NCBI GenBank assembly: GCA_947169185.1
Contig: CAMVOS010000002.1
Span: 14,080-78,079 of the forward strand
DNA from: an uncultured Prevotella sp.
Lineage (GTDB): Bacteria > Bacteroidota > Bacteroidia > Bacteroidales > Bacteroidaceae
Length of the DNA stretch: 64,000 nt
Direction of reading: 5' to 3'
Shown in pieces: positions 1-64,000 of the stretch; the stretch's first letter is position 1; each line of letters begins with the position of its first letter. Both the position numbers and the translations under genes were made by a program. The notes beneath the pieces are model-generated. The model saw only the letters and a list, made by a program, of their open reading frames with translations, did not search any database and was not told the origin of the DNA.

Positions 1-458
1 TCAGGAGTTACAGGAATGTCGCGCTTGATGCTCTGTTCCAATGAGATGAGCGTCTCGGTAGCTACCACGCCAGGAATGTCCTGCAGGCGTCCGTTGAGCA
101 GATGCATGAGCTGTTCGTTGTCGCGTGCATACAGTTTGACCATCATGGTATAGGGACCCGTGGTGAAGTGGCACTCTACGATTTCGGGAATGTGGTGCAG
201 ACGCTCTACGACGTCCTTGTACATCGAGCCACGCTCCAAGGTGATACCAACATAGGTACAGGTCGAGTAGCCCAGACTCTTGGGGTTGACGTCGAAGCCG
301 CTACCCATGATGACACCTGCGTCTATCAAGTGTTGCACACGCTGGTGGATAGCTGCACGGCTCACATTACATTCTGCGGCAACGTCCTTGAATGGTATAC
401 GCGCATTCTTTGACAGAATGCTAAGGATTTTTTTGTCAAGCTTGTCAATTTTTTCCAT
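1..458 (-). CDS. Lrp/AsnC family transcriptional regulator (3' end runs off the window)
   Basis: Manual translation from ATG at 458: MEKIDKLDKKILSILSKNARIPFKDVAAECNVSRAAIHQRV...VECHFTTGPYTMMVKLYARDNEQL, i.e. AsnC HTH plus RAM domain. Not in the ORF track because no stop codon lies inside the window. Confidence 0.92.
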   Translation of the reverse strand, partial: MEKIDKLDKKILSILSKNARIPFKDVAAECNVSRAAIHQRVQHLIDAGVIMGSGFDVNPKSLGYSTCTYVGITLERGSMYKDVVERLHHIPEIVECHFTTGPYTMMVKLYARDNEQLMHLLNGRLQDIPGVVATETLISLEQSIKRDIPVTP

Positions 459-562
459 TGCTTATTGTTTTATTTTACAATTTGTAAGCAAAAGTACGCA
501 TTTTTATTGAAATACCAAACATTTTGCAAGGAAAATATGCGAAAATAGTGCAAAATGATGAC

Positions 563-1195
563 TTATCGTTTGCGGATGAGCGTCAAACCGTCGCGAAGTG
601 GCAGTATGACTTGTTCTACGCGCTCGTCGTGCATCACGTAGTCGTTGAAGGTCTCGATGCCACGAGTCTGTGGGTCGCGGTCGTAGTTATGGTCTACAAC
701 ATGCCCGTCCCATAGCGTGTTGTCAGCGAGGATAAAACCGCCGGGACGCAGGAGAGCGAGTACCGTCTCGTAGGTTTCCTGATAGGTCCGCTTGTCGCCA
801 TCGATAAAAGCCATATCGAAAGTGATGCCCAGCTTTGGAGCCTCTGTATTGGCATCACCAATGATAAAGCGGATGCGGTCAGCAACGGGTGAGCGTTCAA
901 TCCAAGGACGCGTGAAGTCTTCCTGTTCGTCGTTGATTTCGAAGGTGTAGACCATGCCGCCGTCTTCCAATCCTTCGGCCATACAGATGGCGGAGTAACC
1001 GCTGAATGTTCCCACTTCGAGAATATTCTTGGGACGAATCATGTGTACCAGCATCTTGAGCAAACGGCCCTGCAGATGACCTGATGCCATGCGACCGTGC
1101 AGCATGTGGATGTTGGTGGCGCGCCAGAGCTGATATAGATAATCGGGTTCTGGCTCGATATGTGCGAGGATGTAGTCGTCTAATGCATAATTCAT
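563..1195 (-). CDS. Class I SAM-dependent O-methyltransferase (caffeoyl-CoA O-MT/YrrM-like)
   Basis: Motifs ILEVGTFSGYS, FDMAFIDGDK and ILADNTLWDG. Confidence 0.9.
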   Translation of the reverse strand: MNYALDDYILAHIEPEPDYLYQLWRATNIHMLHGRMASGHLQGRLLKMLVHMIRPKNILEVGTFSGYSAICMAEGLEDGGMVYTFEINDEQEDFTRPWIERSPVADRIRFIIGDANTEAPKLGITFDMAFIDGDKRTYQETYETVLALLRPGGFILADNTLWDGHVVDHNYDRDPQTRGIETFNDYVMHDERVEQVILPLRDGLTLIRKR

Positions 1196-1204
1196 AATGC
1201 ATAA

Positions 1205-1621
1205 TTAATAACACAGCGCTTCGATGGCAAGGCGATAGCTGTCGAGTCCGAAGCCGCAGATGACACCACGGCAGGCAGCGGAAATCATCGAATGGTGGCG
1301 GAACTCCTCGCGCTGGTGGACATTGCTGATGTGTACCTCGATGACAGGAGCTTTCAGCGAACGGATGCAGTCGTGCAGGGCAACGGAGGTATGTGTGTAA
1401 GCACCGGCATTCAGCACGATACCGTCGTAGGTGAAACCGACTTCCTGCATCTTGTTGATGAGTTCGCCCTCGATGTTACTCTGGTAATACTCGATCTCCA
1501 CATCGGGATACTGGGCCTGCAACTTGGGCAGATACTGCTCGAAGGATGACGAACCATAGATACCAGGCTCGCGGACGCCCAGCAGGTTTAAATTTGGACC
1601 ATTGACAATGAGAATTTTCAT
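1205..1621 (-). CDS. aroQ: Type II 3-dehydroquinate dehydratase
   Basis: Motifs NGPNLNLLGVREPGIYG and IEVHISNVHQREEFRHHS. Start placed at MKILIV (ATG 1621) rather than at the ORF-track start 1678. Confidence 0.96.
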   Translation of the reverse strand: MKILIVNGPNLNLLGVREPGIYGSSSFEQYLPKLQAQYPDVEIEYYQSNIEGELINKMQEVGFTYDGIVLNAGAYTHTSVALHDCIRSLKAPVIEVHISNVHQREEFRHHSMISAACRGVICGFGLDSYRLAIEALCY

Positions 1622-1661
1622 AATTTTCTTTCTGATGATTTCGCTATTGCGGATTATTTCG

Positions 1662-1683
1662 TAACTTTGTGGCGGCAAAGATA
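1662..1683. promoter_or_regulatory. Overlapping divergent Bacteroidota -7 promoter boxes for xerD (+) and aroQ (-)
   Basis: TAACTTTG at 1662-1669 (+) and TATCTTTG at 1683-1676 (-) both match the TAnnTTTG consensus. Confidence 0.65.
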
Positions 1684-1692
1684 CGAAATAAA

Positions 1693-2610
1693 ATGGAAAC
1701 TGACAAGAAAACGCCTACAAATATCATCCGCAGCTACCAACGCTATCTGAAACTGCAGCGCGGCTATTCGCCCAATACATTGGAAGCGTATATGCGCGAC
1801 CTGCAGAAGTTGATAGGCTATTTGGAGGATGTGAATAAGGATGTTTTTGACGTTAAGTTAGCGGACTTGCAGCACTTTGCCGCCTCGTTGCACGACATCG
1901 GTATCCATGCACGTTCGCAATGTCGTATCCTGAGCGGTGTGCGTTCTTTCTTCCGTTTCCTGGAGTTAGAAGGCTATCGTGATGACGACCCCAGTGAACT
2001 CTTGGAGTCGCCGGTATTGGGCGAACACTTGCCTGAAGTACTCTCAGCAGAGGAAGTCGATATGTTGGAAGGTGCTATCGACCTGTCGAAATGGGAGGGC
2101 CAGCGCAATCGTACCATTATCGAAGTACTCTTTTCTTGTGGACTGCGTGTCTCTGAACTGGTAAACCTGAAACTCTCCGACCTCTTCTTACAGGAACAGT
2201 ACGTCCGTGTCGTTGGAAAAGGCTCGAAAGAACGCTTGGTGCCCATCTCACCTCGCGCCATCAAAGAATTGGACTACTGGTTTATGGACCGTAGCGAGAT
2301 GAAGATAAAGCCCGGTGAGGAAGACTATGTGTTCCTGAACCGACGGGGCGCCCATCTTACTCGCGTCATGATACTCATCATGATTAAGGAAACAGCAGTA
2401 GCAGCAGGCATCCAGAAGACCATTTCGCCACACACCCTGCGCCACTCCTTTGCTACAGCCCTGCTCGAAGGCGGTGCCGATCTTCGTGCCATCCAGGCCA
2501 TGCTGGGCCACGAATCGATAGGAACGACAGAGATTTATACCCACATCGATATGTCGACATTAAGGGAGCAAATTCTGAATCACCATCCGCGCAATATGAA
2601 ACACAAATGA
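1693..2610 (+). CDS. xerD: Site-specific tyrosine recombinase XerD/XerC
   Basis: Motifs GLRVSEL, GKGSKER, HTLRHSFATALLEGGADLRAIQAMLGH and TTEIY. The divergent aroQ neighbour is the usual Bacteroidales context. Confidence 0.88.
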   Translation: METDKKTPTNIIRSYQRYLKLQRGYSPNTLEAYMRDLQKLIGYLEDVNKDVFDVKLADLQHFAASLHDIGIHARSQCRILSGVRSFFRFLELEGYRDDDPSELLESPVLGEHLPEVLSAEEVDMLEGAIDLSKWEGQRNRTIIEVLFSCGLRVSELVNLKLSDLFLQEQYVRVVGKGSKERLVPISPRAIKELDYWFMDRSEMKIKPGEEDYVFLNRRGAHLTRVMILIMIKETAVAAGIQKTISPHTLRHSFATALLEGGADLRAIQAMLGHESIGTTEIYTHIDMSTLREQILNHHPRNMKHK

Positions 2611-2654
2611 TGGCAGGTACCTGTCACCTGCCATCTTTGTCACCTGCCATCTTT
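2609..2654. terminator. Hairpin between convergent genes, with a 16-bp tandem duplication
   Basis: GATGGCAGGT (2609-2618) pairs with ACCTGCCATC (2626-2635). GTCACCTGCCATCTTT occurs at 2623-2638 and again at 2639-2654. Confidence 0.55.
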
Positions 2655-2657
2655 CCC

Positions 2658-5600
2658 TCACTTCGCTCGTTTAATCGTGACCTTCTGTCCGTGATGGATA
2701 TATACACCCGGCTGCGTAGGCTTGCGACCAATCTTGAAGCCTTGCAACGTCCACCAGTCGTCATCGTCGTTGTCATCAACGGTGATTTCATTGATACCCG
2801 ACAGCACATTGCTCAGGTCGATGACGTAAGGCTCCCACGGCGTGCCGATGTTGGCATCGCTGCTGAAGGTTATATCAGTAACGAGAGGAATGACATTACT
2901 ATTGATGGCAACTTGGAGCTCCATCGGTTTGCCATAGCCCTCGCCAGCGATAAGGAGATAGTAAAGCCCGTTCGTAGCAGTAGCGGCGCCTCGACACTCA
3001 CCGTCGATGAAGGCTCCCAGTTCAGCATCGGACACCGTCTCCTCGTCATCGACGAGCTTGACGACCATCGACATGTTGTCGGGATAGTTTTCCGGATTAA
3101 CAGGAGTAAACATGGTGAGCTCAGGAGCCCGGTTGGTCTCCACAGCCCTTGCTTTATTAGAAGCTACCGGTGCGGCAGGATAGACGAACGCTTTAGTGGT
3201 TTCGTCAACGCTATAGTAGAGATAGCCCTTGCCGCTCTCCATAGCGTCGAGGTTACCCTCCCAGCCGTAGGGACCGTAGAATGCGAAGCCCTGCTGCGAC
3301 TTCACCTGGTCGCCCTCCTGCGGGTTGGCACCGGCCAGAGACCTGTCGAGTGTCATACTGACGGTAGGTATATAGGCAATCCAGTTCCAGCCTTTCTTCA
3401 GCGTCACCTTCGTCTCGGCAGCCTTCACGGATTCACCGGTAACAGGCAGCAACGAAGGCATCTCCATGTTCCTGCTCTTTGGCGAGTCTTTGATTTCCAT
3501 CTTGTACATGGTGTTGGCATGTATGTTGGCGAGCGTGCCGTCCCAATAGGTGCCGTTGCAGTAATGGATGCCGGTAGAGCGGTCCTTGATATGGACGTTC
3601 CACGGCGTGAGGTCCTTGAACACCATGTCAGTCTTCGTTTCCTTCGGCTCGACACCGAGCGAAATCCAGTTCCAGCCACCCTTCAGCTTCAGCTCCTGCT
3701 CCATGAGGTTGCTCTTAGCGAAGATGACGGGGCTGTTGAAATTGCCGTATGTCTTCGAGTCGTCGAAGGTGATGTTGACGGGCGAGCCGTCCATCGTGGT
3801 ATTGACGTTGGCATAGACCACACCCTTCGAGGCGTCCCAGATGCGGAAGGTGATGGGCTTGCCGTTGTCCAGGTTCACTAATGTGCCGTTCTTGTTCTGC
3901 TGTGCCGTGCCGTAGATGCTCATTGCCACGTAGGCAGCGCCGCGCATGGGCCGTATCTCGGCCACGCCTCGGCATTCGTTGTCGATGAATGCTGCCAGGC
4001 GGCTTTCGCTGTTGCTCATCAGCACGCTGTTGACATAGACCTGCCCCACGATGCTCATCGAGTTTTCGTACTTGCCGGGATCGACCGTCCAATCGGGAGC
4101 CTCGCCGCGAACCTTCATCACGATGCGCAGCGGCTCCATGATTTCCTGATTGCCTTGCAGACCAACCGTGATGTCGTAGTTACCAACGGCTACCAGCGGT
4201 TTCACCCAGAAGCGCAGCGTCTTCTGCGACTCCGGTGCTACGGTGCCTTCCGTCTCTACGGGCGTACCGTCAAGGTTGACGACTTCAAGCCAAGAGCGCA
4301 TATTGCTCAGCGAGTAGTATTCGGTGTTGCCACCCAGGTTCTTGATGTCTACGTCGAAGTAGTAATCCTCGCCGTAGGGTTTGATAATGGTCACGGAGTC
4401 CTTCATCCATAACAAGGTATTCTTACGCACGTAGGCCGTCCAGCGGATGGGCTCCGACTGGTTGCCGTGCATGTCGTGAACCTTGTCCAAAGTGATGTTC
4501 AGCTGGCAGCCTTCCAGTTCACTGGCCGTCACGCCAGAGGTGTTGCGCAGCCTGATGACCACCTTGCGGTCTGATGCCGTAGGCGTAGCAGTAAGCCTGC
4601 TTTCCGCAATGGCGTTCTTCAGCGGCGGTGCGACGGATGCCTGCAACTCCGTTTGCTGTGCTACGGTATTTGCCAGAATATCATTACCAGAGTTGCCAAG
4701 GGCCATATCCTTGAGCGTGAAGACCTTCGTCTGTACACCAAAGACCACGCTGTCCTTCTCGAAGGGATAGTATGCCACGAGGCCGCGCGAGTAGATGTCG
4801 GCGGTGTCCAGCGTGTTGTACATGTTCTGCAACAGGCGTTTCTCCGAGAGTGTAGCCCGCCAGATGCGCAGCTCGTCGATGTTACCCTTCGAGTTTTCGC
4901 CAAGCTTCATCCTGCTACCCGTCAGTGCCGGCATATCGGCTTCGGCAATGACCGCCGTACGCTTGCCGTCCACAAAGAATACTGCCGACTGTCCGCGTAC
5001 CACGTTCAGTGCCAAGTGGTGCCAGTCGCCGTAGGGTGCCACGTCGGTGGTAGCCACCGTCTGCTTCTTCAGACCATAGGCGAGCACCATGTTCTTGTCT
5101 TCGTCGTAGTACAGCTTCAGGCGGTTTGCATCCTTAGAGCCAGTTTCGAAGACTGACTCTGTGCCTGCTCCGGAAGCCTTACCCATGTGCCACAGCTCGA
5201 TAGCATAGCTGTCCTCGGCAAAGGTATTGACAGCGGCGATGTTGGCCTCGACGGCCGAGCCGTCCTGTACGTGCTCCATACCTAAAGCATAGTTCACGTT
5301 GTTGATGAGCCACTGCTGGTTGACGATGAAGTCGTGGGTATTGCGCGTGTCGGCAGCCACAGTGCCGTGACCTTCATCCATCGCCCAGTGGTTGGTCATG
5401 CCGTAGACGTAGCCGTTCTTGGTCTGATACTTCGTAGCGGCGGCGTCTACAAGGTCACGACAGATGTTATATATCGTCAGGTCGTGCATGGCACCCTTCA
5501 TGTTGCCTAAGTAGATGTAGTTGTCGTCAGAATACGAGATGGACGCTATCGCCATCGAATCGACCGGTGCCTTTTTAAACAGCGTAAGGTTGCTGGTGCC

Positions 5601-8600
5601 GCTCTGTGCCAGAGCCGACATCGTCATATCCGATTCCTTGTAGTTCACGGCCACGTAGGTCCACTCGTCCTTAGGCAGCACGTCGCGGCTGATGAACTGG
5701 GCAGTACCGATGTTCACCTCGAAGTGGCCGTCGTCGGTGACACCCAGGACGAAGCGGTCGCGGCCGTTCCGCAGGATGGTACCGGCCTCACTCCACTTCA
5801 TCCAGAATTCGAGGGTGAAGTCGCCGTTCATATAGACGGGATTCACCGTACGCTGCTCGCCCTCGCCGCCCAACTGCTTGGCCACGTCGTGAACCACCTG
5901 CTGGCTGTTCAGCTTAGCGGTAACAATGACGTTCTTATCGGTCACATAGCCGGGCACGATGTCCTCGTTGAACTCTACCATGATGTCGTCGCCATAGCCC
6001 AATATGCCGTTTGTCGGCGTAGGCGTGGTGAGCTGGCGCGGTCGCGTCAGGTCTTTGACGACGGTGATGACATCGCTGTAGACGTGAACCAGCTCAGTGC
6101 CGTAAGGCGTTGTGGTGAAGGCGCGGAACTCATACTGCCCCTCCGGATAACTCAGGTCACTGCCCATATTCAGCTTCAGGCGAAGGTCGCCCGTAGCAGG
6201 CAGCATGCTAAAGCTGGTGCTGGTAGAGTCGGCACGGTCGGTCACCCACGTATGAAGGTCAGTCCATGCGGTGCTACCCTCGAAGCGATACTGTACGCCC
6301 ACATTCTTCAGGTTCGTGAACTGGCGGTCGAAGTTCGTCAGCTTCATCACCAGACAGCTGTCGTTGGCAGCGAACGTCTCGTTGTTGAACACCGACTCGG
6401 TGACAACCAGATCGACGGGCGACGACGAAGGCTTGAAGTGTACGCTGAGTTTGCATTTGTCGAAAATGTCCAAAGGCTGATATTGCGATGCGAACATGAT
6501 CTCCACGTTCTCAAAGTCGAGCACGCTCTGATCGGTCTGTCGCACAGTGATGATCTTCTTCACAGTCCCGCCGGCGGGAATGGGGACGCTACGCCCATTG
6601 GCCGGCACACCGTCCATCAGCACTTCCAGACCTTTCTGGTTGGACGATTCTTTCACTCTCACCTGATAGGCGAATGGTACGTCCTGATTGGTCGTCGTAT
6701 TGTTGGTCAGATGCAGGGTAAACTGCCCCGTACCGCCGGCTGGAACGTCAGTCAGCGTGGCACTCTTCGCACCAATGGCCCCGTCGGTGCTGATGCTGAT
6801 GTCGGGCTGTTCCATCTGCTCCGTGCCGTAGGAGATGACATGCTTCTTCTCCGGCTCATAATACTCGGCATACTCTTTGTCCTCGTAGGGGTTATAGCTC
6901 TGGCCGCCTCGCAGCAGGAACACATCGCTCCAGCCTTGTGGCGAGCGCATGATGTCGACGGTGAAGTCGGTGCCGGGGTTGCCATCGTTGAACTCATACT
7001 CAAACTCATGATAAGTTTTGGTGTTATTGGCAGAGTCGCCCTTCACTTGGCCACCCTGAAATCCTACTTCCACCTTAAATATCATGTCAGATTTGTATAA
7101 TGAACCACCAGCATCAAACCCCATCTTATGTGTATTCTCAACAACCAGGCCCACACTTCCAGAATGCTCATTTGTTGCGGTTTTCGTCGTGTCACGTCGC
7201 TCAGAGTAGGTATAAGCGGCTCCACCGTCGAAGGAGCGGTTCTCCTTGTAGTAATCATGGTCCTTAGCCGCCTCTATCTTGTCTCGCTCATTCTCACTTA
7301 ATCGAGCTTTCCATTGTAATACAGATTGGTTGTAGTGCATCACCATGTCCTGCGATTGACCACTCTTCTTCGGTTTCCAAACATAGGTACCTTCTTGCCC
7401 GTAATTCGGGTCGTCGCGCTTCAACCATGTCAGATAGACGTCTTTGTCGGAATCATATGTAGAGTTCACAGCAGTAAGACTATCCGTCACAGGTTCCAGC
7501 AGCGCATTGCGGGTGGCAATCAGTTTGGGAATCATGGTCTCCTTGATTTCCAGGGCAGAATAGACGAAGTCGGTCTTGATACTGTCATTGATGCTCACGG
7601 CCTCCTTCAAGTCCAGCACGACGCCATCCCCCTCACGGTAGAAGCCCAGTTTACGACAGGTGCCGATGATCCAGTTGTGCGACTTGCCGATGAACAGGTC
7701 ACCATTAGCACCCACATATTTCGATCCCGTGCTGGTACTGATGTTCTCAGCTTCGGTATAGACATAGGTTTTCTCGTTATGTTTCGTCCATTTCCATTTT
7801 GCTGTTTCACCCACCACTAACGTATTGGTTAATGTGGTACGAGTAACAACCTGAACACCCTCTCCTACTGAGACTGTATTATCATTCCCCCAGACGAAGT
7901 CCCAATGGTATCCCTCACTCCCGTACATGCCTCTTGTTTTGTAATCAATCTCTGTCCAGCTTTTACCTGTTTTCCAAGTGGTCCTGCTTTTGGCGCCTGG
8001 TGGGTCGCGCAGCACCATATCTACGTGATCAGGACCTTCAGTCACAAAATTGTTGCCGTTAGTCAGCTCACCAAGCACTACGCCGTTTACTTTCGGCCCC
8101 GTATAGGTACGCCCGTTGCGCTCGAACTCAATGCTGAACTGTCGCGTGTAGGGATACTTCACGCTGGGCATGCCGGTGGTGAAGGTGATTTCGTTTGTTC
8201 CCTCATCGTCCAACCGCACCTGATTGTACTTCAGGTCGTAGATGTCGCCTGCCTTCAGATTGGTAAGAGCGGAGTCAGTGACCTGTGCCACCACGGCCTG
8301 CTCGTCGCTCATTTCATTGGCCACAGTCAGCACCAGCCCGTTCAGTGGAATGATGTCGCGCACGGCCTCGCCCGCATCCTTGTTGACATAGACTTCGAAG
8401 CCTCGAACGCCGAAGGTATATTTCTCCTTACGGGCGAAGACGGGGAATCCATAGGTGTAATTGACGGGGCCGTTCTCTCGCGTCCAGATGTCTTTGATAT
8501 CCACCTTCTCGACACTGCTCACGGCGTAATTCTTCATTTCCTTCTCACCGAAGGCACCGTCGCCGCCCACCTGCCACAGTTCCACCTGAGGCTCGGCAAA

Positions 8601-11600
8601 GTACGTCCATACCTTCTTCGTGTTATAGCTGTATTTCACCCACACCGAGTCACCTTTTGCCGTCTGTTGTGGCAACGAGTCGGCCAACTCCTTCGCCACA
8701 CTGCTCAGGTCAATTTCCGGCAGCGAGGCAAACTCTATATCGTCGTTGTTGTCCACACGGATGCTCTTCGTTTTATACTTCAGCGGAGGCAGCAAGACTG
8801 AAAACTCGCCAGTGAGTGAGTCGGTACGGATATAAATGTACTTCTCAAAGTCGCCAGTACCCGTCCAGGAGTGACTGCGAATGGCAGTGGTGTCGCTCTC
8901 CCACGGGCGGTTGGAAGCAGCTGAGGTGATGTGGTCGTCCTTACAGTTGAAAGAGAACGACTCGTTGTTCAGCGCCAGCGTGATGGTGGTCATGCCGATG
9001 TTGTTGTTAGATTGGGCAAAGCCCACAGCAAGCGTATCGTTGCGCTCACCACCAGCCACACGTCCCACGAAGTTGACCAGCGTGGAGTCGGCAAAGTCGT
9101 AGGTGACGGCGCGGTCGAAATCAAACGTACCCTCTGTGGGGAAGCGACCGCCGGCAACCATCGTGTGCCCGCTGAGCGTGGCCTCCACATAGTGTTTGCC
9201 GATGGGTACCGAGATGCTGTAGTAGCCATTACTATCGGTCTGCTTCAGTTCGCCGTTGCCCGTCACCAGCTCGCCGTCTATCTTAAACTGCATACCCTCC
9301 ACGGGAATATTCGTGCCAGCATAGTAAACATAGCCTTCCATGGGGAATGACGACACGTCCTCGAAATCGGTCTTGCTATGGACGAGCGACTCATCGCTGA
9401 TAAAGGCTATGCTCTTGTTGGGATTAAACTCATGGATGCCATACGAGGGGGTGACACTATAGGTGGTTCCGCCACCGCTGAAGGGGATGCCCTGTATCAC
9501 GTAGTTGCCATCCTTATCGGTTTTAGCCCTAAGGGCTAAGGCACCAGGTGTCACGGTCGATGACTGAGCGTTGCTCGTCACCTTGCCGTGATGCTTATGG
9601 AAATTAGTACCCTCGCGCGAATAGTCGAAGAACTGGGTGCGCAGCCCCTCGTCGAAGGTCCAGTAGGTCTCCAAATCCCGCTCGTTGCCCACGAGCAGAT
9701 GGTCGTAGTTCTCTAAGATATCGTCCTCAGTAAGTGCTTTCGTCCACAGGCGGAACTCATCGATAGCGCCCTTGAAGTGACCCATCTCAAACTGTGTGAC
9801 ACCCTCCAGTTCCAGACCGCGTACCAGTTTCAGACTCGCTTTCTGGATGACGGGATTGTTGATACTATCGGGAGTCAGCACAACGACGGTCAGCGAGTCA
9901 GCCTTGCGGCTCAGCACGACGTGGTTGAATTTATTTTTGCGTAGCATAATTCCCTCAAACCGATGCGTCATTATCTCGCTGCCATTGCTGGTCTGCTTAG
10001 GTTCCAGATTGCCGTTATTCACCGTCCAGCCCGAGCCGAGTTTAGCCAGCAATGTATTCTGATCCATTCCCTCAGCGCTGGTACCCTGAACGAGTTTTAA
10101 GGCCTGTGTATAGTAGTTGTTAGAGTTTGGATCCAGCGTCCCGAAGTGCAAGTGGCAGAAGGTTGCATTGTTAGTGGAAAAATCAATCTTCAACTCTTCC
10201 GGTGCAAAGAGACAGTTATTAATGGATAGAGAGTCATTGGCATCGCTCACGAATCCTGCCCACATTTGTCCAATGGTGCCGGTGCCAATCATCTTGCCAT
10301 TGAAGAGACTGTTGGTAATGGTCATGTTGTTATAACTATCTCCGACAAATCCGCCATGCCAGCTGTAGTTCCTGGTGCTGTTAATGGTGGCACTGACGAT
10401 ACAGTTGCTGATGGAGGTAACACCTTGGGAGTAGCCGATAAGACCACCAGCACCTGATCGCGACGAAACAATGGAGCCAGCCACGCGCAGGTTCCGGATA
10501 GTGGCATTGTTAACATAGCGGAACGGTGTGGCATAGTTTTCATCCAGGTTGATGTCAACTGTCAGCGTGTGACCATTACCGTCGAAGGTTCCTGAGTAGC
10601 GATGGTCGCTGTTGCCTATCAGTGTGGCCGAGCTGCCCAGTTGCACGTCGGCCACCATGATGGCACTCAGACTGGTGTTGCCGCTGTTCACTTCCTTGGC
10701 AAAATTCTCCCAGTCGTCAGTGCTACCAATAGTTATCAAGCCCTCCGTAAAGGTCAGTCCGCCCTCAGATGTCATGCTCAGTGATACGTTATTACCGAAG
10801 TCCATGACGCGGCTGTTGGAAAGCTCCTCAGGATACATCCAGAACTGGGTGGAAAAGTCGCCGTCAGCCAGTTTTTCCTTGATGTATGTTTTCGAAGGAT
10901 ATTTCCACCTCACGACACCTATTGAGTCGTTGAAGTATATAGAGTGGAACTGCCCTGAGTTGTTGTTGTCAACATCAGTATCGGCTATGGTCATCTTCAC
11001 ATCCACGCCCTTCACTGCCACACCCGATGCGCCGTAGGCAATGCGACCCGTCACCGTGCCTGAACTCTTGGCAAAGCCGGTGTCGGAAAGTCCATTGTGG
11101 TGAATCGTACCGTCGTCGCACTTGTCTTCCACAGTGACGCGGTAGTCGTAGAAGATGCCCGGCAGAGCGGTGTCGTCGGTATAGAACAGAAATTCGTCGG
11201 TTGACGACAGACGCGTCAGCGTCTCCCATGCTTCATCCTCCTGCTCAGCACGGCGGCGCTCTATGATGTAGGTCTTCAAAATCTCGGAGCCTTGCAGGTT
11301 CACATGCCACGAGAGTTTGACAGCACCTTCATAGACACCCTTCGAGGCATCAAGGCCGTAAAACAACGTACCTTGACCGATGGACCTATTATTAACTGTC
11401 TGCGTGTTGAGTACCTTGTCGTCGATGACGCCCTTAATGTGGTAGGTGTGTGGGTCGCACACGTTCAGTGGTTCCTCAGTATAATAGTTATCTCCGTCCG
11501 TGCCGTTCACGCGGTTTTTGTGCTGATCGGTGGTGCGGTGCTCCCAGCAGAAGTTGGTCTGCATATCGGTGGGCGTGATGGTGATGATGGGGGCGGTCTC

Positions 11601-12875
11601 CTTATCCACGTAGATTTCGAACATGTTGCCAAAGTCTTTCTTGTAGCCCGTTGAGGTCCAGGTGAAGACGATGCGGTCTTCCTGCCTATCCACCACGAGG
11701 TTATCCACCGGCACTGTGCGCTTGCAGTCCACTTCCACCATAGCCTTACAGTCATCACGCTGTGTATCCTCACCCCAGAAATTTGATACGTAGTAGACGG
11801 TATATACAGGCTTAGCCTCATTGGTAAAGCCTGTATCGGTATAGGAACGTACGTTCTGGTTGACTGCACCTAACTTCACACCATCGCGATAGACCACCCA
11901 CTTATAGTTGGTATAGCCGTGGGGAGCGGCGCCGCTCCACGACAGGTTCACTTTCTTGTCAGCCTGATTGAACACGCCAGTGAGTTCTGTAGCCTTGAAT
12001 ACGGGCGGATTGATGGTGACGGTTTCACTGACCGTCGTGCTATTGTCGGCATAGGTACTGCCGTTGAGACGAGCCTCTACCTTATATTTTCCCACATTTG
12101 TTGCCGTAGGTACAGCACTTGACCAGCTACCGCTGTTCACCTTGTATTCCAGCGTACCATAGTTAGCATTCGACGGGTTTTTAGTCACAAGATGCTGCGG
12201 CCCGCCTCTGAACGTCAGGTTTGAGGCGAACGTAGGTTTCTCCTTCCATTGTAGCGTCTGCGTGGTGAAGTGCATTTGAACATAGATGTCCTTACCACCT
12301 GCTCCATCGTTAAATTCACATTCCCCGCTGTATGAAGAAGGGGAATTCTTCCAACAAACAGGCCCTGTCGCTCCGTTGTTGTCACCTGTAGTTTTTGTAG
12401 TTGACAGTTCAGAAATGACACGCTTTGTACCACCATAATCACTCAAGCCATGACGGTCTTTTGTGTAATAAATAAAGATGGAACAACCTCCTGCTTTATA
12501 GTTCATGTCACCATTAAAATCATCTTTACTATTATGTTGGCTTTTAAAGTAAGTACGACCACCATCAGTAAAGGACCACGTATCTTTGGTTGATGCAACA
12601 ATTTCGGTGATGTATCCATTCTCCGGATTTGCGTCACTACTGGTCTTATAAGCAAGATAGACGAACCAGCCACCGGCATCATCGTTGAGGTCTTGTTCCA
12701 CAATCGTGTAGCCCAGGTTCTTATATTTTTTTAGCATGTCTTTATAATCTTTCTTAGGGGCTCCGAGGGATATCACCTCGGTGATGTATCCATCGGCCTT
12801 CGCCCCCGCCGCTGCCGTGACAAGCATGACGAGCATGAGGAATAGTCTTTTTAAAGATTTAGTTTTCATAAGCAT
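2658..12875 (-). CDS. Giant (3405 aa) secreted multidomain surface protein: signal peptide, MABP-like beta-prism, FN3/Ig-like domains, LamG domains, GLUG-like insert, T9SS C-terminal domain
   Basis: Signal peptide ending AAAGAKA; three D-[LMF]-N-xxAGG-xx-[IV]-[YF] type repeats; LamG motifs GAIDEFRLW, WHHLALNV and GNIDELRIW; C-terminus WWTLQGFKIGRKPTQPGVYIHHGQKVTIK is typical of Prevotella T9SS cargo. Confidence 0.85.
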   Translation of the reverse strand: MLMKTKSLKRLFLMLVMLVTAAAGAKADGYITEVISLGAPKKDYKDMLKKYKNLGYTIVEQDLNDDAGGWFVYLAYKTSSDANPENGYITEIVASTKDTWSFTDGGRTYFKSQHNSKDDFNGDMNYKAGGCSIFIYYTKDRHGLSDYGGTKRVISELSTTKTTGDNNGATGPVCWKNSPSSYSGECEFNDGAGGKDIYVQMHFTTQTLQWKEKPTFASNLTFRGGPQHLVTKNPSNANYGTLEYKVNSGSWSSAVPTATNVGKYKVEARLNGSTYADNSTTVSETVTINPPVFKATELTGVFNQADKKVNLSWSGAAPHGYTNYKWVVYRDGVKLGAVNQNVRSYTDTGFTNEAKPVYTVYYVSNFWGEDTQRDDCKAMVEVDCKRTVPVDNLVVDRQEDRIVFTWTSTGYKKDFGNMFEIYVDKETAPIITITPTDMQTNFCWEHRTTDQHKNRVNGTDGDNYYTEEPLNVCDPHTYHIKGVIDDKVLNTQTVNNRSIGQGTLFYGLDASKGVYEGAVKLSWHVNLQGSEILKTYIIERRRAEQEDEAWETLTRLSSTDEFLFYTDDTALPGIFYDYRVTVEDKCDDGTIHHNGLSDTGFAKSSGTVTGRIAYGASGVAVKGVDVKMTIADTDVDNNNSGQFHSIYFNDSIGVVRWKYPSKTYIKEKLADGDFSTQFWMYPEELSNSRVMDFGNNVSLSMTSEGGLTFTEGLITIGSTDDWENFAKEVNSGNTSLSAIMVADVQLGSSATLIGNSDHRYSGTFDGNGHTLTVDINLDENYATPFRYVNNATIRNLRVAGSIVSSRSGAGGLIGYSQGVTSISNCIVSATINSTRNYSWHGGFVGDSYNNMTITNSLFNGKMIGTGTIGQMWAGFVSDANDSLSINNCLFAPEELKIDFSTNNATFCHLHFGTLDPNSNNYYTQALKLVQGTSAEGMDQNTLLAKLGSGWTVNNGNLEPKQTSNGSEIMTHRFEGIMLRKNKFNHVVLSRKADSLTVVVLTPDSINNPVIQKASLKLVRGLELEGVTQFEMGHFKGAIDEFRLWTKALTEDDILENYDHLLVGNERDLETYWTFDEGLRTQFFDYSREGTNFHKHHGKVTSNAQSSTVTPGALALRAKTDKDGNYVIQGIPFSGGGTTYSVTPSYGIHEFNPNKSIAFISDESLVHSKTDFEDVSSFPMEGYVYYAGTNIPVEGMQFKIDGELVTGNGELKQTDSNGYYSISVPIGKHYVEATLSGHTMVAGGRFPTEGTFDFDRAVTYDFADSTLVNFVGRVAGGERNDTLAVGFAQSNNNIGMTTITLALNNESFSFNCKDDHITSAASNRPWESDTTAIRSHSWTGTGDFEKYIYIRTDSLTGEFSVLLPPLKYKTKSIRVDNNDDIEFASLPEIDLSSVAKELADSLPQQTAKGDSVWVKYSYNTKKVWTYFAEPQVELWQVGGDGAFGEKEMKNYAVSSVEKVDIKDIWTRENGPVNYTYGFPVFARKEKYTFGVRGFEVYVNKDAGEAVRDIIPLNGLVLTVANEMSDEQAVVAQVTDSALTNLKAGDIYDLKYNQVRLDDEGTNEITFTTGMPSVKYPYTRQFSIEFERNGRTYTGPKVNGVVLGELTNGNNFVTEGPDHVDMVLRDPPGAKSRTTWKTGKSWTEIDYKTRGMYGSEGYHWDFVWGNDNTVSVGEGVQVVTRTTLTNTLVVGETAKWKWTKHNEKTYVYTEAENISTSTGSKYVGANGDLFIGKSHNWIIGTCRKLGFYREGDGVVLDLKEAVSINDSIKTDFVYSALEIKETMIPKLIATRNALLEPVTDSLTAVNSTYDSDKDVYLTWLKRDDPNYGQEGTYVWKPKKSGQSQDMVMHYNQSVLQWKARLSENERDKIEAAKDHDYYKENRSFDGGAAYTYSERRDTTKTATNEHSGSVGLVVENTHKMGFDAGGSLYKSDMIFKVEVGFQGGQVKGDSANNTKTYHEFEYEFNDGNPGTDFTVDIMRSPQGWSDVFLLRGGQSYNPYEDKEYAEYYEPEKKHVISYGTEQMEQPDISISTDGAIGAKSATLTDVPAGGTGQFTLHLTNNTTTNQDVPFAYQVRVKESSNQKGLEVLMDGVPANGRSVPIPAGGTVKKIITVRQTDQSVLDFENVEIMFASQYQPLDIFDKCKLSVHFKPSSSPVDLVVTESVFNNETFAANDSCLVMKLTNFDRQFTNLKNVGVQYRFEGSTAWTDLHTWVTDRADSTSTSFSMLPATGDLRLKLNMGSDLSYPEGQYEFRAFTTTPYGTELVHVYSDVITVVKDLTRPRQLTTPTPTNGILGYGDDIMVEFNEDIVPGYVTDKNVIVTAKLNSQQVVHDVAKQLGGEGEQRTVNPVYMNGDFTLEFWMKWSEAGTILRNGRDRFVLGVTDDGHFEVNIGTAQFISRDVLPKDEWTYVAVNYKESDMTMSALAQSGTSNLTLFKKAPVDSMAIASISYSDDNYIYLGNMKGAMHDLTIYNICRDLVDAAATKYQTKNGYVYGMTNHWAMDEGHGTVAADTRNTHDFIVNQQWLINNVNYALGMEHVQDGSAVEANIAAVNTFAEDSYAIELWHMGKASGAGTESVFETGSKDANRLKLYYDEDKNMVLAYGLKKQTVATTDVAPYGDWHHLALNVVRGQSAVFFVDGKRTAVIAEADMPALTGSRMKLGENSKGNIDELRIWRATLSEKRLLQNMYNTLDTADIYSRGLVAYYPFEKDSVVFGVQTKVFTLKDMALGNSGNDILANTVAQQTELQASVAPPLKNAIAESRLTATPTASDRKVVIRLRNTSGVTASELEGCQLNITLDKVHDMHGNQSEPIRWTAYVRKNTLLWMKDSVTIIKPYGEDYYFDVDIKNLGGNTEYYSLSNMRSWLEVVNLDGTPVETEGTVAPESQKTLRFWVKPLVAVGNYDITVGLQGNQEIMEPLRIVMKVRGEAPDWTVDPGKYENSMSIVGQVYVNSVLMSNSESRLAAFIDNECRGVAEIRPMRGAAYVAMSIYGTAQQNKNGTLVNLDNGKPITFRIWDASKGVVYANVNTTMDGSPVNITFDDSKTYGNFNSPVIFAKSNLMEQELKLKGGWNWISLGVEPKETKTDMVFKDLTPWNVHIKDRSTGIHYCNGTYWDGTLANIHANTMYKMEIKDSPKSRNMEMPSLLPVTGESVKAAETKVTLKKGWNWIAYIPTVSMTLDRSLAGANPQEGDQVKSQQGFAFYGPYGWEGNLDAMESGKGYLYYSVDETTKAFVYPAAPVASNKARAVETNRAPELTMFTPVNPENYPDNMSMVVKLVDDEETVSDAELGAFIDGECRGAATATNGLYYLLIAGEGYGKPMELQVAINSNVIPLVTDITFSSDANIGTPWEPYVIDLSNVLSGINEITVDDNDDDDWWTLQGFKIGRKPTQPGVYIHHGQKVTIKRAK

Positions 12876-12900
12876 ATATCGTTTTTTAGTTATTATCGGA

Positions 12901-13818
12901 TTAGTTCACGGCAATGTCAACCTCGTAATATTTTCCTTCCTTCAGCACGGCCTTCTTCGTACCGGTATAGGTGTTGGTGCCGTCGCTGACGGTGAAGTGG
13001 AAAGTATTCTTGACATCGTCAGGGAACAGAGCTACATAGACCACACCCGTCGGATTTGGATTAGCATCGGGTAGCGAGATGGTGAGCGGTGTGCCAGACG
13101 GGGCATCAGCCGCCACATGGACGTTCGCTATGACATCAGTCATTGATACCTGACCCGTTTGCGGATAACCAGCAGCGCCAGTACTTCCGTAACCAATCTG
13201 CAATGTATTTACGCTGACGGGATTCGCATCTTTCTTAAACGTGAACTTGCATAGCGAGAGCAGTCCTTTCGTATTGCTGATGGTACCCGAGGCAGTGTTG
13301 CCTTCCACCGACGTCACCTCTCCCACTCCATAGACGTAATGGTAGTGGTCGCCAATATCTTCCAGCGTTCCTTTCTGCCCGCTCAAGTCAATGGTGAAAT
13401 AGGGATCGTTGCCCGAAGGCTGCTCGATGGTTCCCACAGTCGGGTAAATCACAGCCAGGTAATCGCCAAGTCCGCAATGTGCATCGCCCGACAGCGAGGC
13501 AGAGGCTCCCACAGGACTTCCCGTCGGGGTGGCGGTAAGCGTGCCGTACCACAATCCCGACTGAGTATTCAGGTTGAAATACGTTGCCTTATCACCTGTT
13601 TCCCATGTGGCGGCATAGGTATCCGGACTAATAGCCACTCTTCTGGACATTGACGCATCGGTGATGGTCAGCTGTCTCATGGCACGTCCGTCGTCAGCCG
13701 GCGGATTGGGGGCAGAGTCGTCGACCGACGAGCAGGAACACAGACCTACGCCCATTGCCAGACAGCTGACGATGAGCATCATCCTCTCTCTCATATTGAG
13801 TCTAATCTTCATATTCAT
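12901..13818 (-). CDS. Fimbrillin-like (type V pilin / Mfa1-like) lipoprotein
   Basis: Lipobox-like GLCSC/SS, Arg site (SRR) followed by the W-x-x-GD motif (TWETGDK), DLSGQKG motif, and C-terminal strand LKEGKYYEVDIAVN. Confidence 0.7.
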   Translation of the reverse strand: MNMKIRLNMRERMMLIVSCLAMGVGLCSCSSVDDSAPNPPADDGRAMRQLTITDASMSRRVAISPDTYAATWETGDKATYFNLNTQSGLWYGTLTATPTGSPVGASASLSGDAHCGLGDYLAVIYPTVGTIEQPSGNDPYFTIDLSGQKGTLEDIGDHYHYVYGVGEVTSVEGNTASGTISNTKGLLSLCKFTFKKDANPVSVNTLQIGYGSTGAAGYPQTGQVSMTDVIANVHVAADAPSGTPLTISLPDANPNPTGVVYVALFPDDVKNTFHFTVSDGTNTYTGTKKAVLKEGKYYEVDIAVN

Positions 13819-13832
13819 ATCGTTTTATTTTT

Positions 13833-13982
13833 TTAGTCACTCCAGCCATCGTTATTTTCCGTGCCGTCGCCACCCTGCGAGTAATCCGGCATGTTCATGA
13901 GTAGTCCCGAGGTATTTAATAATTGTTGCCGTCCGACTATCTTGACGGCCACCATCTGCGGTTTGTAATAATATCGTTTCAT
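13833..13982 (-). CDS. Unannotated 49-aa small protein with a YxxP leader-like N-terminus
   Basis: Manual translation MKRYYYKPQMVAVKIVGRQQLLNTSGLLMNMPDYSQGGDGTENNDGWSD*. It has an A-rich initiation region, lies downstream of TAnnTTTG boxes, and its stop is 14 bp before the fimbrillin ATG. Too short for the ORF track. Confidence 0.75.
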   Translation of the reverse strand: MKRYYYKPQMVAVKIVGRQQLLNTSGLLMNMPDYSQGGDGTENNDGWSD

Positions 13983-14016
13983 GTTCTTGGGTTTTTGTAT
14001 TGAGTATATGATGGTG

Positions 14017-14056
14017 CAAATTTACAGTTTTTTTTTCAAACGGCAATGCAAAAATA
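14017..14056 (-). promoter_or_regulatory. Two tandem -7 promoter boxes upstream of the peptide-fimbrillin-giant protein operon
   Basis: TAAATTTG at 14024-14017 and TATTTTTG at 14056-14049 on the minus strand. Confidence 0.55.
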
Positions 14057-14173
14057 CGAAAAGTTGAGCGAAATTCAAAACAAATATACAGAAAAAGCAA
14101 GCATGAGCACTTGCAGCACGAACACGTAATTCTTTATGGATTATTTTAATCTCCTAGAACCCGCATATTTTCT

Positions 14174-14331
14174 GGTCGTGCTAACGTTGGTTTCGGGTCG
14201 CTCCGACGTCACTTTACGCTTGATCCGCAGTCATCTACGAAGTCTTCCGACGTCACTTTACCCCTGTAAACTGACGTCGGAGCAGTCGCAAAGTGACGCA
14301 TCTACGGGTGGAAGATGACTTTAGCACGACC
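14174..14331. repeat. Structured REP/MITE-like element with 11-bp terminal inverted repeats
   Basis: GGTCGTGCTAA (14174-14184) pairs with TTAGCACGACC (14321-14331). Internally, TCCGACGTCACTTTAC occurs twice and a near-perfect inverted copy (GTAAACTGACGTCGGA) once. Confidence 0.65.
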
Positions 14332-14475
14332 CTAAAGTGCCATACTTTTGTCGCTATATAAGTTGAAAAAGTTGCTCAACTATACCCTCTATACCCCAAA
14401 ACCGTGTAATGCGTTTATAACTAGGAGTTTAGATTGGGGTATAGTTGCTTAAAACTATACCCCAAAGGTACCCTA

Positions 14476-14577
14476 CTATACCCTTGGCGATTCTTTCTTG
14501 AGTCGGAGGTAATAGCCCTGTATGCCGTTGGCTTTTGGCCACTTTAGTTTCTTGATGATAAGTGGCTCTTCACTCTT
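14476..14577 (-). pseudogene. Possible C-terminal remnant of a VapE/primase-helicase-type gene
   Basis: Start-less frame KSEEPLIIKKLKWPKANGIQGYYLRLKKESPRV* ends inside the left arm. Resemblance to VapE C-terminal wing motifs is from memory only. Confidence 0.35.
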
Positions 14578-14750
14578 CTAAAGTAAGCAAACGGCTGTTC
14601 TAAAGTAAGCAGACGGGGAGTACAAAGTAAGAGGAAAGAGTGCGAAACGCCTTTGTGCAGGGACTCCGAAGCCTTCTCGCAACCTTTTGCGTATACGCAA
14701 AAGACCGTGCGCGCATACGCAAAAGACCTTGCGCCTATACGCAAAAACAG
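14576..14750. repeat. Two arrays of 22-bp-period tandem repeats
   Basis: AAAGTAAG-core units start at 14576, 14598 and 14620. ATACGCAAAA occurs at 14693, 14715 and 14737. A perfect 20-bp palindrome CTTTTGCGTATACGCAAAAG lies at 14684-14703. Confidence 0.85.
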
Positions 14751-14927
14751 TCACCATGTTTTTGCATCAGGGTATAGTAGGGTATAGTTAGGGTATAGTT
14801 GCAAGCAACTATACCCTAATTTAAACGTTTGTCTTTGAATGGTTTACAACGAATCAGGGTATAGAGGGTATAGTTGAACGTTTTTTTGGTTCTATATCAA
14901 TTTGGTGGTAATTCGGATGACAAGTAG

Positions 14928-16445
14928 CTAATGCTGTACATGTTGGTGGAAGTAGTCGAAGTGAGCGATGCCGTCGTCGCCATAGCAGAACAGGCCTGTG
15001 CGGATGCCTTTCCAATAACCTGAACGCATGGGGAATGCGTCGCCGGCTTTTTTGAACCGTCGTCCGTCCGTACTGTAGTAGAACTGATGGCGATTCTCTA
15101 TGCAGTCGATTGTCATGCGTAGCCATACCTTGTCATATTTCCCCAGTTTCACGATATGTCGCTGACCATGTGCCTCAATAAAGACGCCCTCCTGACAGAG
15201 GCCGATGCCGCGAAATAACTTGCCGCTACAGAAGAGTCCCGCATAGCAATGGCCTGAGGAAGATACTAATGTGGTGCTCTCACTCTGATAGCCAACGACC
15301 TTCTGCGTGAGCTGATTACGGCATTGTTTCAGACTGTCGGCTGGCAAAGCGTGTAGCGTGAGCCATCCCTTGCGATCGTTGAGGCTCCAATGTGTATCTA
15401 CAGGGTTGTGGTTCCATTGCCATTGCAGGCCGAGGGTAGACCCGAAGTCGTCGGACAGCTGGAGGGCGAAGGGCTCTTTGCTGTTGACGGTTTTTCCGCC
15501 AGTAGCGCTGGCAAAACCAGCACTGGCAACAGGTTCGCCAATGCCGTTGCCGTCGTAGTCGATGCCTATCACGGGCCAGTCGTTCTCCCAATGGGCGGGC
15601 TGCAGATGCACCACACGTCCCAAGACGGGCGTTTCCTGGAAATGATAGAACCACCACTGGCCGTTGGGCGTGTCAACCAATGCCCCCTGATGAGGCCCGT
15701 TGACGTTGGTCGAACCCTGTTCAAGGACCACGCGCCGCTCGTACGGACCGTAGATGCTGCGTGCACGGAGAACGGTCTGCCAGCCCGTGCCGACACCTCC
15801 TTCAGGTATTATCAGATAATAGTAACCATTTCGCTTCAGGAATTTCGTGCCCTCGGCTACGGGGCCTGTATATACCGTCACGCCCTCGTCCAGCAGCTGA
15901 CGGCCATCGGGCGACATGCGGTGTACGATGATGGGGCCTGCACGATGGCGACTACGACCCAGGTAGGCTTGTCCGTCTACATCCCAGAACGGACACGGGT
16001 CCTCCCATTTCTCCACATGTTTCACGCAGTGCAACGGCGCCCAAGGACCGTGTGCGTCCTTGGCGGTCGACATGAACAGACCCTCGTCGGGCGTACAGAA
16101 ATAGACGTAGAACAGGCCGTTGTGATAGCGGATGGCCGGAGCCCACGAACCGCCGGCATAGTGCTGGTTGCTGTCCCAGCCGGGCTCGTCGAAACGATGG
16201 TATATCTGCGACGCATAGCGCCAGTTCACCAAATCTTCCGACTCAAGGACTTGCATGCCGAGAAAGTGGAAGTCGGAGGCCACCATGTAGTATCTATTCC
16301 CCACACGGATCACGTCAGGGTCGCTGAAATCGGCATTCAGCACAGGGTTACGATATGTGCCGTCGCCCTGATCGCCCCAACTGCGGGTCTGGGCATTCAA
16401 GGACAACGATAGCAGGATGAGCAGGCAGGTGAGAGCGTGTTTCAT
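14928..16445 (-). CDS. Glycoside hydrolase family 43 (beta-xylosidase/arabinofuranosidase-like), secreted
   Basis: Signal peptide; motifs NPVLNADFSDPDV, WAPAI, WEDPCPF, AEGTKF and PHQG; C-terminal beta-sandwich (LGLQWQWNHNP). Confidence 0.92.
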   Translation of the reverse strand: MKHALTCLLILLSLSLNAQTRSWGDQGDGTYRNPVLNADFSDPDVIRVGNRYYMVASDFHFLGMQVLESEDLVNWRYASQIYHRFDEPGWDSNQHYAGGSWAPAIRYHNGLFYVYFCTPDEGLFMSTAKDAHGPWAPLHCVKHVEKWEDPCPFWDVDGQAYLGRSRHRAGPIIVHRMSPDGRQLLDEGVTVYTGPVAEGTKFLKRNGYYYLIIPEGGVGTGWQTVLRARSIYGPYERRVVLEQGSTNVNGPHQGALVDTPNGQWWFYHFQETPVLGRVVHLQPAHWENDWPVIGIDYDGNGIGEPVASAGFASATGGKTVNSKEPFALQLSDDFGSTLGLQWQWNHNPVDTHWSLNDRKGWLTLHALPADSLKQCRNQLTQKVVGYQSESTTLVSSSGHCYAGLFCSGKLFRGIGLCQEGVFIEAHGQRHIVKLGKYDKVWLRMTIDCIENRHQFYYSTDGRRFKKAGDAFPMRSGYWKGIRTGLFCYGDDGIAHFDYFHQHVQH

Positions 16446-17869
16446 TGGACGTCTTCCTTTACAAAATCAGGTCTTGCATCCGCCTGTTCCGTATAGACTT
16501 CGACATTGTCGAAGTGGACCGAGCGTGCATGACGGACGTAGAAACCCTTGGCGGGCAGCGGGCCCCACATGGTAGCTTCAGGATATTCAGCGGCCTTCTC
16601 GTCACGCAAGGCCTTGTTAATATCGGACAGTTGTCGCTTCGTCACGCTTCCGTTGTGGTGAATGCTGATGTTACTGATATGTACGTCTTCCACAGGATGG
16701 TCGGGTAGTCCTGTGACGCTGCAGCCGTAGTTGCCGCAGTCTCTCGCGCGTACATTATTTATATATAGGCCACGCATTTGCCCTACAGTCTCTATGCTGT
16801 CGGGCTTCTGACTGCGTGTGGCACCTTCGTTGCCACCTTCCAGACTCTGTGCCACGAAGGCGTCGGCGCCGCTTTTGTTAAATGTCCAGCCGCGACCACG
16901 ATGGGCCAAACGCACGAAGATGGGCGACTCGGTACCGACAATCGTCATACCGTCAACGCTGACGTTTTCCATCAGTCCGCCATCTACAATCTCCAGCGAC
17001 AATGCTGAGGTGCCACGTGGACGTCCGAAGAACTGTGTGCTTTGATCCTCGCTGGGTTTTACCACAATGCCACGAATGGAGATGTTGCGGAATCCGCCAT
17101 TGGTCTCTGTGCCCAGCTTCACCGCATTACAGTGCGACGAAACAATGCAGTTCTCGATGGCAATGTCCTCGCAAAGTCGTGGTGATGTGGACTTCAGCGT
17201 GATGCCGTCATCATCAGAGTCAGCTATCACACCACGAACTATCACATCGTGACAGCCGTCCAAGTCCAGTGCATCGTTGTTGTAGTTGTTGCGATTCGTG
17301 ACCTTGATACCGTCTATTCGTACTCGGTCGCAGGCCAGATAGTGCTGCATCCAGCAACCGCTATTGCGTAGCGTAATGTCGCGTATCACGATGTCGCGAC
17401 TCTGTATGAAGCGTAACAAGTGTGGGCGCGTAATGCCCTCGTCGTTCCACGAAAGCTTGGGGAAAACGCGTCCCTGACCGTCTATCGTTCCGTATCCGTC
17501 AATGACGACGTTCTCTACTGCATCGGCATATATCAGTTGTATGGTTGGCGTATGCGTTCGCAACGACTTGTAACTCGTCGTCATCCGGCGATAGTCCTGC
17601 AAATCAGTTGAACCATAGAGCGTAGCGCCCAGTTCCAGATGCAGGTTGACATTACTGTGCAGTACGATGCTACCAATCTTATACTGGCCAGCAGGTACCA
17701 CTACGCGTCCACCACCGTTAGCTGAGCATTGGTCGATACACTGCTGCAAAACAGCAGTACATAATACCGTCGTATCGCTCTTGGCGCCAAAGTCGGTAAT
17801 GATATAATCGCGGGCTGCTACCGTCAAGCTGACGACGATAAGCAGTCCGCAAGAAAGGAGTCGTCTCAT
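16442..17869 (-). CDS. Glycoside hydrolase family 28 (polygalacturonase-like)
   Basis: Motifs ITDFGA, GTIDGQG, NNDALD, SDDDGITLKS and AVKLGTE. Confidence 0.9.
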   Translation of the reverse strand: MRRLLSCGLLIVVSLTVAARDYIITDFGAKSDTTVLCTAVLQQCIDQCSANGGGRVVVPAGQYKIGSIVLHSNVNLHLELGATLYGSTDLQDYRRMTTSYKSLRTHTPTIQLIYADAVENVVIDGYGTIDGQGRVFPKLSWNDEGITRPHLLRFIQSRDIVIRDITLRNSGCWMQHYLACDRVRIDGIKVTNRNNYNNDALDLDGCHDVIVRGVIADSDDDGITLKSTSPRLCEDIAIENCIVSSHCNAVKLGTETNGGFRNISIRGIVVKPSEDQSTQFFGRPRGTSALSLEIVDGGLMENVSVDGMTIVGTESPIFVRLAHRGRGWTFNKSGADAFVAQSLEGGNEGATRSQKPDSIETVGQMRGLYINNVRARDCGNYGCSVTGLPDHPVEDVHISNISIHHNGSVTKRQLSDINKALRDEKAAEYPEATMWGPLPAKGFYVRHARSVHFDNVEVYTEQADARPDFVKEDVQ

Positions 17870-19776
17870 CGTTTCGTTGCCTTGATAAAGTAGATAATCA
17901 ACAAGATGTATGCTACTAACGAAGCGAGTTCAGACAGCGGGTTGGCCCACCAAGCACTATAGTCGAACGACACGCCACCAAAGCGAAGCAGCGCGCTCAC
18001 GACGCCCATCAGAGCACCGCCAGCAATGAAACCAGAGGCAATGAGATTACCCTTCTCGCCACGGGCCTTGTTAACAGTCTCGTCTTTCGAACGTGTGGTG
18101 ACATACCAGTTGATAGCGCCACCGATAACCAGCGGTACGTTGAGTTCCATGGGGATGAACATACCCAGTGCAAAGGCCAATGCGGGAACTTTGCAAAGGG
18201 TTAGCACTACAGCAATGATTGCGCCAATGGCGTATAGTGCCCAAGGTGCGCCCACGCCATTCATCAGCGGATCGATGACTGCCGCCATAGCGTTGGCCTG
18301 TGGAGCAGCTAACGCGCCAGAAGCAAAACCGTAGGTCTCGTTCAACAGCATCATGACACCGCCAACAGTTGCAGCGCTGACCAGCGTACCCAGGAACTTC
18401 CAGGTCTGCTGCTTGCGGGGCTGTGTACCACACCAGTAACCAATCTTCAGGTCGGTAATGAACGAGCCCGCCATCGAGAGTGCCGTACATACCACACCGC
18501 CCATGATGAGCGCAGCAACCATACCGCCCGTGCCCTTCAGTCCTACAGCTACCATCACGACGGAAGCCAAGATGAGCGTCATCAGCGTCATACCAGAAAC
18601 GGGGTTCGAGCCCACAATGGCAATGGCGTTAGCCGCTACCGTCGTAAACAGGAAGGCGATGACTGCAGTCAGAATAATAGCTACCGCAGCAAAAAGCAGG
18701 TTGCCATCCATGACGCCAAACCAGAAGAACAGGAAGGTGAGGATGAGGGTGACTATTGAGGCGATAGCGATGAAGCGGAAGGGCAGGTCTTGACTCCCCT
18801 CGCTGCTGCTGGTTTCCCCTCCTGCCTTCGTTGCTAGTCCCACGGCGCTCTTAATGACGCCCCACGACTTGATGATACCGATAATGCCCGCCATAGCGAT
18901 GGCACCAATACCTATCGACTTACCATAAGAAGTAAAGATTTGCTCAGGCGACATATCGCCTACAGCGGTCGTGATGGCAGGGTTCCATTGGTTCAACACG
19001 GTATCGCCAAACAGCAGGGCCATGCCGGGCACTACGAGCCACCACACAAACAGTGAGCCCAGCGTGATAATCAGCGCATAGCGGAAACCGATGATATAAC
19101 CCAGCCCCAACACGGCAGCACCAGTATTGTTCTTAAACACGAGCTTGGCCTTTTCCGCTAGGTCGTCGCCATAGGGAATCATGCGCGAGGTGACGTTCTC
19201 GTTCCACCAACCGAATGTAGCCACGATGAAATCGTAGAGACCACCCACGAGGCCAGCGATGAGCAGGGGTCTGGCCTGAGAGGAGGCAGAACCACCCGAC
19301 GGAGATCCGTCGTCCTCTCCGCTCGTATCGCCACTCTTTAGCACCTGCGTCGTTGCCGTAGCCTCTGGGAAGGGGAATTGCTCCTGCGGGGCCTCGACGA
19401 AATAACGACGGAAGGGAATGAGGAACAGGATGCCCAACACGCCACCCAACAAGGAGGCGATGAAGATCTTCATGAAGTCGGCGCTCATCTCGGGGTACTT
19501 CGCCTGCAGGATATAGATGGCTGGCAGGGTAAAAATAGCGCCAGCGACCACAGCACCCGAACAGGCGCCAATGGACTGGATGATGACGTTCTCGCGCAGG
19601 GCATTGCTACGCTTGGCTGCAGCAGAAACACCAACGGCGATGATGGCAATGGGAATGGCAGCTTCAAAGACCTGTCCGACCTTCAATCCCAAATAGGCAG
19701 CAGCTGCAGAAAATAGGACTGCCATTAGGACACCCCATGTTACTGACCAAAAATTGACTTCACTTCTTTGTTTCAT
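17866..19776 (-). CDS. OPT family oligopeptide transporter
   Basis: Polytopic membrane protein with motifs FPEATAT, SNPVSGMTL, DLKIGYW and APQANAM. Confidence 0.92.
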   Translation of the reverse strand: MKQRSEVNFWSVTWGVLMAVLFSAAAAYLGLKVGQVFEAAIPIAIIAVGVSAAAKRSNALRENVIIQSIGACSGAVVAGAIFTLPAIYILQAKYPEMSADFMKIFIASLLGGVLGILFLIPFRRYFVEAPQEQFPFPEATATTQVLKSGDTSGEDDGSPSGGSASSQARPLLIAGLVGGLYDFIVATFGWWNENVTSRMIPYGDDLAEKAKLVFKNNTGAAVLGLGYIIGFRYALIITLGSLFVWWLVVPGMALLFGDTVLNQWNPAITTAVGDMSPEQIFTSYGKSIGIGAIAMAGIIGIIKSWGVIKSAVGLATKAGGETSSSEGSQDLPFRFIAIASIVTLILTFLFFWFGVMDGNLLFAAVAIILTAVIAFLFTTVAANAIAIVGSNPVSGMTLMTLILASVVMVAVGLKGTGGMVAALIMGGVVCTALSMAGSFITDLKIGYWCGTQPRKQQTWKFLGTLVSAATVGGVMMLLNETYGFASGALAAPQANAMAAVIDPLMNGVGAPWALYAIGAIIAVVLTLCKVPALAFALGMFIPMELNVPLVIGGAINWYVTTRSKDETVNKARGEKGNLIASGFIAGGALMGVVSALLRFGGVSFDYSAWWANPLSELASLVAYILLIIYFIKATKR

Positions 19777-19778
19777 AG

Positions 19779-20942
19779 TTATATTGCTTCTTTAATTCTT
19801 TCTAATGCTTTCATCAACAAACTACGAGGACAGGCGATGTTGATGCGAAGATAGCCCTCGCCACTCTTAGGCCCATACATCGTACCAGGATTCAACCAAA
19901 CATGTGCCTTTTGGAGTATCTTGTCGCAGTAGATGGCGACTGAATCGCCACAAACAGCAGACACATCAACCCACACCAGATACGTTCCCTCCAGAGGCAT
20001 CACTTTCCATTGGGGTATATGCTGTGCGACAAAATCGCATAGCGTCTGATAGTTATCCCAAAGGTAAAGGTTGAGTGCATCGATCCAGTCCTCACTCTCG
20101 TTATAGGCGGCTTTTACAGCCTCTGGGGCGAAAGGATTGACATCGCACACCTCATTGATATTAATGGCGCGGTCTAAACGACGACGTGTCTCAGTATCCT
20201 GACAGATGATATTGGCCATCTGGAGTCCTGCGATATTGAATGACTTCGAAGGGGAATTAAGAATAATCGCATCTTTGTCGACTGTTCCCATAGGCACGAA
20301 GGTGTAGCCCGGCATGATGAGTTCGCAATGGATTTCATCGGACACGATACGCACGTGGTGCTGGTGGCAGATGTCACGCATCCGTTCCAATTCCTCGCGA
20401 GTCCATACACGACCTGTAGGATTGTGAGGATTGCAAAGTAGGAATACGGTCGTTTTCTCGTCTGCACACTGAGCCTCGAAATCGTCCCAATCGGCTTCGA
20501 AACGGTTATTGCTATGGCATAACTGCAGCACGCTCTCAGCCACTTCGCAACCGTTGTTCTTGATACTGGAGAAGAAGCAGTTGTAGTCTGGCGAAAGGAT
20601 GAGAACTTTTTCGCCAGGCATAGTTAGCGCCTTGATAGCTACCGACATAGCGGGCACCACACCTATAGTATACAGCATCCACTCGCCCTGGATCGTCCAC
20701 TGGTGACGACGCTTAAACCACGAAATGACAGCGTCGTAGTAGTCGTCTTGAACGTATGTATAACCAAAGACAGGATGTGCTGCACGACGACGGATAGCCT
20801 CTTGGATAGCAGGAGCAACGGCAAAATCCATATCAGCTACCCAAAGGGGAATGACTTCTTTGCTAGGATTATCATCCCACTTCACACAGCCCGTACCTCT
20901 TCTCTCAACGATTTCGTCGAAGTTGAATTTCGTGCCTCCCAT
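19779..20942 (-). CDS. patB: MalY/PatB family PLP-dependent C-S lyase (cystathionine beta-lyase)
   Basis: Motifs LWVADMDF, LCNPHNPTGRVW, SDEIH and SPSKSFNIAGL. Confidence 0.88.
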   Translation of the reverse strand: MGGTKFNFDEIVERRGTGCVKWDDNPSKEVIPLWVADMDFAVAPAIQEAIRRRAAHPVFGYTYVQDDYYDAVISWFKRRHQWTIQGEWMLYTIGVVPAMSVAIKALTMPGEKVLILSPDYNCFFSSIKNNGCEVAESVLQLCHSNNRFEADWDDFEAQCADEKTTVFLLCNPHNPTGRVWTREELERMRDICHQHHVRIVSDEIHCELIMPGYTFVPMGTVDKDAIILNSPSKSFNIAGLQMANIICQDTETRRRLDRAININEVCDVNPFAPEAVKAAYNESEDWIDALNLYLWDNYQTLCDFVAQHIPQWKVMPLEGTYLVWVDVSAVCGDSVAIYCDKILQKAHVWLNPGTMYGPKSGEGYLRINIACPRSLLMKALERIKEAI

Positions 20943-20943
20943 C

Positions 20944-21795
20944 TTACTTCTTACCTCTTACTTCGATAATGCAATTATTCGGTTGACGCACGTTCTCATC
21001 GATAGTTATACTGCCGATGCTGTCAGCAACGATATGTCCACTGGTAGGATTCTTGATGTTTTCGATATGTCCACGAATGTCTGCCTCTACGGTAGAGTAC
21101 TCAAAGACGCGGTCGCAGGCCTTATCGAACGTACAGTTCTCGAGTACGAGATTCTGCGTATAGCACAGCAGCTGCTCACCTGCCAGATGACAATTTACCA
21201 ATCGAACATTCTTTGAGTGCCAAGCCAGATATTCACCATCCAGTTCAGAATCGTAAACTGTCACGTTCTCGCACTCCCAGAAAGAGTCCTTCGTCAGTAT
21301 CTTAGCATTGTGCACCTCGACATTCTTACAATATTGGAACACATATTTGGCATCGCTGTTTAGTCCATCAACATATATGTTCTTGCTAAACATGAAAGGA
21401 TAAGTTCCCCCATGGAGTGTGACGTTCTTCAGCTTCAAACCATTAATCTTCCAGAAAGTCTCGTCAGCATCGGTGATATTGACGTCTTCCAACTCCAAAT
21501 TATTCATCTCACGGAAGAATTTGGGGCCGTCGATGCGACAGCGACGCATGACCATATCGTTCGAGTACCAGATGGCTGAACGTGAACCAACGGCAAAATA
21601 GCAATCCTCAATCAATGCTCCGTCTACATGCCACCAAGGATATTTGCCATAGAAGCGACAATTGCTGGCCTGCATGTTCTGACACTGTTTGATGCCACTC
21701 TCACCATCTGTGATGATAATATTCTCCAACCTTAGGTCGTGGGTGGCGAAAAGTGGACGCTCACCCCCGAATTCTTTGTCTTTTATCAGTTCCAT
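20944..21795 (-). CDS. DUF3737 family beta-helix protein
   Basis: Motifs GERPLF, GKYPWWH and GEYLAWHS. This family is commonly adjacent to patB. Confidence 0.85.
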   Translation of the reverse strand: MELIKDKEFGGERPLFATHDLRLENIIITDGESGIKQCQNMQASNCRFYGKYPWWHVDGALIEDCYFAVGSRSAIWYSNDMVMRRCRIDGPKFFREMNNLELEDVNITDADETFWKINGLKLKNVTLHGGTYPFMFSKNIYVDGLNSDAKYVFQYCKNVEVHNAKILTKDSFWECENVTVYDSELDGEYLAWHSKNVRLVNCHLAGEQLLCYTQNLVLENCTFDKACDRVFEYSTVEADIRGHIENIKNPTSGHIVADSIGSITIDENVRQPNNCIIEVRGKK

Positions 21796-21819
21796 ACGTT
21801 AATAATTCATTAGTGGCTG

Positions 21820-21849
21820 CAAAGATACGAAAATTTTTTCGTACTTTTG
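21820..21849. promoter_or_regulatory. Back-to-back divergent promoters (DUF3737 operon / miaB)
   Basis: TATCTTTG at 21827-21820 (-) and TACTTTTG at 21842-21849 (+). Confidence 0.7.
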
Positions 21850-21872
21850 CACCCAAATAATAAAAAATAAGA

Positions 21873-23174
21873 ATGAAGAAACTTTATATAGAGACTTACG
21901 GATGCCAAATGAATGTCGCTGACTCCGAGGTTGTAGCCTCTGTGATGCAGATGGCTGGCTACGAGTCTACAGAGTCATTGGACGAGGCTGATGCTGTATT
22001 TTTGAATACCTGTTCGGTACGTGATAATGCTGAGCAGAAGATTTATCATCGCTTGGATGCACTGGATGCCATCAAGCGTAAACGTCCCCTGATTATTGGT
22101 GTGTTGGGCTGTATGGCAGAACGTGTAAAAGACGATCTGTTAGAGAACCATCATGCTGACTTGGTAGCTGGCCCTGATGCTTATCTGTCATTACCAGACC
22201 TTATTGCTCAGGCTGAGACAGGACATAAGGCTATTAATATCGAACTTTCTACTGATGAAACCTATCGTGACGTAGTGCCTCAGCGCTTGCACGGGACCCG
22301 TATTGGTGGTTTTGTCAGCATCATGCGAGGCTGTAACAATTTCTGCCATTATTGTATTGTTCCCTATACCAGAGGTCGTGAGCGTTCAAGAGATATTGAG
22401 AGCATCCTCCGTGAGGTGCGCGACCTTCGTGATCGTGGTTTTAAGGAGGTTACGCTTCTGGGACAGAATGTGAACTCTTATCATTTTGAAGACGTTGATT
22501 TCCCCACTTTGTTACGTCGTGTTGCTGAGGAAGTGCCTACGATGCGTGTCCGTTTTACTACGAGTCATCCGAAGGATATGAGTGATGAGACGCTGCATGT
22601 TATTGCTGAGATGCCTAATGTGTGCAAACACATCCATCTGCCAGTCCAGAGTGGCTCAGATCGTATCCTGAAACTGATGAATCGTAAATACACGCGCGAA
22701 TGGTATCTGGACCGTGTGGCTGCTATTCGTCGTATCATCCCTGACTGCGGACTATCAACGGATATCTTTGTGGGTTACCATAGCGAGACTGAGGAAGATC
22801 ATCAGCTGTCATTAAGTCTGATGCGTGAGGTAGGTTACGATTCTGCCTTTATGTTCAAATACTCTGAGCGCCCTGGCACTTATGCCTCAAAACATCTGCC
22901 TGACGACGTGCCTGAAGAAGAAAAGATCCGTCGTCTCAATGAATTGATAGCCTTGCAGACAGAAATCTCTGCCCAGCAAAATAAAAAAGATGAAGGTAAG
23001 GAGTTTGATGTGCTCATCGAAGGTTTTTCAAAGCGTAGTCGCGAGCAGCTGATGGGCCGAACGGAGCAGAATAAGGCTGTGGTGATGCCTAAGGCAGGTC
23101 ATCATATAGGAGAAACTGTACGTGTCCGAATTGTTGGGAGTACTAGTGCTACACTATTAGGCGAAATAATATGA
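21873..23174 (+). CDS. miaB: tRNA-2-methylthio-N6-dimethylallyladenosine synthase
   Basis: ETYGCQMN, radical SAM motif CNNFCHYC, and C-terminal TRAM domain. Confidence 0.97.
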   Translation: MKKLYIETYGCQMNVADSEVVASVMQMAGYESTESLDEADAVFLNTCSVRDNAEQKIYHRLDALDAIKRKRPLIIGVLGCMAERVKDDLLENHHADLVAGPDAYLSLPDLIAQAETGHKAINIELSTDETYRDVVPQRLHGTRIGGFVSIMRGCNNFCHYCIVPYTRGRERSRDIESILREVRDLRDRGFKEVTLLGQNVNSYHFEDVDFPTLLRRVAEEVPTMRVRFTTSHPKDMSDETLHVIAEMPNVCKHIHLPVQSGSDRILKLMNRKYTREWYLDRVAAIRRIIPDCGLSTDIFVGYHSETEEDHQLSLSLMREVGYDSAFMFKYSERPGTYASKHLPDDVPEEEKIRRLNELIALQTEISAQQNKKDEGKEFDVLIEGFSKRSREQLMGRTEQNKAVVMPKAGHHIGETVRVRIVGSTSATLLGEII

Positions 23175-25111
23175 GTTTCAGACGATTGGGATTGTTGTCT
23201 CCGCTGGCGGCTACCAGCTATAATCTAATGTTGGCCTTTGCGTTATATTTCATAGCGCGAATCGTCTATCTACTAGAGAATTGGAGCTATTTTTCGCCCA
23301 ATCTGACAAGTTCGCATCTCTTGGAGATGTTGAGTGGTGGACTATTGTTCGATACCAGTGCCATCATGCTCACAAACTCGTTGTATATTGTACTCATGCT
23401 GTTGCCGCTACACCAATTGGCGGTACCGACTTATCAGAAATTATGTCGTTGGATATTCTTGATAGTCAATGGAGTCGCGCTGGGCGTGAATTTCTGCGAT
23501 GCTGTATACTTCCCCTTTACTATGAGGCGTACAACAATGACGGTATTTGGCGAGTTTTCTAATGAAGGCAATTTGGGAAGCATCTTTCTTACGGAAACCC
23601 TTCGCCATTTCTATTTGTTAGTCCTCTTTGTATTCCTGATGTGGTTGGCTTGTCGTCTATATCGGCAGTCGGACATCAGAAAGACTGATTTCTGTTGGTG
23701 GCATTACGACGTGTCTTGTCTTCTCTCGTTATTGGCATTGGCTCCCTTTGTGGTTGCAGGTATTAGAGGGGGCTTCTCTACTGCAGTACGCCCTATCACG
23801 GTTTCTAATGCAAACCAGTATGTAGACCGCCCGATGGAAGCGGCATTGGTCCTGAATACTCCCTTCTCACTGTATCGTACTATTGGCAAAGCTGTATTTG
23901 TGGTGCCCGATTATTATAGTGATGAACAGGAGATGGAGCGTGTATATAATCCTATACATGTACCCAACGACACCGTACCAATGGTAAAGAAAAATGTTGT
24001 GGTACTCATCGTGGAAAGCTTTGGCAGAGAGTATATCGGTGCACTGAATCGTTCGTTGGAGAATGGTCACTATCGTGGTTATACTCCTTGTGTTGATTCT
24101 CTGATAGCCAAGAGTATCACGTTTAGCCACAGCTATTGCAATGGACGTAAGTCGATAGACGGAATGCCTTCTATCCTGAGTAGCATTCCGATGTTCGTAG
24201 AGCCATTCTTCCTTACCCCCGCTTCGATGAATCATGTTGGTGGAATAGCATCGTTGTTGGCAGGCGAAGGCTATCAGACGGCTTTCTTCCATGGTGCACA
24301 ACGCGGTTCTATGGGCTTTATGGCTTTCTCTCGAAGTACAGGATTCCAAGATTATTATGGTCGTGAGGACTTCAATGATGACAAACGCTTTGGTGGCGAT
24401 GATGACTTCGACGGGACGTGGGCCATTTGGGACGAACCGTTCCTTCAATACTATGCCACTAAAATGTCTGAGATGAAAGAGCCTTTTATGACTGCGGTAT
24501 TCACAGCTTCGAGCCATCACCCTTTTGCAATACCTAAAAAGTATAAACAACAGTTCCCAGAAGAGCATCTGCAAATTCATAAGTGTATCCGCTATACTGA
24601 TATGGCCATCGGTAAATTCTTCGAGAGGGCTAGCCGTGAACCTTGGTTTAAGAATACAATCTTTGTGTTGACGAGTGATCATACCAACATGAGTGACCAT
24701 CCAGAATACCAGACCGATTTAGGTGGATTCGCTTCGCCTATCATTATCTATGAAACAGGACGTGAGCCTGAAATACAGGATAAGATAGCTCAGCAGATAG
24801 ACATTTTACCAACCTTGATGGGTATGCTGCATTACCCCAATCCATATTTTGCTTTTGGTATCGATCTGCTGAATACTTCATCAGAGGACACATGGGCTGT
24901 CAACTATTTGAATGGTATCTACCAATATGTTAAATATGGTCACGTTCTCCAATTTGATGGCAAACAAATAAAGGCCATTTATGCTCTGACGGACTCATTA
25001 ATGAAACATAATTTGGAAGGTAAAGTTGCTGAACAATCACGGATGGAACGCGAATTAAAGGCAATTATTCAGCAGTACATGGAGCGTATGACTCAAGATA
25101 GGCTGAAATAA
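23171..25111 (+). CDS. LTA synthase family membrane sulfatase-fold phosphotransferase
   Basis: N-terminal TM helices; motifs VVVLIVESF, NGRKSIDG, SSHHPF and TSDH. Confidence 0.88.
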   Translation: MSFRRLGLLSPLAATSYNLMLAFALYFIARIVYLLENWSYFSPNLTSSHLLEMLSGGLLFDTSAIMLTNSLYIVLMLLPLHQLAVPTYQKLCRWIFLIVNGVALGVNFCDAVYFPFTMRRTTMTVFGEFSNEGNLGSIFLTETLRHFYLLVLFVFLMWLACRLYRQSDIRKTDFCWWHYDVSCLLSLLALAPFVVAGIRGGFSTAVRPITVSNANQYVDRPMEAALVLNTPFSLYRTIGKAVFVVPDYYSDEQEMERVYNPIHVPNDTVPMVKKNVVVLIVESFGREYIGALNRSLENGHYRGYTPCVDSLIAKSITFSHSYCNGRKSIDGMPSILSSIPMFVEPFFLTPASMNHVGGIASLLAGEGYQTAFFHGAQRGSMGFMAFSRSTGFQDYYGREDFNDDKRFGGDDDFDGTWAIWDEPFLQYYATKMSEMKEPFMTAVFTASSHHPFAIPKKYKQQFPEEHLQIHKCIRYTDMAIGKFFERASREPWFKNTIFVLTSDHTNMSDHPEYQTDLGGFASPIIIYETGREPEIQDKIAQQIDILPTLMGMLHYPNPYFAFGIDLLNTSSEDTWAVNYLNGIYQYVKYGHVLQFDGKQIKAIYALTDSLMKHNLEGKVAEQSRMERELKAIIQQYMERMTQDRLK

Positions 25112-25176
25112 TTGGTAATTAGCAATTGATAATTGAAAAAAAAACAGTACCTTTGTAGCCAAAAGATATCAGAAGT

Positions 25177-27012
25177 ATGTTGAAACAATTTTTCTCAGTT
25201 ATGTCGCGCTACCTCAAGCCGTATCGAAAGTATCTGGCTTGGTCGGTAGTAATCAATTTTCTATCACAGTGGATGAATGTTTTTTCTTTCGCTGTTCTGA
25301 TTCCTATCCTGAATATTCTTTTTAAGATAGATACAGCCGTATACACATATAAACCTTGGACATGGGAAACGTTAGATAAAGATCTTATAGTCAATAATGG
25401 CTATGCCTGGGTACAGGAACTGATTAGTACGAATGGAGCGTTTCTTACGTTAGTCTATATGGGACTTGCACTTATCATTATGACAGGTCTGAAAACATTA
25501 GGCTATTTTGCTTCTTCGGCCATTATGATTCCCTTACGAACAGGTGTCGTTCGCGATATTCGTATTGAAGTCTACGAGAAAGTGTTGAAGCTTCCTTTGA
25601 GTTTTTTTTCTGAGGAACGCAAAGGAGATATTATAGCCCGTATGTCGGCTGATGTGGGTGCTGTTGAGAATTCCATTACGAGCAGTATTGACATGCTAAT
25701 TCGTCAGCCAATAGCGATTATTGTCTGTTTTGCGACAATGCTGACTGTTAGTTGGCAACTGACATTATTTGTCATTATAGTGGCTCCATTAGCAGGTTGG
25801 ATAATGGGGTCTGTAAGTCGTAAACTGAAAGGACAATCTGCTTCCGTACAATCAAGGTGGGGCGATATGCTAGCCCAGTTAGATGAGACTCTTGGTGGCC
25901 TTCGTATTATTAAAGCTTTTATTGCTGAACACAAGATGTTACAGCGATTTGTCAATATTAACGAAGAGTATCGTAATGAAGCAAATGCTATGGCAATACG
26001 ACAGAGTGCTGCACACCCGATGTCAGAGTTTTTAGGCACGGTAATAATTGTTGTTGTGCTTTGGTTTGGGGGCTATTTGATACTGAGTGAGTCGAACCTC
26101 ATTGACGCACCGACATTCATTTTCTTCATGGTCATCCTCTACAGCGTCATCAACCCGCTGAAAGACTTGTCGAAGGCCACTTATCAGATACCGGTAGGTC
26201 TGGCCTCTATGGACCGTATCGACTTCATTCTTAAAGCAGACAATCCCATCAAGGAGCCTGAGCATCCACAGCCCATCCCCTCGTTCGAGAAGGACATCGA
26301 GCTGCGCAACGTGTCGTTCCACTATACCGAGGGCCGTCCTGTGCTGAAGCATATCAATCTGACAGTGCCCAAGGGAAAGACTATTGCACTCGTTGGCCAG
26401 TCGGGCTCTGGTAAGTCGACGCTCGTCGATCTCATACCTCGTTACCACGATGTTCGAGATGGCGAGGTGCTCATTGATGGTAAGAATATCAAGAACGTAC
26501 GCATTTCCGAATTACGCACGCTGATAGGTAATGTCAATCAGGAGGCTATTCTCTTCAACGACACCTTCTATAATAACATTACCTTTGGTGTGGAGAACGC
26601 CACGATGGAACAAGTTATTGAGGCTGCCAAGATTGCTAATGCTCACGACTTCATCATGGAGTCGGAACATGGCTATGATACGATGATAGGTGACCGAGGT
26701 GGGCGTCTCAGTGGTGGTCAGCGCCAGCGCGTCTCTATTGCTCGTGCTATTCTGAAGAATCCACCCATCTTAATACTTGATGAGGCAACTTCGGCTCTTG
26801 ATACTGAGTCAGAGCGTTTGGTGCAGGAAGCATTGGAACGTCTGATGAAGTCGCGCACTACCATTGCTATTGCCCACCGTTTGTCTACGATTAAGAATGC
26901 TGACGAAATCTACGTGCTTTATGAGGGCGAGATTGTAGAATGTGGTCAACATGACGAACTAATTGCTCAAAATGGTTACTATAAGCGCCTGTATGATATG
27001 CAGCAATTATAG
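25177..27012 (+). CDS. msbA: ABC transporter ATP-binding/permease, MsbA-like lipid A flippase
   Basis: TM domain plus GQSGSGKST, LSGGQRQR and ILDEATSALD. LPS locus context; TACCTTTG promoter box at 25148-25155. Confidence 0.8.
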   Translation: MLKQFFSVMSRYLKPYRKYLAWSVVINFLSQWMNVFSFAVLIPILNILFKIDTAVYTYKPWTWETLDKDLIVNNGYAWVQELISTNGAFLTLVYMGLALIIMTGLKTLGYFASSAIMIPLRTGVVRDIRIEVYEKVLKLPLSFFSEERKGDIIARMSADVGAVENSITSSIDMLIRQPIAIIVCFATMLTVSWQLTLFVIIVAPLAGWIMGSVSRKLKGQSASVQSRWGDMLAQLDETLGGLRIIKAFIAEHKMLQRFVNINEEYRNEANAMAIRQSAAHPMSEFLGTVIIVVVLWFGGYLILSESNLIDAPTFIFFMVILYSVINPLKDLSKATYQIPVGLASMDRIDFILKADNPIKEPEHPQPIPSFEKDIELRNVSFHYTEGRPVLKHINLTVPKGKTIALVGQSGSGKSTLVDLIPRYHDVRDGEVLIDGKNIKNVRISELRTLIGNVNQEAILFNDTFYNNITFGVENATMEQVIEAAKIANAHDFIMESEHGYDTMIGDRGGRLSGGQRQRVSIARAILKNPPILILDEATSALDTESERLVQEALERLMKSRTTIAIAHRLSTIKNADEIYVLYEGEIVECGQHDELIAQNGYYKRLYDMQQL

Positions 27013-27069
27013 TATTGCAAATTATTGTCGAATAGTATAGATATAATTTTGAAAGATGATTATAAAGCA

Positions 27070-28083
27070 ATGATTTATTTCTGCACATTATTTGATTCAA
27101 ACTATTCTGCAAAGGGACTAGCGATGTACTATTCGTTAGTCCGGCATTGTCCATCCTTTCATCTATATGTATTTGCCTTTGACGATAAACTTGCAGAGGC
27201 ATTGATGATAATGCAGCTGAAACACATGACGATAATAGGCTTAAAGGAATTCGAAGACGAACAGTTGTTGGCGATAAAGCCTACACGAAGTCAAAGCGAG
27301 TATTGTTGGACATGTTCTAGTTCTACTATTTTATATTGCCTTCAGCACTATGATATAGATTCGTGTACATATATTGATTCTGATTTGTTCTTCTTTGCTG
27401 ACCCAAAAGTCTTAATAGAAGAAATGGGTGATAAAGATGTGTTGATAACTTCACACCGATATTCTCCACAATACGATCAATCAGCAACTTCAGGTAAATA
27501 TTGCGTGCAGTTTATGACCTTCAAAAATACGCCAAATGCACTTCATGTTTTGAATTGGTGGCGTAATGCTTGTATAGAATGGTGTTACAACAGATTCGAG
27601 AATGGGAAATTCGGTGATCAGAAGTATTTGGACGATTGGACAGAACGGTTCACCGGAATTCACGAACTACAGAATTTGGGAGGTGGCGTGGCTCCATGGA
27701 ATATGCAGCAATATACCTTCAGACGTGAGGGCGATAGCGTTATTGGTACAGAGCTGTCGACAGGAAAAGACTTCAAGCTCGTCTTTTTCCATTTCCATGA
27801 TTTGTTGTGCTATAAGAAGGGAGTCTTCCGTGAATTTAGTATTTGTCCTAACTATATCCTGCCTAAGAGCGCGAAGGATGTCGTCTATAGCCTTTACCTC
27901 CCTGTGTTGAAGCGTAGTTATGTAGAGATGAAAAAGGTAAATGCCAGCATTGATGGTCTGGCAACTAAGCCAGTACTTAATAAGTCGTTTGTAGGGTGGG
28001 TTTTTAAGTTTTCCAAGCGAAGCCTATTGAATTATCTACAGTTTGATCGTTATATGAAATACTGCCATTGGATTAAAAGTTAA
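27070..28083 (+). CDS. Putative GT-A fold glycosyltransferase
   Basis: YIDSDLFFF (DxD motif) and FGDQKYLD. Start placed at MIYFCTLFD (ATG 27070). Confidence 0.75.
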   Translation: MIYFCTLFDSNYSAKGLAMYYSLVRHCPSFHLYVFAFDDKLAEALMIMQLKHMTIIGLKEFEDEQLLAIKPTRSQSEYCWTCSSSTILYCLQHYDIDSCTYIDSDLFFFADPKVLIEEMGDKDVLITSHRYSPQYDQSATSGKYCVQFMTFKNTPNALHVLNWWRNACIEWCYNRFENGKFGDQKYLDDWTERFTGIHELQNLGGGVAPWNMQQYTFRREGDSVIGTELSTGKDFKLVFFHFHDLLCYKKGVFREFSICPNYILPKSAKDVVYSLYLPVLKRSYVEMKKVNASIDGLATKPVLNKSFVGWVFKFSKRSLLNYLQFDRYMKYCHWIKS

Positions 28084-28091
28084 TAAATAAA

Positions 28092-30101
28092 ATGAAAGCT
28101 CTCATATTAAATTCCGGTCTTGGCCACAGAATGGGTGTGTTAACAAAGGAGCACCCCAAATGCATGACAGAGATTTCGTTTAAGGAAACTATTTTGAGTC
28201 GACAACTCAGAATGCTAGTCTCCTTTGGAGTCGAAGAGGTTGTAATGACCACAGGTTATTATGACAAAGTCCTGGTGGACTATTGTGACGCTCTGCATCT
28301 GCCTCTTAAGTTCACCTTCGTCAACAACCCGCTTTACGACAAGACCAACTACATATATAGCATCTGCTGTGCTAAAGATGTACTGAGGGATGATGACATC
28401 ATCCTGATGCATGGTGACCTGGTCTTCGAGAGCCTGGTGATGGAGGCTGTCATTGACAGTCCAGTAAGCTGTATGGCTACCAGCAGCACGCTTCCTCTGC
28501 CCGAGAAGGACTTCAAAGCAGTCATCAAAGATGGCAAAATTGAAAAGGTGGGCATTGAGTTCTTCGACAATGCTATGGCTGCACAACCTCTTTACAAGAT
28601 TCTTAAAGAAGACTGGCTGGTATGGCTCCAGAACATTGAGAAGTTCTGCGAAAACGACAACCGCAAGGTGTATGCAGAGAACGCTTTCAACGAGGTGTCT
28701 GACAAGTGCAAAATCTATCCTTGCGATGTGAAGAATATGCTCTGTGCAGAGATTGACACTCCCGAGGATTTAGAAGTAGTCAGCAAGAAGGTGGCTGAAA
28801 TCAACGAGCGCACAGTTTATATGTGCTTCAGCACGGAGTATATCCACTCTGGTCACATGGCAATCATTAACAAGGCTCGTCGTCTTGGCCGTCTGATTGT
28901 GGGCGTTCTCTCTGATGAAGCTATCAGCAGTTTCAAGCGCTACCCGCTGATTCCTTACGAGGAGCGCAAGGCTCTGTTTGAGAATCTGGCTGGTGTAGAG
29001 CGTGTGGTTGAGCAGAAGACGCTCTCTTATAAAGAAAACCTTGAAGCCTTGCGTCCTGACTATGTGGTTCATGGCAATGACTGGTGTGAAGGCTTCCAGA
29101 AGCCCATTCGTCAGGAAGTTTGCGAAGTCCTTGCTGAATATGGTGGCAAACTTGTTGAGTATCCTTACAGCAACAATCCAATGTATAAGGAGTTGGATGC
29201 TAACCATCGTGCAGAAGCCAGTATGCCGGATGTCCGTCGTGGCCGTTTGCGCAAGCTTATCAATATGAAGGGCCTTGTAACAGCTATGGAAGCCCACAGC
29301 GGTATCACTGGACTGATTGTAGAGAATACCAAGGTGCTCCAGGATGGCAAGACCTATCAGTTTGATGCCATGTGGGTAAGCTCTCTTTGCGACTCAACTG
29401 CAAAGGGTAAACCCGACATTGAACTGGTGGATATGACCAGCCGCTTCCGCACCATTGATGACATCATGGAGGTGACCACCAAGCCTATCATCTTTGATGG
29501 TGATACCGGTGGTTTGACCGAACACTTTGTTTATACCGTCCGTTCTTTGGAGCGTATGGGTGTAAGCATGGTGATTATTGAGGACAAGACCGGATTGAAG
29601 AAAAACTCTTTGTTTGGAACAGAGGTAAAGCAGACCCAGGCTGCTATTCCCGATTTCTGTGAGAAGATTCGTGCAGGTAAGAAAGCCCAGAAGACCAAGG
29701 AGTTTATGATTTGCGCCCGTATTGAGTCTCTGATTCTGGAACAGGGTATGGAAGATGCTTTGGAACGTGCATTTGCGTTCAGTGAGGCTGGTGCTGATGC
29801 CATTATGATTCACAGCCGCAAGAAAGATCCGGCAGAAATCTTTGAGTTTGTAGCCAAGTTCCGTGAGAAGAACAGCACTACTCCTATTGTGGTTGTGCCT
29901 ACCAGCTTCAATACCGTTACCGAGCAGGAATTCAAGGATAGGGGAGTGAATGTGGTGATTTATGCCAACCAGCTCACCCGTACCGGTTTCCCTGCCATGC
30001 AGGATGCCGCCCGTACCATTCTGGAAAATCATCGTGCTAAAGAGTGCGATGACAAGTGCATGAGCATTAAAGAGATTATTACTCTCATTCCCGAACAATA
30101 A
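28092..30101 (+). CDS. pepM: Trifunctional NTP-transferase / HxGH cytidylyltransferase / phosphoenolpyruvate mutase
   Basis: N-terminal LNSGLGHRM...PKC...EIDTPED (LicC/PntC-like); middle YIHSGH...VVHGNDW; C-terminal PEP mutase signature EDKTGLKKNS with EAHSG and DGDTG. Confidence 0.95.
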   Translation: MKALILNSGLGHRMGVLTKEHPKCMTEISFKETILSRQLRMLVSFGVEEVVMTTGYYDKVLVDYCDALHLPLKFTFVNNPLYDKTNYIYSICCAKDVLRDDDIILMHGDLVFESLVMEAVIDSPVSCMATSSTLPLPEKDFKAVIKDGKIEKVGIEFFDNAMAAQPLYKILKEDWLVWLQNIEKFCENDNRKVYAENAFNEVSDKCKIYPCDVKNMLCAEIDTPEDLEVVSKKVAEINERTVYMCFSTEYIHSGHMAIINKARRLGRLIVGVLSDEAISSFKRYPLIPYEERKALFENLAGVERVVEQKTLSYKENLEALRPDYVVHGNDWCEGFQKPIRQEVCEVLAEYGGKLVEYPYSNNPMYKELDANHRAEASMPDVRRGRLRKLINMKGLVTAMEAHSGITGLIVENTKVLQDGKTYQFDAMWVSSLCDSTAKGKPDIELVDMTSRFRTIDDIMEVTTKPIIFDGDTGGLTEHFVYTVRSLERMGVSMVIIEDKTGLKKNSLFGTEVKQTQAAIPDFCEKIRAGKKAQKTKEFMICARIESLILEQGMEDALERAFAFSEAGADAIMIHSRKKDPAEIFEFVAKFREKNSTTPIVVVPTSFNTVTEQEFKDRGVNVVIYANQLTRTGFPAMQDAARTILENHRAKECDDKCMSIKEIITLIPEQ

Positions 30102-30117
30102 TAGAAAGGACACGAAT

Positions 30118-31254
30118 ATGATTAGACCTGAATTCTTTATAGAAAAACTGAGAGAGAACGGCATCGACTGCTTTGCAGGTGTGCCCGACAGTCTGCTGAA
30201 GAACATCTGTGCATACATCACTGACCATTTTGATGCTCAGCACAACGTCATTGCTGCCAACGAAGGTGCTGCAGTAGGTCTTGCTGTCGGTCACTATCTG
30301 GCAACTGGCCAGCCAGCCTGTGTGTATATGCAGAACAGTGGCGAGGGTAATATTATCAACCCTCTTGCCTCTCTCACTGATCCAGAGGTATATAATATTC
30401 CTGTACTGCTTTTGATAGGTTGGCGTGGACGTCCAGGAGTTCACGATGAGCCCCAGCACGTCAAGCAGGGAAAGGTGACTACTGGTCTGCTGAACACAAT
30501 GGGTATCAACTTCGATGTGTTGAGCAAGGAAGAAGATAAGGCAGAGAAGCAGATTGACAAGGCAGTTGCAGCCCTTAAGAATAAGGATGTATACGCTCTG
30601 GTGATTGAGAAGGATACCTTTGAGGATTACAAGCTTCAGAACGTAGAGAAGAACGACCTTACTATGAGTCGTGAAGAGGCTATTCAGACAGTTGCTGCTG
30701 CCCTTGGTGAGAAGGATTGTATTGTCTCTACCACTGGTATGATTAGCCGTGAGCTCTTCGAATATCGTGCTGCTATGAACCAGGGACATGAACGTGATTT
30801 CCTAACCGTTGGTTCTATGGGCCACGCCTCTCAGATTGCTTTGGGTATCGCTATGGCCAAGCCCGACCGTACTGTTTGGTGCTTTGACGGAGATGGTGCT
30901 GCCATCATGCACATGGGCTCAATGGCTATTGTGGCTAACAAAGCGCCCAAGAACTATGTCCATGTTGTGTTTAATAATGGTGCTCATGATTCTGTAGGTG
31001 GCCAGCCCACCGTTGGTTTGAAGATTGATCTGCCTGCTGTTGCTAAGGCTGTCGGTTATAAGGCTGCAATTACAGTGGCAAGTAAAGATGAGTTAGAAAA
31101 AGAACTCTCAACTCTCACCTCTCACCTCTCATCTTTAGGAGGACCAGTCCTTCTGGAGGTTAAGGTAAAGAAGGGCAACCGCAAAGACCTCGGTCGCCCG
31201 ACAACAACTCCTATTCAGAACAAAGATGCCCTAATGACCTTTTTAGAGAAGTAA
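30118..31254 (+). CDS. aepY: Phosphonopyruvate decarboxylase
   Basis: Motifs FAGVPDSLLK, NEGAAVG, MQNSGEGN, DEPQH, VGSMGH, GDGAAIMHMG and LGRP; adjacent to pepM. Confidence 0.95.
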   Translation: MIRPEFFIEKLRENGIDCFAGVPDSLLKNICAYITDHFDAQHNVIAANEGAAVGLAVGHYLATGQPACVYMQNSGEGNIINPLASLTDPEVYNIPVLLLIGWRGRPGVHDEPQHVKQGKVTTGLLNTMGINFDVLSKEEDKAEKQIDKAVAALKNKDVYALVIEKDTFEDYKLQNVEKNDLTMSREEAIQTVAAALGEKDCIVSTTGMISRELFEYRAAMNQGHERDFLTVGSMGHASQIALGIAMAKPDRTVWCFDGDGAAIMHMGSMAIVANKAPKNYVHVVFNNGAHDSVGGQPTVGLKIDLPAVAKAVGYKAAITVASKDELEKELSTLTSHLSSLGGPVLLEVKVKKGNRKDLGRPTTTPIQNKDALMTFLEK

Positions 31255-31258
31255 TCCT

Positions 31259-32395
31259 ATGCAACAAATCATAAATGGAATTGATAAGCTTTCTGACATC
31301 CTGCAAGAAGTAGGATGCCGGAAGCTGTTCCTGGTCATTGACTCTTCATATCCTTTTTTGAATATCAAGGATGCGATAGAGGCATTGCCAGTAGAGGATA
31401 AGGTGAAGTTCTCAGACTTTACTCCGAACCCTCTTTATGAACAAGTGTGTAATGGTATTGAACTGCTAAAATCTTCTCAATGTGATACTATTCTTGCCGT
31501 TGGTGGCGGCAGTGCCATTGATGTGGCCAAGTGTATTAAACTGGCTATATTGGCCAAAGAAGGTAATGCAGCCATTATTCCTCCTCTGGTTTCTCAGAGA
31601 TTGCCAATTGATGGCGCTAAGATTCCGTTCATTGCTATTCCTACAACCGCTGGTACCGGTAGCGAGTCCACTCATAATGCAGTGATGTATTATGAGGGGG
31701 CAAAACAGACTGTTACCAATGATGGTGTGCTGCCTGATTATGCAGTTCTAGAACCTTCTGTATTAAAGACGCTTCCCCTGTACCAGAAGAAGTGCACTAT
31801 GATGGATGCCCTATGTCAGGGTATTGAGTCTTGGTGGAGTGTAAACTCTACAGAAGAGAGCTATGAGTATAGCCGTAAGACGGTTGAACTCATTATGGCT
31901 AACTGGCGGAAGTACATCTTTGACAATGATGATGAGGCTGCTGCTCAAATGATGTTGGCTGCTAACTACGGCGGGAGAGCTATCAATATTACTCAGACTA
32001 CAGCCGCCCATGCTATGAGTTATAAGATAACTTCGCTTTACGGATTGCCTCATGGACATGCCGTAGCAGTTTGTTTGCCTGAGATATGGCAATATATGAT
32101 GAGTCACATGAATCTATGTAAAGACAGTCGTGGTGCATCTTATCTGTCCGCAGTCTTTGGTGACATCTCCAGAGCGATGGGCTGCCAAACGATTGCAGAG
32201 ACCATCAGTTCGTTTAGGCAGATGATGGCTGAGATGGAGTTAGAAAAACCTGTCTCTTCGGATTTTGATGCAGATATCCGACTGTTGGCAAACTCTGTGA
32301 ATCAAGTCAGACTAAAGAATAATCCTGTAGAACTGGATTCACAGGGCATAAATACGATTTATACAATTATTGTCAGAAACAATCAATATGAGTAG
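31259..32395 (+). CDS. Phosphonoacetaldehyde reductase (group III Fe-dependent alcohol dehydrogenase)
   Basis: Motifs GGGSAIDVAK, PTTAGTGSE and HAMSY...HGHAV; follows pepM and ppd. Confidence 0.88.
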   Translation: MQQIINGIDKLSDILQEVGCRKLFLVIDSSYPFLNIKDAIEALPVEDKVKFSDFTPNPLYEQVCNGIELLKSSQCDTILAVGGGSAIDVAKCIKLAILAKEGNAAIIPPLVSQRLPIDGAKIPFIAIPTTAGTGSESTHNAVMYYEGAKQTVTNDGVLPDYAVLEPSVLKTLPLYQKKCTMMDALCQGIESWWSVNSTEESYEYSRKTVELIMANWRKYIFDNDDEAAAQMMLAANYGGRAINITQTTAAHAMSYKITSLYGLPHGHAVAVCLPEIWQYMMSHMNLCKDSRGASYLSAVFGDISRAMGCQTIAETISSFRQMMAEMELEKPVSSDFDADIRLLANSVNQVRLKNNPVELDSQGINTIYTIIVRNNQYE

Positions 32396-33242
32396 AGCAG
32401 TCACCTATAAAGAGAAATTGATAGAAACATTCTATGCCTTTGATCAATTTTGTGCAGAGAATGATATCAAGTATTATGCTGCCTATGGGACACTTATTGG
32501 TGCTGTTCGTCATCAGGGATTAATACCTTGGGATGATGATATTGATGTATGGATGCTTCCCGATGACTATGAAAAAGTAATGTCGTATAAGGGAGCTATC
32601 AACGGCCATTACGATATAGTTACTGATACAGACAAGAACTATTGGCTATATTCCTTGATCAAATTCGTGGATACTGACACCACCCTATGGGAAGCTGAGG
32701 AGTTTCCCTGTGTTACAGGTGTTTATATTGATATCTTTCCTTTAATGGAATGTGATGAAAAGGATGCAAAAAACAACAGGGAAGAATATGATGACATTTC
32801 AAGTAAACTGACACGTTCTTTAAAGCATCATTCAATTGGAAGGGTATTAAGACTGTATCTTACGGGGCATGCTCATGAAGGGAAACTGATGCTGAAAGAT
32901 TTCTTCTATAGCACATTCAGATATAAGTCTAATCGCAAAAAGTATGATGAGCTGGTAAAACGCCTAAAGAGCCAGAAAGGAGATTTCTATGTCTCTTACG
33001 ATGGTGCTTACTATGAAAAGGAAGTGTTCCCTAAGGAGTGGTTTAAAGAGACAGCATCATTAGAGTTTGAAGGTGCACAGATTCCTGTACCAATAGCTTA
33101 TGATCTGGTTTTGAAAAGACTATATGGCGATTATATGCAATTGCCTCCTGAAGAAAAAAGAGTTTCTCATCACTCCCACTTTTTTGAAGATATGGACAGG
33201 AGATGGACGATTAAGGAAATCCGTAAAATTCTTAAGAAGTAA
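32388..33242 (+). CDS. LicD family phospho(no)transferase
   Basis: Motifs YGTLIGAVRHQGLIPWDDDIDV, IDIFPL and YGDYMQLPP. Start at MSRAV overlaps the upstream stop. Confidence 0.93.
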   Translation: MSRAVTYKEKLIETFYAFDQFCAENDIKYYAAYGTLIGAVRHQGLIPWDDDIDVWMLPDDYEKVMSYKGAINGHYDIVTDTDKNYWLYSLIKFVDTDTTLWEAEEFPCVTGVYIDIFPLMECDEKDAKNNREEYDDISSKLTRSLKHHSIGRVLRLYLTGHAHEGKLMLKDFFYSTFRYKSNRKKYDELVKRLKSQKGDFYVSYDGAYYEKEVFPKEWFKETASLEFEGAQIPVPIAYDLVLKRLYGDYMQLPPEEKRVSHHSHFFEDMDRRWTIKEIRKILKK

Positions 33243-33265
33243 TAACAGCCAAAGTTGTTGGTAAC

Positions 33266-34294
33266 ATGGTCAAGAACAAGGAGCGTGAATCAAATTTTGA
33301 ATTGCTGCGAATCATTCTAATGGTAATGATTCTCTTTCTTCATGCAGATTTCTTAGCCACGGGTGCACCATCTAGAGCAGACTTCGCCGCCTCACCAGTC
33401 GAGAGCTTCGGCAAAAATTTGATAGAGGCATTGACGATTATTGCCGTCAATGCGTTTGTTCTGCTCTCAGGATGGTTTGGACTGAGACCGAAGCTATCAC
33501 GATTCTTTGAATTGGTTTTTCAAGTGGTTTTCATCAACGTATTATGTGTTGTGACATTGGAATTCATGGGAGAAGATATCTCTGTCGACGATGCTATTAG
33601 GGATATTTTCATGGTTGACAATGCCCAGTGGTTTGTAAAGACCTATCTGCTGTTGTACCTCATATCGCCAGTGCTAAACAAATTTGTGGAACACGCCACA
33701 AAAAAAGAATACAAAATACTCCTCATCACCTATTTGTGTTTTCAGAGCATTTACGGATGGTATTTTAAGACTGTCGAAGAACTTATCTATGGCTATTCCC
33801 TCTCGTCGTTTATCATTATATATCTTATAGGGAGGTATCTCCGTATTCATGCCGAAGAATGGAGGAATAGATTGTCGAGAGCAATATGCTGGGGAGGATA
33901 TTTCCTATTGTCGCTCATGATTAGTGGCATAGCCAGTAGCAGACTTCATATTGAAGGTGATGCCTATTCCTACACTTCACCTCTGGTGCTTCTGTCGAGT
34001 GTGGCATTTGTGTTGGCGTTCTCAAAGATGAAGTTTTCAAGTAGATCAATCAACTGGATAGCTCAATCGTGTCTGGCTGTTTATCTGCTTCATATGAATA
34101 AATTCGTGGCACCACATTTTCTGAAGATACTTTCTGATATGTACAAGGACTACGGTTTTGTGCATTATTGGGGATTGGTTGCAGGAATAAGTCTTGGCAT
34201 TTTCTTTGTTGCAGTCATTGTTGACAAGGCTCGTATTATTGTTTGGAACGCATTATGGAAACGAATAGAAAGGAAATGGTTGATATCTCAGTAG
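33266..34294 (+). CDS. Acyltransferase family 3 (membrane O-acyltransferase)
   Basis: Motifs RESNFELLRI, H in TM1, VNAFVLLSGWF, WFV and VYLLH. Confidence 0.88.
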   Translation: MVKNKERESNFELLRIILMVMILFLHADFLATGAPSRADFAASPVESFGKNLIEALTIIAVNAFVLLSGWFGLRPKLSRFFELVFQVVFINVLCVVTLEFMGEDISVDDAIRDIFMVDNAQWFVKTYLLLYLISPVLNKFVEHATKKEYKILLITYLCFQSIYGWYFKTVEELIYGYSLSSFIIIYLIGRYLRIHAEEWRNRLSRAICWGGYFLLSLMISGIASSRLHIEGDAYSYTSPLVLLSSVAFVLAFSKMKFSSRSINWIAQSCLAVYLLHMNKFVAPHFLKILSDMYKDYGFVHYWGLVAGISLGIFFVAVIVDKARIIVWNALWKRIERKWLISQ

Positions 34295-35202
34295 TTATAC
34301 CTCTATATAACAAGGCAGACTATATCGGTAGGACAATAGATTCGTTGTTAAAACAGACCTATGACAATTACGAGGTGGTTGTTGTTGATGATGGGTCGTC
34401 AGATGATAGCGTTGCTATCGTGAAGGCTTTTCGGTCAGACAAGATTCGGCTTATACAAAAGGAGAATGGAGGACCTTCTTCAGCAAGAAATAAAGGCATA
34501 CAAGAGGCTAAAGGCCAATGGATTGTGTTGTTGGATGCAGATGACATCTTACTGCCTCATGCGCTAACCTGTTTTGCCAAGATGCAGCAAAGCCATCCAC
34601 ATTGCAAATACTTTGTAGGAAACTTCTATGATATGTTTAGTAACCAAGACATCCGCTTGGGATCATATAGGAAAATAAACAGAGTTCTTAAGAATGGCTT
34701 CTACTACGAGGCGACGAGAGAATTGACTGAAACCTCTGGAACTGCCATGTTTGAGAAATCCCTACTGCTGGAAGAACCGTTTAATGAGCATCTCTATAGA
34801 TATGAGGATGCTGAACGACAATACCGACTCATGAGAAAATATCAGATCTATATGTTCTCTACCCCTGTAGCTGTTGTTGACAGGAGTGCTGCATGTGCAT
34901 CAAAACCACGCAAGCGAATAGAAGAGGATTTCATAGGTAGTTTAGTTTTTCAGGGCAAGTCGTTCTGGGAACAGATGGCATTGTATCTGCTGGCTCTGGA
35001 ATGCAGAAACTCCTACCCAGAAGAAGCGGAGAGACTGTACGGCGAGATTTATGGTCGCAGAGATTTGAAAATGGCATTGAAATGGGTGAACTGGAATCAG
35101 AAGATGTTTAAAAAGTATATACGTCATACACGGAAACGGAAGATATACACGCTGGATGATCTTTTAAGCAACCCATATCAGAAGGAAGAAAACAGGTTAT
35201 AA
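34276..35202 (+). CDS. Glycosyltransferase family 2
   Basis: Motifs SVVIPLYNK, VDDGSSD, NGGPSSARN and LLDADD. Confidence 0.92.
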   Translation: MVDISVVIPLYNKADYIGRTIDSLLKQTYDNYEVVVVDDGSSDDSVAIVKAFRSDKIRLIQKENGGPSSARNKGIQEAKGQWIVLLDADDILLPHALTCFAKMQQSHPHCKYFVGNFYDMFSNQDIRLGSYRKINRVLKNGFYYEATRELTETSGTAMFEKSLLLEEPFNEHLYRYEDAERQYRLMRKYQIYMFSTPVAVVDRSAACASKPRKRIEEDFIGSLVFQGKSFWEQMALYLLALECRNSYPEEAERLYGEIYGRRDLKMALKWVNWNQKMFKKYIRHTRKRKIYTLDDLLSNPYQKEENRL

Positions 35203-35207
35203 GCAAA

Positions 35208-36116
35208 ATGAATAGAATAGAAGAATGCAGAATCATTGAACTGCCTAAAATAGCAGATGCCAGAGGCAACCTCTCTATCATTGAGCAGTTCAAGCATGTA
35301 CCCTTTGAGATTCGCAGGGTACACTGGATATATGACGTGCCTGGAGGTCTGAACAGAGGTGGTCATGCCTATAGGAATACTGAGGAGTATATTGTGGCGT
35401 TGTCTGGTAGTTTCGACGTGGAGATAGATAACGGGTCGGAGAAAAAGACTTATGCGCTGAATAGGTCGTACTATGGGTTGTATGTACCAAAGGGCATGTG
35501 GCGCACGATGACCAATTTCTCTACGAATTCGCTGGCGTTGGTGCTGTCGTCGACCGATTATGACGAGCACGACTATATCATGGACTACAACGAATACAGG
35601 TTGTGGCGCAAGAATCCGTCGACAACGCTGCTGTCGACGGAGAACAAGACCTCCACAAAGGTCAACGACCCTGTTGTAAAGGCCATGATGGCAGAGGGCA
35701 AAAGCGTGTTTGACTGTTCGTTGTGTGAGCTCAATAAGATGCATGATGCTGAGGGCAACCTGACTTATATATATCAGAATGTCCATGTGCCATTTCCCAT
35801 CAATAGAGTGTTTTACAGCTACGACATTCCTGGCGGTGAAGATCGTGGCGCACATGCCCACAAGAAGTGCCATCAGTTTATCATAGCTGCCTCAGGAGCT
35901 TTTGAGGTGGTGCTTGACGATGGCGTCAATAAAAGGACAGTGACTTTGAACCGTCCATTCTGGGGACTGCATGTGCCACCAGGCGTTTGGGCCTCAGAGC
36001 AAGGCTTTTCTTCTGGCAGTATCTGTCTGGTGCTTGCCAGTCATGATTATATAGAGGATGATTATATTCGCAACTATGATGACTATTTAGAGTATCTGAA
36101 AGAACAAAGACATTGA
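35208..36116 (+). CDS. Tandem FdtA/QdtA-like (WxcM) cupin dTDP-sugar 3,4-ketoisomerase
   Basis: Two repeats of [RE]GNL...PF.I.RV...RGxHA[YH]...[LA]SG.F.V...LVL.S. Confidence 0.88.
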   Translation: MNRIEECRIIELPKIADARGNLSIIEQFKHVPFEIRRVHWIYDVPGGLNRGGHAYRNTEEYIVALSGSFDVEIDNGSEKKTYALNRSYYGLYVPKGMWRTMTNFSTNSLALVLSSTDYDEHDYIMDYNEYRLWRKNPSTTLLSTENKTSTKVNDPVVKAMMAEGKSVFDCSLCELNKMHDAEGNLTYIYQNVHVPFPINRVFYSYDIPGGEDRGAHAHKKCHQFIIAASGAFEVVLDDGVNKRTVTLNRPFWGLHVPPGVWASEQGFSSGSICLVLASHDYIEDDYIRNYDDYLEYLKEQRH

Positions 36117-36120
36117 AAAT

Positions 36121-37227
36121 ATGGTGAAGCTATTAGACCTTCAGAAGATAACGGCTCAACATCGTGAGGAGTACGATGCTGCTATTCGTCGGGTGATGGA
36201 TGCAGGATGGTTCCTGCAGGGCAAAGAGAACCAGCAGTTTGAAGCCGACTATTCCCAATATATAGGAACGAAGCACTGTGTGGCTGTTGCAAATGGACTG
36301 GATGCGCTGAAACTTATCATTCTGGGCTATAAGAAGTTAGGCGTGTTTCATGATGGTGATGAGATCATCGTCCCTGCCAATACGTATATTGCCACCATCT
36401 TGGCTATCACCGACAACAATCTGACACCAGTGCTTGTTGAACCGACATGGGAACATCTAGAGATAGACACCAATAGGATAGAAGAGGCAATTACCGATAG
36501 GACGCGTGGCATAATGATAGTGCATCTCTATGGACGCATCGCCTATGATGATAGGTTAGATGATATCTGCAAGAAGCATGGGCTGATACTGATGGAGGAC
36601 TGTGCACAGAGCCACGGATGTATGTGGAAGGGTAGAAAGACGGGTTCCCTGGGACATTCCGCTGCACACAGTTTCTATCCGGGCAAGAACCTTGGTGCCT
36701 TGGGTGATGCCGGTGCCGTGACAACAGACGACGAGGAGTTAGCCTCAGTGATCAGAGCACTGGCCAACTATGGCAGTCAGAAGAAGTATGTGTTCAAATA
36801 TGTGGGTATGAACAGTCGCATGTCTGAAATCGATGCTGCCGTGCTGGATATCAAGCTAAAGTATCTGGACGAAGACAATGGCAATCGCCAACAGTTGGCC
36901 GCCTACTATTATGCCCATATCAGTAACCCACTGATAACATTGCCCCAGCGTATTGACGACGAGAATAACGTCTATCACCAGTTCCCCATCTTCTGTGAGC
37001 GACGGGACGAACTGCAGGCATTCCTTGCTGAGCATGGCATACAGACGCTGATACATTATCCCATTCCGCCACACAAACAGGAGTGTTATAGGGAGTGGAA
37101 CAGCCGTTCGTATCCCATAACAGAGAAGATACATCAGCAGGAATTGTCGATTCCAATGAATCAGGTGGTCACGATGGAAGATGCTAAGGTTGTTGCAGAC
37201 TGCTTGAACGCTTTTGCAGCCATTTAG
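36121..37227 (+). CDS. DegT/DnrJ family sugar aminotransferase (FdtB/QdtB-like)
   Basis: Motifs VANGLDAL, EDCAQSHG and SFYPGKNLGALGDAG. Confidence 0.92.
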   Translation: MVKLLDLQKITAQHREEYDAAIRRVMDAGWFLQGKENQQFEADYSQYIGTKHCVAVANGLDALKLIILGYKKLGVFHDGDEIIVPANTYIATILAITDNNLTPVLVEPTWEHLEIDTNRIEEAITDRTRGIMIVHLYGRIAYDDRLDDICKKHGLILMEDCAQSHGCMWKGRKTGSLGHSAAHSFYPGKNLGALGDAGAVTTDDEELASVIRALANYGSQKKYVFKYVGMNSRMSEIDAAVLDIKLKYLDEDNGNRQQLAAYYYAHISNPLITLPQRIDDENNVYHQFPIFCERRDELQAFLAEHGIQTLIHYPIPPHKQECYREWNSRSYPITEKIHQQELSIPMNQVVTMEDAKVVADCLNAFAAI

Positions 37228-38017
37228 CGACTTTCACCACGCGTTTGGCTATTTTGCGTAGTAGTTCATACCCCTTGTGCCAATGCTTGTCTAGATAGAC
37301 GGCATATTTGACGAGTGGGAGTTCGTAAGCACTATTATAAGAGTGGATAAATTTCTGCATATATGGCGTGAAGAGTTCTTGTATAACCTCTTCACGCTCC
37401 ATGGCAATCTTTTGAGGATGAGTGCTACTAATTCCAGAGATGTCGTAATAGGCTATGTCAAGGTCGAGAAATGCATAACTACGTTGCTCTAAGATAAGTG
37501 TCTCAATCCAGAATTTCCAGTCAGACACAATCTTGTATTTCTCGTCATAGGGGTGACTAACAAGGAGTTCACGTTTGATAAATGTACCTTGATGACTTAA
37601 TGTGTCAGAAAAAAGATGCACGTACAGGTCTTCGTATACATCTTTGTGTCGTTTGTTATTGTCAGTCCTTACGACATGACCTTCTATGACATCTGGACAT
37701 AAGCGACTATCGTAGACATGCTGTAATACATCGTTATTGAAGAAGTAGTCTCCGGCATTCATGAAGTTGACGTATTTACCGGTAGCATGGGCAATGCCTT
37801 TGTTCATTGCATTATAGATGCCTTTGTCAGGTTCTGAGCACCACCAGGAAATTTGGCCGTCATACTGAGCTATTATCTCCTTGGTTCCATCAGTGGAGCC
37901 CCCATCAACTACGATGAGTTCAAAATCTTTGAAAGTTTGGTTAACTATTGAGTCGAGCGTATGCTTGATGCTCGCAACCTCATTATAGCTGACTGTTATG
38001 ATGGAAAAAATGGGCAT
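37184..38017 (-). CDS. Glycosyltransferase family 2 (WcaE-like)
   Basis: Motifs SIITVSYN, DGGSTDGT, EPDKGIYNAMNKG and MNAGD. Confidence 0.92.
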   Translation of the reverse strand: MPIFSIITVSYNEVASIKHTLDSIVNQTFKDFELIVVDGGSTDGTKEIIAQYDGQISWWCSEPDKGIYNAMNKGIAHATGKYVNFMNAGDYFFNNDVLQHVYDSRLCPDVIEGHVVRTDNNKRHKDVYEDLYVHLFSDTLSHQGTFIKRELLVSHPYDEKYKIVSDWKFWIETLILEQRSYAFLDLDIAYYDISGISSTHPQKIAMEREEVIQELFTPYMQKFIHSYNSAYELPLVKYAVYLDKHWHKGYELLRKIAKRVVKVAKWLQKRSSSLQQP

Positions 38018-38027
38018 AGAAATAATT

Positions 38028-38990
38028 TTAGAGTTTTCGTATCAGACAATAGAAATATGCTGTCCAGAAGCCTTTTTGAAGGTAATGTGTAAGATGTGGC
38101 ACTCGCCGCACCTTCGATGTTTGTGACAGTCGCTCGGTTAAGAGCCTGTACTCGTTTAGTTCTTTTCTGATTTGAAGAAAAGAGACTTTCTTAAAAATAT
38201 GTAAGGCACGGTAATTTGTTGTGGCATAAATGAGCTGTTCTCTGATATTAGGATGCTTATAGTTGGAGAGATATTTCTCTAACAAGAGAGAGAAGGGCAG
38301 GAATTCCTCGGGCTTCATCCCTTTACTGGTAAGCCCGGCATTGTTCATGCAATAGTTGTATAAAGGTGTAGATATCACTTGCAATGTGTTAATATACTGA
38401 CAGTATGAAATAGTGAAAAGCTCGTCTTCACGGAAGCTGATATTCTCGGCAAATCTTAGGTTGTGCTGATGGATAATATCAGCTTTGAACATTTTGTCCC
38501 ATGTAAACCCAAATAGTTCATGCTTGTCCACATAGCGTAGTAGGAAGAGTTGTTCTTCTATTGATACTCTTCCTTCGCACTTACAAGGAATAGGAGTGAC
38601 GGATTCAATACTTCCCTCCTGGCGAATGAAATTCACACCGAAATATGTAATGTCAGCAGCATTCTCTTGCTGGGTGTACGATAGCAGCGTCTGCAAATAT
38701 GACGGCTCAACCCAGTCGTCTGCATCAACGAAACAAATATAGTCGCCTTGAGCATGGCTCAAACCTAGGTTGCGCGCCGTGCTGACACCACCATTCTCCT
38801 TGTACATATAGTGGATATTGCTGTTTTTACTAGCGTATTTCTCGCATATCTTGCTGCTTCCGTCTGTACTGCCATCGTCGATGAGTAGCAGCTCGTAATC
38901 TTTTTCGTCCTGACTGATGATGCTGTTTAGACATTTAGTCAGATATAGGGCTACATTATAGACGGGTATAATGATAGACAACTTAGGCAT
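38028..38990 (-). CDS. Glycosyltransferase family 2
   Basis: Motifs SIIIPVYN, DDGSTD, NGGVSTARN and FVDADD. Confidence 0.92.
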   Translation of the reverse strand: MPKLSIIIPVYNVALYLTKCLNSIISQDEKDYELLLIDDGSTDGSSKICEKYASKNSNIHYMYKENGGVSTARNLGLSHAQGDYICFVDADDWVEPSYLQTLLSYTQQENAADITYFGVNFIRQEGSIESVTPIPCKCEGRVSIEEQLFLLRYVDKHELFGFTWDKMFKADIIHQHNLRFAENISFREDELFTISYCQYINTLQVISTPLYNYCMNNAGLTSKGMKPEEFLPFSLLLEKYLSNYKHPNIREQLIYATTNYRALHIFKKVSFLQIRKELNEYRLLTERLSQTSKVRRVPHLTHYLQKGFWTAYFYCLIRKL

Positions 38991-39010
38991 TTTTTCTGTC
39001 GTTTTTGGTT

Positions 39011-40000
39011 TTACTTTTGTCCAGTCAGTCGGAAATACCTGTCAAGTACCACGAGCGAGATGAGTTTCTCGCGCTTTTTGTCCTGAAATTGACTGACCCA
39101 CTCATGTGCGTGCTGTATGATAGATTCTGCTTCTACTGGATGAGCAATATAATAGTTGAGTCTCTCCTCGAGATCTGAAAAGTCTTCGCGAACTTCAATA
39201 TAATGGTAGTTGGGAATGAGTTTACCTTCCATAAACCATGTTTCACGTTTCAGTCGGGGGGTAACGGCAATCGAGTTAGATGACATTACCCATTTTAGGT
39301 TGGAAGCTACGTCATTGCCTTCGAGCGACATGATGAACTTATAGTCAAGATGCTCACCGATGGTAAGCTTCTGTCCTTGCCACTCAGGATGTTCATCAGA
39401 ACGGTTGGTAGATGCAGCATTGACCATTGGATGCCCAAACCAGCGGTTCATGAATAGGTCGCGATTGGGCTTGTAAAATCCTAAATCACCACGAAAGATG
39501 GCTTTATTATGCTTGTCCCGCCATTTTTTTTGGTCGTTAACAAAAAGGAAATGGCGGTTCTTATCAAGTTTAAGCACAACAGAGTTGATGTTGTTTTCTA
39601 CCAACGGGCGACTTTTAACAATGGATGGTACAACAGGTACATGAATGGTGTCGCCTGGAAGGAGTACCCAATAAGAGTCACCGCTAAAATACCTTGCTAT
39701 TTCCATAGAATCATGATAGTAAGAAGACTGGCCTGTCATAGGCTGATTTTTCACCTTAACAGCCTTAGACTGCCATAATTTATGGTCTATAGGACTTTCT
39801 GTCGTCAGCTTGCAATAATAGTTGACACGTTGGCGGATATAGTCTTTATCAGGACGTGTCTCTGCTAGTTCAAGTAGATGCTTCAACTGCAATCGGGAAA
39901 ATAACTTAGGCGTATATTCTCGCAGGTAACTGTTGAAGTAATATTTGATGTTGCTGTTTTTCCCGCTGTGAAGTAGATAATAAATACTTCTTTTCTCCAT
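39011..40000 (-). CDS. GT90/LpsA-like lipopolysaccharide biosynthesis protein
   Basis: Motifs AIFRG, YKFIMSLEGNDVASNLKW and ETWFMEG...PNYHY. Confidence 0.82.
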   Translation of the reverse strand: MEKRSIYYLLHSGKNSNIKYYFNSYLREYTPKLFSRLQLKHLLELAETRPDKDYIRQRVNYYCKLTTESPIDHKLWQSKAVKVKNQPMTGQSSYYHDSMEIARYFSGDSYWVLLPGDTIHVPVVPSIVKSRPLVENNINSVVLKLDKNRHFLFVNDQKKWRDKHNKAIFRGDLGFYKPNRDLFMNRWFGHPMVNAASTNRSDEHPEWQGQKLTIGEHLDYKFIMSLEGNDVASNLKWVMSSNSIAVTPRLKRETWFMEGKLIPNYHYIEVREDFSDLEERLNYYIAHPVEAESIIQHAHEWVSQFQDKKREKLISLVVLDRYFRLTGQK

Positions 40001-40020
40001 GACATTCGCTATTTTGTGTG

Positions 40021-40078
40021 CAAAGATACAAATAAAGTAAGAAAAATCAAAGATTTACAAATATTTTTTGTACCTTTG
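40021..40078. promoter_or_regulatory. Divergent promoters between the GT90 and GT25 genes
   Basis: TATCTTTG at 40028-40021 (-) and TACCTTTG at 40071-40078 (+). Confidence 0.65.
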
Positions 40079-40083
40079 CGCCT

Positions 40084-40797
40084 ATGAAGACATTCGTAAT
40101 ACATCCACCCCGCTTAAAGGAACGCGGAGAGTACATAGATAGTATGCTGCGCCGTATCGGCTTGGAATATGAGTATGTGAATGAAGGCGACGATGAGGTA
40201 CAGATAAAAAAATATCTGGAAGCGTATCTCCGGAATGGACAAGAGGAGATGTTACGTAAGGTACCTCGTTCGCTTTGCACCATATCTCATTTTCTTGCTT
40301 ATGAGCGCATAGTTTCTGCTAATCTTGACGGTGCTCTAGTGCTAGAGGATGACATCATCTTAGACAAGAATTTCAGGAACCTTTTCAATCAGAGTATGGA
40401 CGAGTATCTCAATAATTATCAGAATCAGAAAATCATCATCTCATACGAAGATAGTCCACTTTGGTTTGTGCCACGTAGTCAGCGCGAAAAGGGCCGTATG
40501 CTGTATCCTGGTTCTAGGGACCGCCTATCTGGAGCTTATTTTGTCAATAGGAATGCCGCAAAGGCTATTCTAGATAGATTGCAGGCAAAAAAATGTGACC
40601 GCGCCATCGATCTGTTTCATTACCAATTGATAAAGGAGAAGGTCATCGACTATTTTTGGTGTCACCCAACAATAGCCACACAAGGAACGGCCACAGGAGC
40701 TTTCGCTACATCTCTTTCGGCGAATAGAAAACGCATGAGAAAACTCAGTTGGCTTTTTCAGAAAAACTACAAACTGCTGCTTTATTGGTTTCGATAA
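40084..40797 (+). CDS. Glycosyltransferase family 25 (LOS biosynthesis)
   Basis: Motifs FVIH...ER, CTISH, ALVLEDD and GAYFVNRNAA. Confidence 0.85.
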   Translation: MKTFVIHPPRLKERGEYIDSMLRRIGLEYEYVNEGDDEVQIKKYLEAYLRNGQEEMLRKVPRSLCTISHFLAYERIVSANLDGALVLEDDIILDKNFRNLFNQSMDEYLNNYQNQKIIISYEDSPLWFVPRSQREKGRMLYPGSRDRLSGAYFVNRNAAKAILDRLQAKKCDRAIDLFHYQLIKEKVIDYFWCHPTIATQGTATGAFATSLSANRKRMRKLSWLFQKNYKLLLYWFR

Positions 40798-40832
40798 GTA
40801 TAATTATTCTACGCATTATTAACTTCATCAAG

Positions 40833-41597
40833 ATGATTCCAAAGATAATTCACTATTGTTGGCTCAGTGACAATCCATTCCCGAAAAAAACACGGGAATA
40901 TATGGATACGTGGCAAAAGACTCATCCGGAATATGAGATAAAACGATGGAGCACGAAGAATTTTGATGTGAATAGCGTGCCCTATGTTAAGGAAGCTTAT
41001 GAGGCTCGTAAATGGGCCTTTGCTGCAGACTATATCAGGATGTATGCTCTTTATATTGATGGCGGTATTTACTTGGATACAGATGTTTTATTACTGAAGA
41101 AAATGGACGATTTCCTTCATCATTCCTTCTTTTCGAGTATGGAATACCATCCCACGCAAATTGAAAAATGTAGTACCATGGAACATCTCGATGTTGATGG
41201 GCATCGTACTGACGATTCCTTTATCGAAGGCATACAAATCCAAGCTGCAGTCATGGGTGCAGAGGCAGGAAATCCTTATGTTAAAAAGGTACTTGATTGG
41301 TATCAGGACAAGCATTTTGTAAAAGAGGATGGTACGTTGCGTACCGATCTCTTGTCTCCCTATATTTATGCTCGTGTGGCAGAAGAATTTGGCTTTGTAT
41401 ATAGGGATATTGATCAGCAATTAAATGGGGGTGTTCATATCTATCCTTCGGAAATATTTGCAGGTAATAAGCATGAAGCAACTCCTCGCAGTTATGCTAT
41501 ACATATGTGCGCCCATAGTTGGCATCTATCCCCTTGGGAAAAGATACGCCGATTCTTGGGTCTAAGCAAGAAATTCCAACAAACCAATGGGATATAA
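40833..41597 (+). CDS. Glycosyltransferase family 32 (DXD sugar-binding)
   Basis: Motifs MIPKIIHYCW and WAFAADYIRMYALYIDGGIYLDTD. Confidence 0.9.
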   Translation: MIPKIIHYCWLSDNPFPKKTREYMDTWQKTHPEYEIKRWSTKNFDVNSVPYVKEAYEARKWAFAADYIRMYALYIDGGIYLDTDVLLLKKMDDFLHHSFFSSMEYHPTQIEKCSTMEHLDVDGHRTDDSFIEGIQIQAAVMGAEAGNPYVKKVLDWYQDKHFVKEDGTLRTDLLSPYIYARVAEEFGFVYRDIDQQLNGGVHIYPSEIFAGNKHEATPRSYAIHMCAHSWHLSPWEKIRRFLGLSKKFQQTNGI

Positions 41598-42540
41598 CAA
41601 AGAACGATATAGGACGCTGAAGAATATTGCTTACTACATCCTTTTTGGTGTGTGGTATGTCGCATCTTTGTTACCGATGTGGTTCTTGCATGTATTGTCC
41701 TTCTTTATCTCTGTCCTCCTGTTTTATGTCGTCCGTTATCGACGAAAAGTAGTCCACGACAATATTAAGAGTTCTTTTCCCCATTTGTCGCCCCGTAAGC
41801 GTTGGATGATAGAACGTCGTTTCTATACACACTTTTGTGACTTGCTGTTCGAGAGTGTGAAATATTTTTCTATTTCAAAATGGAACATGAAACGGCGTAT
41901 GCGCTTTAAAGGTGTGGATTTGTTGGAAGAGTCGTTTCGCAACGGTCGGTCGTGTGGCGTTTTCCTTGGACATTATGGTAACTGGGAATGGATTAGTAGC
42001 ATGCCATTATGGATAGATCCTAATCTCTGCCTATGTACTCAGTTGTATCATCAGCTGGAAAACTATGTTACTGACCAATTGATTCTTTATACCCGCCGGC
42101 GCTTTGGTGGTGTTAATATAGAGGTCAATCAGTCTATAAAAGACATTATGAGATATCGTAATGAGGGACGTCCTGTTCTTGTGGGCTTCATAGCCGACCA
42201 AGCGCCTTACTGGGACAATATATATTACTGGAATGACTTCCTGCATCACGAAACCCCGTGGTTTACAGGAGCTGAACGTATCATGCAGAAACTGGACATG
42301 GATGTGTACTATCTTGACGTTCGTAGAATCAGGCGCGGTTATTATGTGGCAGAATACAAACGCATAACCACAGATCCGAAAAGCAAGGAACAATTCTGGT
42401 TGACAGAACAGTATACAAAAATGTTGGAACATACGATTATGCGTGCACCTTCTTATTGGTTGTGGAGCCACCGCCGCTGGAAACGTACGAAAGAGGAGTG
42501 GCTGCAGCGAACTCATGGAGGTATCAAACCCAAGAAATGA
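41587..42540 (+). CDS. lpxL: Lipid A late acyltransferase (LpxL/HtrB family)
   Basis: Motifs GHYGNWE, FIADQ and WLWSHRRWK. Confidence 0.88.
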   Translation: MGYNKERYRTLKNIAYYILFGVWYVASLLPMWFLHVLSFFISVLLFYVVRYRRKVVHDNIKSSFPHLSPRKRWMIERRFYTHFCDLLFESVKYFSISKWNMKRRMRFKGVDLLEESFRNGRSCGVFLGHYGNWEWISSMPLWIDPNLCLCTQLYHQLENYVTDQLILYTRRRFGGVNIEVNQSIKDIMRYRNEGRPVLVGFIADQAPYWDNIYYWNDFLHHETPWFTGAERIMQKLDMDVYYLDVRRIRRGYYVAEYKRITTDPKSKEQFWLTEQYTKMLEHTIMRAPSYWLWSHRRWKRTKEEWLQRTHGGIKPKK

Positions 42541-44342
42541 TGAGACGGATAGGTACCTTTATAAAAGTTTTTCTGCTATGGACTCTGGTGGGAATGGTCA
42601 GTAAGGTGGTGTTCCTATTGGTCTACCACTCTCTACTGGAAGGTGCCGGCTTGGGTAGTCAGCTGTTGGTAGTCTGGTATGGATTGAGGCTTGATGTGGC
42701 TATGGCAGGTTATTTGACACTAATACCGGGCTTGCTGCTTATTGCGTCCGTTTGGACAAACTGGCGCCTGTTTCGATGGCTATGGAACGGCTACTTTGCC
42801 GTGGCCAGTCCGTTGGCAGTTTTAGCTTATATTGCAAATCTTGGACTATATGGCTATTGGGGTTTCCCTTTAGACAATACCCCGTTATTGTATTTAAAGA
42901 CGTCGCCAACCGATGCGATGGCGAGCCTTACTTGGTGGCAGCTGACAATACTCCCGTTGACCATTGTCTTTTTGTCATTGGCATTATTCCAAATAGGTAC
43001 ACGTCTTTATCCAAAGAAAGTGTATCAAACAAAAGGTAGGATTGTTGAATATGTTTTGTTGCCCTTACTCACAGTTTCCTTGTTATTACCTATCCGTGGC
43101 GGTGTGAGCACGGGTACTAATCATACTGGCAGTGTGTATTTCTCGGATAATATCCGACTGAATCATGCAGCTGTGAATCCGATTTTTAGCTTTATGGAGG
43201 CTGTGCTGCACCAGGAGGAGATAGGCACGAGATATCGTTTTATGGCTGATGATGAGGCTACGGCATTGTTTGGCCCATTGACCTATACCTCGTTGCGTAC
43301 GGACACCGCCAATTTCCAACGTCCTAATATCATCCTGATTGTTTTGGAGAGTTTCTCGGATTCTGTCATGCGCGTACAAGGGGTAACCCCCAATCTATTG
43401 AGACTGACTACAGAGGGGCTCTACTTCCCTCGTTTCTATGCCAATAGTTTTCGTACAGATAGAGCATTGGTGTCGATACATAGCGGTCTGCCTGCCCAGC
43501 CGACGATGAGCGTGATGGATATGCCCCGAAAAAGTACGTCGCTGCCAGCTATTGCCGGTCAACTGGCCAGGAATGGATATCAAACGACATTCTACTATGG
43601 AGGCGATATCAACTATAGTAATATGCGTTCGTACTTTGTTGGAACAGGATTCCAAACTGTCGTGTCAGACAGCGATTTCCCTGCTCGACAGCATACGGGG
43701 AAATGGGGCGTTGCAGATGGTCCTGTATTTGAACGAATGCTGGCTGACCTGAAGACAAAAAGTTCAAAGCCTTTCTTCTGCAGTATTATGACGGCTAGCA
43801 GCCATGAGCCTTTTGACGTACCCGATTATCATGTCATTAAGGAAAATGAGGCACTTAATGCTTTCTCGTATTCTGACTATTGCTTGGGGCAGTTCATCAA
43901 GCAGCTGAAGACATTGCCTTCCTGGGAAAATACCCTTGTCGCTATTGTGCCAGATCATCTTGGCGCATGGCCGGAGAATGCGGATAACTATCAACTGTGG
44001 CGCTACCATATACCATTTGTTATTGTAGGCGGAGCGATAAAGGCTGGTACACAGTGCCATGTGGTAGGTTCACAGATAGACATTGCAGCTACACTTTTGG
44101 GGTTGGCTGGTATTGATCATTCTGGGTTTACCTATTCTAAAGATCTGTTGGATGCCAATGCTCCACACTTTGCATTCTTTTCTTTCCCCGATGCTATGGG
44201 TATGGTGACAGATAGCAGTAGTATTGTCTTCAATAATATAACTGGCAAGGTACAAAGTGCGGTGGGCAATGACACAGAACGTTTGCTTACAAAGGCTAAG
44301 GCTTATCTGCAGAAATTATATGATGATTTAGAAAAAAAATAA
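42537..44342 (+). CDS. LTA synthase family membrane sulfatase-fold phosphotransferase
   Basis: TM N-terminus; motifs IILIVLESF, NSFRTDRA, SSHEPF and PDH. Start at ATG 42537 overlaps the lpxL stop (ATGA). Confidence 0.88.
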   Translation: MMRRIGTFIKVFLLWTLVGMVSKVVFLLVYHSLLEGAGLGSQLLVVWYGLRLDVAMAGYLTLIPGLLLIASVWTNWRLFRWLWNGYFAVASPLAVLAYIANLGLYGYWGFPLDNTPLLYLKTSPTDAMASLTWWQLTILPLTIVFLSLALFQIGTRLYPKKVYQTKGRIVEYVLLPLLTVSLLLPIRGGVSTGTNHTGSVYFSDNIRLNHAAVNPIFSFMEAVLHQEEIGTRYRFMADDEATALFGPLTYTSLRTDTANFQRPNIILIVLESFSDSVMRVQGVTPNLLRLTTEGLYFPRFYANSFRTDRALVSIHSGLPAQPTMSVMDMPRKSTSLPAIAGQLARNGYQTTFYYGGDINYSNMRSYFVGTGFQTVVSDSDFPARQHTGKWGVADGPVFERMLADLKTKSSKPFFCSIMTASSHEPFDVPDYHVIKENEALNAFSYSDYCLGQFIKQLKTLPSWENTLVAIVPDHLGAWPENADNYQLWRYHIPFVIVGGAIKAGTQCHVVGSQIDIAATLLGLAGIDHSGFTYSKDLLDANAPHFAFFSFPDAMGMVTDSSSIVFNNITGKVQSAVGNDTERLLTKAKAYLQKLYDDLEKK

Positions 44343-44354
44343 CTCCATTAGAAG

Positions 44355-45218
44355 ATGAATATTGTATATTTTGTTTTAAGTAATTCTAGTGTCGTAGGAC
44401 GTAGAATAGACTCTAGTCAATCATCAATTGTTCACATGCAAGTAGGGTTCTCAATACGTACTATGTTGGCTCAAATCGGCGCTGAAGATACTATCTATGT
44501 AGCGACTGATACACCGACTCTTTATTGCGGTATGCCACAGGTTGTGGTCATTCCTATTAATGATGCCGATATCCAACAATGGCGTGGCCCTCATGACTTC
44601 TTTTGGCGTGTGAAGATAGTTGTGATACAGAAGATAGCACAACTTTCTCCGGACAAGGATATCATGTATTTAGATGGAGATACTTACCTATATGGTCGGT
44701 TGGATGAAATCAAACAGTTGCTAGCTCAGGGAGTTGGCATGATGCATAAAGATGAGGGGGCAAATTCGGATAGGAAGGATAATGCTTTCAAGATGTGGCA
44801 TGCGGTTAAGGGGCACCAGTATGGTGAGGTGACAATTGACGAGCAACATATGTATAATGCAGGGGTCGTGGCTATACCGGCTACGATGACTGTTAGGGTT
44901 GCTGATATGGCACTGGAGATTTGTGATGGTATGTTGGACGACCATGCAGAGCCAGTTTTAGTAGAACAGTATGCTTTGTCTGTGGCTTTAAATCAATGTT
45001 CTTCCAGAATGGTAGAGGCCCGTAAGTGGATAGGTCATTACTGGCACTATAAATATTACTGGAGTCTTTATATAAGCAAATTTTTTGCACGCTCTTACAG
45101 AATGGGAAATACGGTGGAGGACAATATTAAGGCTATTAGGAGAATTAACTTAAAGCGTGTGCATCATGGAATCCTTATCAAACGCACATTGGCGAAATTT
45201 ACAGGAAGAATCTATTAA
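44355..45218 (+). CDS. Hypothetical protein, probable nucleotide-diphospho-sugar transferase fold
   Basis: YLDGDT (DxD motif), YNAGV and EQYALS; glycan locus context. Confidence 0.6.
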   Translation: MNIVYFVLSNSSVVGRRIDSSQSSIVHMQVGFSIRTMLAQIGAEDTIYVATDTPTLYCGMPQVVVIPINDADIQQWRGPHDFFWRVKIVVIQKIAQLSPDKDIMYLDGDTYLYGRLDEIKQLLAQGVGMMHKDEGANSDRKDNAFKMWHAVKGHQYGEVTIDEQHMYNAGVVAIPATMTVRVADMALEICDGMLDDHAEPVLVEQYALSVALNQCSSRMVEARKWIGHYWHYKYYWSLYISKFFARSYRMGNTVEDNIKAIRRINLKRVHHGILIKRTLAKFTGRIY

Positions 45219-45229
45219 AATGGTGGCAT

Positions 45230-46105
45230 ATGAAAATAACAGCAGCAATAGTGACCTATAATCGGTTTGCGTTACTGAAAGAGTGTGTGGAAGCTGTTAA
45301 AGCTCAGTCCTATCCACTTTCTTCAGTGGTGGTTATTGATAATGCATCGACTGATGGAACACGGGAGTATCTGGATCTGTTGGAGGATGAACGCTTTTAT
45401 GTACAGCATTGTAAACAGAATATGGGTGGTGCCTGGGGGTTTGCCGAAGGTATAGCCTTGGCTACACGACAGGGTGCTGATGCCGTATGGATTATGGACG
45501 ATGACACGGTTCCAAAGCATGATGCCTTAGAGAAACTGGTTGAGGTGCTAGAGTCGCGGAAGCAGGTAGGTTTTGTTAATAGTAAGGTTGTATGGGTGGA
45601 CGGTTCTATACACCAGATGAATATTCCGGGCTATGTAGCTCCTGACACTTTTGATGGCGAACATCCAGTCTTGCGCTCTGCGTCGTTTGTGTCGTTGCTG
45701 GTTCCCTGTAAGGTCATTCGTGAAGTCGGATTACCTTATAGAGACTTTTTTATCTGGGTTGACGATGCAGAGTTTACGTCGCGTATCTTTAAAGCTGGAT
45801 ACAATGGTCTGTTGGTAAACAACAGCATCGTTGTTCACAAGACAGCAGCAAACTATGGTGCTAACTTAAAATACGCGACACCCGAGTCGGCGTGGAAGTT
45901 CTATTACTATATGCGCAATGGTATGTTTGCCTCGCGTGGCGAACGGCCGTGGATTGTATGGTTCTTCCGGCACTTGAACCATTTGCGGCTGGATATCCGA
46001 CGCACCAAGCTGTTGCCGAAGGAGGTTCGTAAAGATTTTAAGTATAACCTCTGGCGTGGCTTTGTTGATGGGTTGACATTCCATCCTCAACTTGAGCGGG
46101 TTTGA
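45230..46105 (+). CDS. Glycosyltransferase family 2 (galactofuranosyl/rhamnosyl-transferase-like)
   Basis: Motifs IVTYNR, DNASTDGT, NMGGAWGF, WIMDDD and FFIWVDDAEF. Confidence 0.9.
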   Translation: MKITAAIVTYNRFALLKECVEAVKAQSYPLSSVVVIDNASTDGTREYLDLLEDERFYVQHCKQNMGGAWGFAEGIALATRQGADAVWIMDDDTVPKHDALEKLVEVLESRKQVGFVNSKVVWVDGSIHQMNIPGYVAPDTFDGEHPVLRSASFVSLLVPCKVIREVGLPYRDFFIWVDDAEFTSRIFKAGYNGLLVNNSIVVHKTAANYGANLKYATPESAWKFYYYMRNGMFASRGERPWIVWFFRHLNHLRLDIRRTKLLPKEVRKDFKYNLWRGFVDGLTFHPQLERV

Positions 46106-46107
46106 CT

Positions 46108-46350
46108 TTACTGTTTGGTGAAGATGATCTTCCATGTAGGAAGGGTTTGGAATGTGAAGTAGTTGGTTGCATAGAAATTGCCGATAAAACTTATTAGATA
46201 GCCAGCAGTATAGGCGATGTTGACATCAATCAACCGTTGCAAGAAAAAATAGATTCCATAGTGTACTGCCGCGGCGCAAATGCCTATAATGCAAAAACGC
46301 AGGAACTGCCGAGAGCCTACTTTCTCTTTGAGTTTGTTGATGATATCCAT
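46108..46350 (-). CDS. GtrA family flippase, short (80 aa) and possibly truncated
   Basis: QFLRFCIIG...NIAYTAGYLISFIGNF...YFTF matches the first half of GtrA; only about two TM helices are present. Confidence 0.7.
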   Translation of the reverse strand: MDIINKLKEKVGSRQFLRFCIIGICAAAVHYGIYFFLQRLIDVNIAYTAGYLISFIGNFYATNYFTFQTLPTWKIIFTKQ

Positions 46351-46353
46351 ATT

Positions 46354-48234
46354 TTAAAGTGCTAAACGGAATCCCACAAGATCACGACGGCGGCGTTGGT
46401 CGTACATATAGCGGTTGCTGACACGACAGTAGTCTGGACTACTGTTATATCCACCTCCACGAATAACATAGAAACTGCTTGAAGGTTTGTCTTTAGGTGA
46501 CCTTCGGTATCGGTCTGCACACCATTCCCATACATTTCCTGTCATATCATAGAGTCCTAGCTCGTTGGGCTTGAGTTGTTTAACAGGTTGATGGGTTCTC
46601 TCCTTCATATTGGACAAAGAATAGGCAACCTCATCAATGTCGTTGCTGCCGGCATATAGATAGCCTTTTGACTGTTGTCCTCCTCTTGCAGCATATTCCC
46701 ATTCGGCCTCTGTGGGCAGACGGAACTTCTCGCCAGTTAGCTGGTTGAGTTTGGTAATAAAGTCCACGCACATATCATAAAACACAAATTCCACAGGGTG
46801 CTTGGCACCTTTGATTTTTGAGCGGTTTTTCCCCATCACAGCTTCCCAAAGTTCCTGTGTTACCTCAGTCTCGCCCAGGTAATAGTCATGCAGCTGGACC
46901 TGATATCGTGTTTCGTCTGCATTGGCCATTTTATCGGTTGGAGATGCTCCCATGGTAAATGTTCCACCGTTTACCCGCTTCATGACAAAGGAAACGCCTT
47001 TTACCTTGAAAGTCTTGTCTTGTCCCCATAGATTGCTGGTGCCTAATAATAGTAACACTATGATGGCTACATTGCGTAGTGGTTTCGGGTGACTTTCCCT
47101 TGGTCTGACGGCCCACCATATCGTTCGAATCCAGGCAAGAGCCATACAGTAGACATCTAACCATAGGTTGTCGTGGATGAAGTGATATAGCCATGTCGGG
47201 CAAAGCACGTCAGCAGGTAGTATGCCGAAGTTGATAAAGAGGAGCCAGAATAATATCCAGTCAAAGCGCGTGTGCTGAGTTTGTAACCAGAATGCCATTA
47301 GATAGCCAGTTAATGCGATAAGATAAGTATGGGTTTCAGGGCTGTCGCTAAATAGGATGACATACCCCATGAGGGTAGCTAACACCTGTACTCTAAAGGT
47401 GAAGTCCTGCCAACGCTTGTGGCGCAAGAAAAATAAAAATCCAAGTACAGCCAGCACTCCTATTTGTATGATGCGATAGTTGGGGAGTAGAAACGGTTTG
47501 AGACCTCGAGCAAAAAGCAGACCAGGATAGTCGCCTATCGTCTGGTGATTGGCTATCATCTCCTTCGTATCAATATAAAGGGATAGGGCATTGTCAAAGT
47601 TAGAATTTAAGAGAGGTAGAGAAAGAAGTGCGATGCCACAGAGAAGGGCATAGCCCAAGTTCCTCCAAGCCTTAGGGTAGCACAAAAGGAGTCCCACTTC
47701 TACTAAACCGTATATTTTTGTCGTTGCTGAAACCATAATTAGGAGGACTGCCCAAAACGGTTTGTTTCGCTCCATCAAGGAGAAGGCAAATAAGAAAATA
47801 TAACAAACCACCAGATTATATTGGTAGCAGAATACTCCTTGCAATAAAACAGGTAAAAGAAAAAGGAAAATCTTCAAACGGTAGGGGGCAAGTTGCTTAG
47901 GTAGTGTCCAAATAGCAAGAGTGAATAGACAATAGTTTGTTATATTCCAAACGAAAGGTCCAAGCCACCAGGGAAGGTAAAAGATAGGTGCATAGAGGAC
48001 GCAGAAGACAGGAAGGTATAAGAAATGTATACAATGAGCCTGCACAAACTCGAGCGTATAAGGACTGATGCCGTCCCAAAACATACGGGTGGCATCTTGA
48101 TAGTCGAAGTAGTTAGTGTTACGTCCACGGACTACTTCTATGGTTGTGGCAAGAATAGCAATAGCCAATCCTAAAAGAAAGACACAAGTGGGATTGCTGA
48201 AAAACCGTTGGATGGCAAGGGTGATTTTTTTCAT
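46354..48234 (-). CDS. GT87/DUF2029 glycosyltransferase fused to an FGE-sulfatase (SUMF1/EgtB) domain
   Basis: N-terminal YLPVF...KIYG...SPETHTY; C-terminal FTMGAS, ETEVTQ, RLPTEAEWEYAARGG, NELGLYDMTGNVWEWC and GFRLA. Start at MKKITL (48234) overlaps the upstream stop. Confidence 0.85.
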   Translation of the reverse strand: MKKITLAIQRFFSNPTCVFLLGLAIAILATTIEVVRGRNTNYFDYQDATRMFWDGISPYTLEFVQAHCIHFLYLPVFCVLYAPIFYLPWWLGPFVWNITNYCLFTLAIWTLPKQLAPYRLKIFLFLLPVLLQGVFCYQYNLVVCYIFLFAFSLMERNKPFWAVLLIMVSATTKIYGLVEVGLLLCYPKAWRNLGYALLCGIALLSLPLLNSNFDNALSLYIDTKEMIANHQTIGDYPGLLFARGLKPFLLPNYRIIQIGVLAVLGFLFFLRHKRWQDFTFRVQVLATLMGYVILFSDSPETHTYLIALTGYLMAFWLQTQHTRFDWILFWLLFINFGILPADVLCPTWLYHFIHDNLWLDVYCMALAWIRTIWWAVRPRESHPKPLRNVAIIVLLLLGTSNLWGQDKTFKVKGVSFVMKRVNGGTFTMGASPTDKMANADETRYQVQLHDYYLGETEVTQELWEAVMGKNRSKIKGAKHPVEFVFYDMCVDFITKLNQLTGEKFRLPTEAEWEYAARGGQQSKGYLYAGSNDIDEVAYSLSNMKERTHQPVKQLKPNELGLYDMTGNVWEWCADRYRRSPKDKPSSSFYVIRGGGYNSSPDYCRVSNRYMYDQRRRRDLVGFRLAL

Positions 48235-49490
48235 TTTTCTTGTTGAGCTGTTAGACAAACCGTTTGCGCGTAATCTCTTGTACACATCTCCCAGACCAGC
48301 TTTAACCATATTAAGACAACGGGTAGAGACTTAAGAGCAAAAGCTCTTATCCAGAAGGTTCGGATATATCCTGGGAATAAATCGGTAGGTGACAGAGAGG
48401 TCAGAATAAAGCAGAAAATTAGAAGGGCATAGTCCCAACGACTTCTCTGCCAGGGAACAGCCACAAACCAGATAGCCACTCCTATCATGGAGATAATATA
48501 ACTGCTGTTTTCTGAACCAGTACTGAATATGTTGACAATGATGAGAACCAATGCCAAGCACATGAGTTGGAAAGTGTGTGATTGATATTGCTTGAAACGA
48601 AGTCCGGGGAGGGCACTTATGATGAGCCCTGGGATTATCAGCCACAGGTCATTCCAAGTAGATACCCACCAGTTTGAAGCGTCAGGGGTAGTCTTGAACC
48701 AGTAGACGTTGTAGTATTCTGTTAGTCCAGCAGAACAGGCATAACCGATCTTTCTTACCATACCGAGTAAACTGATATTCTGAAAATCAGAGAACAAATT
48801 TTCTCCTCCCTTTTCCACGAGACAGACTGCCCATTCAATGTATTGTCTTCCTATGTATTCTATTCCAAAGAACGGCATGGGTGCTGCTATCAGTATAATC
48901 GTCCATAGAACGAGCCATAAGGAGAATTTCTTTTTGTTTTTTGCGAAAAAGAAGAAGGCCAGTCCCACAATTCCGTAAATCTTGACTAAAGTTCCTAATA
49001 CAATCCAGAAAGCAGCCCACATCTCTTTCTCTCTATGAATGGCGGAATAAGATAAGGCTATCATAGCTGCCGTTGCTACATTAAATTGTGACATTCCCAG
49101 AGCATTGAGCATTTCGTGAGCGGTTAACCATATTACGACGGTTTGTTGCGTGATGGTTAACGTACTTTTTTTGATAGCCCACCAGAGGAAAAGCGCCAAG
49201 GCCAGATGCCAAAGGAATACCCCCACCCATAAGGACGGAATAATGGCAAAGGGGGCTATGATAAGACTGAAGATGGGGCCGTAATGGTTTACATCAGAAT
49301 GATCTAAAGGGTAGGCAGCAAAAAGACTTTTCTGTTCTAAGGCATGCCAAAAAGTGAATTTGTATATTAGAAAATTGTTGAAGTTGTGCATATGGAGACC
49401 TACTGAAATAATCACCATTAACAACCAAAGTGAAAGTTGAATCCTTTTGTTGTGCCAGAAGTTCAACTGTAATATTGTGTTTAATTTCAT
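48231..49490 (-). CDS. GT87/DUF2029 polyprenol-phosphate-sugar-dependent glycosyltransferase
   Basis: Motifs NNFLIY, HYGPIFSLIIAPF, QFN, KIYGIVGLAFFFF and SENSSY. Start placed at MKLNTIL (49490). Confidence 0.85.
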   Translation of the reverse strand: MKLNTILQLNFWHNKRIQLSLWLLMVIISVGLHMHNFNNFLIYKFTFWHALEQKSLFAAYPLDHSDVNHYGPIFSLIIAPFAIIPSLWVGVFLWHLALALFLWWAIKKSTLTITQQTVVIWLTAHEMLNALGMSQFNVATAAMIALSYSAIHREKEMWAAFWIVLGTLVKIYGIVGLAFFFFAKNKKKFSLWLVLWTIILIAAPMPFFGIEYIGRQYIEWAVCLVEKGGENLFSDFQNISLLGMVRKIGYACSAGLTEYYNVYWFKTTPDASNWWVSTWNDLWLIIPGLIISALPGLRFKQYQSHTFQLMCLALVLIIVNIFSTGSENSSYIISMIGVAIWFVAVPWQRSRWDYALLIFCFILTSLSPTDLFPGYIRTFWIRAFALKSLPVVLIWLKLVWEMCTRDYAQTVCLTAQQEK

Positions 49491-49498
49491 TTTTATTT

Positions 49499-50437
49499 TT
49501 ATAGAATTTCTTGAATATGATACAGCGGACGGCGTTTGGCTTCGGTATAGATCTGTCCGATGTAAGTACCCATAATGCCCATTGAGATCAGAATGAAGCC
49601 ACCTACTAGATAGATGGAGAGCATCAGTGATGCCCAACCCTGTACAGCTGTGCCTACAGCAAGTGAGTAAATGACGTAGCAGCCGATGCATAATGCGATG
49701 ACGAGAAAGAGCAGCCCGATATTGAAAATGAGGTAGAGCGGTTTTACACTGAATGCTGTGATGCCGTTGAGCGCCAGTGCCAGCATTTTTTTCAGAGTGT
49801 ATTTTGACGCACCAGCTTCTCGTTCGCTAATTACATCGTCAACAGTTGTCGTCTGAAGTCCTATCTGTGGAATAAGACCACGCAGGTAGAGGTTGTGTTC
49901 CTTGTAGGTGGCCAACATTTCCAGCGAACGTTTACTCATCAGTCGGAAGTCTGCGTGGTTGTAGATACTTTCCACGCCCATCGAACTCTGTAATTTGTAA
50001 AAAGCCTGTGCTGATATACGCTTCATCATGGGATCGGCTTCACGGCTTACTTTTACGCCATAGACGATGTCGTTACCTGCTTCGAAATGCTTGACCATTT
50101 GCGGTATGCACTCTATGTCATCTTGCAAATCTGCATCAAGGGTAATAATGGCGTCAGCCCAGTCTTTGGCAGTCATCATACCTGCCATAATGGCATTTTG
50201 ATGTCCTACATTACGTGCCAGATTGATGCCTCTGACAAATTTGTTCTCTTGATGTAATTCACGAATGAGCTGCCAAGTATGATCACGGCTGCCATCGTTG
50301 ACAAAAACCATCATGCTGTCGCCCGAGATGAGTCCCTCGGCTATCATGCGTTCAAACAAGGCGGTAAGGCGATCTACAGAATGGCGCAGCACCTCTTCTT
50401 CATTGTAACAGGGAGATACGGTAGCTAACTTAATCAT
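49499..50437 (-). CDS. GtrB/ArnC-like GT2 polyprenol-phosphate glycosyltransferase
   Basis: Motifs PCYNEE, RNVGHQNA, DADLQD, DFRLMS, two C-terminal TM helices and EAKRRPLY. Confidence 0.92.
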   Translation of the reverse strand: MIKLATVSPCYNEEEVLRHSVDRLTALFERMIAEGLISGDSMMVFVNDGSRDHTWQLIRELHQENKFVRGINLARNVGHQNAIMAGMMTAKDWADAIITLDADLQDDIECIPQMVKHFEAGNDIVYGVKVSREADPMMKRISAQAFYKLQSSMGVESIYNHADFRLMSKRSLEMLATYKEHNLYLRGLIPQIGLQTTTVDDVISEREAGASKYTLKKMLALALNGITAFSVKPLYLIFNIGLLFLVIALCIGCYVIYSLAVGTAVQGWASLMLSIYLVGGFILISMGIMGTYIGQIYTEAKRRPLYHIQEIL

Positions 50438-51207
50438 GACTTGCGATTGACAAATTCTGTATAAGTAATAAACTCATGCTCTTTTTTCAACATCTTAATC
50501 AGGTTATCCAAACGTTGCATCATCTGGCGACCGCTATGATTCTTGATGATGAAGGGCATCTTGAACTCTGGGTGTTCTTTCAGGTCGAAGAACTCCCAAG
50601 GGTGGAAATAGGTGACAAAGTATCCATCCTTCTTAAGTACGCGTCGCACCATCCAATGATATACCCCCTCTGGCAGATTGTGCAAAGATAGCCAAAATAG
50701 GGGGAAACGGATAATCGGTGTGACGGAGGCGGGAATCTGCATGACCTTACCTTTCATAAACCAAGTACGTGGCTCTGTCAGGTGCATATATCGACCAGGG
50801 ATAAAGGCGGGGTTCAGAGATGAGTTGTAACGATATCCTACACGGGCTATCTCGCTGTCACTAACAGGGAACATGCGAGGTTGACGATAGCCATAGACTT
50901 GACGACCGGTAACACGCTCGACAATCTGTTTCGACACTTCGAAGTCGGTGTCCTTGGGTTGCCAGTGGTCTACACCATGACAAGCCACTTCGTGACCTTC
51001 GTCCATGATACGTTGCATCACCTTTGGCGCATGCTCGGCAAAGTTGCCCGTACAGAAGAACGTGGCCTTCACACCATTCTGCTTCAGCACATCCAGAATA
51101 CGGTTGGTACCCTCAATGCTGACCTTCATGCCATCTTCCAACGAAAAGTCAACGCCATGTTCGCGAGGAACGTCAAACTCTTCTGTGTCAAAACTCAGTA
51201 GAATCAT
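50434..51207 (-). CDS. Polysaccharide deacetylase family protein (CE4-like)
   Basis: Motifs LSFDTEEFD, ATFFCTG, HEVACHG, GYRQP and YFHPWE. Confidence 0.9.
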   Translation of the reverse strand: MILLSFDTEEFDVPREHGVDFSLEDGMKVSIEGTNRILDVLKQNGVKATFFCTGNFAEHAPKVMQRIMDEGHEVACHGVDHWQPKDTDFEVSKQIVERVTGRQVYGYRQPRMFPVSDSEIARVGYRYNSSLNPAFIPGRYMHLTEPRTWFMKGKVMQIPASVTPIIRFPLFWLSLHNLPEGVYHWMVRRVLKKDGYFVTYFHPWEFFDLKEHPEFKMPFIIKNHSGRQMMQRLDNLIKMLKKEHEFITYTEFVNRKS

Positions 51208-51229
51208 ATCATTTTTCTTAATTCGGTTG

Positions 51230-51257
51230 CAAAGTTACAAAGAAATTCGTAACTTTG
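51230..51257. promoter_or_regulatory. Back-to-back divergent promoters (deacetylase operon / GT4)
   Basis: TAACTTTG on both strands: 51237-51230 (-) and 51250-51257 (+). Confidence 0.7.
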
Positions 51258-51265
51258 CAACCAAT

Positions 51266-52396
51266 ATGACGAAAAATATCATCGGATTCGACGCGAAACG
51301 CATTGTTCGTAACGGAACAGGACTTGGAAGCTATGGGCGTACGCTGGTTAACGATTTGGCTCAGAGGCAGGATTTAGAACTGCGTCTCTATGCGCCAGAC
51401 CGAGGACGCGACGATTTGCGCTCTCAGATTGTCGAGTGTCCCAACGTCAGTTTCTGTTATCCTCATGGCGGACACCTGTATGGTTCCTTATGGCGTATGA
51501 GGAGTGTGGTAGCCGACTTGCAGCGCGATGGCGTACAACTGTATCATGGCCTTTCGGGCGAGTTACCCATCGGTATTCACCGTTCGGGCATCCGTAGTGT
51601 GGTGACCATCCACGACCTGATATTCCTCCGTCATCCGGAGTTCTACCATTGGGTGGATACCAAGATTTATGCTTGGAAGTTCCGTCAGACGCTGAAGGAG
51701 GCCGATCATGTCATTGCTATCAGCGAGTGTACCAAGCGCGACATCTTATATTATGGCGACATCGACGAGCAGAAGATATCGATAGTTTATCAGAGTTTTG
51801 CCCCTCGTTTCACTGCTGAGGTCAGCGACCAGCAGCGTTCACAGGTGAGACGGCAGTACGGATTGCCTCAACGCTATGTCCTTAATGTGGGGTCGATAGA
51901 GGCGCGCAAGAATGTGTTGCAGGCTGTTCAGGCCTTGCCGCTATTGCCTGACGACGTTGCTTTAGTCATTGTGGGTCGTCATACGCCCTATACTGACCGC
52001 GTGTTGCAGTATGCCCATGAACATCATTTGGAACAGCGCATCCGCGTGTTGCATGGCGTGCCTGACGAGCATCTGCCAGTGCTCTATGCTATGGCTGAAT
52101 CGTTTGTCTATCCGTCTGTCTACGAAGGCTTTGGCATTCCCATCATCGAGGCTATCAGTTGCGGTCTGCCCGTGGTGGCATGCTCAGGCTCTTGCTTGGA
52201 GGAGGCTGGTGGACCTGATAGCCTTTATGTCCAGCCTGGTGACGTCGAGGGTATGGCTGATGCCATCCGTCAGACATTGATTGGTGCAGATGGTAGGGAA
52301 CAGCGTATTGAAAATAGCAAAAAATACATCCGCCGTTTCAGCGGATGTAATGTAGGCGACCAGGTGGCAACGATATATCGCCAACTATTGGGTTAA
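51266..52396 (+). CDS. Glycosyltransferase family 4 (GT-B fold)
   Basis: Motifs VVTIHDL, VGSIEARKN and YEGFGIPIIEA. Start placed at MTKNIIG (51266). Confidence 0.92.
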   Translation: MTKNIIGFDAKRIVRNGTGLGSYGRTLVNDLAQRQDLELRLYAPDRGRDDLRSQIVECPNVSFCYPHGGHLYGSLWRMRSVVADLQRDGVQLYHGLSGELPIGIHRSGIRSVVTIHDLIFLRHPEFYHWVDTKIYAWKFRQTLKEADHVIAISECTKRDILYYGDIDEQKISIVYQSFAPRFTAEVSDQQRSQVRRQYGLPQRYVLNVGSIEARKNVLQAVQALPLLPDDVALVIVGRHTPYTDRVLQYAHEHHLEQRIRVLHGVPDEHLPVLYAMAESFVYPSVYEGFGIPIIEAISCGLPVVACSGSCLEEAGGPDSLYVQPGDVEGMADAIRQTLIGADGREQRIENSKKYIRRFSGCNVGDQVATIYRQLLG

Positions 52397-53121
52397 TATA
52401 ATTCGGAAGGAATGAGCTCTTTTGCTCGTTCGAAATCCTCTACTGTATCCAGTTCAATAGAGAAAAAGTTCGTAGTGTCTACCACATGGAAGTGGTGACC
52501 TTGGGGGATGAGGCGCTCGAAGGCACGTTCGTAGAAGATGTCGATGAGTCCTTCGTTCTCTATCATCTGTTCCAGCTCTTGGAATAATGCTGTCGAATAG
52601 TCGCTAGCAATACGTTCCACACCTACCGATTCGCCAATGGCGTCAGCAATACTGCATGTCTTGCTGAGTTCCACCACACGACCATCGCCATCGGTGATGA
52701 TCTTGATCTCCTCTTCACCACACTCGTGGCGGTTCAGTGCCAATGCCGTACCCTGTTGGTCGACAATGGCCTTCACCAGCTTTGGATCCAGCAGAATGTC
52801 ACTGTCCATCAGCAGGAAGTCCTTGCCATCCGTATAGGGACGTGTCATCCACAACGAGAAGATGTTGTTGTTGTGCTCATAGTCGGCATTGTGGATGAAG
52901 TGAATGGTAAGCGTAGGATAATGGTTCGCCAGAAAGTCGCGAATCATCTCACCACGATAGCCAGTCACCACTACCAATTCCGTGATGCCTGCTGCCAACT
53001 GTGCATCGACGGTACGCTCTAACAGCGTACGCTCACCCACCTTCAACAGACATTTAGGCTGTGTATCTGTCAGCGGACGCAGGCGCTTGGCCATTCCTGC
53101 AGCAAGAATTACCCCTATCAT
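52393..53121 (-). CDS. LicC-like phosphocholine/phosphonate cytidylyltransferase
   Basis: Motifs ILAAGMAKRLRPLT..PKCLL, NNIFSL, MDSD, GESVG and ELDTVED. Confidence 0.85.
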   Translation of the reverse strand: MIGVILAAGMAKRLRPLTDTQPKCLLKVGERTLLERTVDAQLAAGITELVVVTGYRGEMIRDFLANHYPTLTIHFIHNADYEHNNNIFSLWMTRPYTDGKDFLLMDSDILLDPKLVKAIVDQQGTALALNRHECGEEEIKIITDGDGRVVELSKTCSIADAIGESVGVERIASDYSTALFQELEQMIENEGLIDIFYERAFERLIPQGHHFHVVDTTNFFSIELDTVEDFERAKELIPSELY

Positions 53122-53507
53122 AGTTCCTTGTTGATTTTTGCGGCAATCTCCTTGAACTCTTCTTCGCTGAGCTTCAGTTTCTCCTTGCGGAAGTCGGCAT
53201 CGGCCTCACTCTGCATAGGAATCAGATGGATGTGTGCATGAGCCACCTCCAGACCAAGCACTACCTGAGCTACCTTCTTACAAGGGAAAGCTTTCTTGAT
53301 GGCAATGGCGACCTGCTTAGCAAACTGCTGATAACGGGCCAACTCGTCGTCAGCCATATCAAAAAAGTAGTCTACTTCGCGACGAGGAATCACCAACGTG
53401 TGACCCTTCACCAACGGATTGATATCGAGGAAAGCGTAGAACTCCTCGTTCTCTGCCACTTTATAGCTGGGAATCTCACCAGCAGCAATCTTTGCAAAAA
53501 TATCCAT
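53118..53507 (-). CDS. HIT family hydrolase
   Basis: Motifs AFLDINP, GHTLVIP and HAHIHLIP. Confidence 0.95.
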   Translation of the reverse strand: MDIFAKIAAGEIPSYKVAENEEFYAFLDINPLVKGHTLVIPRREVDYFFDMADDELARYQQFAKQVAIAIKKAFPCKKVAQVVLGLEVAHAHIHLIPMQSEADADFRKEKLKLSEEEFKEIAAKINKEL

Positions 53508-53511
53508 AATC

Positions 53512-53555
53512 CTTCTTTAACTTCTCTAACTTCTTTAACTTCTCTAACTTCTCTA
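53512..53555. repeat. 9-bp tandem repeat (CTTCTYTAA, about 5 copies) filling the greA-HIT spacer
   Basis: Seen directly: cttctttaa cttctctaa cttctttaa cttctctaa cttctcta. Confidence 0.9.
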
Positions 53556-54020
53556 CGCAATGCTGATGTTCTCGATGCGCAGCTTGATAGTACCACGTGG
53601 AATCGTAATCTCCACCTCGTCACCCACCTTTTTGCCCAGCAGTCCCTGGGCGATAGGGGTCTTGATGGAAATCTTACCAGCGCGTAGATCGGCCTCGTTC
53701 TCGCTTACGATGGTGTAGCTCATCTTGGCATTGGTGGTCAGATTGGTCATCTCAACCTTGGTCAGAATCTGGACGCTGTCCGTGCTCAGACGGGACGTAT
53801 CCACAACCTTAGCCTCGCTGATAGTAGCCTTCAGCTTGTTGATTTTATCCTCAAGATGTGCCTGGGCCTCTTTTGCGGCATCATACTCGCTGTTCTCACT
53901 CAAGTCGCCCTTCTCACGAGCCTCTGCAATGGCTGCAGATGCTTTGGGACGCTCTATCGCCTCCAGGCGATGCAGTTCGGCTATCAGTTTGTCGTAGCCT
54001 TCTTGTGACATGTAACTCAT
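53553..54020 (-). CDS. greA: Transcription elongation factor GreA
   Basis: Motifs GDLSENSEYDAAK and ISIKTPIAQGLLGKKVGD. Confidence 0.97.
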   Translation of the reverse strand: MSYMSQEGYDKLIAELHRLEAIERPKASAAIAEAREKGDLSENSEYDAAKEAQAHLEDKINKLKATISEAKVVDTSRLSTDSVQILTKVEMTNLTTNAKMSYTIVSENEADLRAGKISIKTPIAQGLLGKKVGDEVEITIPRGTIKLRIENISIA

Positions 54021-54069
54021 ATTTAAAATTTTAACATTTACAATTTACTATTTTATTCTTTAGACGCAG

Positions 54070-54145
54070 AAAAAAGAAAGAATCCCGACCTTCGTCGTCG
54101 GAATCCTATTTTTCTATCTATGTCTTTTACTCGTTTGCAAAGGTA
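54070..54145 (-). promoter_or_regulatory. greA promoter with an intrinsic terminator in the leader
   Basis: TACCTTTG at 54145-54138; hairpin GGATTCCGAC-7nt-GTCGGGATTC at 54106-54080 followed by TTTCTTTTTT, about 50 nt before the greA ATG. Confidence 0.6.
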
Positions 54146-54285
54146 GACATTTATTTTGAAACTGCCAAATTTTTCGCTTCAAAATTTCTCAATCAGATTG
54201 ATTTATGTCAAGAAAGTGTTTTGCTGACACCACTTTTTTGTGCTGATTTCTTGCACTTTACGGAAAAACCAATTACCTTTGCATC

Positions 54286-54350
54286 GTGTTTTTCATAGTA
54301 TTAGATTTAAGGTTAACAAAGGTCGGGGCTCAGCGGAGTCCCTTTTTTTT
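54286..54350 (+). ncRNA. Candidate small RNA of about 65 nt
   Basis: TACCTTTG at 54274-54281 with an upstream TTG; terminator GGGGCTC-AGCG-GAGTCCC followed by T8 at 54325-54350; no + strand ORF in between. The core TTTTCATAGTATTAGATTTAAGGTTAA looks like a conserved Bacteroidales motif (from memory). Confidence 0.6.
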
Positions 54351-55301
54351 GTGCCAAAAGGATATTAGTGCAAAGTAGAGCAGGGCACCCGTCAAGAGGC
54401 CGGCTATGGCATCGATGGCATAGTGGGCGTAGATATAGACGGTGGAGAGGCACATTAATATATAAAAAGGTAGAACGGTAAAGATGAGGCCTTTGCTTCT
54501 AGTGCGTAAGGCTAACAGCATCACGACCGTAGTAACTCCGACATGACTGCTGGGGAAGGCTGCTGTGGGACGCTCGCCAGCATCGTGCGTCAGGTCGAGC
54601 ATGTGATACCAGAAACCATCCGTCCAACCAGGTGCAGCCATTCGTTCGGAGTGTGTCAGGAACCAGTCGCCCAAGTTAGGGAAAATGCCTGCAGCAATCT
54701 TCTCTGTGCCTACGGCCAAATAGTAGAACTGCGGACCTGTGACGGGCAGCAATACGAAGACGACGTAGTAGGCAAAGAAAGACGCCAACATGGCAAAGGC
54801 TGTCATCTGGAACTCCTGATAACGCTTAAAGAAATAATAAAGGTAGGTGATGAGCATCAGTGGGAAATAGCTGACATAGCCTAAGCACATTAGTTCAGAA
54901 AACCAGCCGTATGATACCTTCTGCGAAAAGAGTAGGGATGGCTGACAACCAAAAAGCGACTGCTCCCAGCCTGCAAAGATGTGGTCGAGGTTGGGTAGGG
55001 CACGGTTCATTTCGTAGGTATCCGGATACCACCAGCCCAGGAATGCCATTTGTCCGAGAATGCGTAGGAAGATGGTGAGACGACAGGGCCACAGGCGATA
55101 GACGGCCCATAAGGCCAAGGTGACCAACACAAACTGGATGCGCCCCTTAATCATGTCTTCTGCGTTGGCCAACTTGTCCCACAGGATTATCATCATTAAT
55201 ACCGTGAATGCCAGATAGCCAAAGGCCACCCACTCGAAAGCCAACAAGCCCTTTGTGACCTTCTTCTCACGTATAAATAGATCGCCTGTCTTTAGAGCCA
55301 T
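54330..55301 (-). CDS. PAP2 superfamily membrane phosphatase/phosphotransferase (Aur1/IPC synthase-like)
   Basis: Motifs PVTGP, AAFPSSHVG and HYAIDAIAG; multiple TM helices. Confidence 0.88.
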   Translation of the reverse strand: MALKTGDLFIREKKVTKGLLAFEWVAFGYLAFTVLMMIILWDKLANAEDMIKGRIQFVLVTLALWAVYRLWPCRLTIFLRILGQMAFLGWWYPDTYEMNRALPNLDHIFAGWEQSLFGCQPSLLFSQKVSYGWFSELMCLGYVSYFPLMLITYLYYFFKRYQEFQMTAFAMLASFFAYYVVFVLLPVTGPQFYYLAVGTEKIAAGIFPNLGDWFLTHSERMAAPGWTDGFWYHMLDLTHDAGERPTAAFPSSHVGVTTVVMLLALRTRSKGLIFTVLPFYILMCLSTVYIYAHYAIDAIAGLLTGALLYFALISFWHKKKGLR

Positions 55302-56284
55302 TTGTTATCCTTATACCATTTAATACTACGGCGTACGCCTTCCTCTAATTTCACTTTCGGCTCATAGCCCAATTCTTTTTTCGCTGGTTCAATGTCACAA
55401 CGCCAATTGCGCTGACGCATGATGTTGTATTTGTCGTTGTTCAGGGCCGTCACTTTTCCCGTAATTCGTCCAACATATTCGCCTATGAATGTCACAACAC
55501 GCAGTACCCAAATAGGTGCAGTAATACGTATCCACCAGGGATTGCCCAACTCCTTGCGAATCAGGTTGCTGAAGGTCGACGACTGATACACCTCACCATC
55601 GCTGAGAAAGTAGCGGCGTCCCGTCACACCTTTTTCGCAGGCTAAGAAGACGGCCTGCACGACGTCCGTCACATAGACGAAGGTGATGTCCTGCTGCTTG
55701 TAGCCAACCGCAAAGTCGGTATGCGACTGGATGCTCTTGGCCATCATGAAATAGTCGCGCTCACGTGGACCATAAACACCCGTGGGCCTTAATATAACAT
55801 AAGGAAGTCCTTCAACAGTGTCCAACCACTTCTCGGCATCCAGCTTGCTCTGTCCGTAGGCAGTATTCGGGTGGGGCTCGTCGCTCTCACGAATCTCTTC
55901 GTAGGGCTGTTGCTCACGGATAGCGCCCATAATGCTGAGGCTGCTGATATAGACAAAACGCGTGACGCGCATCTGCAGTGCTTTCAGCACATGTACAAGG
56001 TGTTGGGTACCCTCGGTATTGATGCGGTGGAAGTCCTGCGCATCCAGACATTTCGTAACGCCAGCAGCATGCACGATATAGTCGAACTGGAGTCCTCGCA
56101 GCTGTTCTGTCAGCTGTTCTTCCGACGAGAGATTCAGCTCGATAAAGTTGATGCGCTCATCAGTCAGGAACTGACGTGAACTGCTCTTGCGTACTGCTGC
56201 CCACGTCTCGAAGCCCCGTCGGAGCGCCTCTTCTACAATAAAGGAGCCAATGAAACCACTGGCTCCTGTAATCAGTATCTTCAC
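55292..56284 (-). CDS. NAD-dependent epimerase/dehydratase (extended SDR)
   Basis: Motifs TGASGFIG, YGQSK and LRPTGVYGP. Confidence 0.92.
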   Translation of the reverse strand: MKILITGASGFIGSFIVEEALRRGFETWAAVRKSSSRQFLTDERINFIELNLSSEEQLTEQLRGLQFDYIVHAAGVTKCLDAQDFHRINTEGTQHLVHVLKALQMRVTRFVYISSLSIMGAIREQQPYEEIRESDEPHPNTAYGQSKLDAEKWLDTVEGLPYVILRPTGVYGPRERDYFMMAKSIQSHTDFAVGYKQQDITFVYVTDVVQAVFLACEKGVTGRRYFLSDGEVYQSSTFSNLIRKELGNPWWIRITAPIWVLRVVTFIGEYVGRITGKVTALNNDKYNIMRQRNWRCDIEPAKKELGYEPKVKLEEGVRRSIKWYKDNKWL

Positions 56285-57780
56285 TTCTTCTTTCCTGTTA
56301 TATTGTCTACGGCTTCGCGAGCCTCATCGTTCAGGTTGATGTTGCGGTTCACCTTAGCATCAATTGTACCTGCACGCATGATGTCAGCCATATCGACACC
56401 CGTTGCTGACTTCAGTACGTCGAACGCCTGTTTGATGGCAACGGGTACGCCGCCGCTCATCGAAGCGACACCAGCACCCGTCTCCTGACCACCGCTGTAG
56501 ACATGGACATCCTTGATAGCCGAGATGGGCTTGGCGACATTCTCTACCACCTGAGGCAATACCTCGATCATCATCTGCATCACGGCAGCATTGTTATACT
56601 TCTTGTAGGCCTCGGCCTTCTTGTCCATAGCCTGTGCCTCAGCCTCACCCTTCTTCTGAATGGCGTAAGCCTCGGCCTCACCCTTCGCCTTGATACCGGC
56701 AGCTTCCTGCTCTAAGCGGTAGCGGACAGCATCCGACTCGGCATTCTGAGCCAGTGCGCGCTGTTCGGCTTCGTACTTCTGGGCTTCAGCCACACGCTTG
56801 CGCTGTTCCAAGTCGGCAGCAGCATCCCGCTCTACCTTATACTTATCGGCATCGGCTTTCTTCTCCACCTCAGCAGCCAACTGGTTCTGGCGAATCTCAA
56901 TCTGTTCCTTCGACAGAATCTGCTCGCGCTTGGTCTTCTCAATCTCAGCCTCGACAGTCTTGATATTGATGGTCTTCTGCTGTTCCTGTTGCTGGATGGC
57001 ATAGGCTGCATCGGCATCAGCCTGGGCGGTATCGGCTTGTTGTTTCAGGGCCGCACGCTTCAGGGCCAACTCGTTGTTCTTGATGGCGATAGCTGTATCG
57101 GCATCCACGCGGGCATCGTTGGCATCCTTGTCTGCCTTCGACACCTCAATCTTCACGTCGCGCTCGGCAATGGCACGGTTGATGGAGGCATCCTTCTTAA
57201 TCTTGGCGGTATTGTCGGCACCGAGGTCCTTGATAAGGCCTTCCTTATCCGTCACGTTCTGGATGTTGCACGAAATGATTTCGATACCCAATTTTGCCAT
57301 ATCAGGCTGTGCTTTGGTCATTACTTGGTCAGAGAATCCGTCACGGTCGGTATTCAGCGAACGCAGGTCCAGCGTACCAATGATTTCACGCATGTTACCT
57401 TGCAATGAGTCCTGCAACTGTTCGGCTATCTCGTTGGGCATCATATTCAGGAAGTTCTTGGCAGCCAGACGTGTACCCTCATTATTAGGCATCACACGAA
57501 TCTTGGCGACAGCATCCACATCGACGTTGATGAAGTCGGTAGTGGGCACGCTCTCCTCCGTCTTGATATCAACGGTAATCTGACCCAAGTAGACGCGGTC
57601 CAAGCGCTCGAAGAATGGAATGCGGAAACCACCCGAGCCAATCAGTACACGCGGCTCCTTCGAAAGACCGGAGATGATAAAAGCCGATGAGGGGGGAGCC
57701 TTCACGTACGAAATAAAGAGGAATAACACCAGCAGCAAGATGCCGCCACCGATCAAAGCATACATTGTAATTGGATCCAT
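56281..57780 (-). CDS. Flotillin-like SPFH domain protein
   Basis: N-terminal TM helix, SPFH domain (LQGNMREIIG), and long Ala/Glu-rich coiled coil with AEA repeats. Confidence 0.92.
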   Translation of the reverse strand: MDPITMYALIGGGILLLVLFLFISYVKAPPSSAFIISGLSKEPRVLIGSGGFRIPFFERLDRVYLGQITVDIKTEESVPTTDFINVDVDAVAKIRVMPNNEGTRLAAKNFLNMMPNEIAEQLQDSLQGNMREIIGTLDLRSLNTDRDGFSDQVMTKAQPDMAKLGIEIISCNIQNVTDKEGLIKDLGADNTAKIKKDASINRAIAERDVKIEVSKADKDANDARVDADTAIAIKNNELALKRAALKQQADTAQADADAAYAIQQQEQQKTINIKTVEAEIEKTKREQILSKEQIEIRQNQLAAEVEKKADADKYKVERDAAADLEQRKRVAEAQKYEAEQRALAQNAESDAVRYRLEQEAAGIKAKGEAEAYAIQKKGEAEAQAMDKKAEAYKKYNNAAVMQMMIEVLPQVVENVAKPISAIKDVHVYSGGQETGAGVASMSGGVPVAIKQAFDVLKSATGVDMADIMRAGTIDAKVNRNINLNDEAREAVDNITGKKK

Positions 57781-57805
57781 AATTGAAACAGTTTAAGGGT
57801 TACTT

Positions 57806-57880
57806 TGCTGCAAGGCTCGCGCAAACTGAGCGCAATGGAGCTTGCTCCAATTGCCGAGGCGCAGCCGAGTCTCGCACGCT
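57806..57880. repeat. REP-like palindromic leader element
   Basis: Nested imperfect palindromes around GCAATGGAGC-TT-GCTCCAATTGC, with outer arms GGCTCG and CGAGTC. Confidence 0.5.
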
Positions 57881-57885
57881 TTCAC

Positions 57886-57938
57886 GTGCAAAGGTACGAA
57901 TAAGTGAGCAAAAAAACAAATAAATTTGATTTTTTTCG
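57886..57938 (-). repeat. Promoter-bearing dispersed repeat, copy 1
   Basis: Reverse complement reads approximately CGAAAAAAATCAAATTTATTTGTTTTTTTGCTCACTTATTCGTACCTTTGCAC, similar to 61596-61648. Confidence 0.7.
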
Positions 57939-58217
57939 TTCGCAACGCCATACTCATACCTTTAGGTGTGAGAACGAGAGTGCCTTCGACAATAGATCAA
58001 GGGTGGACCAAGTCAATCAATGAATAAATGAAAATAACTAAAAGTATCACTTTTTATCCTAAAATACGAAATCATAGTGACTTGTAATAGTGATGGTATG
58101 CCTAAAAGCATCACTTTTTGAGGTGATTTGATGAGATTTTCCGTAAAAGTCTTGCAAATCAGCCCAATAATTTGTATCTTTGTGGTCCGAAAGTTAACAA
58201 TACAAATCAGCAAAAAC

Positions 58218-58355
58218 ATGAAGATCACAATTATCACCTTTACTGTCTACAAGAATACGGGCATGGAGTTGGGACACAGGTTGTCTGCCATGGGTTATAA
58301 GTACCACAAGCTGAACAGCGGAGCGGCTTATAGGATGATTGAGAAGGCTCCTTAG
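58218..58355 (+). pseudogene. 45-aa ORF, possibly an internally deleted VapE/BT4734-type gene
   Basis: MKITIITFTVYKNTGMELGHRLSAMGYKYHKLNSGAAYRMIEKAP, preceded by TATCTTTG at 58175-58182. The LGxxLxxxGY...GxAY C-terminus resembles DUF3874-type tails (from memory). Confidence 0.45.
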
Positions 58356-58359
58356 ACAG

Positions 58360-58449
58360 CAAAACAAGTTGTTTTGGTATCGTAGAAGGCCTTTCTTTCA
58401 CCGTAAAGTACCATTCCTACACCACCAAAACAACTTGTTTTGGTATCGT
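58360..58449. repeat. Hairpin element with palindromic ends
   Basis: CAAAACAAGTTGTTTTGGT ... ACCAAAACAACTTGTTTTG form an inverted pair, and each end is itself palindromic. Confidence 0.75.
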
Positions 58450-58589
58450 GATGCTTAGTGACACTTTTGTTAGAAGCATCACCTTGCCTAATAAGCTAAT
58501 AATAAATAAGTTAAAGGCAAAAGTGACACTTTCATAAAAAATAGCATAAAGAAAATGGCAGTACATATTAAGTTGATCAAGAACAATAG

Positions 58590-58892
58590 TCATGCTATCT
58601 CGAAGATATTCTGGAATCCGCTTATGCGGAATATATCGGCAACATCCTCATTAAGGTGCGTTATGCGGATGGTACCACCTTGTGTTTCGCTGGCTCGCTT
58701 CAATTGCATGAAGAAGCGCAGACCGGCAGATGAGATGTACTCCAGTTCGGAACAGTCTATTTCCAGCACCTTGTCGGCCATTTTTACTACTTCGTCCAAT
58801 TCACCAGCCTGTTCTGTTGTTGCTGTCGAATCCAGTTCACCAATCAGGCATACCCGTATGTTTTGGTTGTCAGGAATAATGTTAACAGTCAT
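58590..58892 (-). CDS. STAS domain anti-sigma factor antagonist
   Basis: Motifs LIGELDS, IDCSELEYISSAGLR and IFRISGF. Confidence 0.93.
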   Translation of the reverse strand: MTVNIIPDNQNIRVCLIGELDSTATTEQAGELDEVVKMADKVLEIDCSELEYISSAGLRFFMQLKRASETQGGTIRITHLNEDVADIFRISGFQNIFEIA

Positions 58893-58897
58893 AAAAA

Positions 58898-60919
58898 TTA
58901 TAAGTACTTGATAATTGTCAGTTGATTTCTCTCATCCGTGCGCTGATAGTGCTGTTCGTCCATAATCTGCCTTAGCAGGCTGATACCCAAACCTCCTATC
59001 TGTCGTTCTTCAATGACCTTTGCCGTGTCGCATTCACTACTCGTTGGGTCAAAGGGCACGCCATTGTCCGTCAGCGTAATGTTGAGCGTTGAACGTTGAG
59101 CGTTGAGCGTTGAACGTTGGATATTCAACTCAATCTCCGTCGCATGTGAATAGCTGATGATATTGACCACAGCTTCCTCAAGGGCTATTTCCAGTTTCTT
59201 GAGTGTATGTTTCTCTATGCCGGTGCATACCCCGTACTCATGCAAAGTACGACGAAGCGACGGCCACTGTTCTAGGTGGTTAGGCACACACACCGAAACA
59301 GGTTGCGCTGTACTCTTTTTCCGGATGGTCATGAGCGTAATGTCATCAGTAGGCTCAGCCTCGCCGATATAGCGTTTCACAGCTCCCAGCAGGTTGTCGT
59401 CATGTGTCACGATTTCCAACCATTTCTCCTGGCCCATCATCTTCCGCTCTGTATTACGTGCCTCGGTCACACCGTCAGTATAGAGCACAAGCTTCTCGTC
59501 CATGTCGAGCATACACCCTTCTTCCACATACTTAAACGTTTTTTCGTAGCCCAGGGGAATGTTGGGAACCATATTGATGATTCTGACGCTGTGATCTGAA
59601 CTTTTCACCAAAGGAGGCATGTGTGCAGCATTACAAAAGAGCAACTGTCCGCTGGGGATATGCAGGCGTCCGATGAATGCCGTCACGAAAGTGAGCGTAG
59701 GATTGTTATCGCTCAGCACGGCGTTCATCTCTTCCATGATGGCCTTGGGCGATGTCTGGTGTCCTAATGCCGAACGAAACAGGTTGACGGCAGCCGACAT
59801 GAACATCGTTGCCGGTACGCCCTTTCCGCTTACGTCGCCGATGATGAACCACAGGTAATCTCCCTGACGGCAGAAATCATACAGGTCGCTACCCACTTCG
59901 CGCATCGGTATCAGGTCGGCATACACCGTGATGGACTCGTCTTGCGGGAAATCATGACGCAGAATGCCCATCTGAATGCCATTAGCAATATGCAATTCGT
60001 GGTCCATCTCCTTTTTCTCGGTTTCCAGGCGTGCATTCTCCTGCTGGTCGCGCAACATGCGGCGAATCAGGACACCAATCACCAGAATACTAAGCACTAA
60101 GACAATGAGTGACCATAGGATTCTCCACAGGATACTCTTCCAGATATGCCATTGTGGAACAGCAATCGCCATCTCTATATCTATCCATTCAAATGTCTGA
60201 CGCGACACAATCCAATCGTCTTCGGACAGATGCTCGGTGTCATATCCCGCATGGTTGTCACTCGACGTCAGCACCGTCCCGTCGGAACTGTAGATGACAC
60301 AGACTGCTTCGTCAATGAGCTTGAACTGCTCCAGCAACTGTTGCATCCACTCCAGACTGAAATCAACGTTGATAACGCAAATCAGGTTGCCCGCATTGTC
60401 CACGAAATTGTCAGAATAGGTAAATATGGTCTTGTCGATGACATGACTCCAGTATGGCTTGCCCCAATAGCCTTTATCGCCACTCTTCAACGCACCTTTA
60501 TACCACTCCCGCTGGAAATAGTCGAAGTCTGTGCCGCCCGTTACCGTCGTGATAATGCTGTCATTAAGCCGATACGAACACGGGCTGAACCACTTGCCTT
60601 TCACGGGATAGAAATTTTCCGGAAAACTGACACCTACCGTGTAGCAGCTCGGATAGCGCTTCAACAGGTCGCGGGTGCCTTTGAGCATGTTGTCCGGCTG
60701 CGACACGTTGTCTGCCACGACATGTTTCATCTGCTCAACCACTTCGTAGGCGTCGTACAGTTCGAACAGCACCTTCTCGTGCGCAATCTGCGTCTTCAAG
60801 TCAATGTTTTCCTGGACTTGGCGCACGGCCTGCCTATACGACATCACGAACTGCACCACTAAGCCAATGATGAGGAACAGTGCTGCAAATATGGGGATGT
60901 ATCTGTATCTGCACCGCAT
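58898..60919 (-). CDS. dCache sensor - SpoIIE/PP2C phosphatase - RsbW-like HATPase fusion (start uncertain)
   Basis: TM helix, Cache motifs (EWYKGA, WGKPY), TM helix, PP2C motifs (EVGSDLYD, GDVSGKG, LYTDGVTEA, DDIT), and HATPase motifs (ALEEAVVNII, DNGVPFDP, GGLGISL). Nearest in-frame ATG is 60919; the ORF track uses 60955. Confidence 0.85.
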   Translation of the reverse strand: MRCRYRYIPIFAALFLIIGLVVQFVMSYRQAVRQVQENIDLKTQIAHEKVLFELYDAYEVVEQMKHVVADNVSQPDNMLKGTRDLLKRYPSCYTVGVSFPENFYPVKGKWFSPCSYRLNDSIITTVTGGTDFDYFQREWYKGALKSGDKGYWGKPYWSHVIDKTIFTYSDNFVDNAGNLICVINVDFSLEWMQQLLEQFKLIDEAVCVIYSSDGTVLTSSDNHAGYDTEHLSEDDWIVSRQTFEWIDIEMAIAVPQWHIWKSILWRILWSLIVLVLSILVIGVLIRRMLRDQQENARLETEKKEMDHELHIANGIQMGILRHDFPQDESITVYADLIPMREVGSDLYDFCRQGDYLWFIIGDVSGKGVPATMFMSAAVNLFRSALGHQTSPKAIMEEMNAVLSDNNPTLTFVTAFIGRLHIPSGQLLFCNAAHMPPLVKSSDHSVRIINMVPNIPLGYEKTFKYVEEGCMLDMDEKLVLYTDGVTEARNTERKMMGQEKWLEIVTHDDNLLGAVKRYIGEAEPTDDITLMTIRKKSTAQPVSVCVPNHLEQWPSLRRTLHEYGVCTGIEKHTLKKLEIALEEAVVNIISYSHATEIELNIQRSTLNAQRSTLNITLTDNGVPFDPTSSECDTAKVIEERQIGGLGISLLRQIMDEQHYQRTDERNQLTIIKYL

Positions 60920-61376
60920 ACACCATGGGCAGATACAGCTTCGACGGTGCAACATTCAGCTTCCTTGCCCACCGCTTCAGCACGTTGCCGAAGAGCATAG
61001 TCAGCATCGTGTTGCTGAGGAAGGCGCTCAACGCTGCCACTGGCACCATCATGCGCAGCAGCGCCGTCGAATAACGGTCGGGAAGTCCGAACACATGTTT
61101 CATAATCCATTGCAGTACGCCGGTATAGCGCAGTCCCGCCATCACCACGCCCAGAACGCCCGTGACAACCACCGTACCCGCACTGAAGCCCGAGCACATC
61201 TCCTTGGCATCCAGCATACCTACGGCGAATAGTACGCCAATGGCGATAAGCATGACGGCATCGGTGCGTATCTTCGTAAACAGCATGACACCGATTATCG
61301 TTATCACCGTGGCTATGGTAATCCAGGCGTCCGTACCGAGGCCCCACAACAATATGATGTCGCTTTCAAGTCCCAT
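60834..61376 (-). pseudogene. N-terminal fragment of an SLC13/TrkA-C permease, out of frame with the downstream phosphatase gene
   Basis: AWITIAT...SGFS...SAFLSNT...PSKLYLPMVYA matches an SLC13 N-terminus; similarity stops at about 60915. Confidence 0.75.
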
Positions 61377-61595
61377 TTGTCAGTATCTATTCAATAGTCT
61401 TTATCTATGTTGTTTTAAATTAGCGTTTTTAGCTTTTATTCTGCAAAGGTATAAAAAAATAGCTATTACAATAGCACAGACAATATTTTTTTTGATTTCA
61501 ACAAAAAATCAATGATATTCCTATAAATTCGGTAGTAAAAAATCACCCTTTCGGATTTTTTTCGTATCTTTTCGTTCCGAGAAATTACTTCCACT

Positions 61596-61648
61596 CGAAA
61601 AAACTCAAATAAATTTGGTTTTTTACTCGCTTATTCGTAACTTTGCGC
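61596..61648 (+). repeat. Promoter-bearing dispersed repeat, copy 2 (rnr promoter)
   Basis: CGAAAAAACTCAAATAAATTTGGTTTTTTACTCGCTTATTCGTAACTTTGCGC ends in a TAACTTTG box. Confidence 0.7.
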
Positions 61649-61674
61649 TGGGAAACTATTAAACACGTAATACT

Positions 61675-63810
61675 ATGAGCAAGAAAAAAGGTGGAAAACG
61701 ACTGAACAAGCGCATGCTGCAGGAGATGTTGCAAACGCTGTTCCAACAGAATCCTAACGAGACATTCTCGTTTAAACAGGTGTTCAAGGCACTGAAGTTG
61801 GATACGCATCCCACGAAGATGATGGCTGTCGACCTGATGGAGGAGATGGCATGGGATGATTTTCTCTCGAAGGTCTCGGACAACTCGTATCGTCTGAATC
61901 TGAAGACGCAGGTACAGGAGGGTACATTCATCCGTAAGGCCAATGGTAAGAACTCGTTCCAGCCTGATGATGGAGGCACACCAGTATTCGTATCAGAGCG
62001 CAACTCGCTGTTTGCCATGAATGGCGACCGTGTGAAGGTGGCCTATATGGCGCGCAGAGAAAAGCATATCAAGGAAGCAATGGTGGTCGAGATTCTCAGT
62101 CATAAGCGCGACCAAGCTGTTGGTAAGCTGAAGGTTGAGAAGGACTATGCCTTCCTCGTGACTGAGGGCAACATCTTTGTGCATGACGTGCTGATACCTA
62201 AGAAGAAACTGAAGGGTGGCAAAACGGGCGATAAAGCCGTTGTCAAGATTACGCAGTGGCCGTCTAAGGACTCGAAGAATATCGTGGGTGAGGTTATTGA
62301 CATTCTGGGTAAGGAAGGCGATAACAACGTGGAGATGCACGCTATCCTGGCTCAGTATGGGTTGCCTTACAAGTATCCGAAGGCTGTCGAGGATGCTGCC
62401 GAAAAGATTGATCCAGGTATTACGGAGCAGGAGATTAAGCGTCGCGAGGACTTCCGTGATGTGTGGACTTGTACCATCGACCCCAAAGATGCCAAGGACT
62501 TCGATGATGCGTTGTCAATTCGCAAGCAGGGCAAACTGTGGGAGGTCGGCGTTCATATCGCTGATGTCAGCCACTATGTGAAGGAGGGTTCCGTCATTGA
62601 CAAGGAGGCCACGAAGCGTGCCACCAGTGTCTATCTCGTCGACCGTACCATCCCGATGTTGCCAGAACGCCTGTGTAACTTCATCTGCTCGTTGCGTCCT
62701 GATGAAGAAAAACTGTGCTATAGCGTTATCTTCCATTTGGATGATGAGGCCAACGTCAAAGACTATCATATTGCCCATACCGTTATCAAGAGTAATAGGA
62801 GATACGCGTACGAAGAAGTTCAGGATATTCTGATGGGTAAGGATGGCGACTACGCTACAGAACTGCGCACGCTGGATCAATTGGCCAAGTGCCTGCGCGA
62901 ACGTCGTTTCAAAGGCGGTGCTGTGAAGTTCGATCGTGAGGAGCTACACTTCGATATCGACGAAAAAGGCAAGCCCATCCGTGCCTACTTTAAGAAGTCG
63001 AACGATGCCACCCAACTCATCGAGGAGTTTATGCTGCTGGCCAACCGTACCGTTGCCGAGAGTATCGGTAGGGTAAAGAAGGGCGTGAAGGCCAAGACGT
63101 TGCCCTATCGTATTCACGACCAGCCCGATCCCACTAAGTTGGAGACCCTGCGCGAGTTTGTAGTGAAGTTTGGCTATAAGATGAAGACCAGTGGTACGAA
63201 GGGTGCTATCTCTAAGTCGCTGAACGCACTGATGGACGGCTGTCAGGGCAAGAAGGAACAGAAGCTCATCGAGACAGTGGCGCTGCGTGCGATGATGAAG
63301 GCGAAGTATTCGACACACAATATCGGACACTACGGATTGGCCTTTGAGTATTATACGCATTTCACGTCACCCATCCGTCGTTACCCCGATACGATGGTAC
63401 ACCGTCTGCTGACCAAATATCAGGATGGTGCTCGTTCGGCTAATCAGCAGAAGTATGAAGAGCTGTGTGAACACTGTTCGGACATGGAACAGACCGCCCA
63501 GATGGCTGAGCGCGACTCGATCAAGTATAAGATGGTGGAGTTTATGGAGGACAAGATTGGCAACGAGTACGATGCCCACATCTCTGGTATTCAGTCGTAT
63601 GGCATCTATTGCGAGATAGACGAGAACCATTGCGAGGGCATGGTACCAATGCGTGACTTGGATGACGACTACTACGACTTTGACGAGCGCAACTACTGCC
63701 TTGTGGGACGTCGTCACCATCATAAGTACCAGTTGGGCGACCCCATCCGTATCAAGGTGGCGCGTGCTAACCTCGAAAAACGTCAGTTGGACTTTGCGTT
63801 AGCAGATTAA
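61675..63810 (+). CDS. rnr: Ribonuclease R
   Basis: Motifs TIDPKDAKDFDDALS, VHIADVSHYV, YTHFTSPIRRYPD and a C-terminal S1 domain. Confidence 0.97.
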   Translation: MSKKKGGKRLNKRMLQEMLQTLFQQNPNETFSFKQVFKALKLDTHPTKMMAVDLMEEMAWDDFLSKVSDNSYRLNLKTQVQEGTFIRKANGKNSFQPDDGGTPVFVSERNSLFAMNGDRVKVAYMARREKHIKEAMVVEILSHKRDQAVGKLKVEKDYAFLVTEGNIFVHDVLIPKKKLKGGKTGDKAVVKITQWPSKDSKNIVGEVIDILGKEGDNNVEMHAILAQYGLPYKYPKAVEDAAEKIDPGITEQEIKRREDFRDVWTCTIDPKDAKDFDDALSIRKQGKLWEVGVHIADVSHYVKEGSVIDKEATKRATSVYLVDRTIPMLPERLCNFICSLRPDEEKLCYSVIFHLDDEANVKDYHIAHTVIKSNRRYAYEEVQDILMGKDGDYATELRTLDQLAKCLRERRFKGGAVKFDREELHFDIDEKGKPIRAYFKKSNDATQLIEEFMLLANRTVAESIGRVKKGVKAKTLPYRIHDQPDPTKLETLREFVVKFGYKMKTSGTKGAISKSLNALMDGCQGKKEQKLIETVALRAMMKAKYSTHNIGHYGLAFEYYTHFTSPIRRYPDTMVHRLLTKYQDGARSANQQKYEELCEHCSDMEQTAQMAERDSIKYKMVEFMEDKIGNEYDAHISGIQSYGIYCEIDENHCEGMVPMRDLDDDYYDFDERNYCLVGRRHHHKYQLGDPIRIKVARANLEKRQLDFALAD

Positions 63811-63830
63811 TGAGTCAAGCACGAAAAACT

Positions 63831-63861
63831 GAGCCTACTTTTGGTGGGCTCGTTTTTTTTT
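63831..63861 (+). terminator. Intrinsic terminator after rnr
   Basis: GAGCCTACT-TTT-GGTGGGCTC followed by a T-tract. Confidence 0.8.
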
Positions 63862-63902
63862 ATTAATTTTGCACCCGATTTCGAAATACATAAGGTATAC
63901 CA

Positions 63903-64000
63903 ATGAATATAGAAGCATTGATTAGCAAGGCTGCGGGTGATGCCGTAAAGGCTCTCTATGGTATGGACGCCACAGAAAAGATGCTGCAGCTGCAGAAGAC
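63903..64000 (+). CDS. argS: Arginine--tRNA ligase, 5' end only
   Basis: MNIEALISKAAGDAVKALYGMDATEKMLQLQK resembles the Bacteroidales ArgS N-terminus; only 32 complete codons are visible. Confidence 0.65.
   Translation, partial: MNIEALISKAAGDAVKALYGMDATEKMLQLQK

Follow-up and report, generated by a model that had tools for sequence, protein, structure and literature searches.

Two miniature elements, here called E1 and E2, in a 64,000-nucleotide stretch of DNA from an uncultured Prevotella species (the window) are, on sequence comparison, internally deleted copies of a repeated Prevotella helicase module. The module consists of a VapE helicase gene between two inverted repeat arrays, or arms, and occurs in three subfamilies. 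We lean towards a reading in which E1 and E2 are what is left of chromosomal modules from two of these subfamilies; the modules carry putative twin SaPI-type origins and would spread by local copying and imprecise joining. A first-pass annotation of the window had proposed an element family in which a VapE-like gene is bracketed by two arms, with E1 and E2 as internally deleted members and with diversified binding specificity. Full-length vapE parents were found for both elements, full-length vapE genes are flanked by arms of this geometry, and the motif co-varies with the C-terminal domain of the protein; each of these proposals was thus upheld.

Table 1. Features of elements E1 and E2 (positions within the window)
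Feature	Position	Strand	Remark
E1 accessory block, palindromic repeats, outside 3' arm	14190..14354	.	common to parent
E1 3' arm, downstream of minus-strand vapE	14377..14484	.	
vapE remnant, last 23 codons of BT4734-like/VapE gene	14489..14557	-	
E1 upstream block, 22-bp period repeats	14558..14768	-	
E1 5' arm	14769..14876	.	
E2 5' arm	58041..58118	+	
vapE upstream region, kept in E2	58145..58217	+	
E2 45-aa in-frame fusion	58218..58358	+	
E2 accessory block, two palindromic CAAAACAAGTTGTTTTG-type copies	58357..58449	.	
E2 3' arm	58447..58532	-	
HU-HIG gene start, first 11 codons of 138-aa gene	58555..58588	+	

The E1 arms are 119-nt inverted repeats (76% complementarity) built on CTATACCC, which reads forward at 14380, 14389, 14455 and 14476 and reverse at 14437 in the first arm, and reverse at 14770, 14780, 14791, 14857 and 14866 and forward at 14809 in the second: 11 copies in ~520 bp, compared to 0.018 expected from the genome-wide frequency. 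Each arm runs from two outer copies across a 40-bp AT-rich spacer to an inverted pair, followed by one further copy in the 3' arm and two in the 5' arm; outer-to-inverted distances are 48 and 48, and inverted-to-next distances 18 and 18. E2 uses AGYRTCACY, with copies forward at 58043, 58107 and 58475 and reverse at 58457 and 58522. Its 5' arm comprises an outer AGTATCACT, a 37-bp AT-rich spacer, an inverted copy at 58089 (one mismatch) and a next copy; its 3' arm comprises the outer copy at 58522, a 38-bp AT-rich spacer, the inverted pair 58475/58457 and one further copy (one mismatch). The corresponding distances are 46/18 and 47/18, and the AT content of the four spacers is 65-76%.

The inverted arms and motif distances that had been described are correct, with one mismatch in the left inverted copy of E2. 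The 18-bp distance said to be shared was measured in all four arms, but it compares an 8-mer with a 9-mer and depends on the register chosen; the two halves of the palindrome are separated by 10 nt in E1 and by 9 nt in E2, and the outer-to-next distance is 66 versus 64-65. The common layout claimed for every arm fits less well, as each E1 arm has one more tandem copy on its outer side and the E2 left arm has no exact further motif. A motif-blind scan of the genome for the geometry, which had been suggested, returned 10 sites versus none in a block-shuffled genome; eight are arms and two look like chance.

Both peptides named as VapE-like remnants are present, and both are VapE C-termini. The E1 remnant corresponds to the wing of a winged helix, with 85% DNA identity to its parent L041 and 22/24 residues identical to protein P0001. 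The parents (L040/L041) consist of an arm, a 696-aa gene (PF08800 + PF05272), a cargo ATPase and an arm; E1 aligns to its parent at 88% over 283 nt, 85% over 75 nt and 82% over 307 nt, and homology continues past the arm to 14190. At a deletion junction near 14557/14558 the upstream block meets the 3' end of the gene, ~2.1 kb (promoter, start and ~670 codons) having been lost, which leaves a frame with neither start codon nor promoter. The orthologous site in L039, from a species ~87% identical, also carries the E1 5' arm, and the insertion is therefore old. The E1 accessory block is also dispersed alone at six places in the window's genome.

The E2 frame, unlike that of E1, retains a start codon and promoter: its upstream region includes, at 58175-58182, a TAnnTTTG box, which we take to be the Bacteroidota -7 promoter consensus. 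In the 45-aa frame the N-terminal 6 residues of a 674-aa BT4734-like/VapE protein are joined to its C-terminal 39, which keep the recognition helix and wing. The frame is up to 95% identical to 674-aa VapE proteins, the parents, whose N-terminus is MKIT(I/V)I; a search with the peptide matched 55 of 58 candidates at E<=10, the best at E 4e-17 (92% over 39 aa). Homology to the parents passes the arm and enters the first 34 nt of an HU gene, so that E2 ends in the 58588 region within HU-HIG codons, with host DNA directly beyond. No full-length E2-type gene was found in the window's own assembly (75% complete). Contigs in public ruminant-gut runs from other studies span the junction of E1 (3/4 runs) and of E2 (2/4 runs); the junctions are unlikely to be assembly artefacts, though one run could be the window's source.

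Across Prevotella, arms accompany the full-length gene. Among 80 loci of the E2 family, those with room for an arm had a 5' arm in 51/76 and a 3' arm in 66/77 cases, compared with 3/765 shuffles; spacing was 46-47 in 109/117 arms and 18 in 107/117. A fixed-motif scan recovered arms in only 5/74 and 9/77 cases because the motif varies. The DUF3874 subfamily (30 loci) had 10 5' arms and 15 3' arms (shuffles 0/295), and in the E1 subfamily 13/40 flanks passed a strict score versus 0/120 shuffles. Outside these Prevotella subfamilies strict geometry was rare (8 upstream and 4 downstream matches at 58 other loci), and several of those matches are 22-bp repeat blocks, not arms. The second gene of the module encodes HU-HIG (PF18291; E 2e-17 and 3e-5) and flanks vapE in 74/80 and 14/20 loci. 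DNA searches of 60 randomly chosen relatives' genomes returned no E1 or E2 ortholog, and the E2 arm pattern occurred in 3/400 genus genomes, every one a solo arm or a contig end. Rfam covariance models applied to five loci gave only one chance miRNA match, under the gathering score. No description of such arms was found in the literature searched, mostly main texts of open-access papers.

Motif sequence follows one part of the protein. Within one locus of the E2 family, the motifs of the two arms (5' and 3') differ at 0.85 of 5 bases, compared with 2.60 between loci (n=33, p=2e-4), and the partial correlation with the motif is 0.54 for the last 34 residues versus -0.09 for the remaining protein; the DUF3874 subfamily replicates this (0.60 versus -0.11, n=15). 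Residue 645 pairs with motif bases 1-2 (n=64): M/Q with AG in 30/31, V/I with TC in 16/19 and K/R with xA in 12/12. T at residue 662 accompanies T at base 8 in 14/14 (n=64). A tree built on residues 1-600 requires 15 changes of the residue class at 645, 16 of base 2 and only 18 of the two jointly; column 645 ranks 1 of 292. Judged from these alignments, the motif varies with residues in the C-terminal winged helix and not with the rest of the protein, and the winged helix very probably binds the arm motif. The recognition code we propose, residues 645 and 658-662 against motif bases, is specific and testable.

A model of the C-terminal domain (pLDDT 90) resembles RFX5 (Z 7.7, rmsd 2.5, 74 aligned) and the P4 origin-binding domain 1KA8 (Z 5.7, rmsd 2.8, 72 aligned); it is predicted to be a winged helix and, with Z under 8, could be a generic one. 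Foldseek gave no match to this model at E<=0.001, and the model of the full-length protein was poor (pLDDT 53). Winged-helix codons adjoin the 3' arm, and both may recombine as one block, inflating covariation at the level of residues; at a distance of 2 kb, the 5' arm usually agrees, but its outer copy lags in several loci.

The parents are members of the BT4734-like/VapE family, with a VapE-like ATPase and a BT4734-like N-terminal domain (P0001: PF05272 E 3e-24, PF08800 E 2e-21; E2 parents have both), and a short subfamily carries PF12990. The family profile matches SaPI1 Rep (7PDS, E 1e-18). Walker A and B are present, the latter conserved and the former of an atypical form in the E1 family (GEQGY[LM]KT). 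The acidic pair (DhD/E) that forms motif I of an active AEP primase-polymerase is absent: among parsed proteins (97/112 of the E1 family, 72/77 of the E2 family) motif I reads NIP/DIP/SIP in the E1 family and SLE/SIE in the E2 family, with DxD in none. Two other BT4734-like proteins of the window's genome retain the motif I aspartates, which the arm-bearing clade lacks. Given the missing aspartates and the atypical Walker A, the module is not a self-sufficient replicon.

The arms had earlier been called origin-like or end-like. The conserved unit extends past them to the HU-HIG gene or to repeat blocks, and for this reason we favour origins over ends; they are likely, as far as sequence comparison goes, to be replication origins bound by the helicase's own tail. 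Were they instead operators, VapE would act as regulator of both vapE and HU-HIG, with the module moving by ordinary horizontal transfer only. The E2 family fits such a scheme, its 5' arm lying just upstream of the vapE promoter and its 3' arm just upstream of the HU start, and covariation is evidence of binding, not of replication. However, in the E1 and DUF3874 subfamilies no module gene follows the 3' arm, and inverted repeats at fixed distances around an AT-rich spacer, together with an SF3-type ATPase with conserved Walker B, reproduce the SaPI ori layout; we regard operators as improbable.

Equally improbable, in our estimate, is a domesticated conflict system in which VapE and HU-HIG block phages or elements with related origins, or trigger local over-replication on infection. 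Full genes are under purifying selection (synonymous exceed non-synonymous changes ~2-4 fold in nine pairs, except in the N-terminal half of one pair), the primase is dead, specificity is diversifying fast, and the available text of PMC5499826 proposes that HU-HIG counters invasive DNA. Purifying selection is, however, also seen in selfish elements; the module is patchily present (41/300 and 97/250 Prevotella genomes) and its debris abundant; and its neighbours are mostly ordinary nutrient and housekeeping genes.

Evidence on mobility bears on the remaining alternatives. Insertion sites fall into 30 flank clusters among 39 loci. The comparison with empty sites that had been proposed was made at one: a related genome, G173, has an empty E2 site (28 bp versus 751 bp filled), at which no target-site duplication was seen at base level. 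No integrase, transposase, relaxase or phage protein occurred among 85 flanking proteins at 22 loci. Debris takes the form of an inversion (L255), a core-to-core fusion at palindromes (C13), solo arms and miniatures, and G173 has at least nine E2-type 3' arms. No excised or amplified form of the module was seen in assembled contigs, and contig depth over E1 was 30-34, equal to that of the flanks (one run of assembled contigs, which gives no measure of copy number). Inverted arms, the many miniatures and solo arms, a core palindrome resembling a recombination site and the C13 fusion would suit transposon-like ends, with E1 and E2 as MITEs mobilised by a transposase or recombinase whose gene lies elsewhere. 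That this is so we consider quite unlikely: the empty E2 site lacks a duplication, conservation continues for ~450 bp beyond the 3' arm, as far as the stop codon of the HU gene, and the motifs follow the winged helix of the helicase. Least credible is that the modules are prophage or satellite replication cassettes in decay, themselves inactive: VapE homologues do occur in true phages, but at 24-26% identity; none of the 85 flanking proteins is phage or integrase, five scans of viral contigs found no close relative or arm, and the genes are intact, selected and at 30 unrelated sites. The best 'phage' matches were unverified scaffolds lacking annotation and were not counted as phage evidence; the 'plasmid' matches that we opened carry ordinary chromosomal genes where annotated and were likewise not counted.

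Under the reading we favour, that of a copied module with twin origins, VapE hexamers would probably load to both sides of the AT-rich spacer, which they would melt, while primers would be supplied in trans. Less assuredly, the firing of two origins might over-replicate the module, and loose copies might be caught by microhomology joining, perhaps with the help of HU-HIG. Recombination between arms would generate the inversion, the palindromic-core fusion, the solo arms and the miniatures. Re-insertion by imprecise joining is inferred from the lack of a recombinase nearby and of a duplication at one site. Because both arms are kept, E1 and E2 could serve as templates for a cognate VapE acting in trans; they may also simply be dead.

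Many VapE/BT4734-like and HU-HIG genes in Bacteroidota, among them as many as 19 VapE matches in a single one of 40 family genomes, lacked an explanation and would now have candidate cognate DNA sites; HU-HIG is linked to one defined module, of which certain dispersed repeats between genes can be read as debris. Orthogonal origin-initiator pairs may find use in Prevotella and Bacteroides genetics. More speculatively, and we would not call it likely, Bacteroidota may harbour a recombinase-free class of mobile elements in which a mirror-origin initiator copies its own locus and microhomology joining captures the copies. If true, spread without a recombinase would be an undescribed route of mobility; such a class would explain the VapE/BT4734-like and HU-HIG expansions and, in Prevotella, much of the debris of short intergenic repeats, and would amount to a natural collection of orthogonal pairs of initiator and origin whose residue-to-base code can be read.

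Phage P4 alpha requires both ori1 and crr, which carry repeats and flank the initiator gene. The module shares with it a predicted RFX-type winged helix (1KA8, Z 5.7) and a repeat-bearing region on each side of the initiator gene; P4, unlike the module, is a satellite that carries an integrase, its primase is active and its two sites differ from each other, whereas the module's two sites are mirror copies and it has no satellite genes. Prokaryotic MITEs are likewise short, gene-less or remnant-bearing, dispersed and equipped with inverted arms, but here the inverted repeats are not at the exact ends, homology passes the arms, the arms follow the helicase, and no transposase family (85 flanking proteins) or target duplication (one empty site) was found. 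BT4734-like (VirE-N) primases with VirE and DUF3874 domains (PMC11724360, PMC5862659) have the same Pfam domains (PF08800, PF05272, PF12990); flanking arms are absent from their descriptions in the available parts of both papers. The available text of PMC5499826 describes almost no conserved gene linkage for the HU-HIG clade of Bacteroidetes, unlike the gene that flanks vapE in 74/80 and 14/20 loci. The closest parallel is SaPI/PICI Rep of Staphylococcus aureus (PDB 7PDS), which has a homologous VapE-type ATPase (E 1e-18), a C-terminal winged helix (here predicted, Z 5-7.7) and element-specific repeats, with opposed short repeats around an AT-rich spacer directly after the gene, as far as the available text of PMC9371898 describes them. 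A PICI or satellite would carry an integrase, an att site and regulatory and packaging-interference genes, but none of 85 flanking proteins at 22 loci fits this set and the insertion sites are many and unrelated; unlike SaPI/PICI, the module has no integrase or phage-satellite gene nearby, its primase domain lacks the aspartates, an HU-HIG gene is linked, two inverted putative origins bracket its gene, and it lies at many chromosomal sites with miniature and solo-arm derivatives. The SaPI ori described in that text has the same layout as the arms, those of E2 carrying one outer copy rather than two; because each arm resembles a SaPI origin, the module, by analogy, likely works like SaPI Rep plus ori.

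The motif arrays of the two miniature elements, E1 and E2, lie where the first-pass annotation placed them. E1 carries 11 copies of CTATACCC, with outer-to-inverted and inverted-to-next distances of 48 and 18 bp in each of its two arms; E2 repeats AGYRTCACY at 46/18 and 47/18 bp, with one mismatch in the left inverted copy. The 18-bp distance is present in all four arms, but it is register-dependent, and the palindrome-internal gap is 10 nt in E1 versus 9 nt in E2. Scanned for this geometry without regard to motif, the 2.64-Mb assembly yielded 10 sites, eight of them arms, compared to none after block shuffling. Two complete VapE-DUF3874 genes (contigs C2 and C9) are bracketed by arms with other motifs, an E1-type arm lies 5' of a VapE gene truncated by the end of contig C1, and at least eight further contigs hold minis lacking a gene or solo arms (see table). 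Contigs from other ruminant-gut runs spanned the deletion junctions of E1 (three of four runs) and E2 (two of four).

Features of the window, its own genome (C contigs) and the E1 parent locus (L041)
Location	Feature	Remarks
14355-14897	E1	
58040-58535	E2	
57800-57990	High-copy intergenic repeat adjoining E2	Separate from E2; 31 places in own genome, very many rumen-run contigs
58555-58911	Listed 118-aa ORF	HU stub plus antisense strand of adjacent gene (chimera); probably not a real gene
2640-14586	~12 kb absent from L039	Holds 3405-aa LamG-like-domain protein, fimbrillin-like gene, E1's 3' arm, vapE remnant
C4:12150-12440, C37:405-650, C33:2730, C16:29568, C23:35416, C42, C80	Gene-less minis/solo arms	At least three motif types
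C6:16891-19456, C4:75740-78200	Other VapE or BT4734-like genes	Primase aspartates retained; downstream repeats different, shorter
C13:53160-53305	Two arms joined at palindromic cores	Each side 89% to C2:9730-11320 element; 27-bp overlap
C50:851-4530	Second copy of xerD surroundings	73% identical; possibly bin contamination
L041:2584-3969	401-aa AAA_14 ATPase cargo gene between vapE and 3' arm	7-bp direct repeat on both sides; absent from E1

Searching the collection with the E1 arm returned six loci from two Prevotella assemblies. L040, L041 and L246 are identical DNA, that is, one parent locus, ordered arm, 696-aa BT4734-like/VapE gene, cargo ATPase, arm. Three pieces of the parent align with E1: 283 nt comprising the arm and block on the upstream side (88%), the final 75 nt of vapE (85%) and 307 nt comprising the arm and block on the downstream side (82%). 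The interior is gone, a pattern that supports the proposed origin by internal deletion. E1's frame is a remnant rather than a gene, because promoter and start belong to the ~2.1 kb of parent sequence that E1 has lost. At the orthologous xerD-GH43 locus of an ~87%-identical species (L039), E1's 5' arm and upstream block alone are kept.

The 45-aa frame of E2 is likewise VapE-derived (55 of 58 candidates matched, best E 4e-17): it joins in frame the 6 N-terminal and the 39 C-terminal residues of 674-aa proteins, again an internal deletion; further independent N-to-C fusions occur in the protein set (P0045, P0046, P0052-54). Absence from a relative was borne out for E2, in whose place genome G173 has 28 bp instead of 751 bp. 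The left junction is inexact, since the stretch absent from G173 also takes in an unrelated repeat.

In the E2 subfamily, represented by 80 metagenome loci, full vapE genes are flanked by arms, as envisaged for intact relatives: where there is room, 51 of 76 loci have an upstream arm and 66 of 77 a downstream one (shuffles, 3 of 765). A 138-aa HU-HIG gene follows 3' in 74 of the 80. The 39 loci with long flanks fall into 30 flank clusters, and the sequence they share begins with the 5' outer motif, or slightly ahead of it, and extends to the HU stop. In the E1 subfamily (20 loci), 13 of 40 flanks exceed the strict score versus 0 of 120 shuffles, further arms being seen by eye; HU is upstream in 13, inverted downstream in one and not seen in six. 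Arms pass upstream of 10 and downstream of 15 of 30 DUF3874-subfamily loci (shuffles, 0 of 295). The strict geometry is rare among 58 broader Bacteroidales loci (upstream 8, downstream 4), and in about half of 32 viewed individually a simpler array can be made out downstream by eye, without scoring. Many Bacteroidaceae vapE genes, also ones without a visible 5' arm, are preceded by palindromic repeat blocks of ~22-bp period (L185, L186, L196, L210, L133). No published description of such arms was found in the paper texts searched. For the subfamilies studied, HU-HIG linkage to vapE modules contradicts the picture in PMC5499826, where HU-HIG genes largely lack conserved linkage.

Neither parent family keeps the motif I aspartates of the N-terminal primase domain; both retain the Walker motifs, and synonymous exceed non-synonymous changes. 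Judged from sequence, the best reading of the protein is an origin-binding helicase that lacks a primase of its own. Its last 86 residues are predicted to form a winged helix (pLDDT 90), with RFX5 the closest structural match and the P4 origin-binding domain among the others (every Z <8), and the family profile matches SaPI1 Rep. The two arms of a locus share a motif (0.85 versus 2.60 mismatches, p=2e-4, n=33). The motif co-varies with the C-terminal domain, as predicted (partial correlation 0.54 for the last 34 residues versus -0.09 for the remainder), a result repeated in the DUF3874 subfamily (0.60 versus -0.11, n=15). Among 64 proteins, two sites covary with the motif: residue 645, at the recognition helix start, with bases 1-2, and the wing stretch 658-662 with bases 4, 5 and 8; block recombination of gene end and 3' arm could inflate such single-residue covariation. 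On a tree of residues 1-600, changes at residue 645 and at motif base 2 are coupled (15 and 16 steps separately, 18 jointly).

SaPI Rep, as described in PMC9371898, uses a winged helix to bind iterons of opposite orientation on either side of an AT-rich region, immediately 3' of rep. Because each arm has the same layout as this ori, we infer that each is a putative origin. In the least supported step of this reading, the module would be copied locally and the copies imprecisely captured, with recombination between arms producing debris. This scheme fits two inverted putative origins without a recombinase nearby, the ragged junctions with short microhomologies, the core fusion on C13, and L255, one of 20 E1-family loci, where vapE with both its arms has the opposite orientation to HU. 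Four G173 loci (L312, L315, L317, L318) are mosaics chaining arms and 22-bp repeat blocks of different subfamilies.

Alternatively, the arms might be operators, or the module a domesticated conflict system. The arms might also be MITE-like ends; no target duplication was seen at the empty E2 site of G173. Dead prophage cassettes are a further reading, and none of 85 proteins flanking 22 of the 80 E2-subfamily loci (picked by flank length, nine near-duplicates left out) was an integrase, transposase, relaxase or phage protein. By the features tested, the module is neither a PICI nor a MITE; by analogy, it probably works as SaPI Rep and its ori do.
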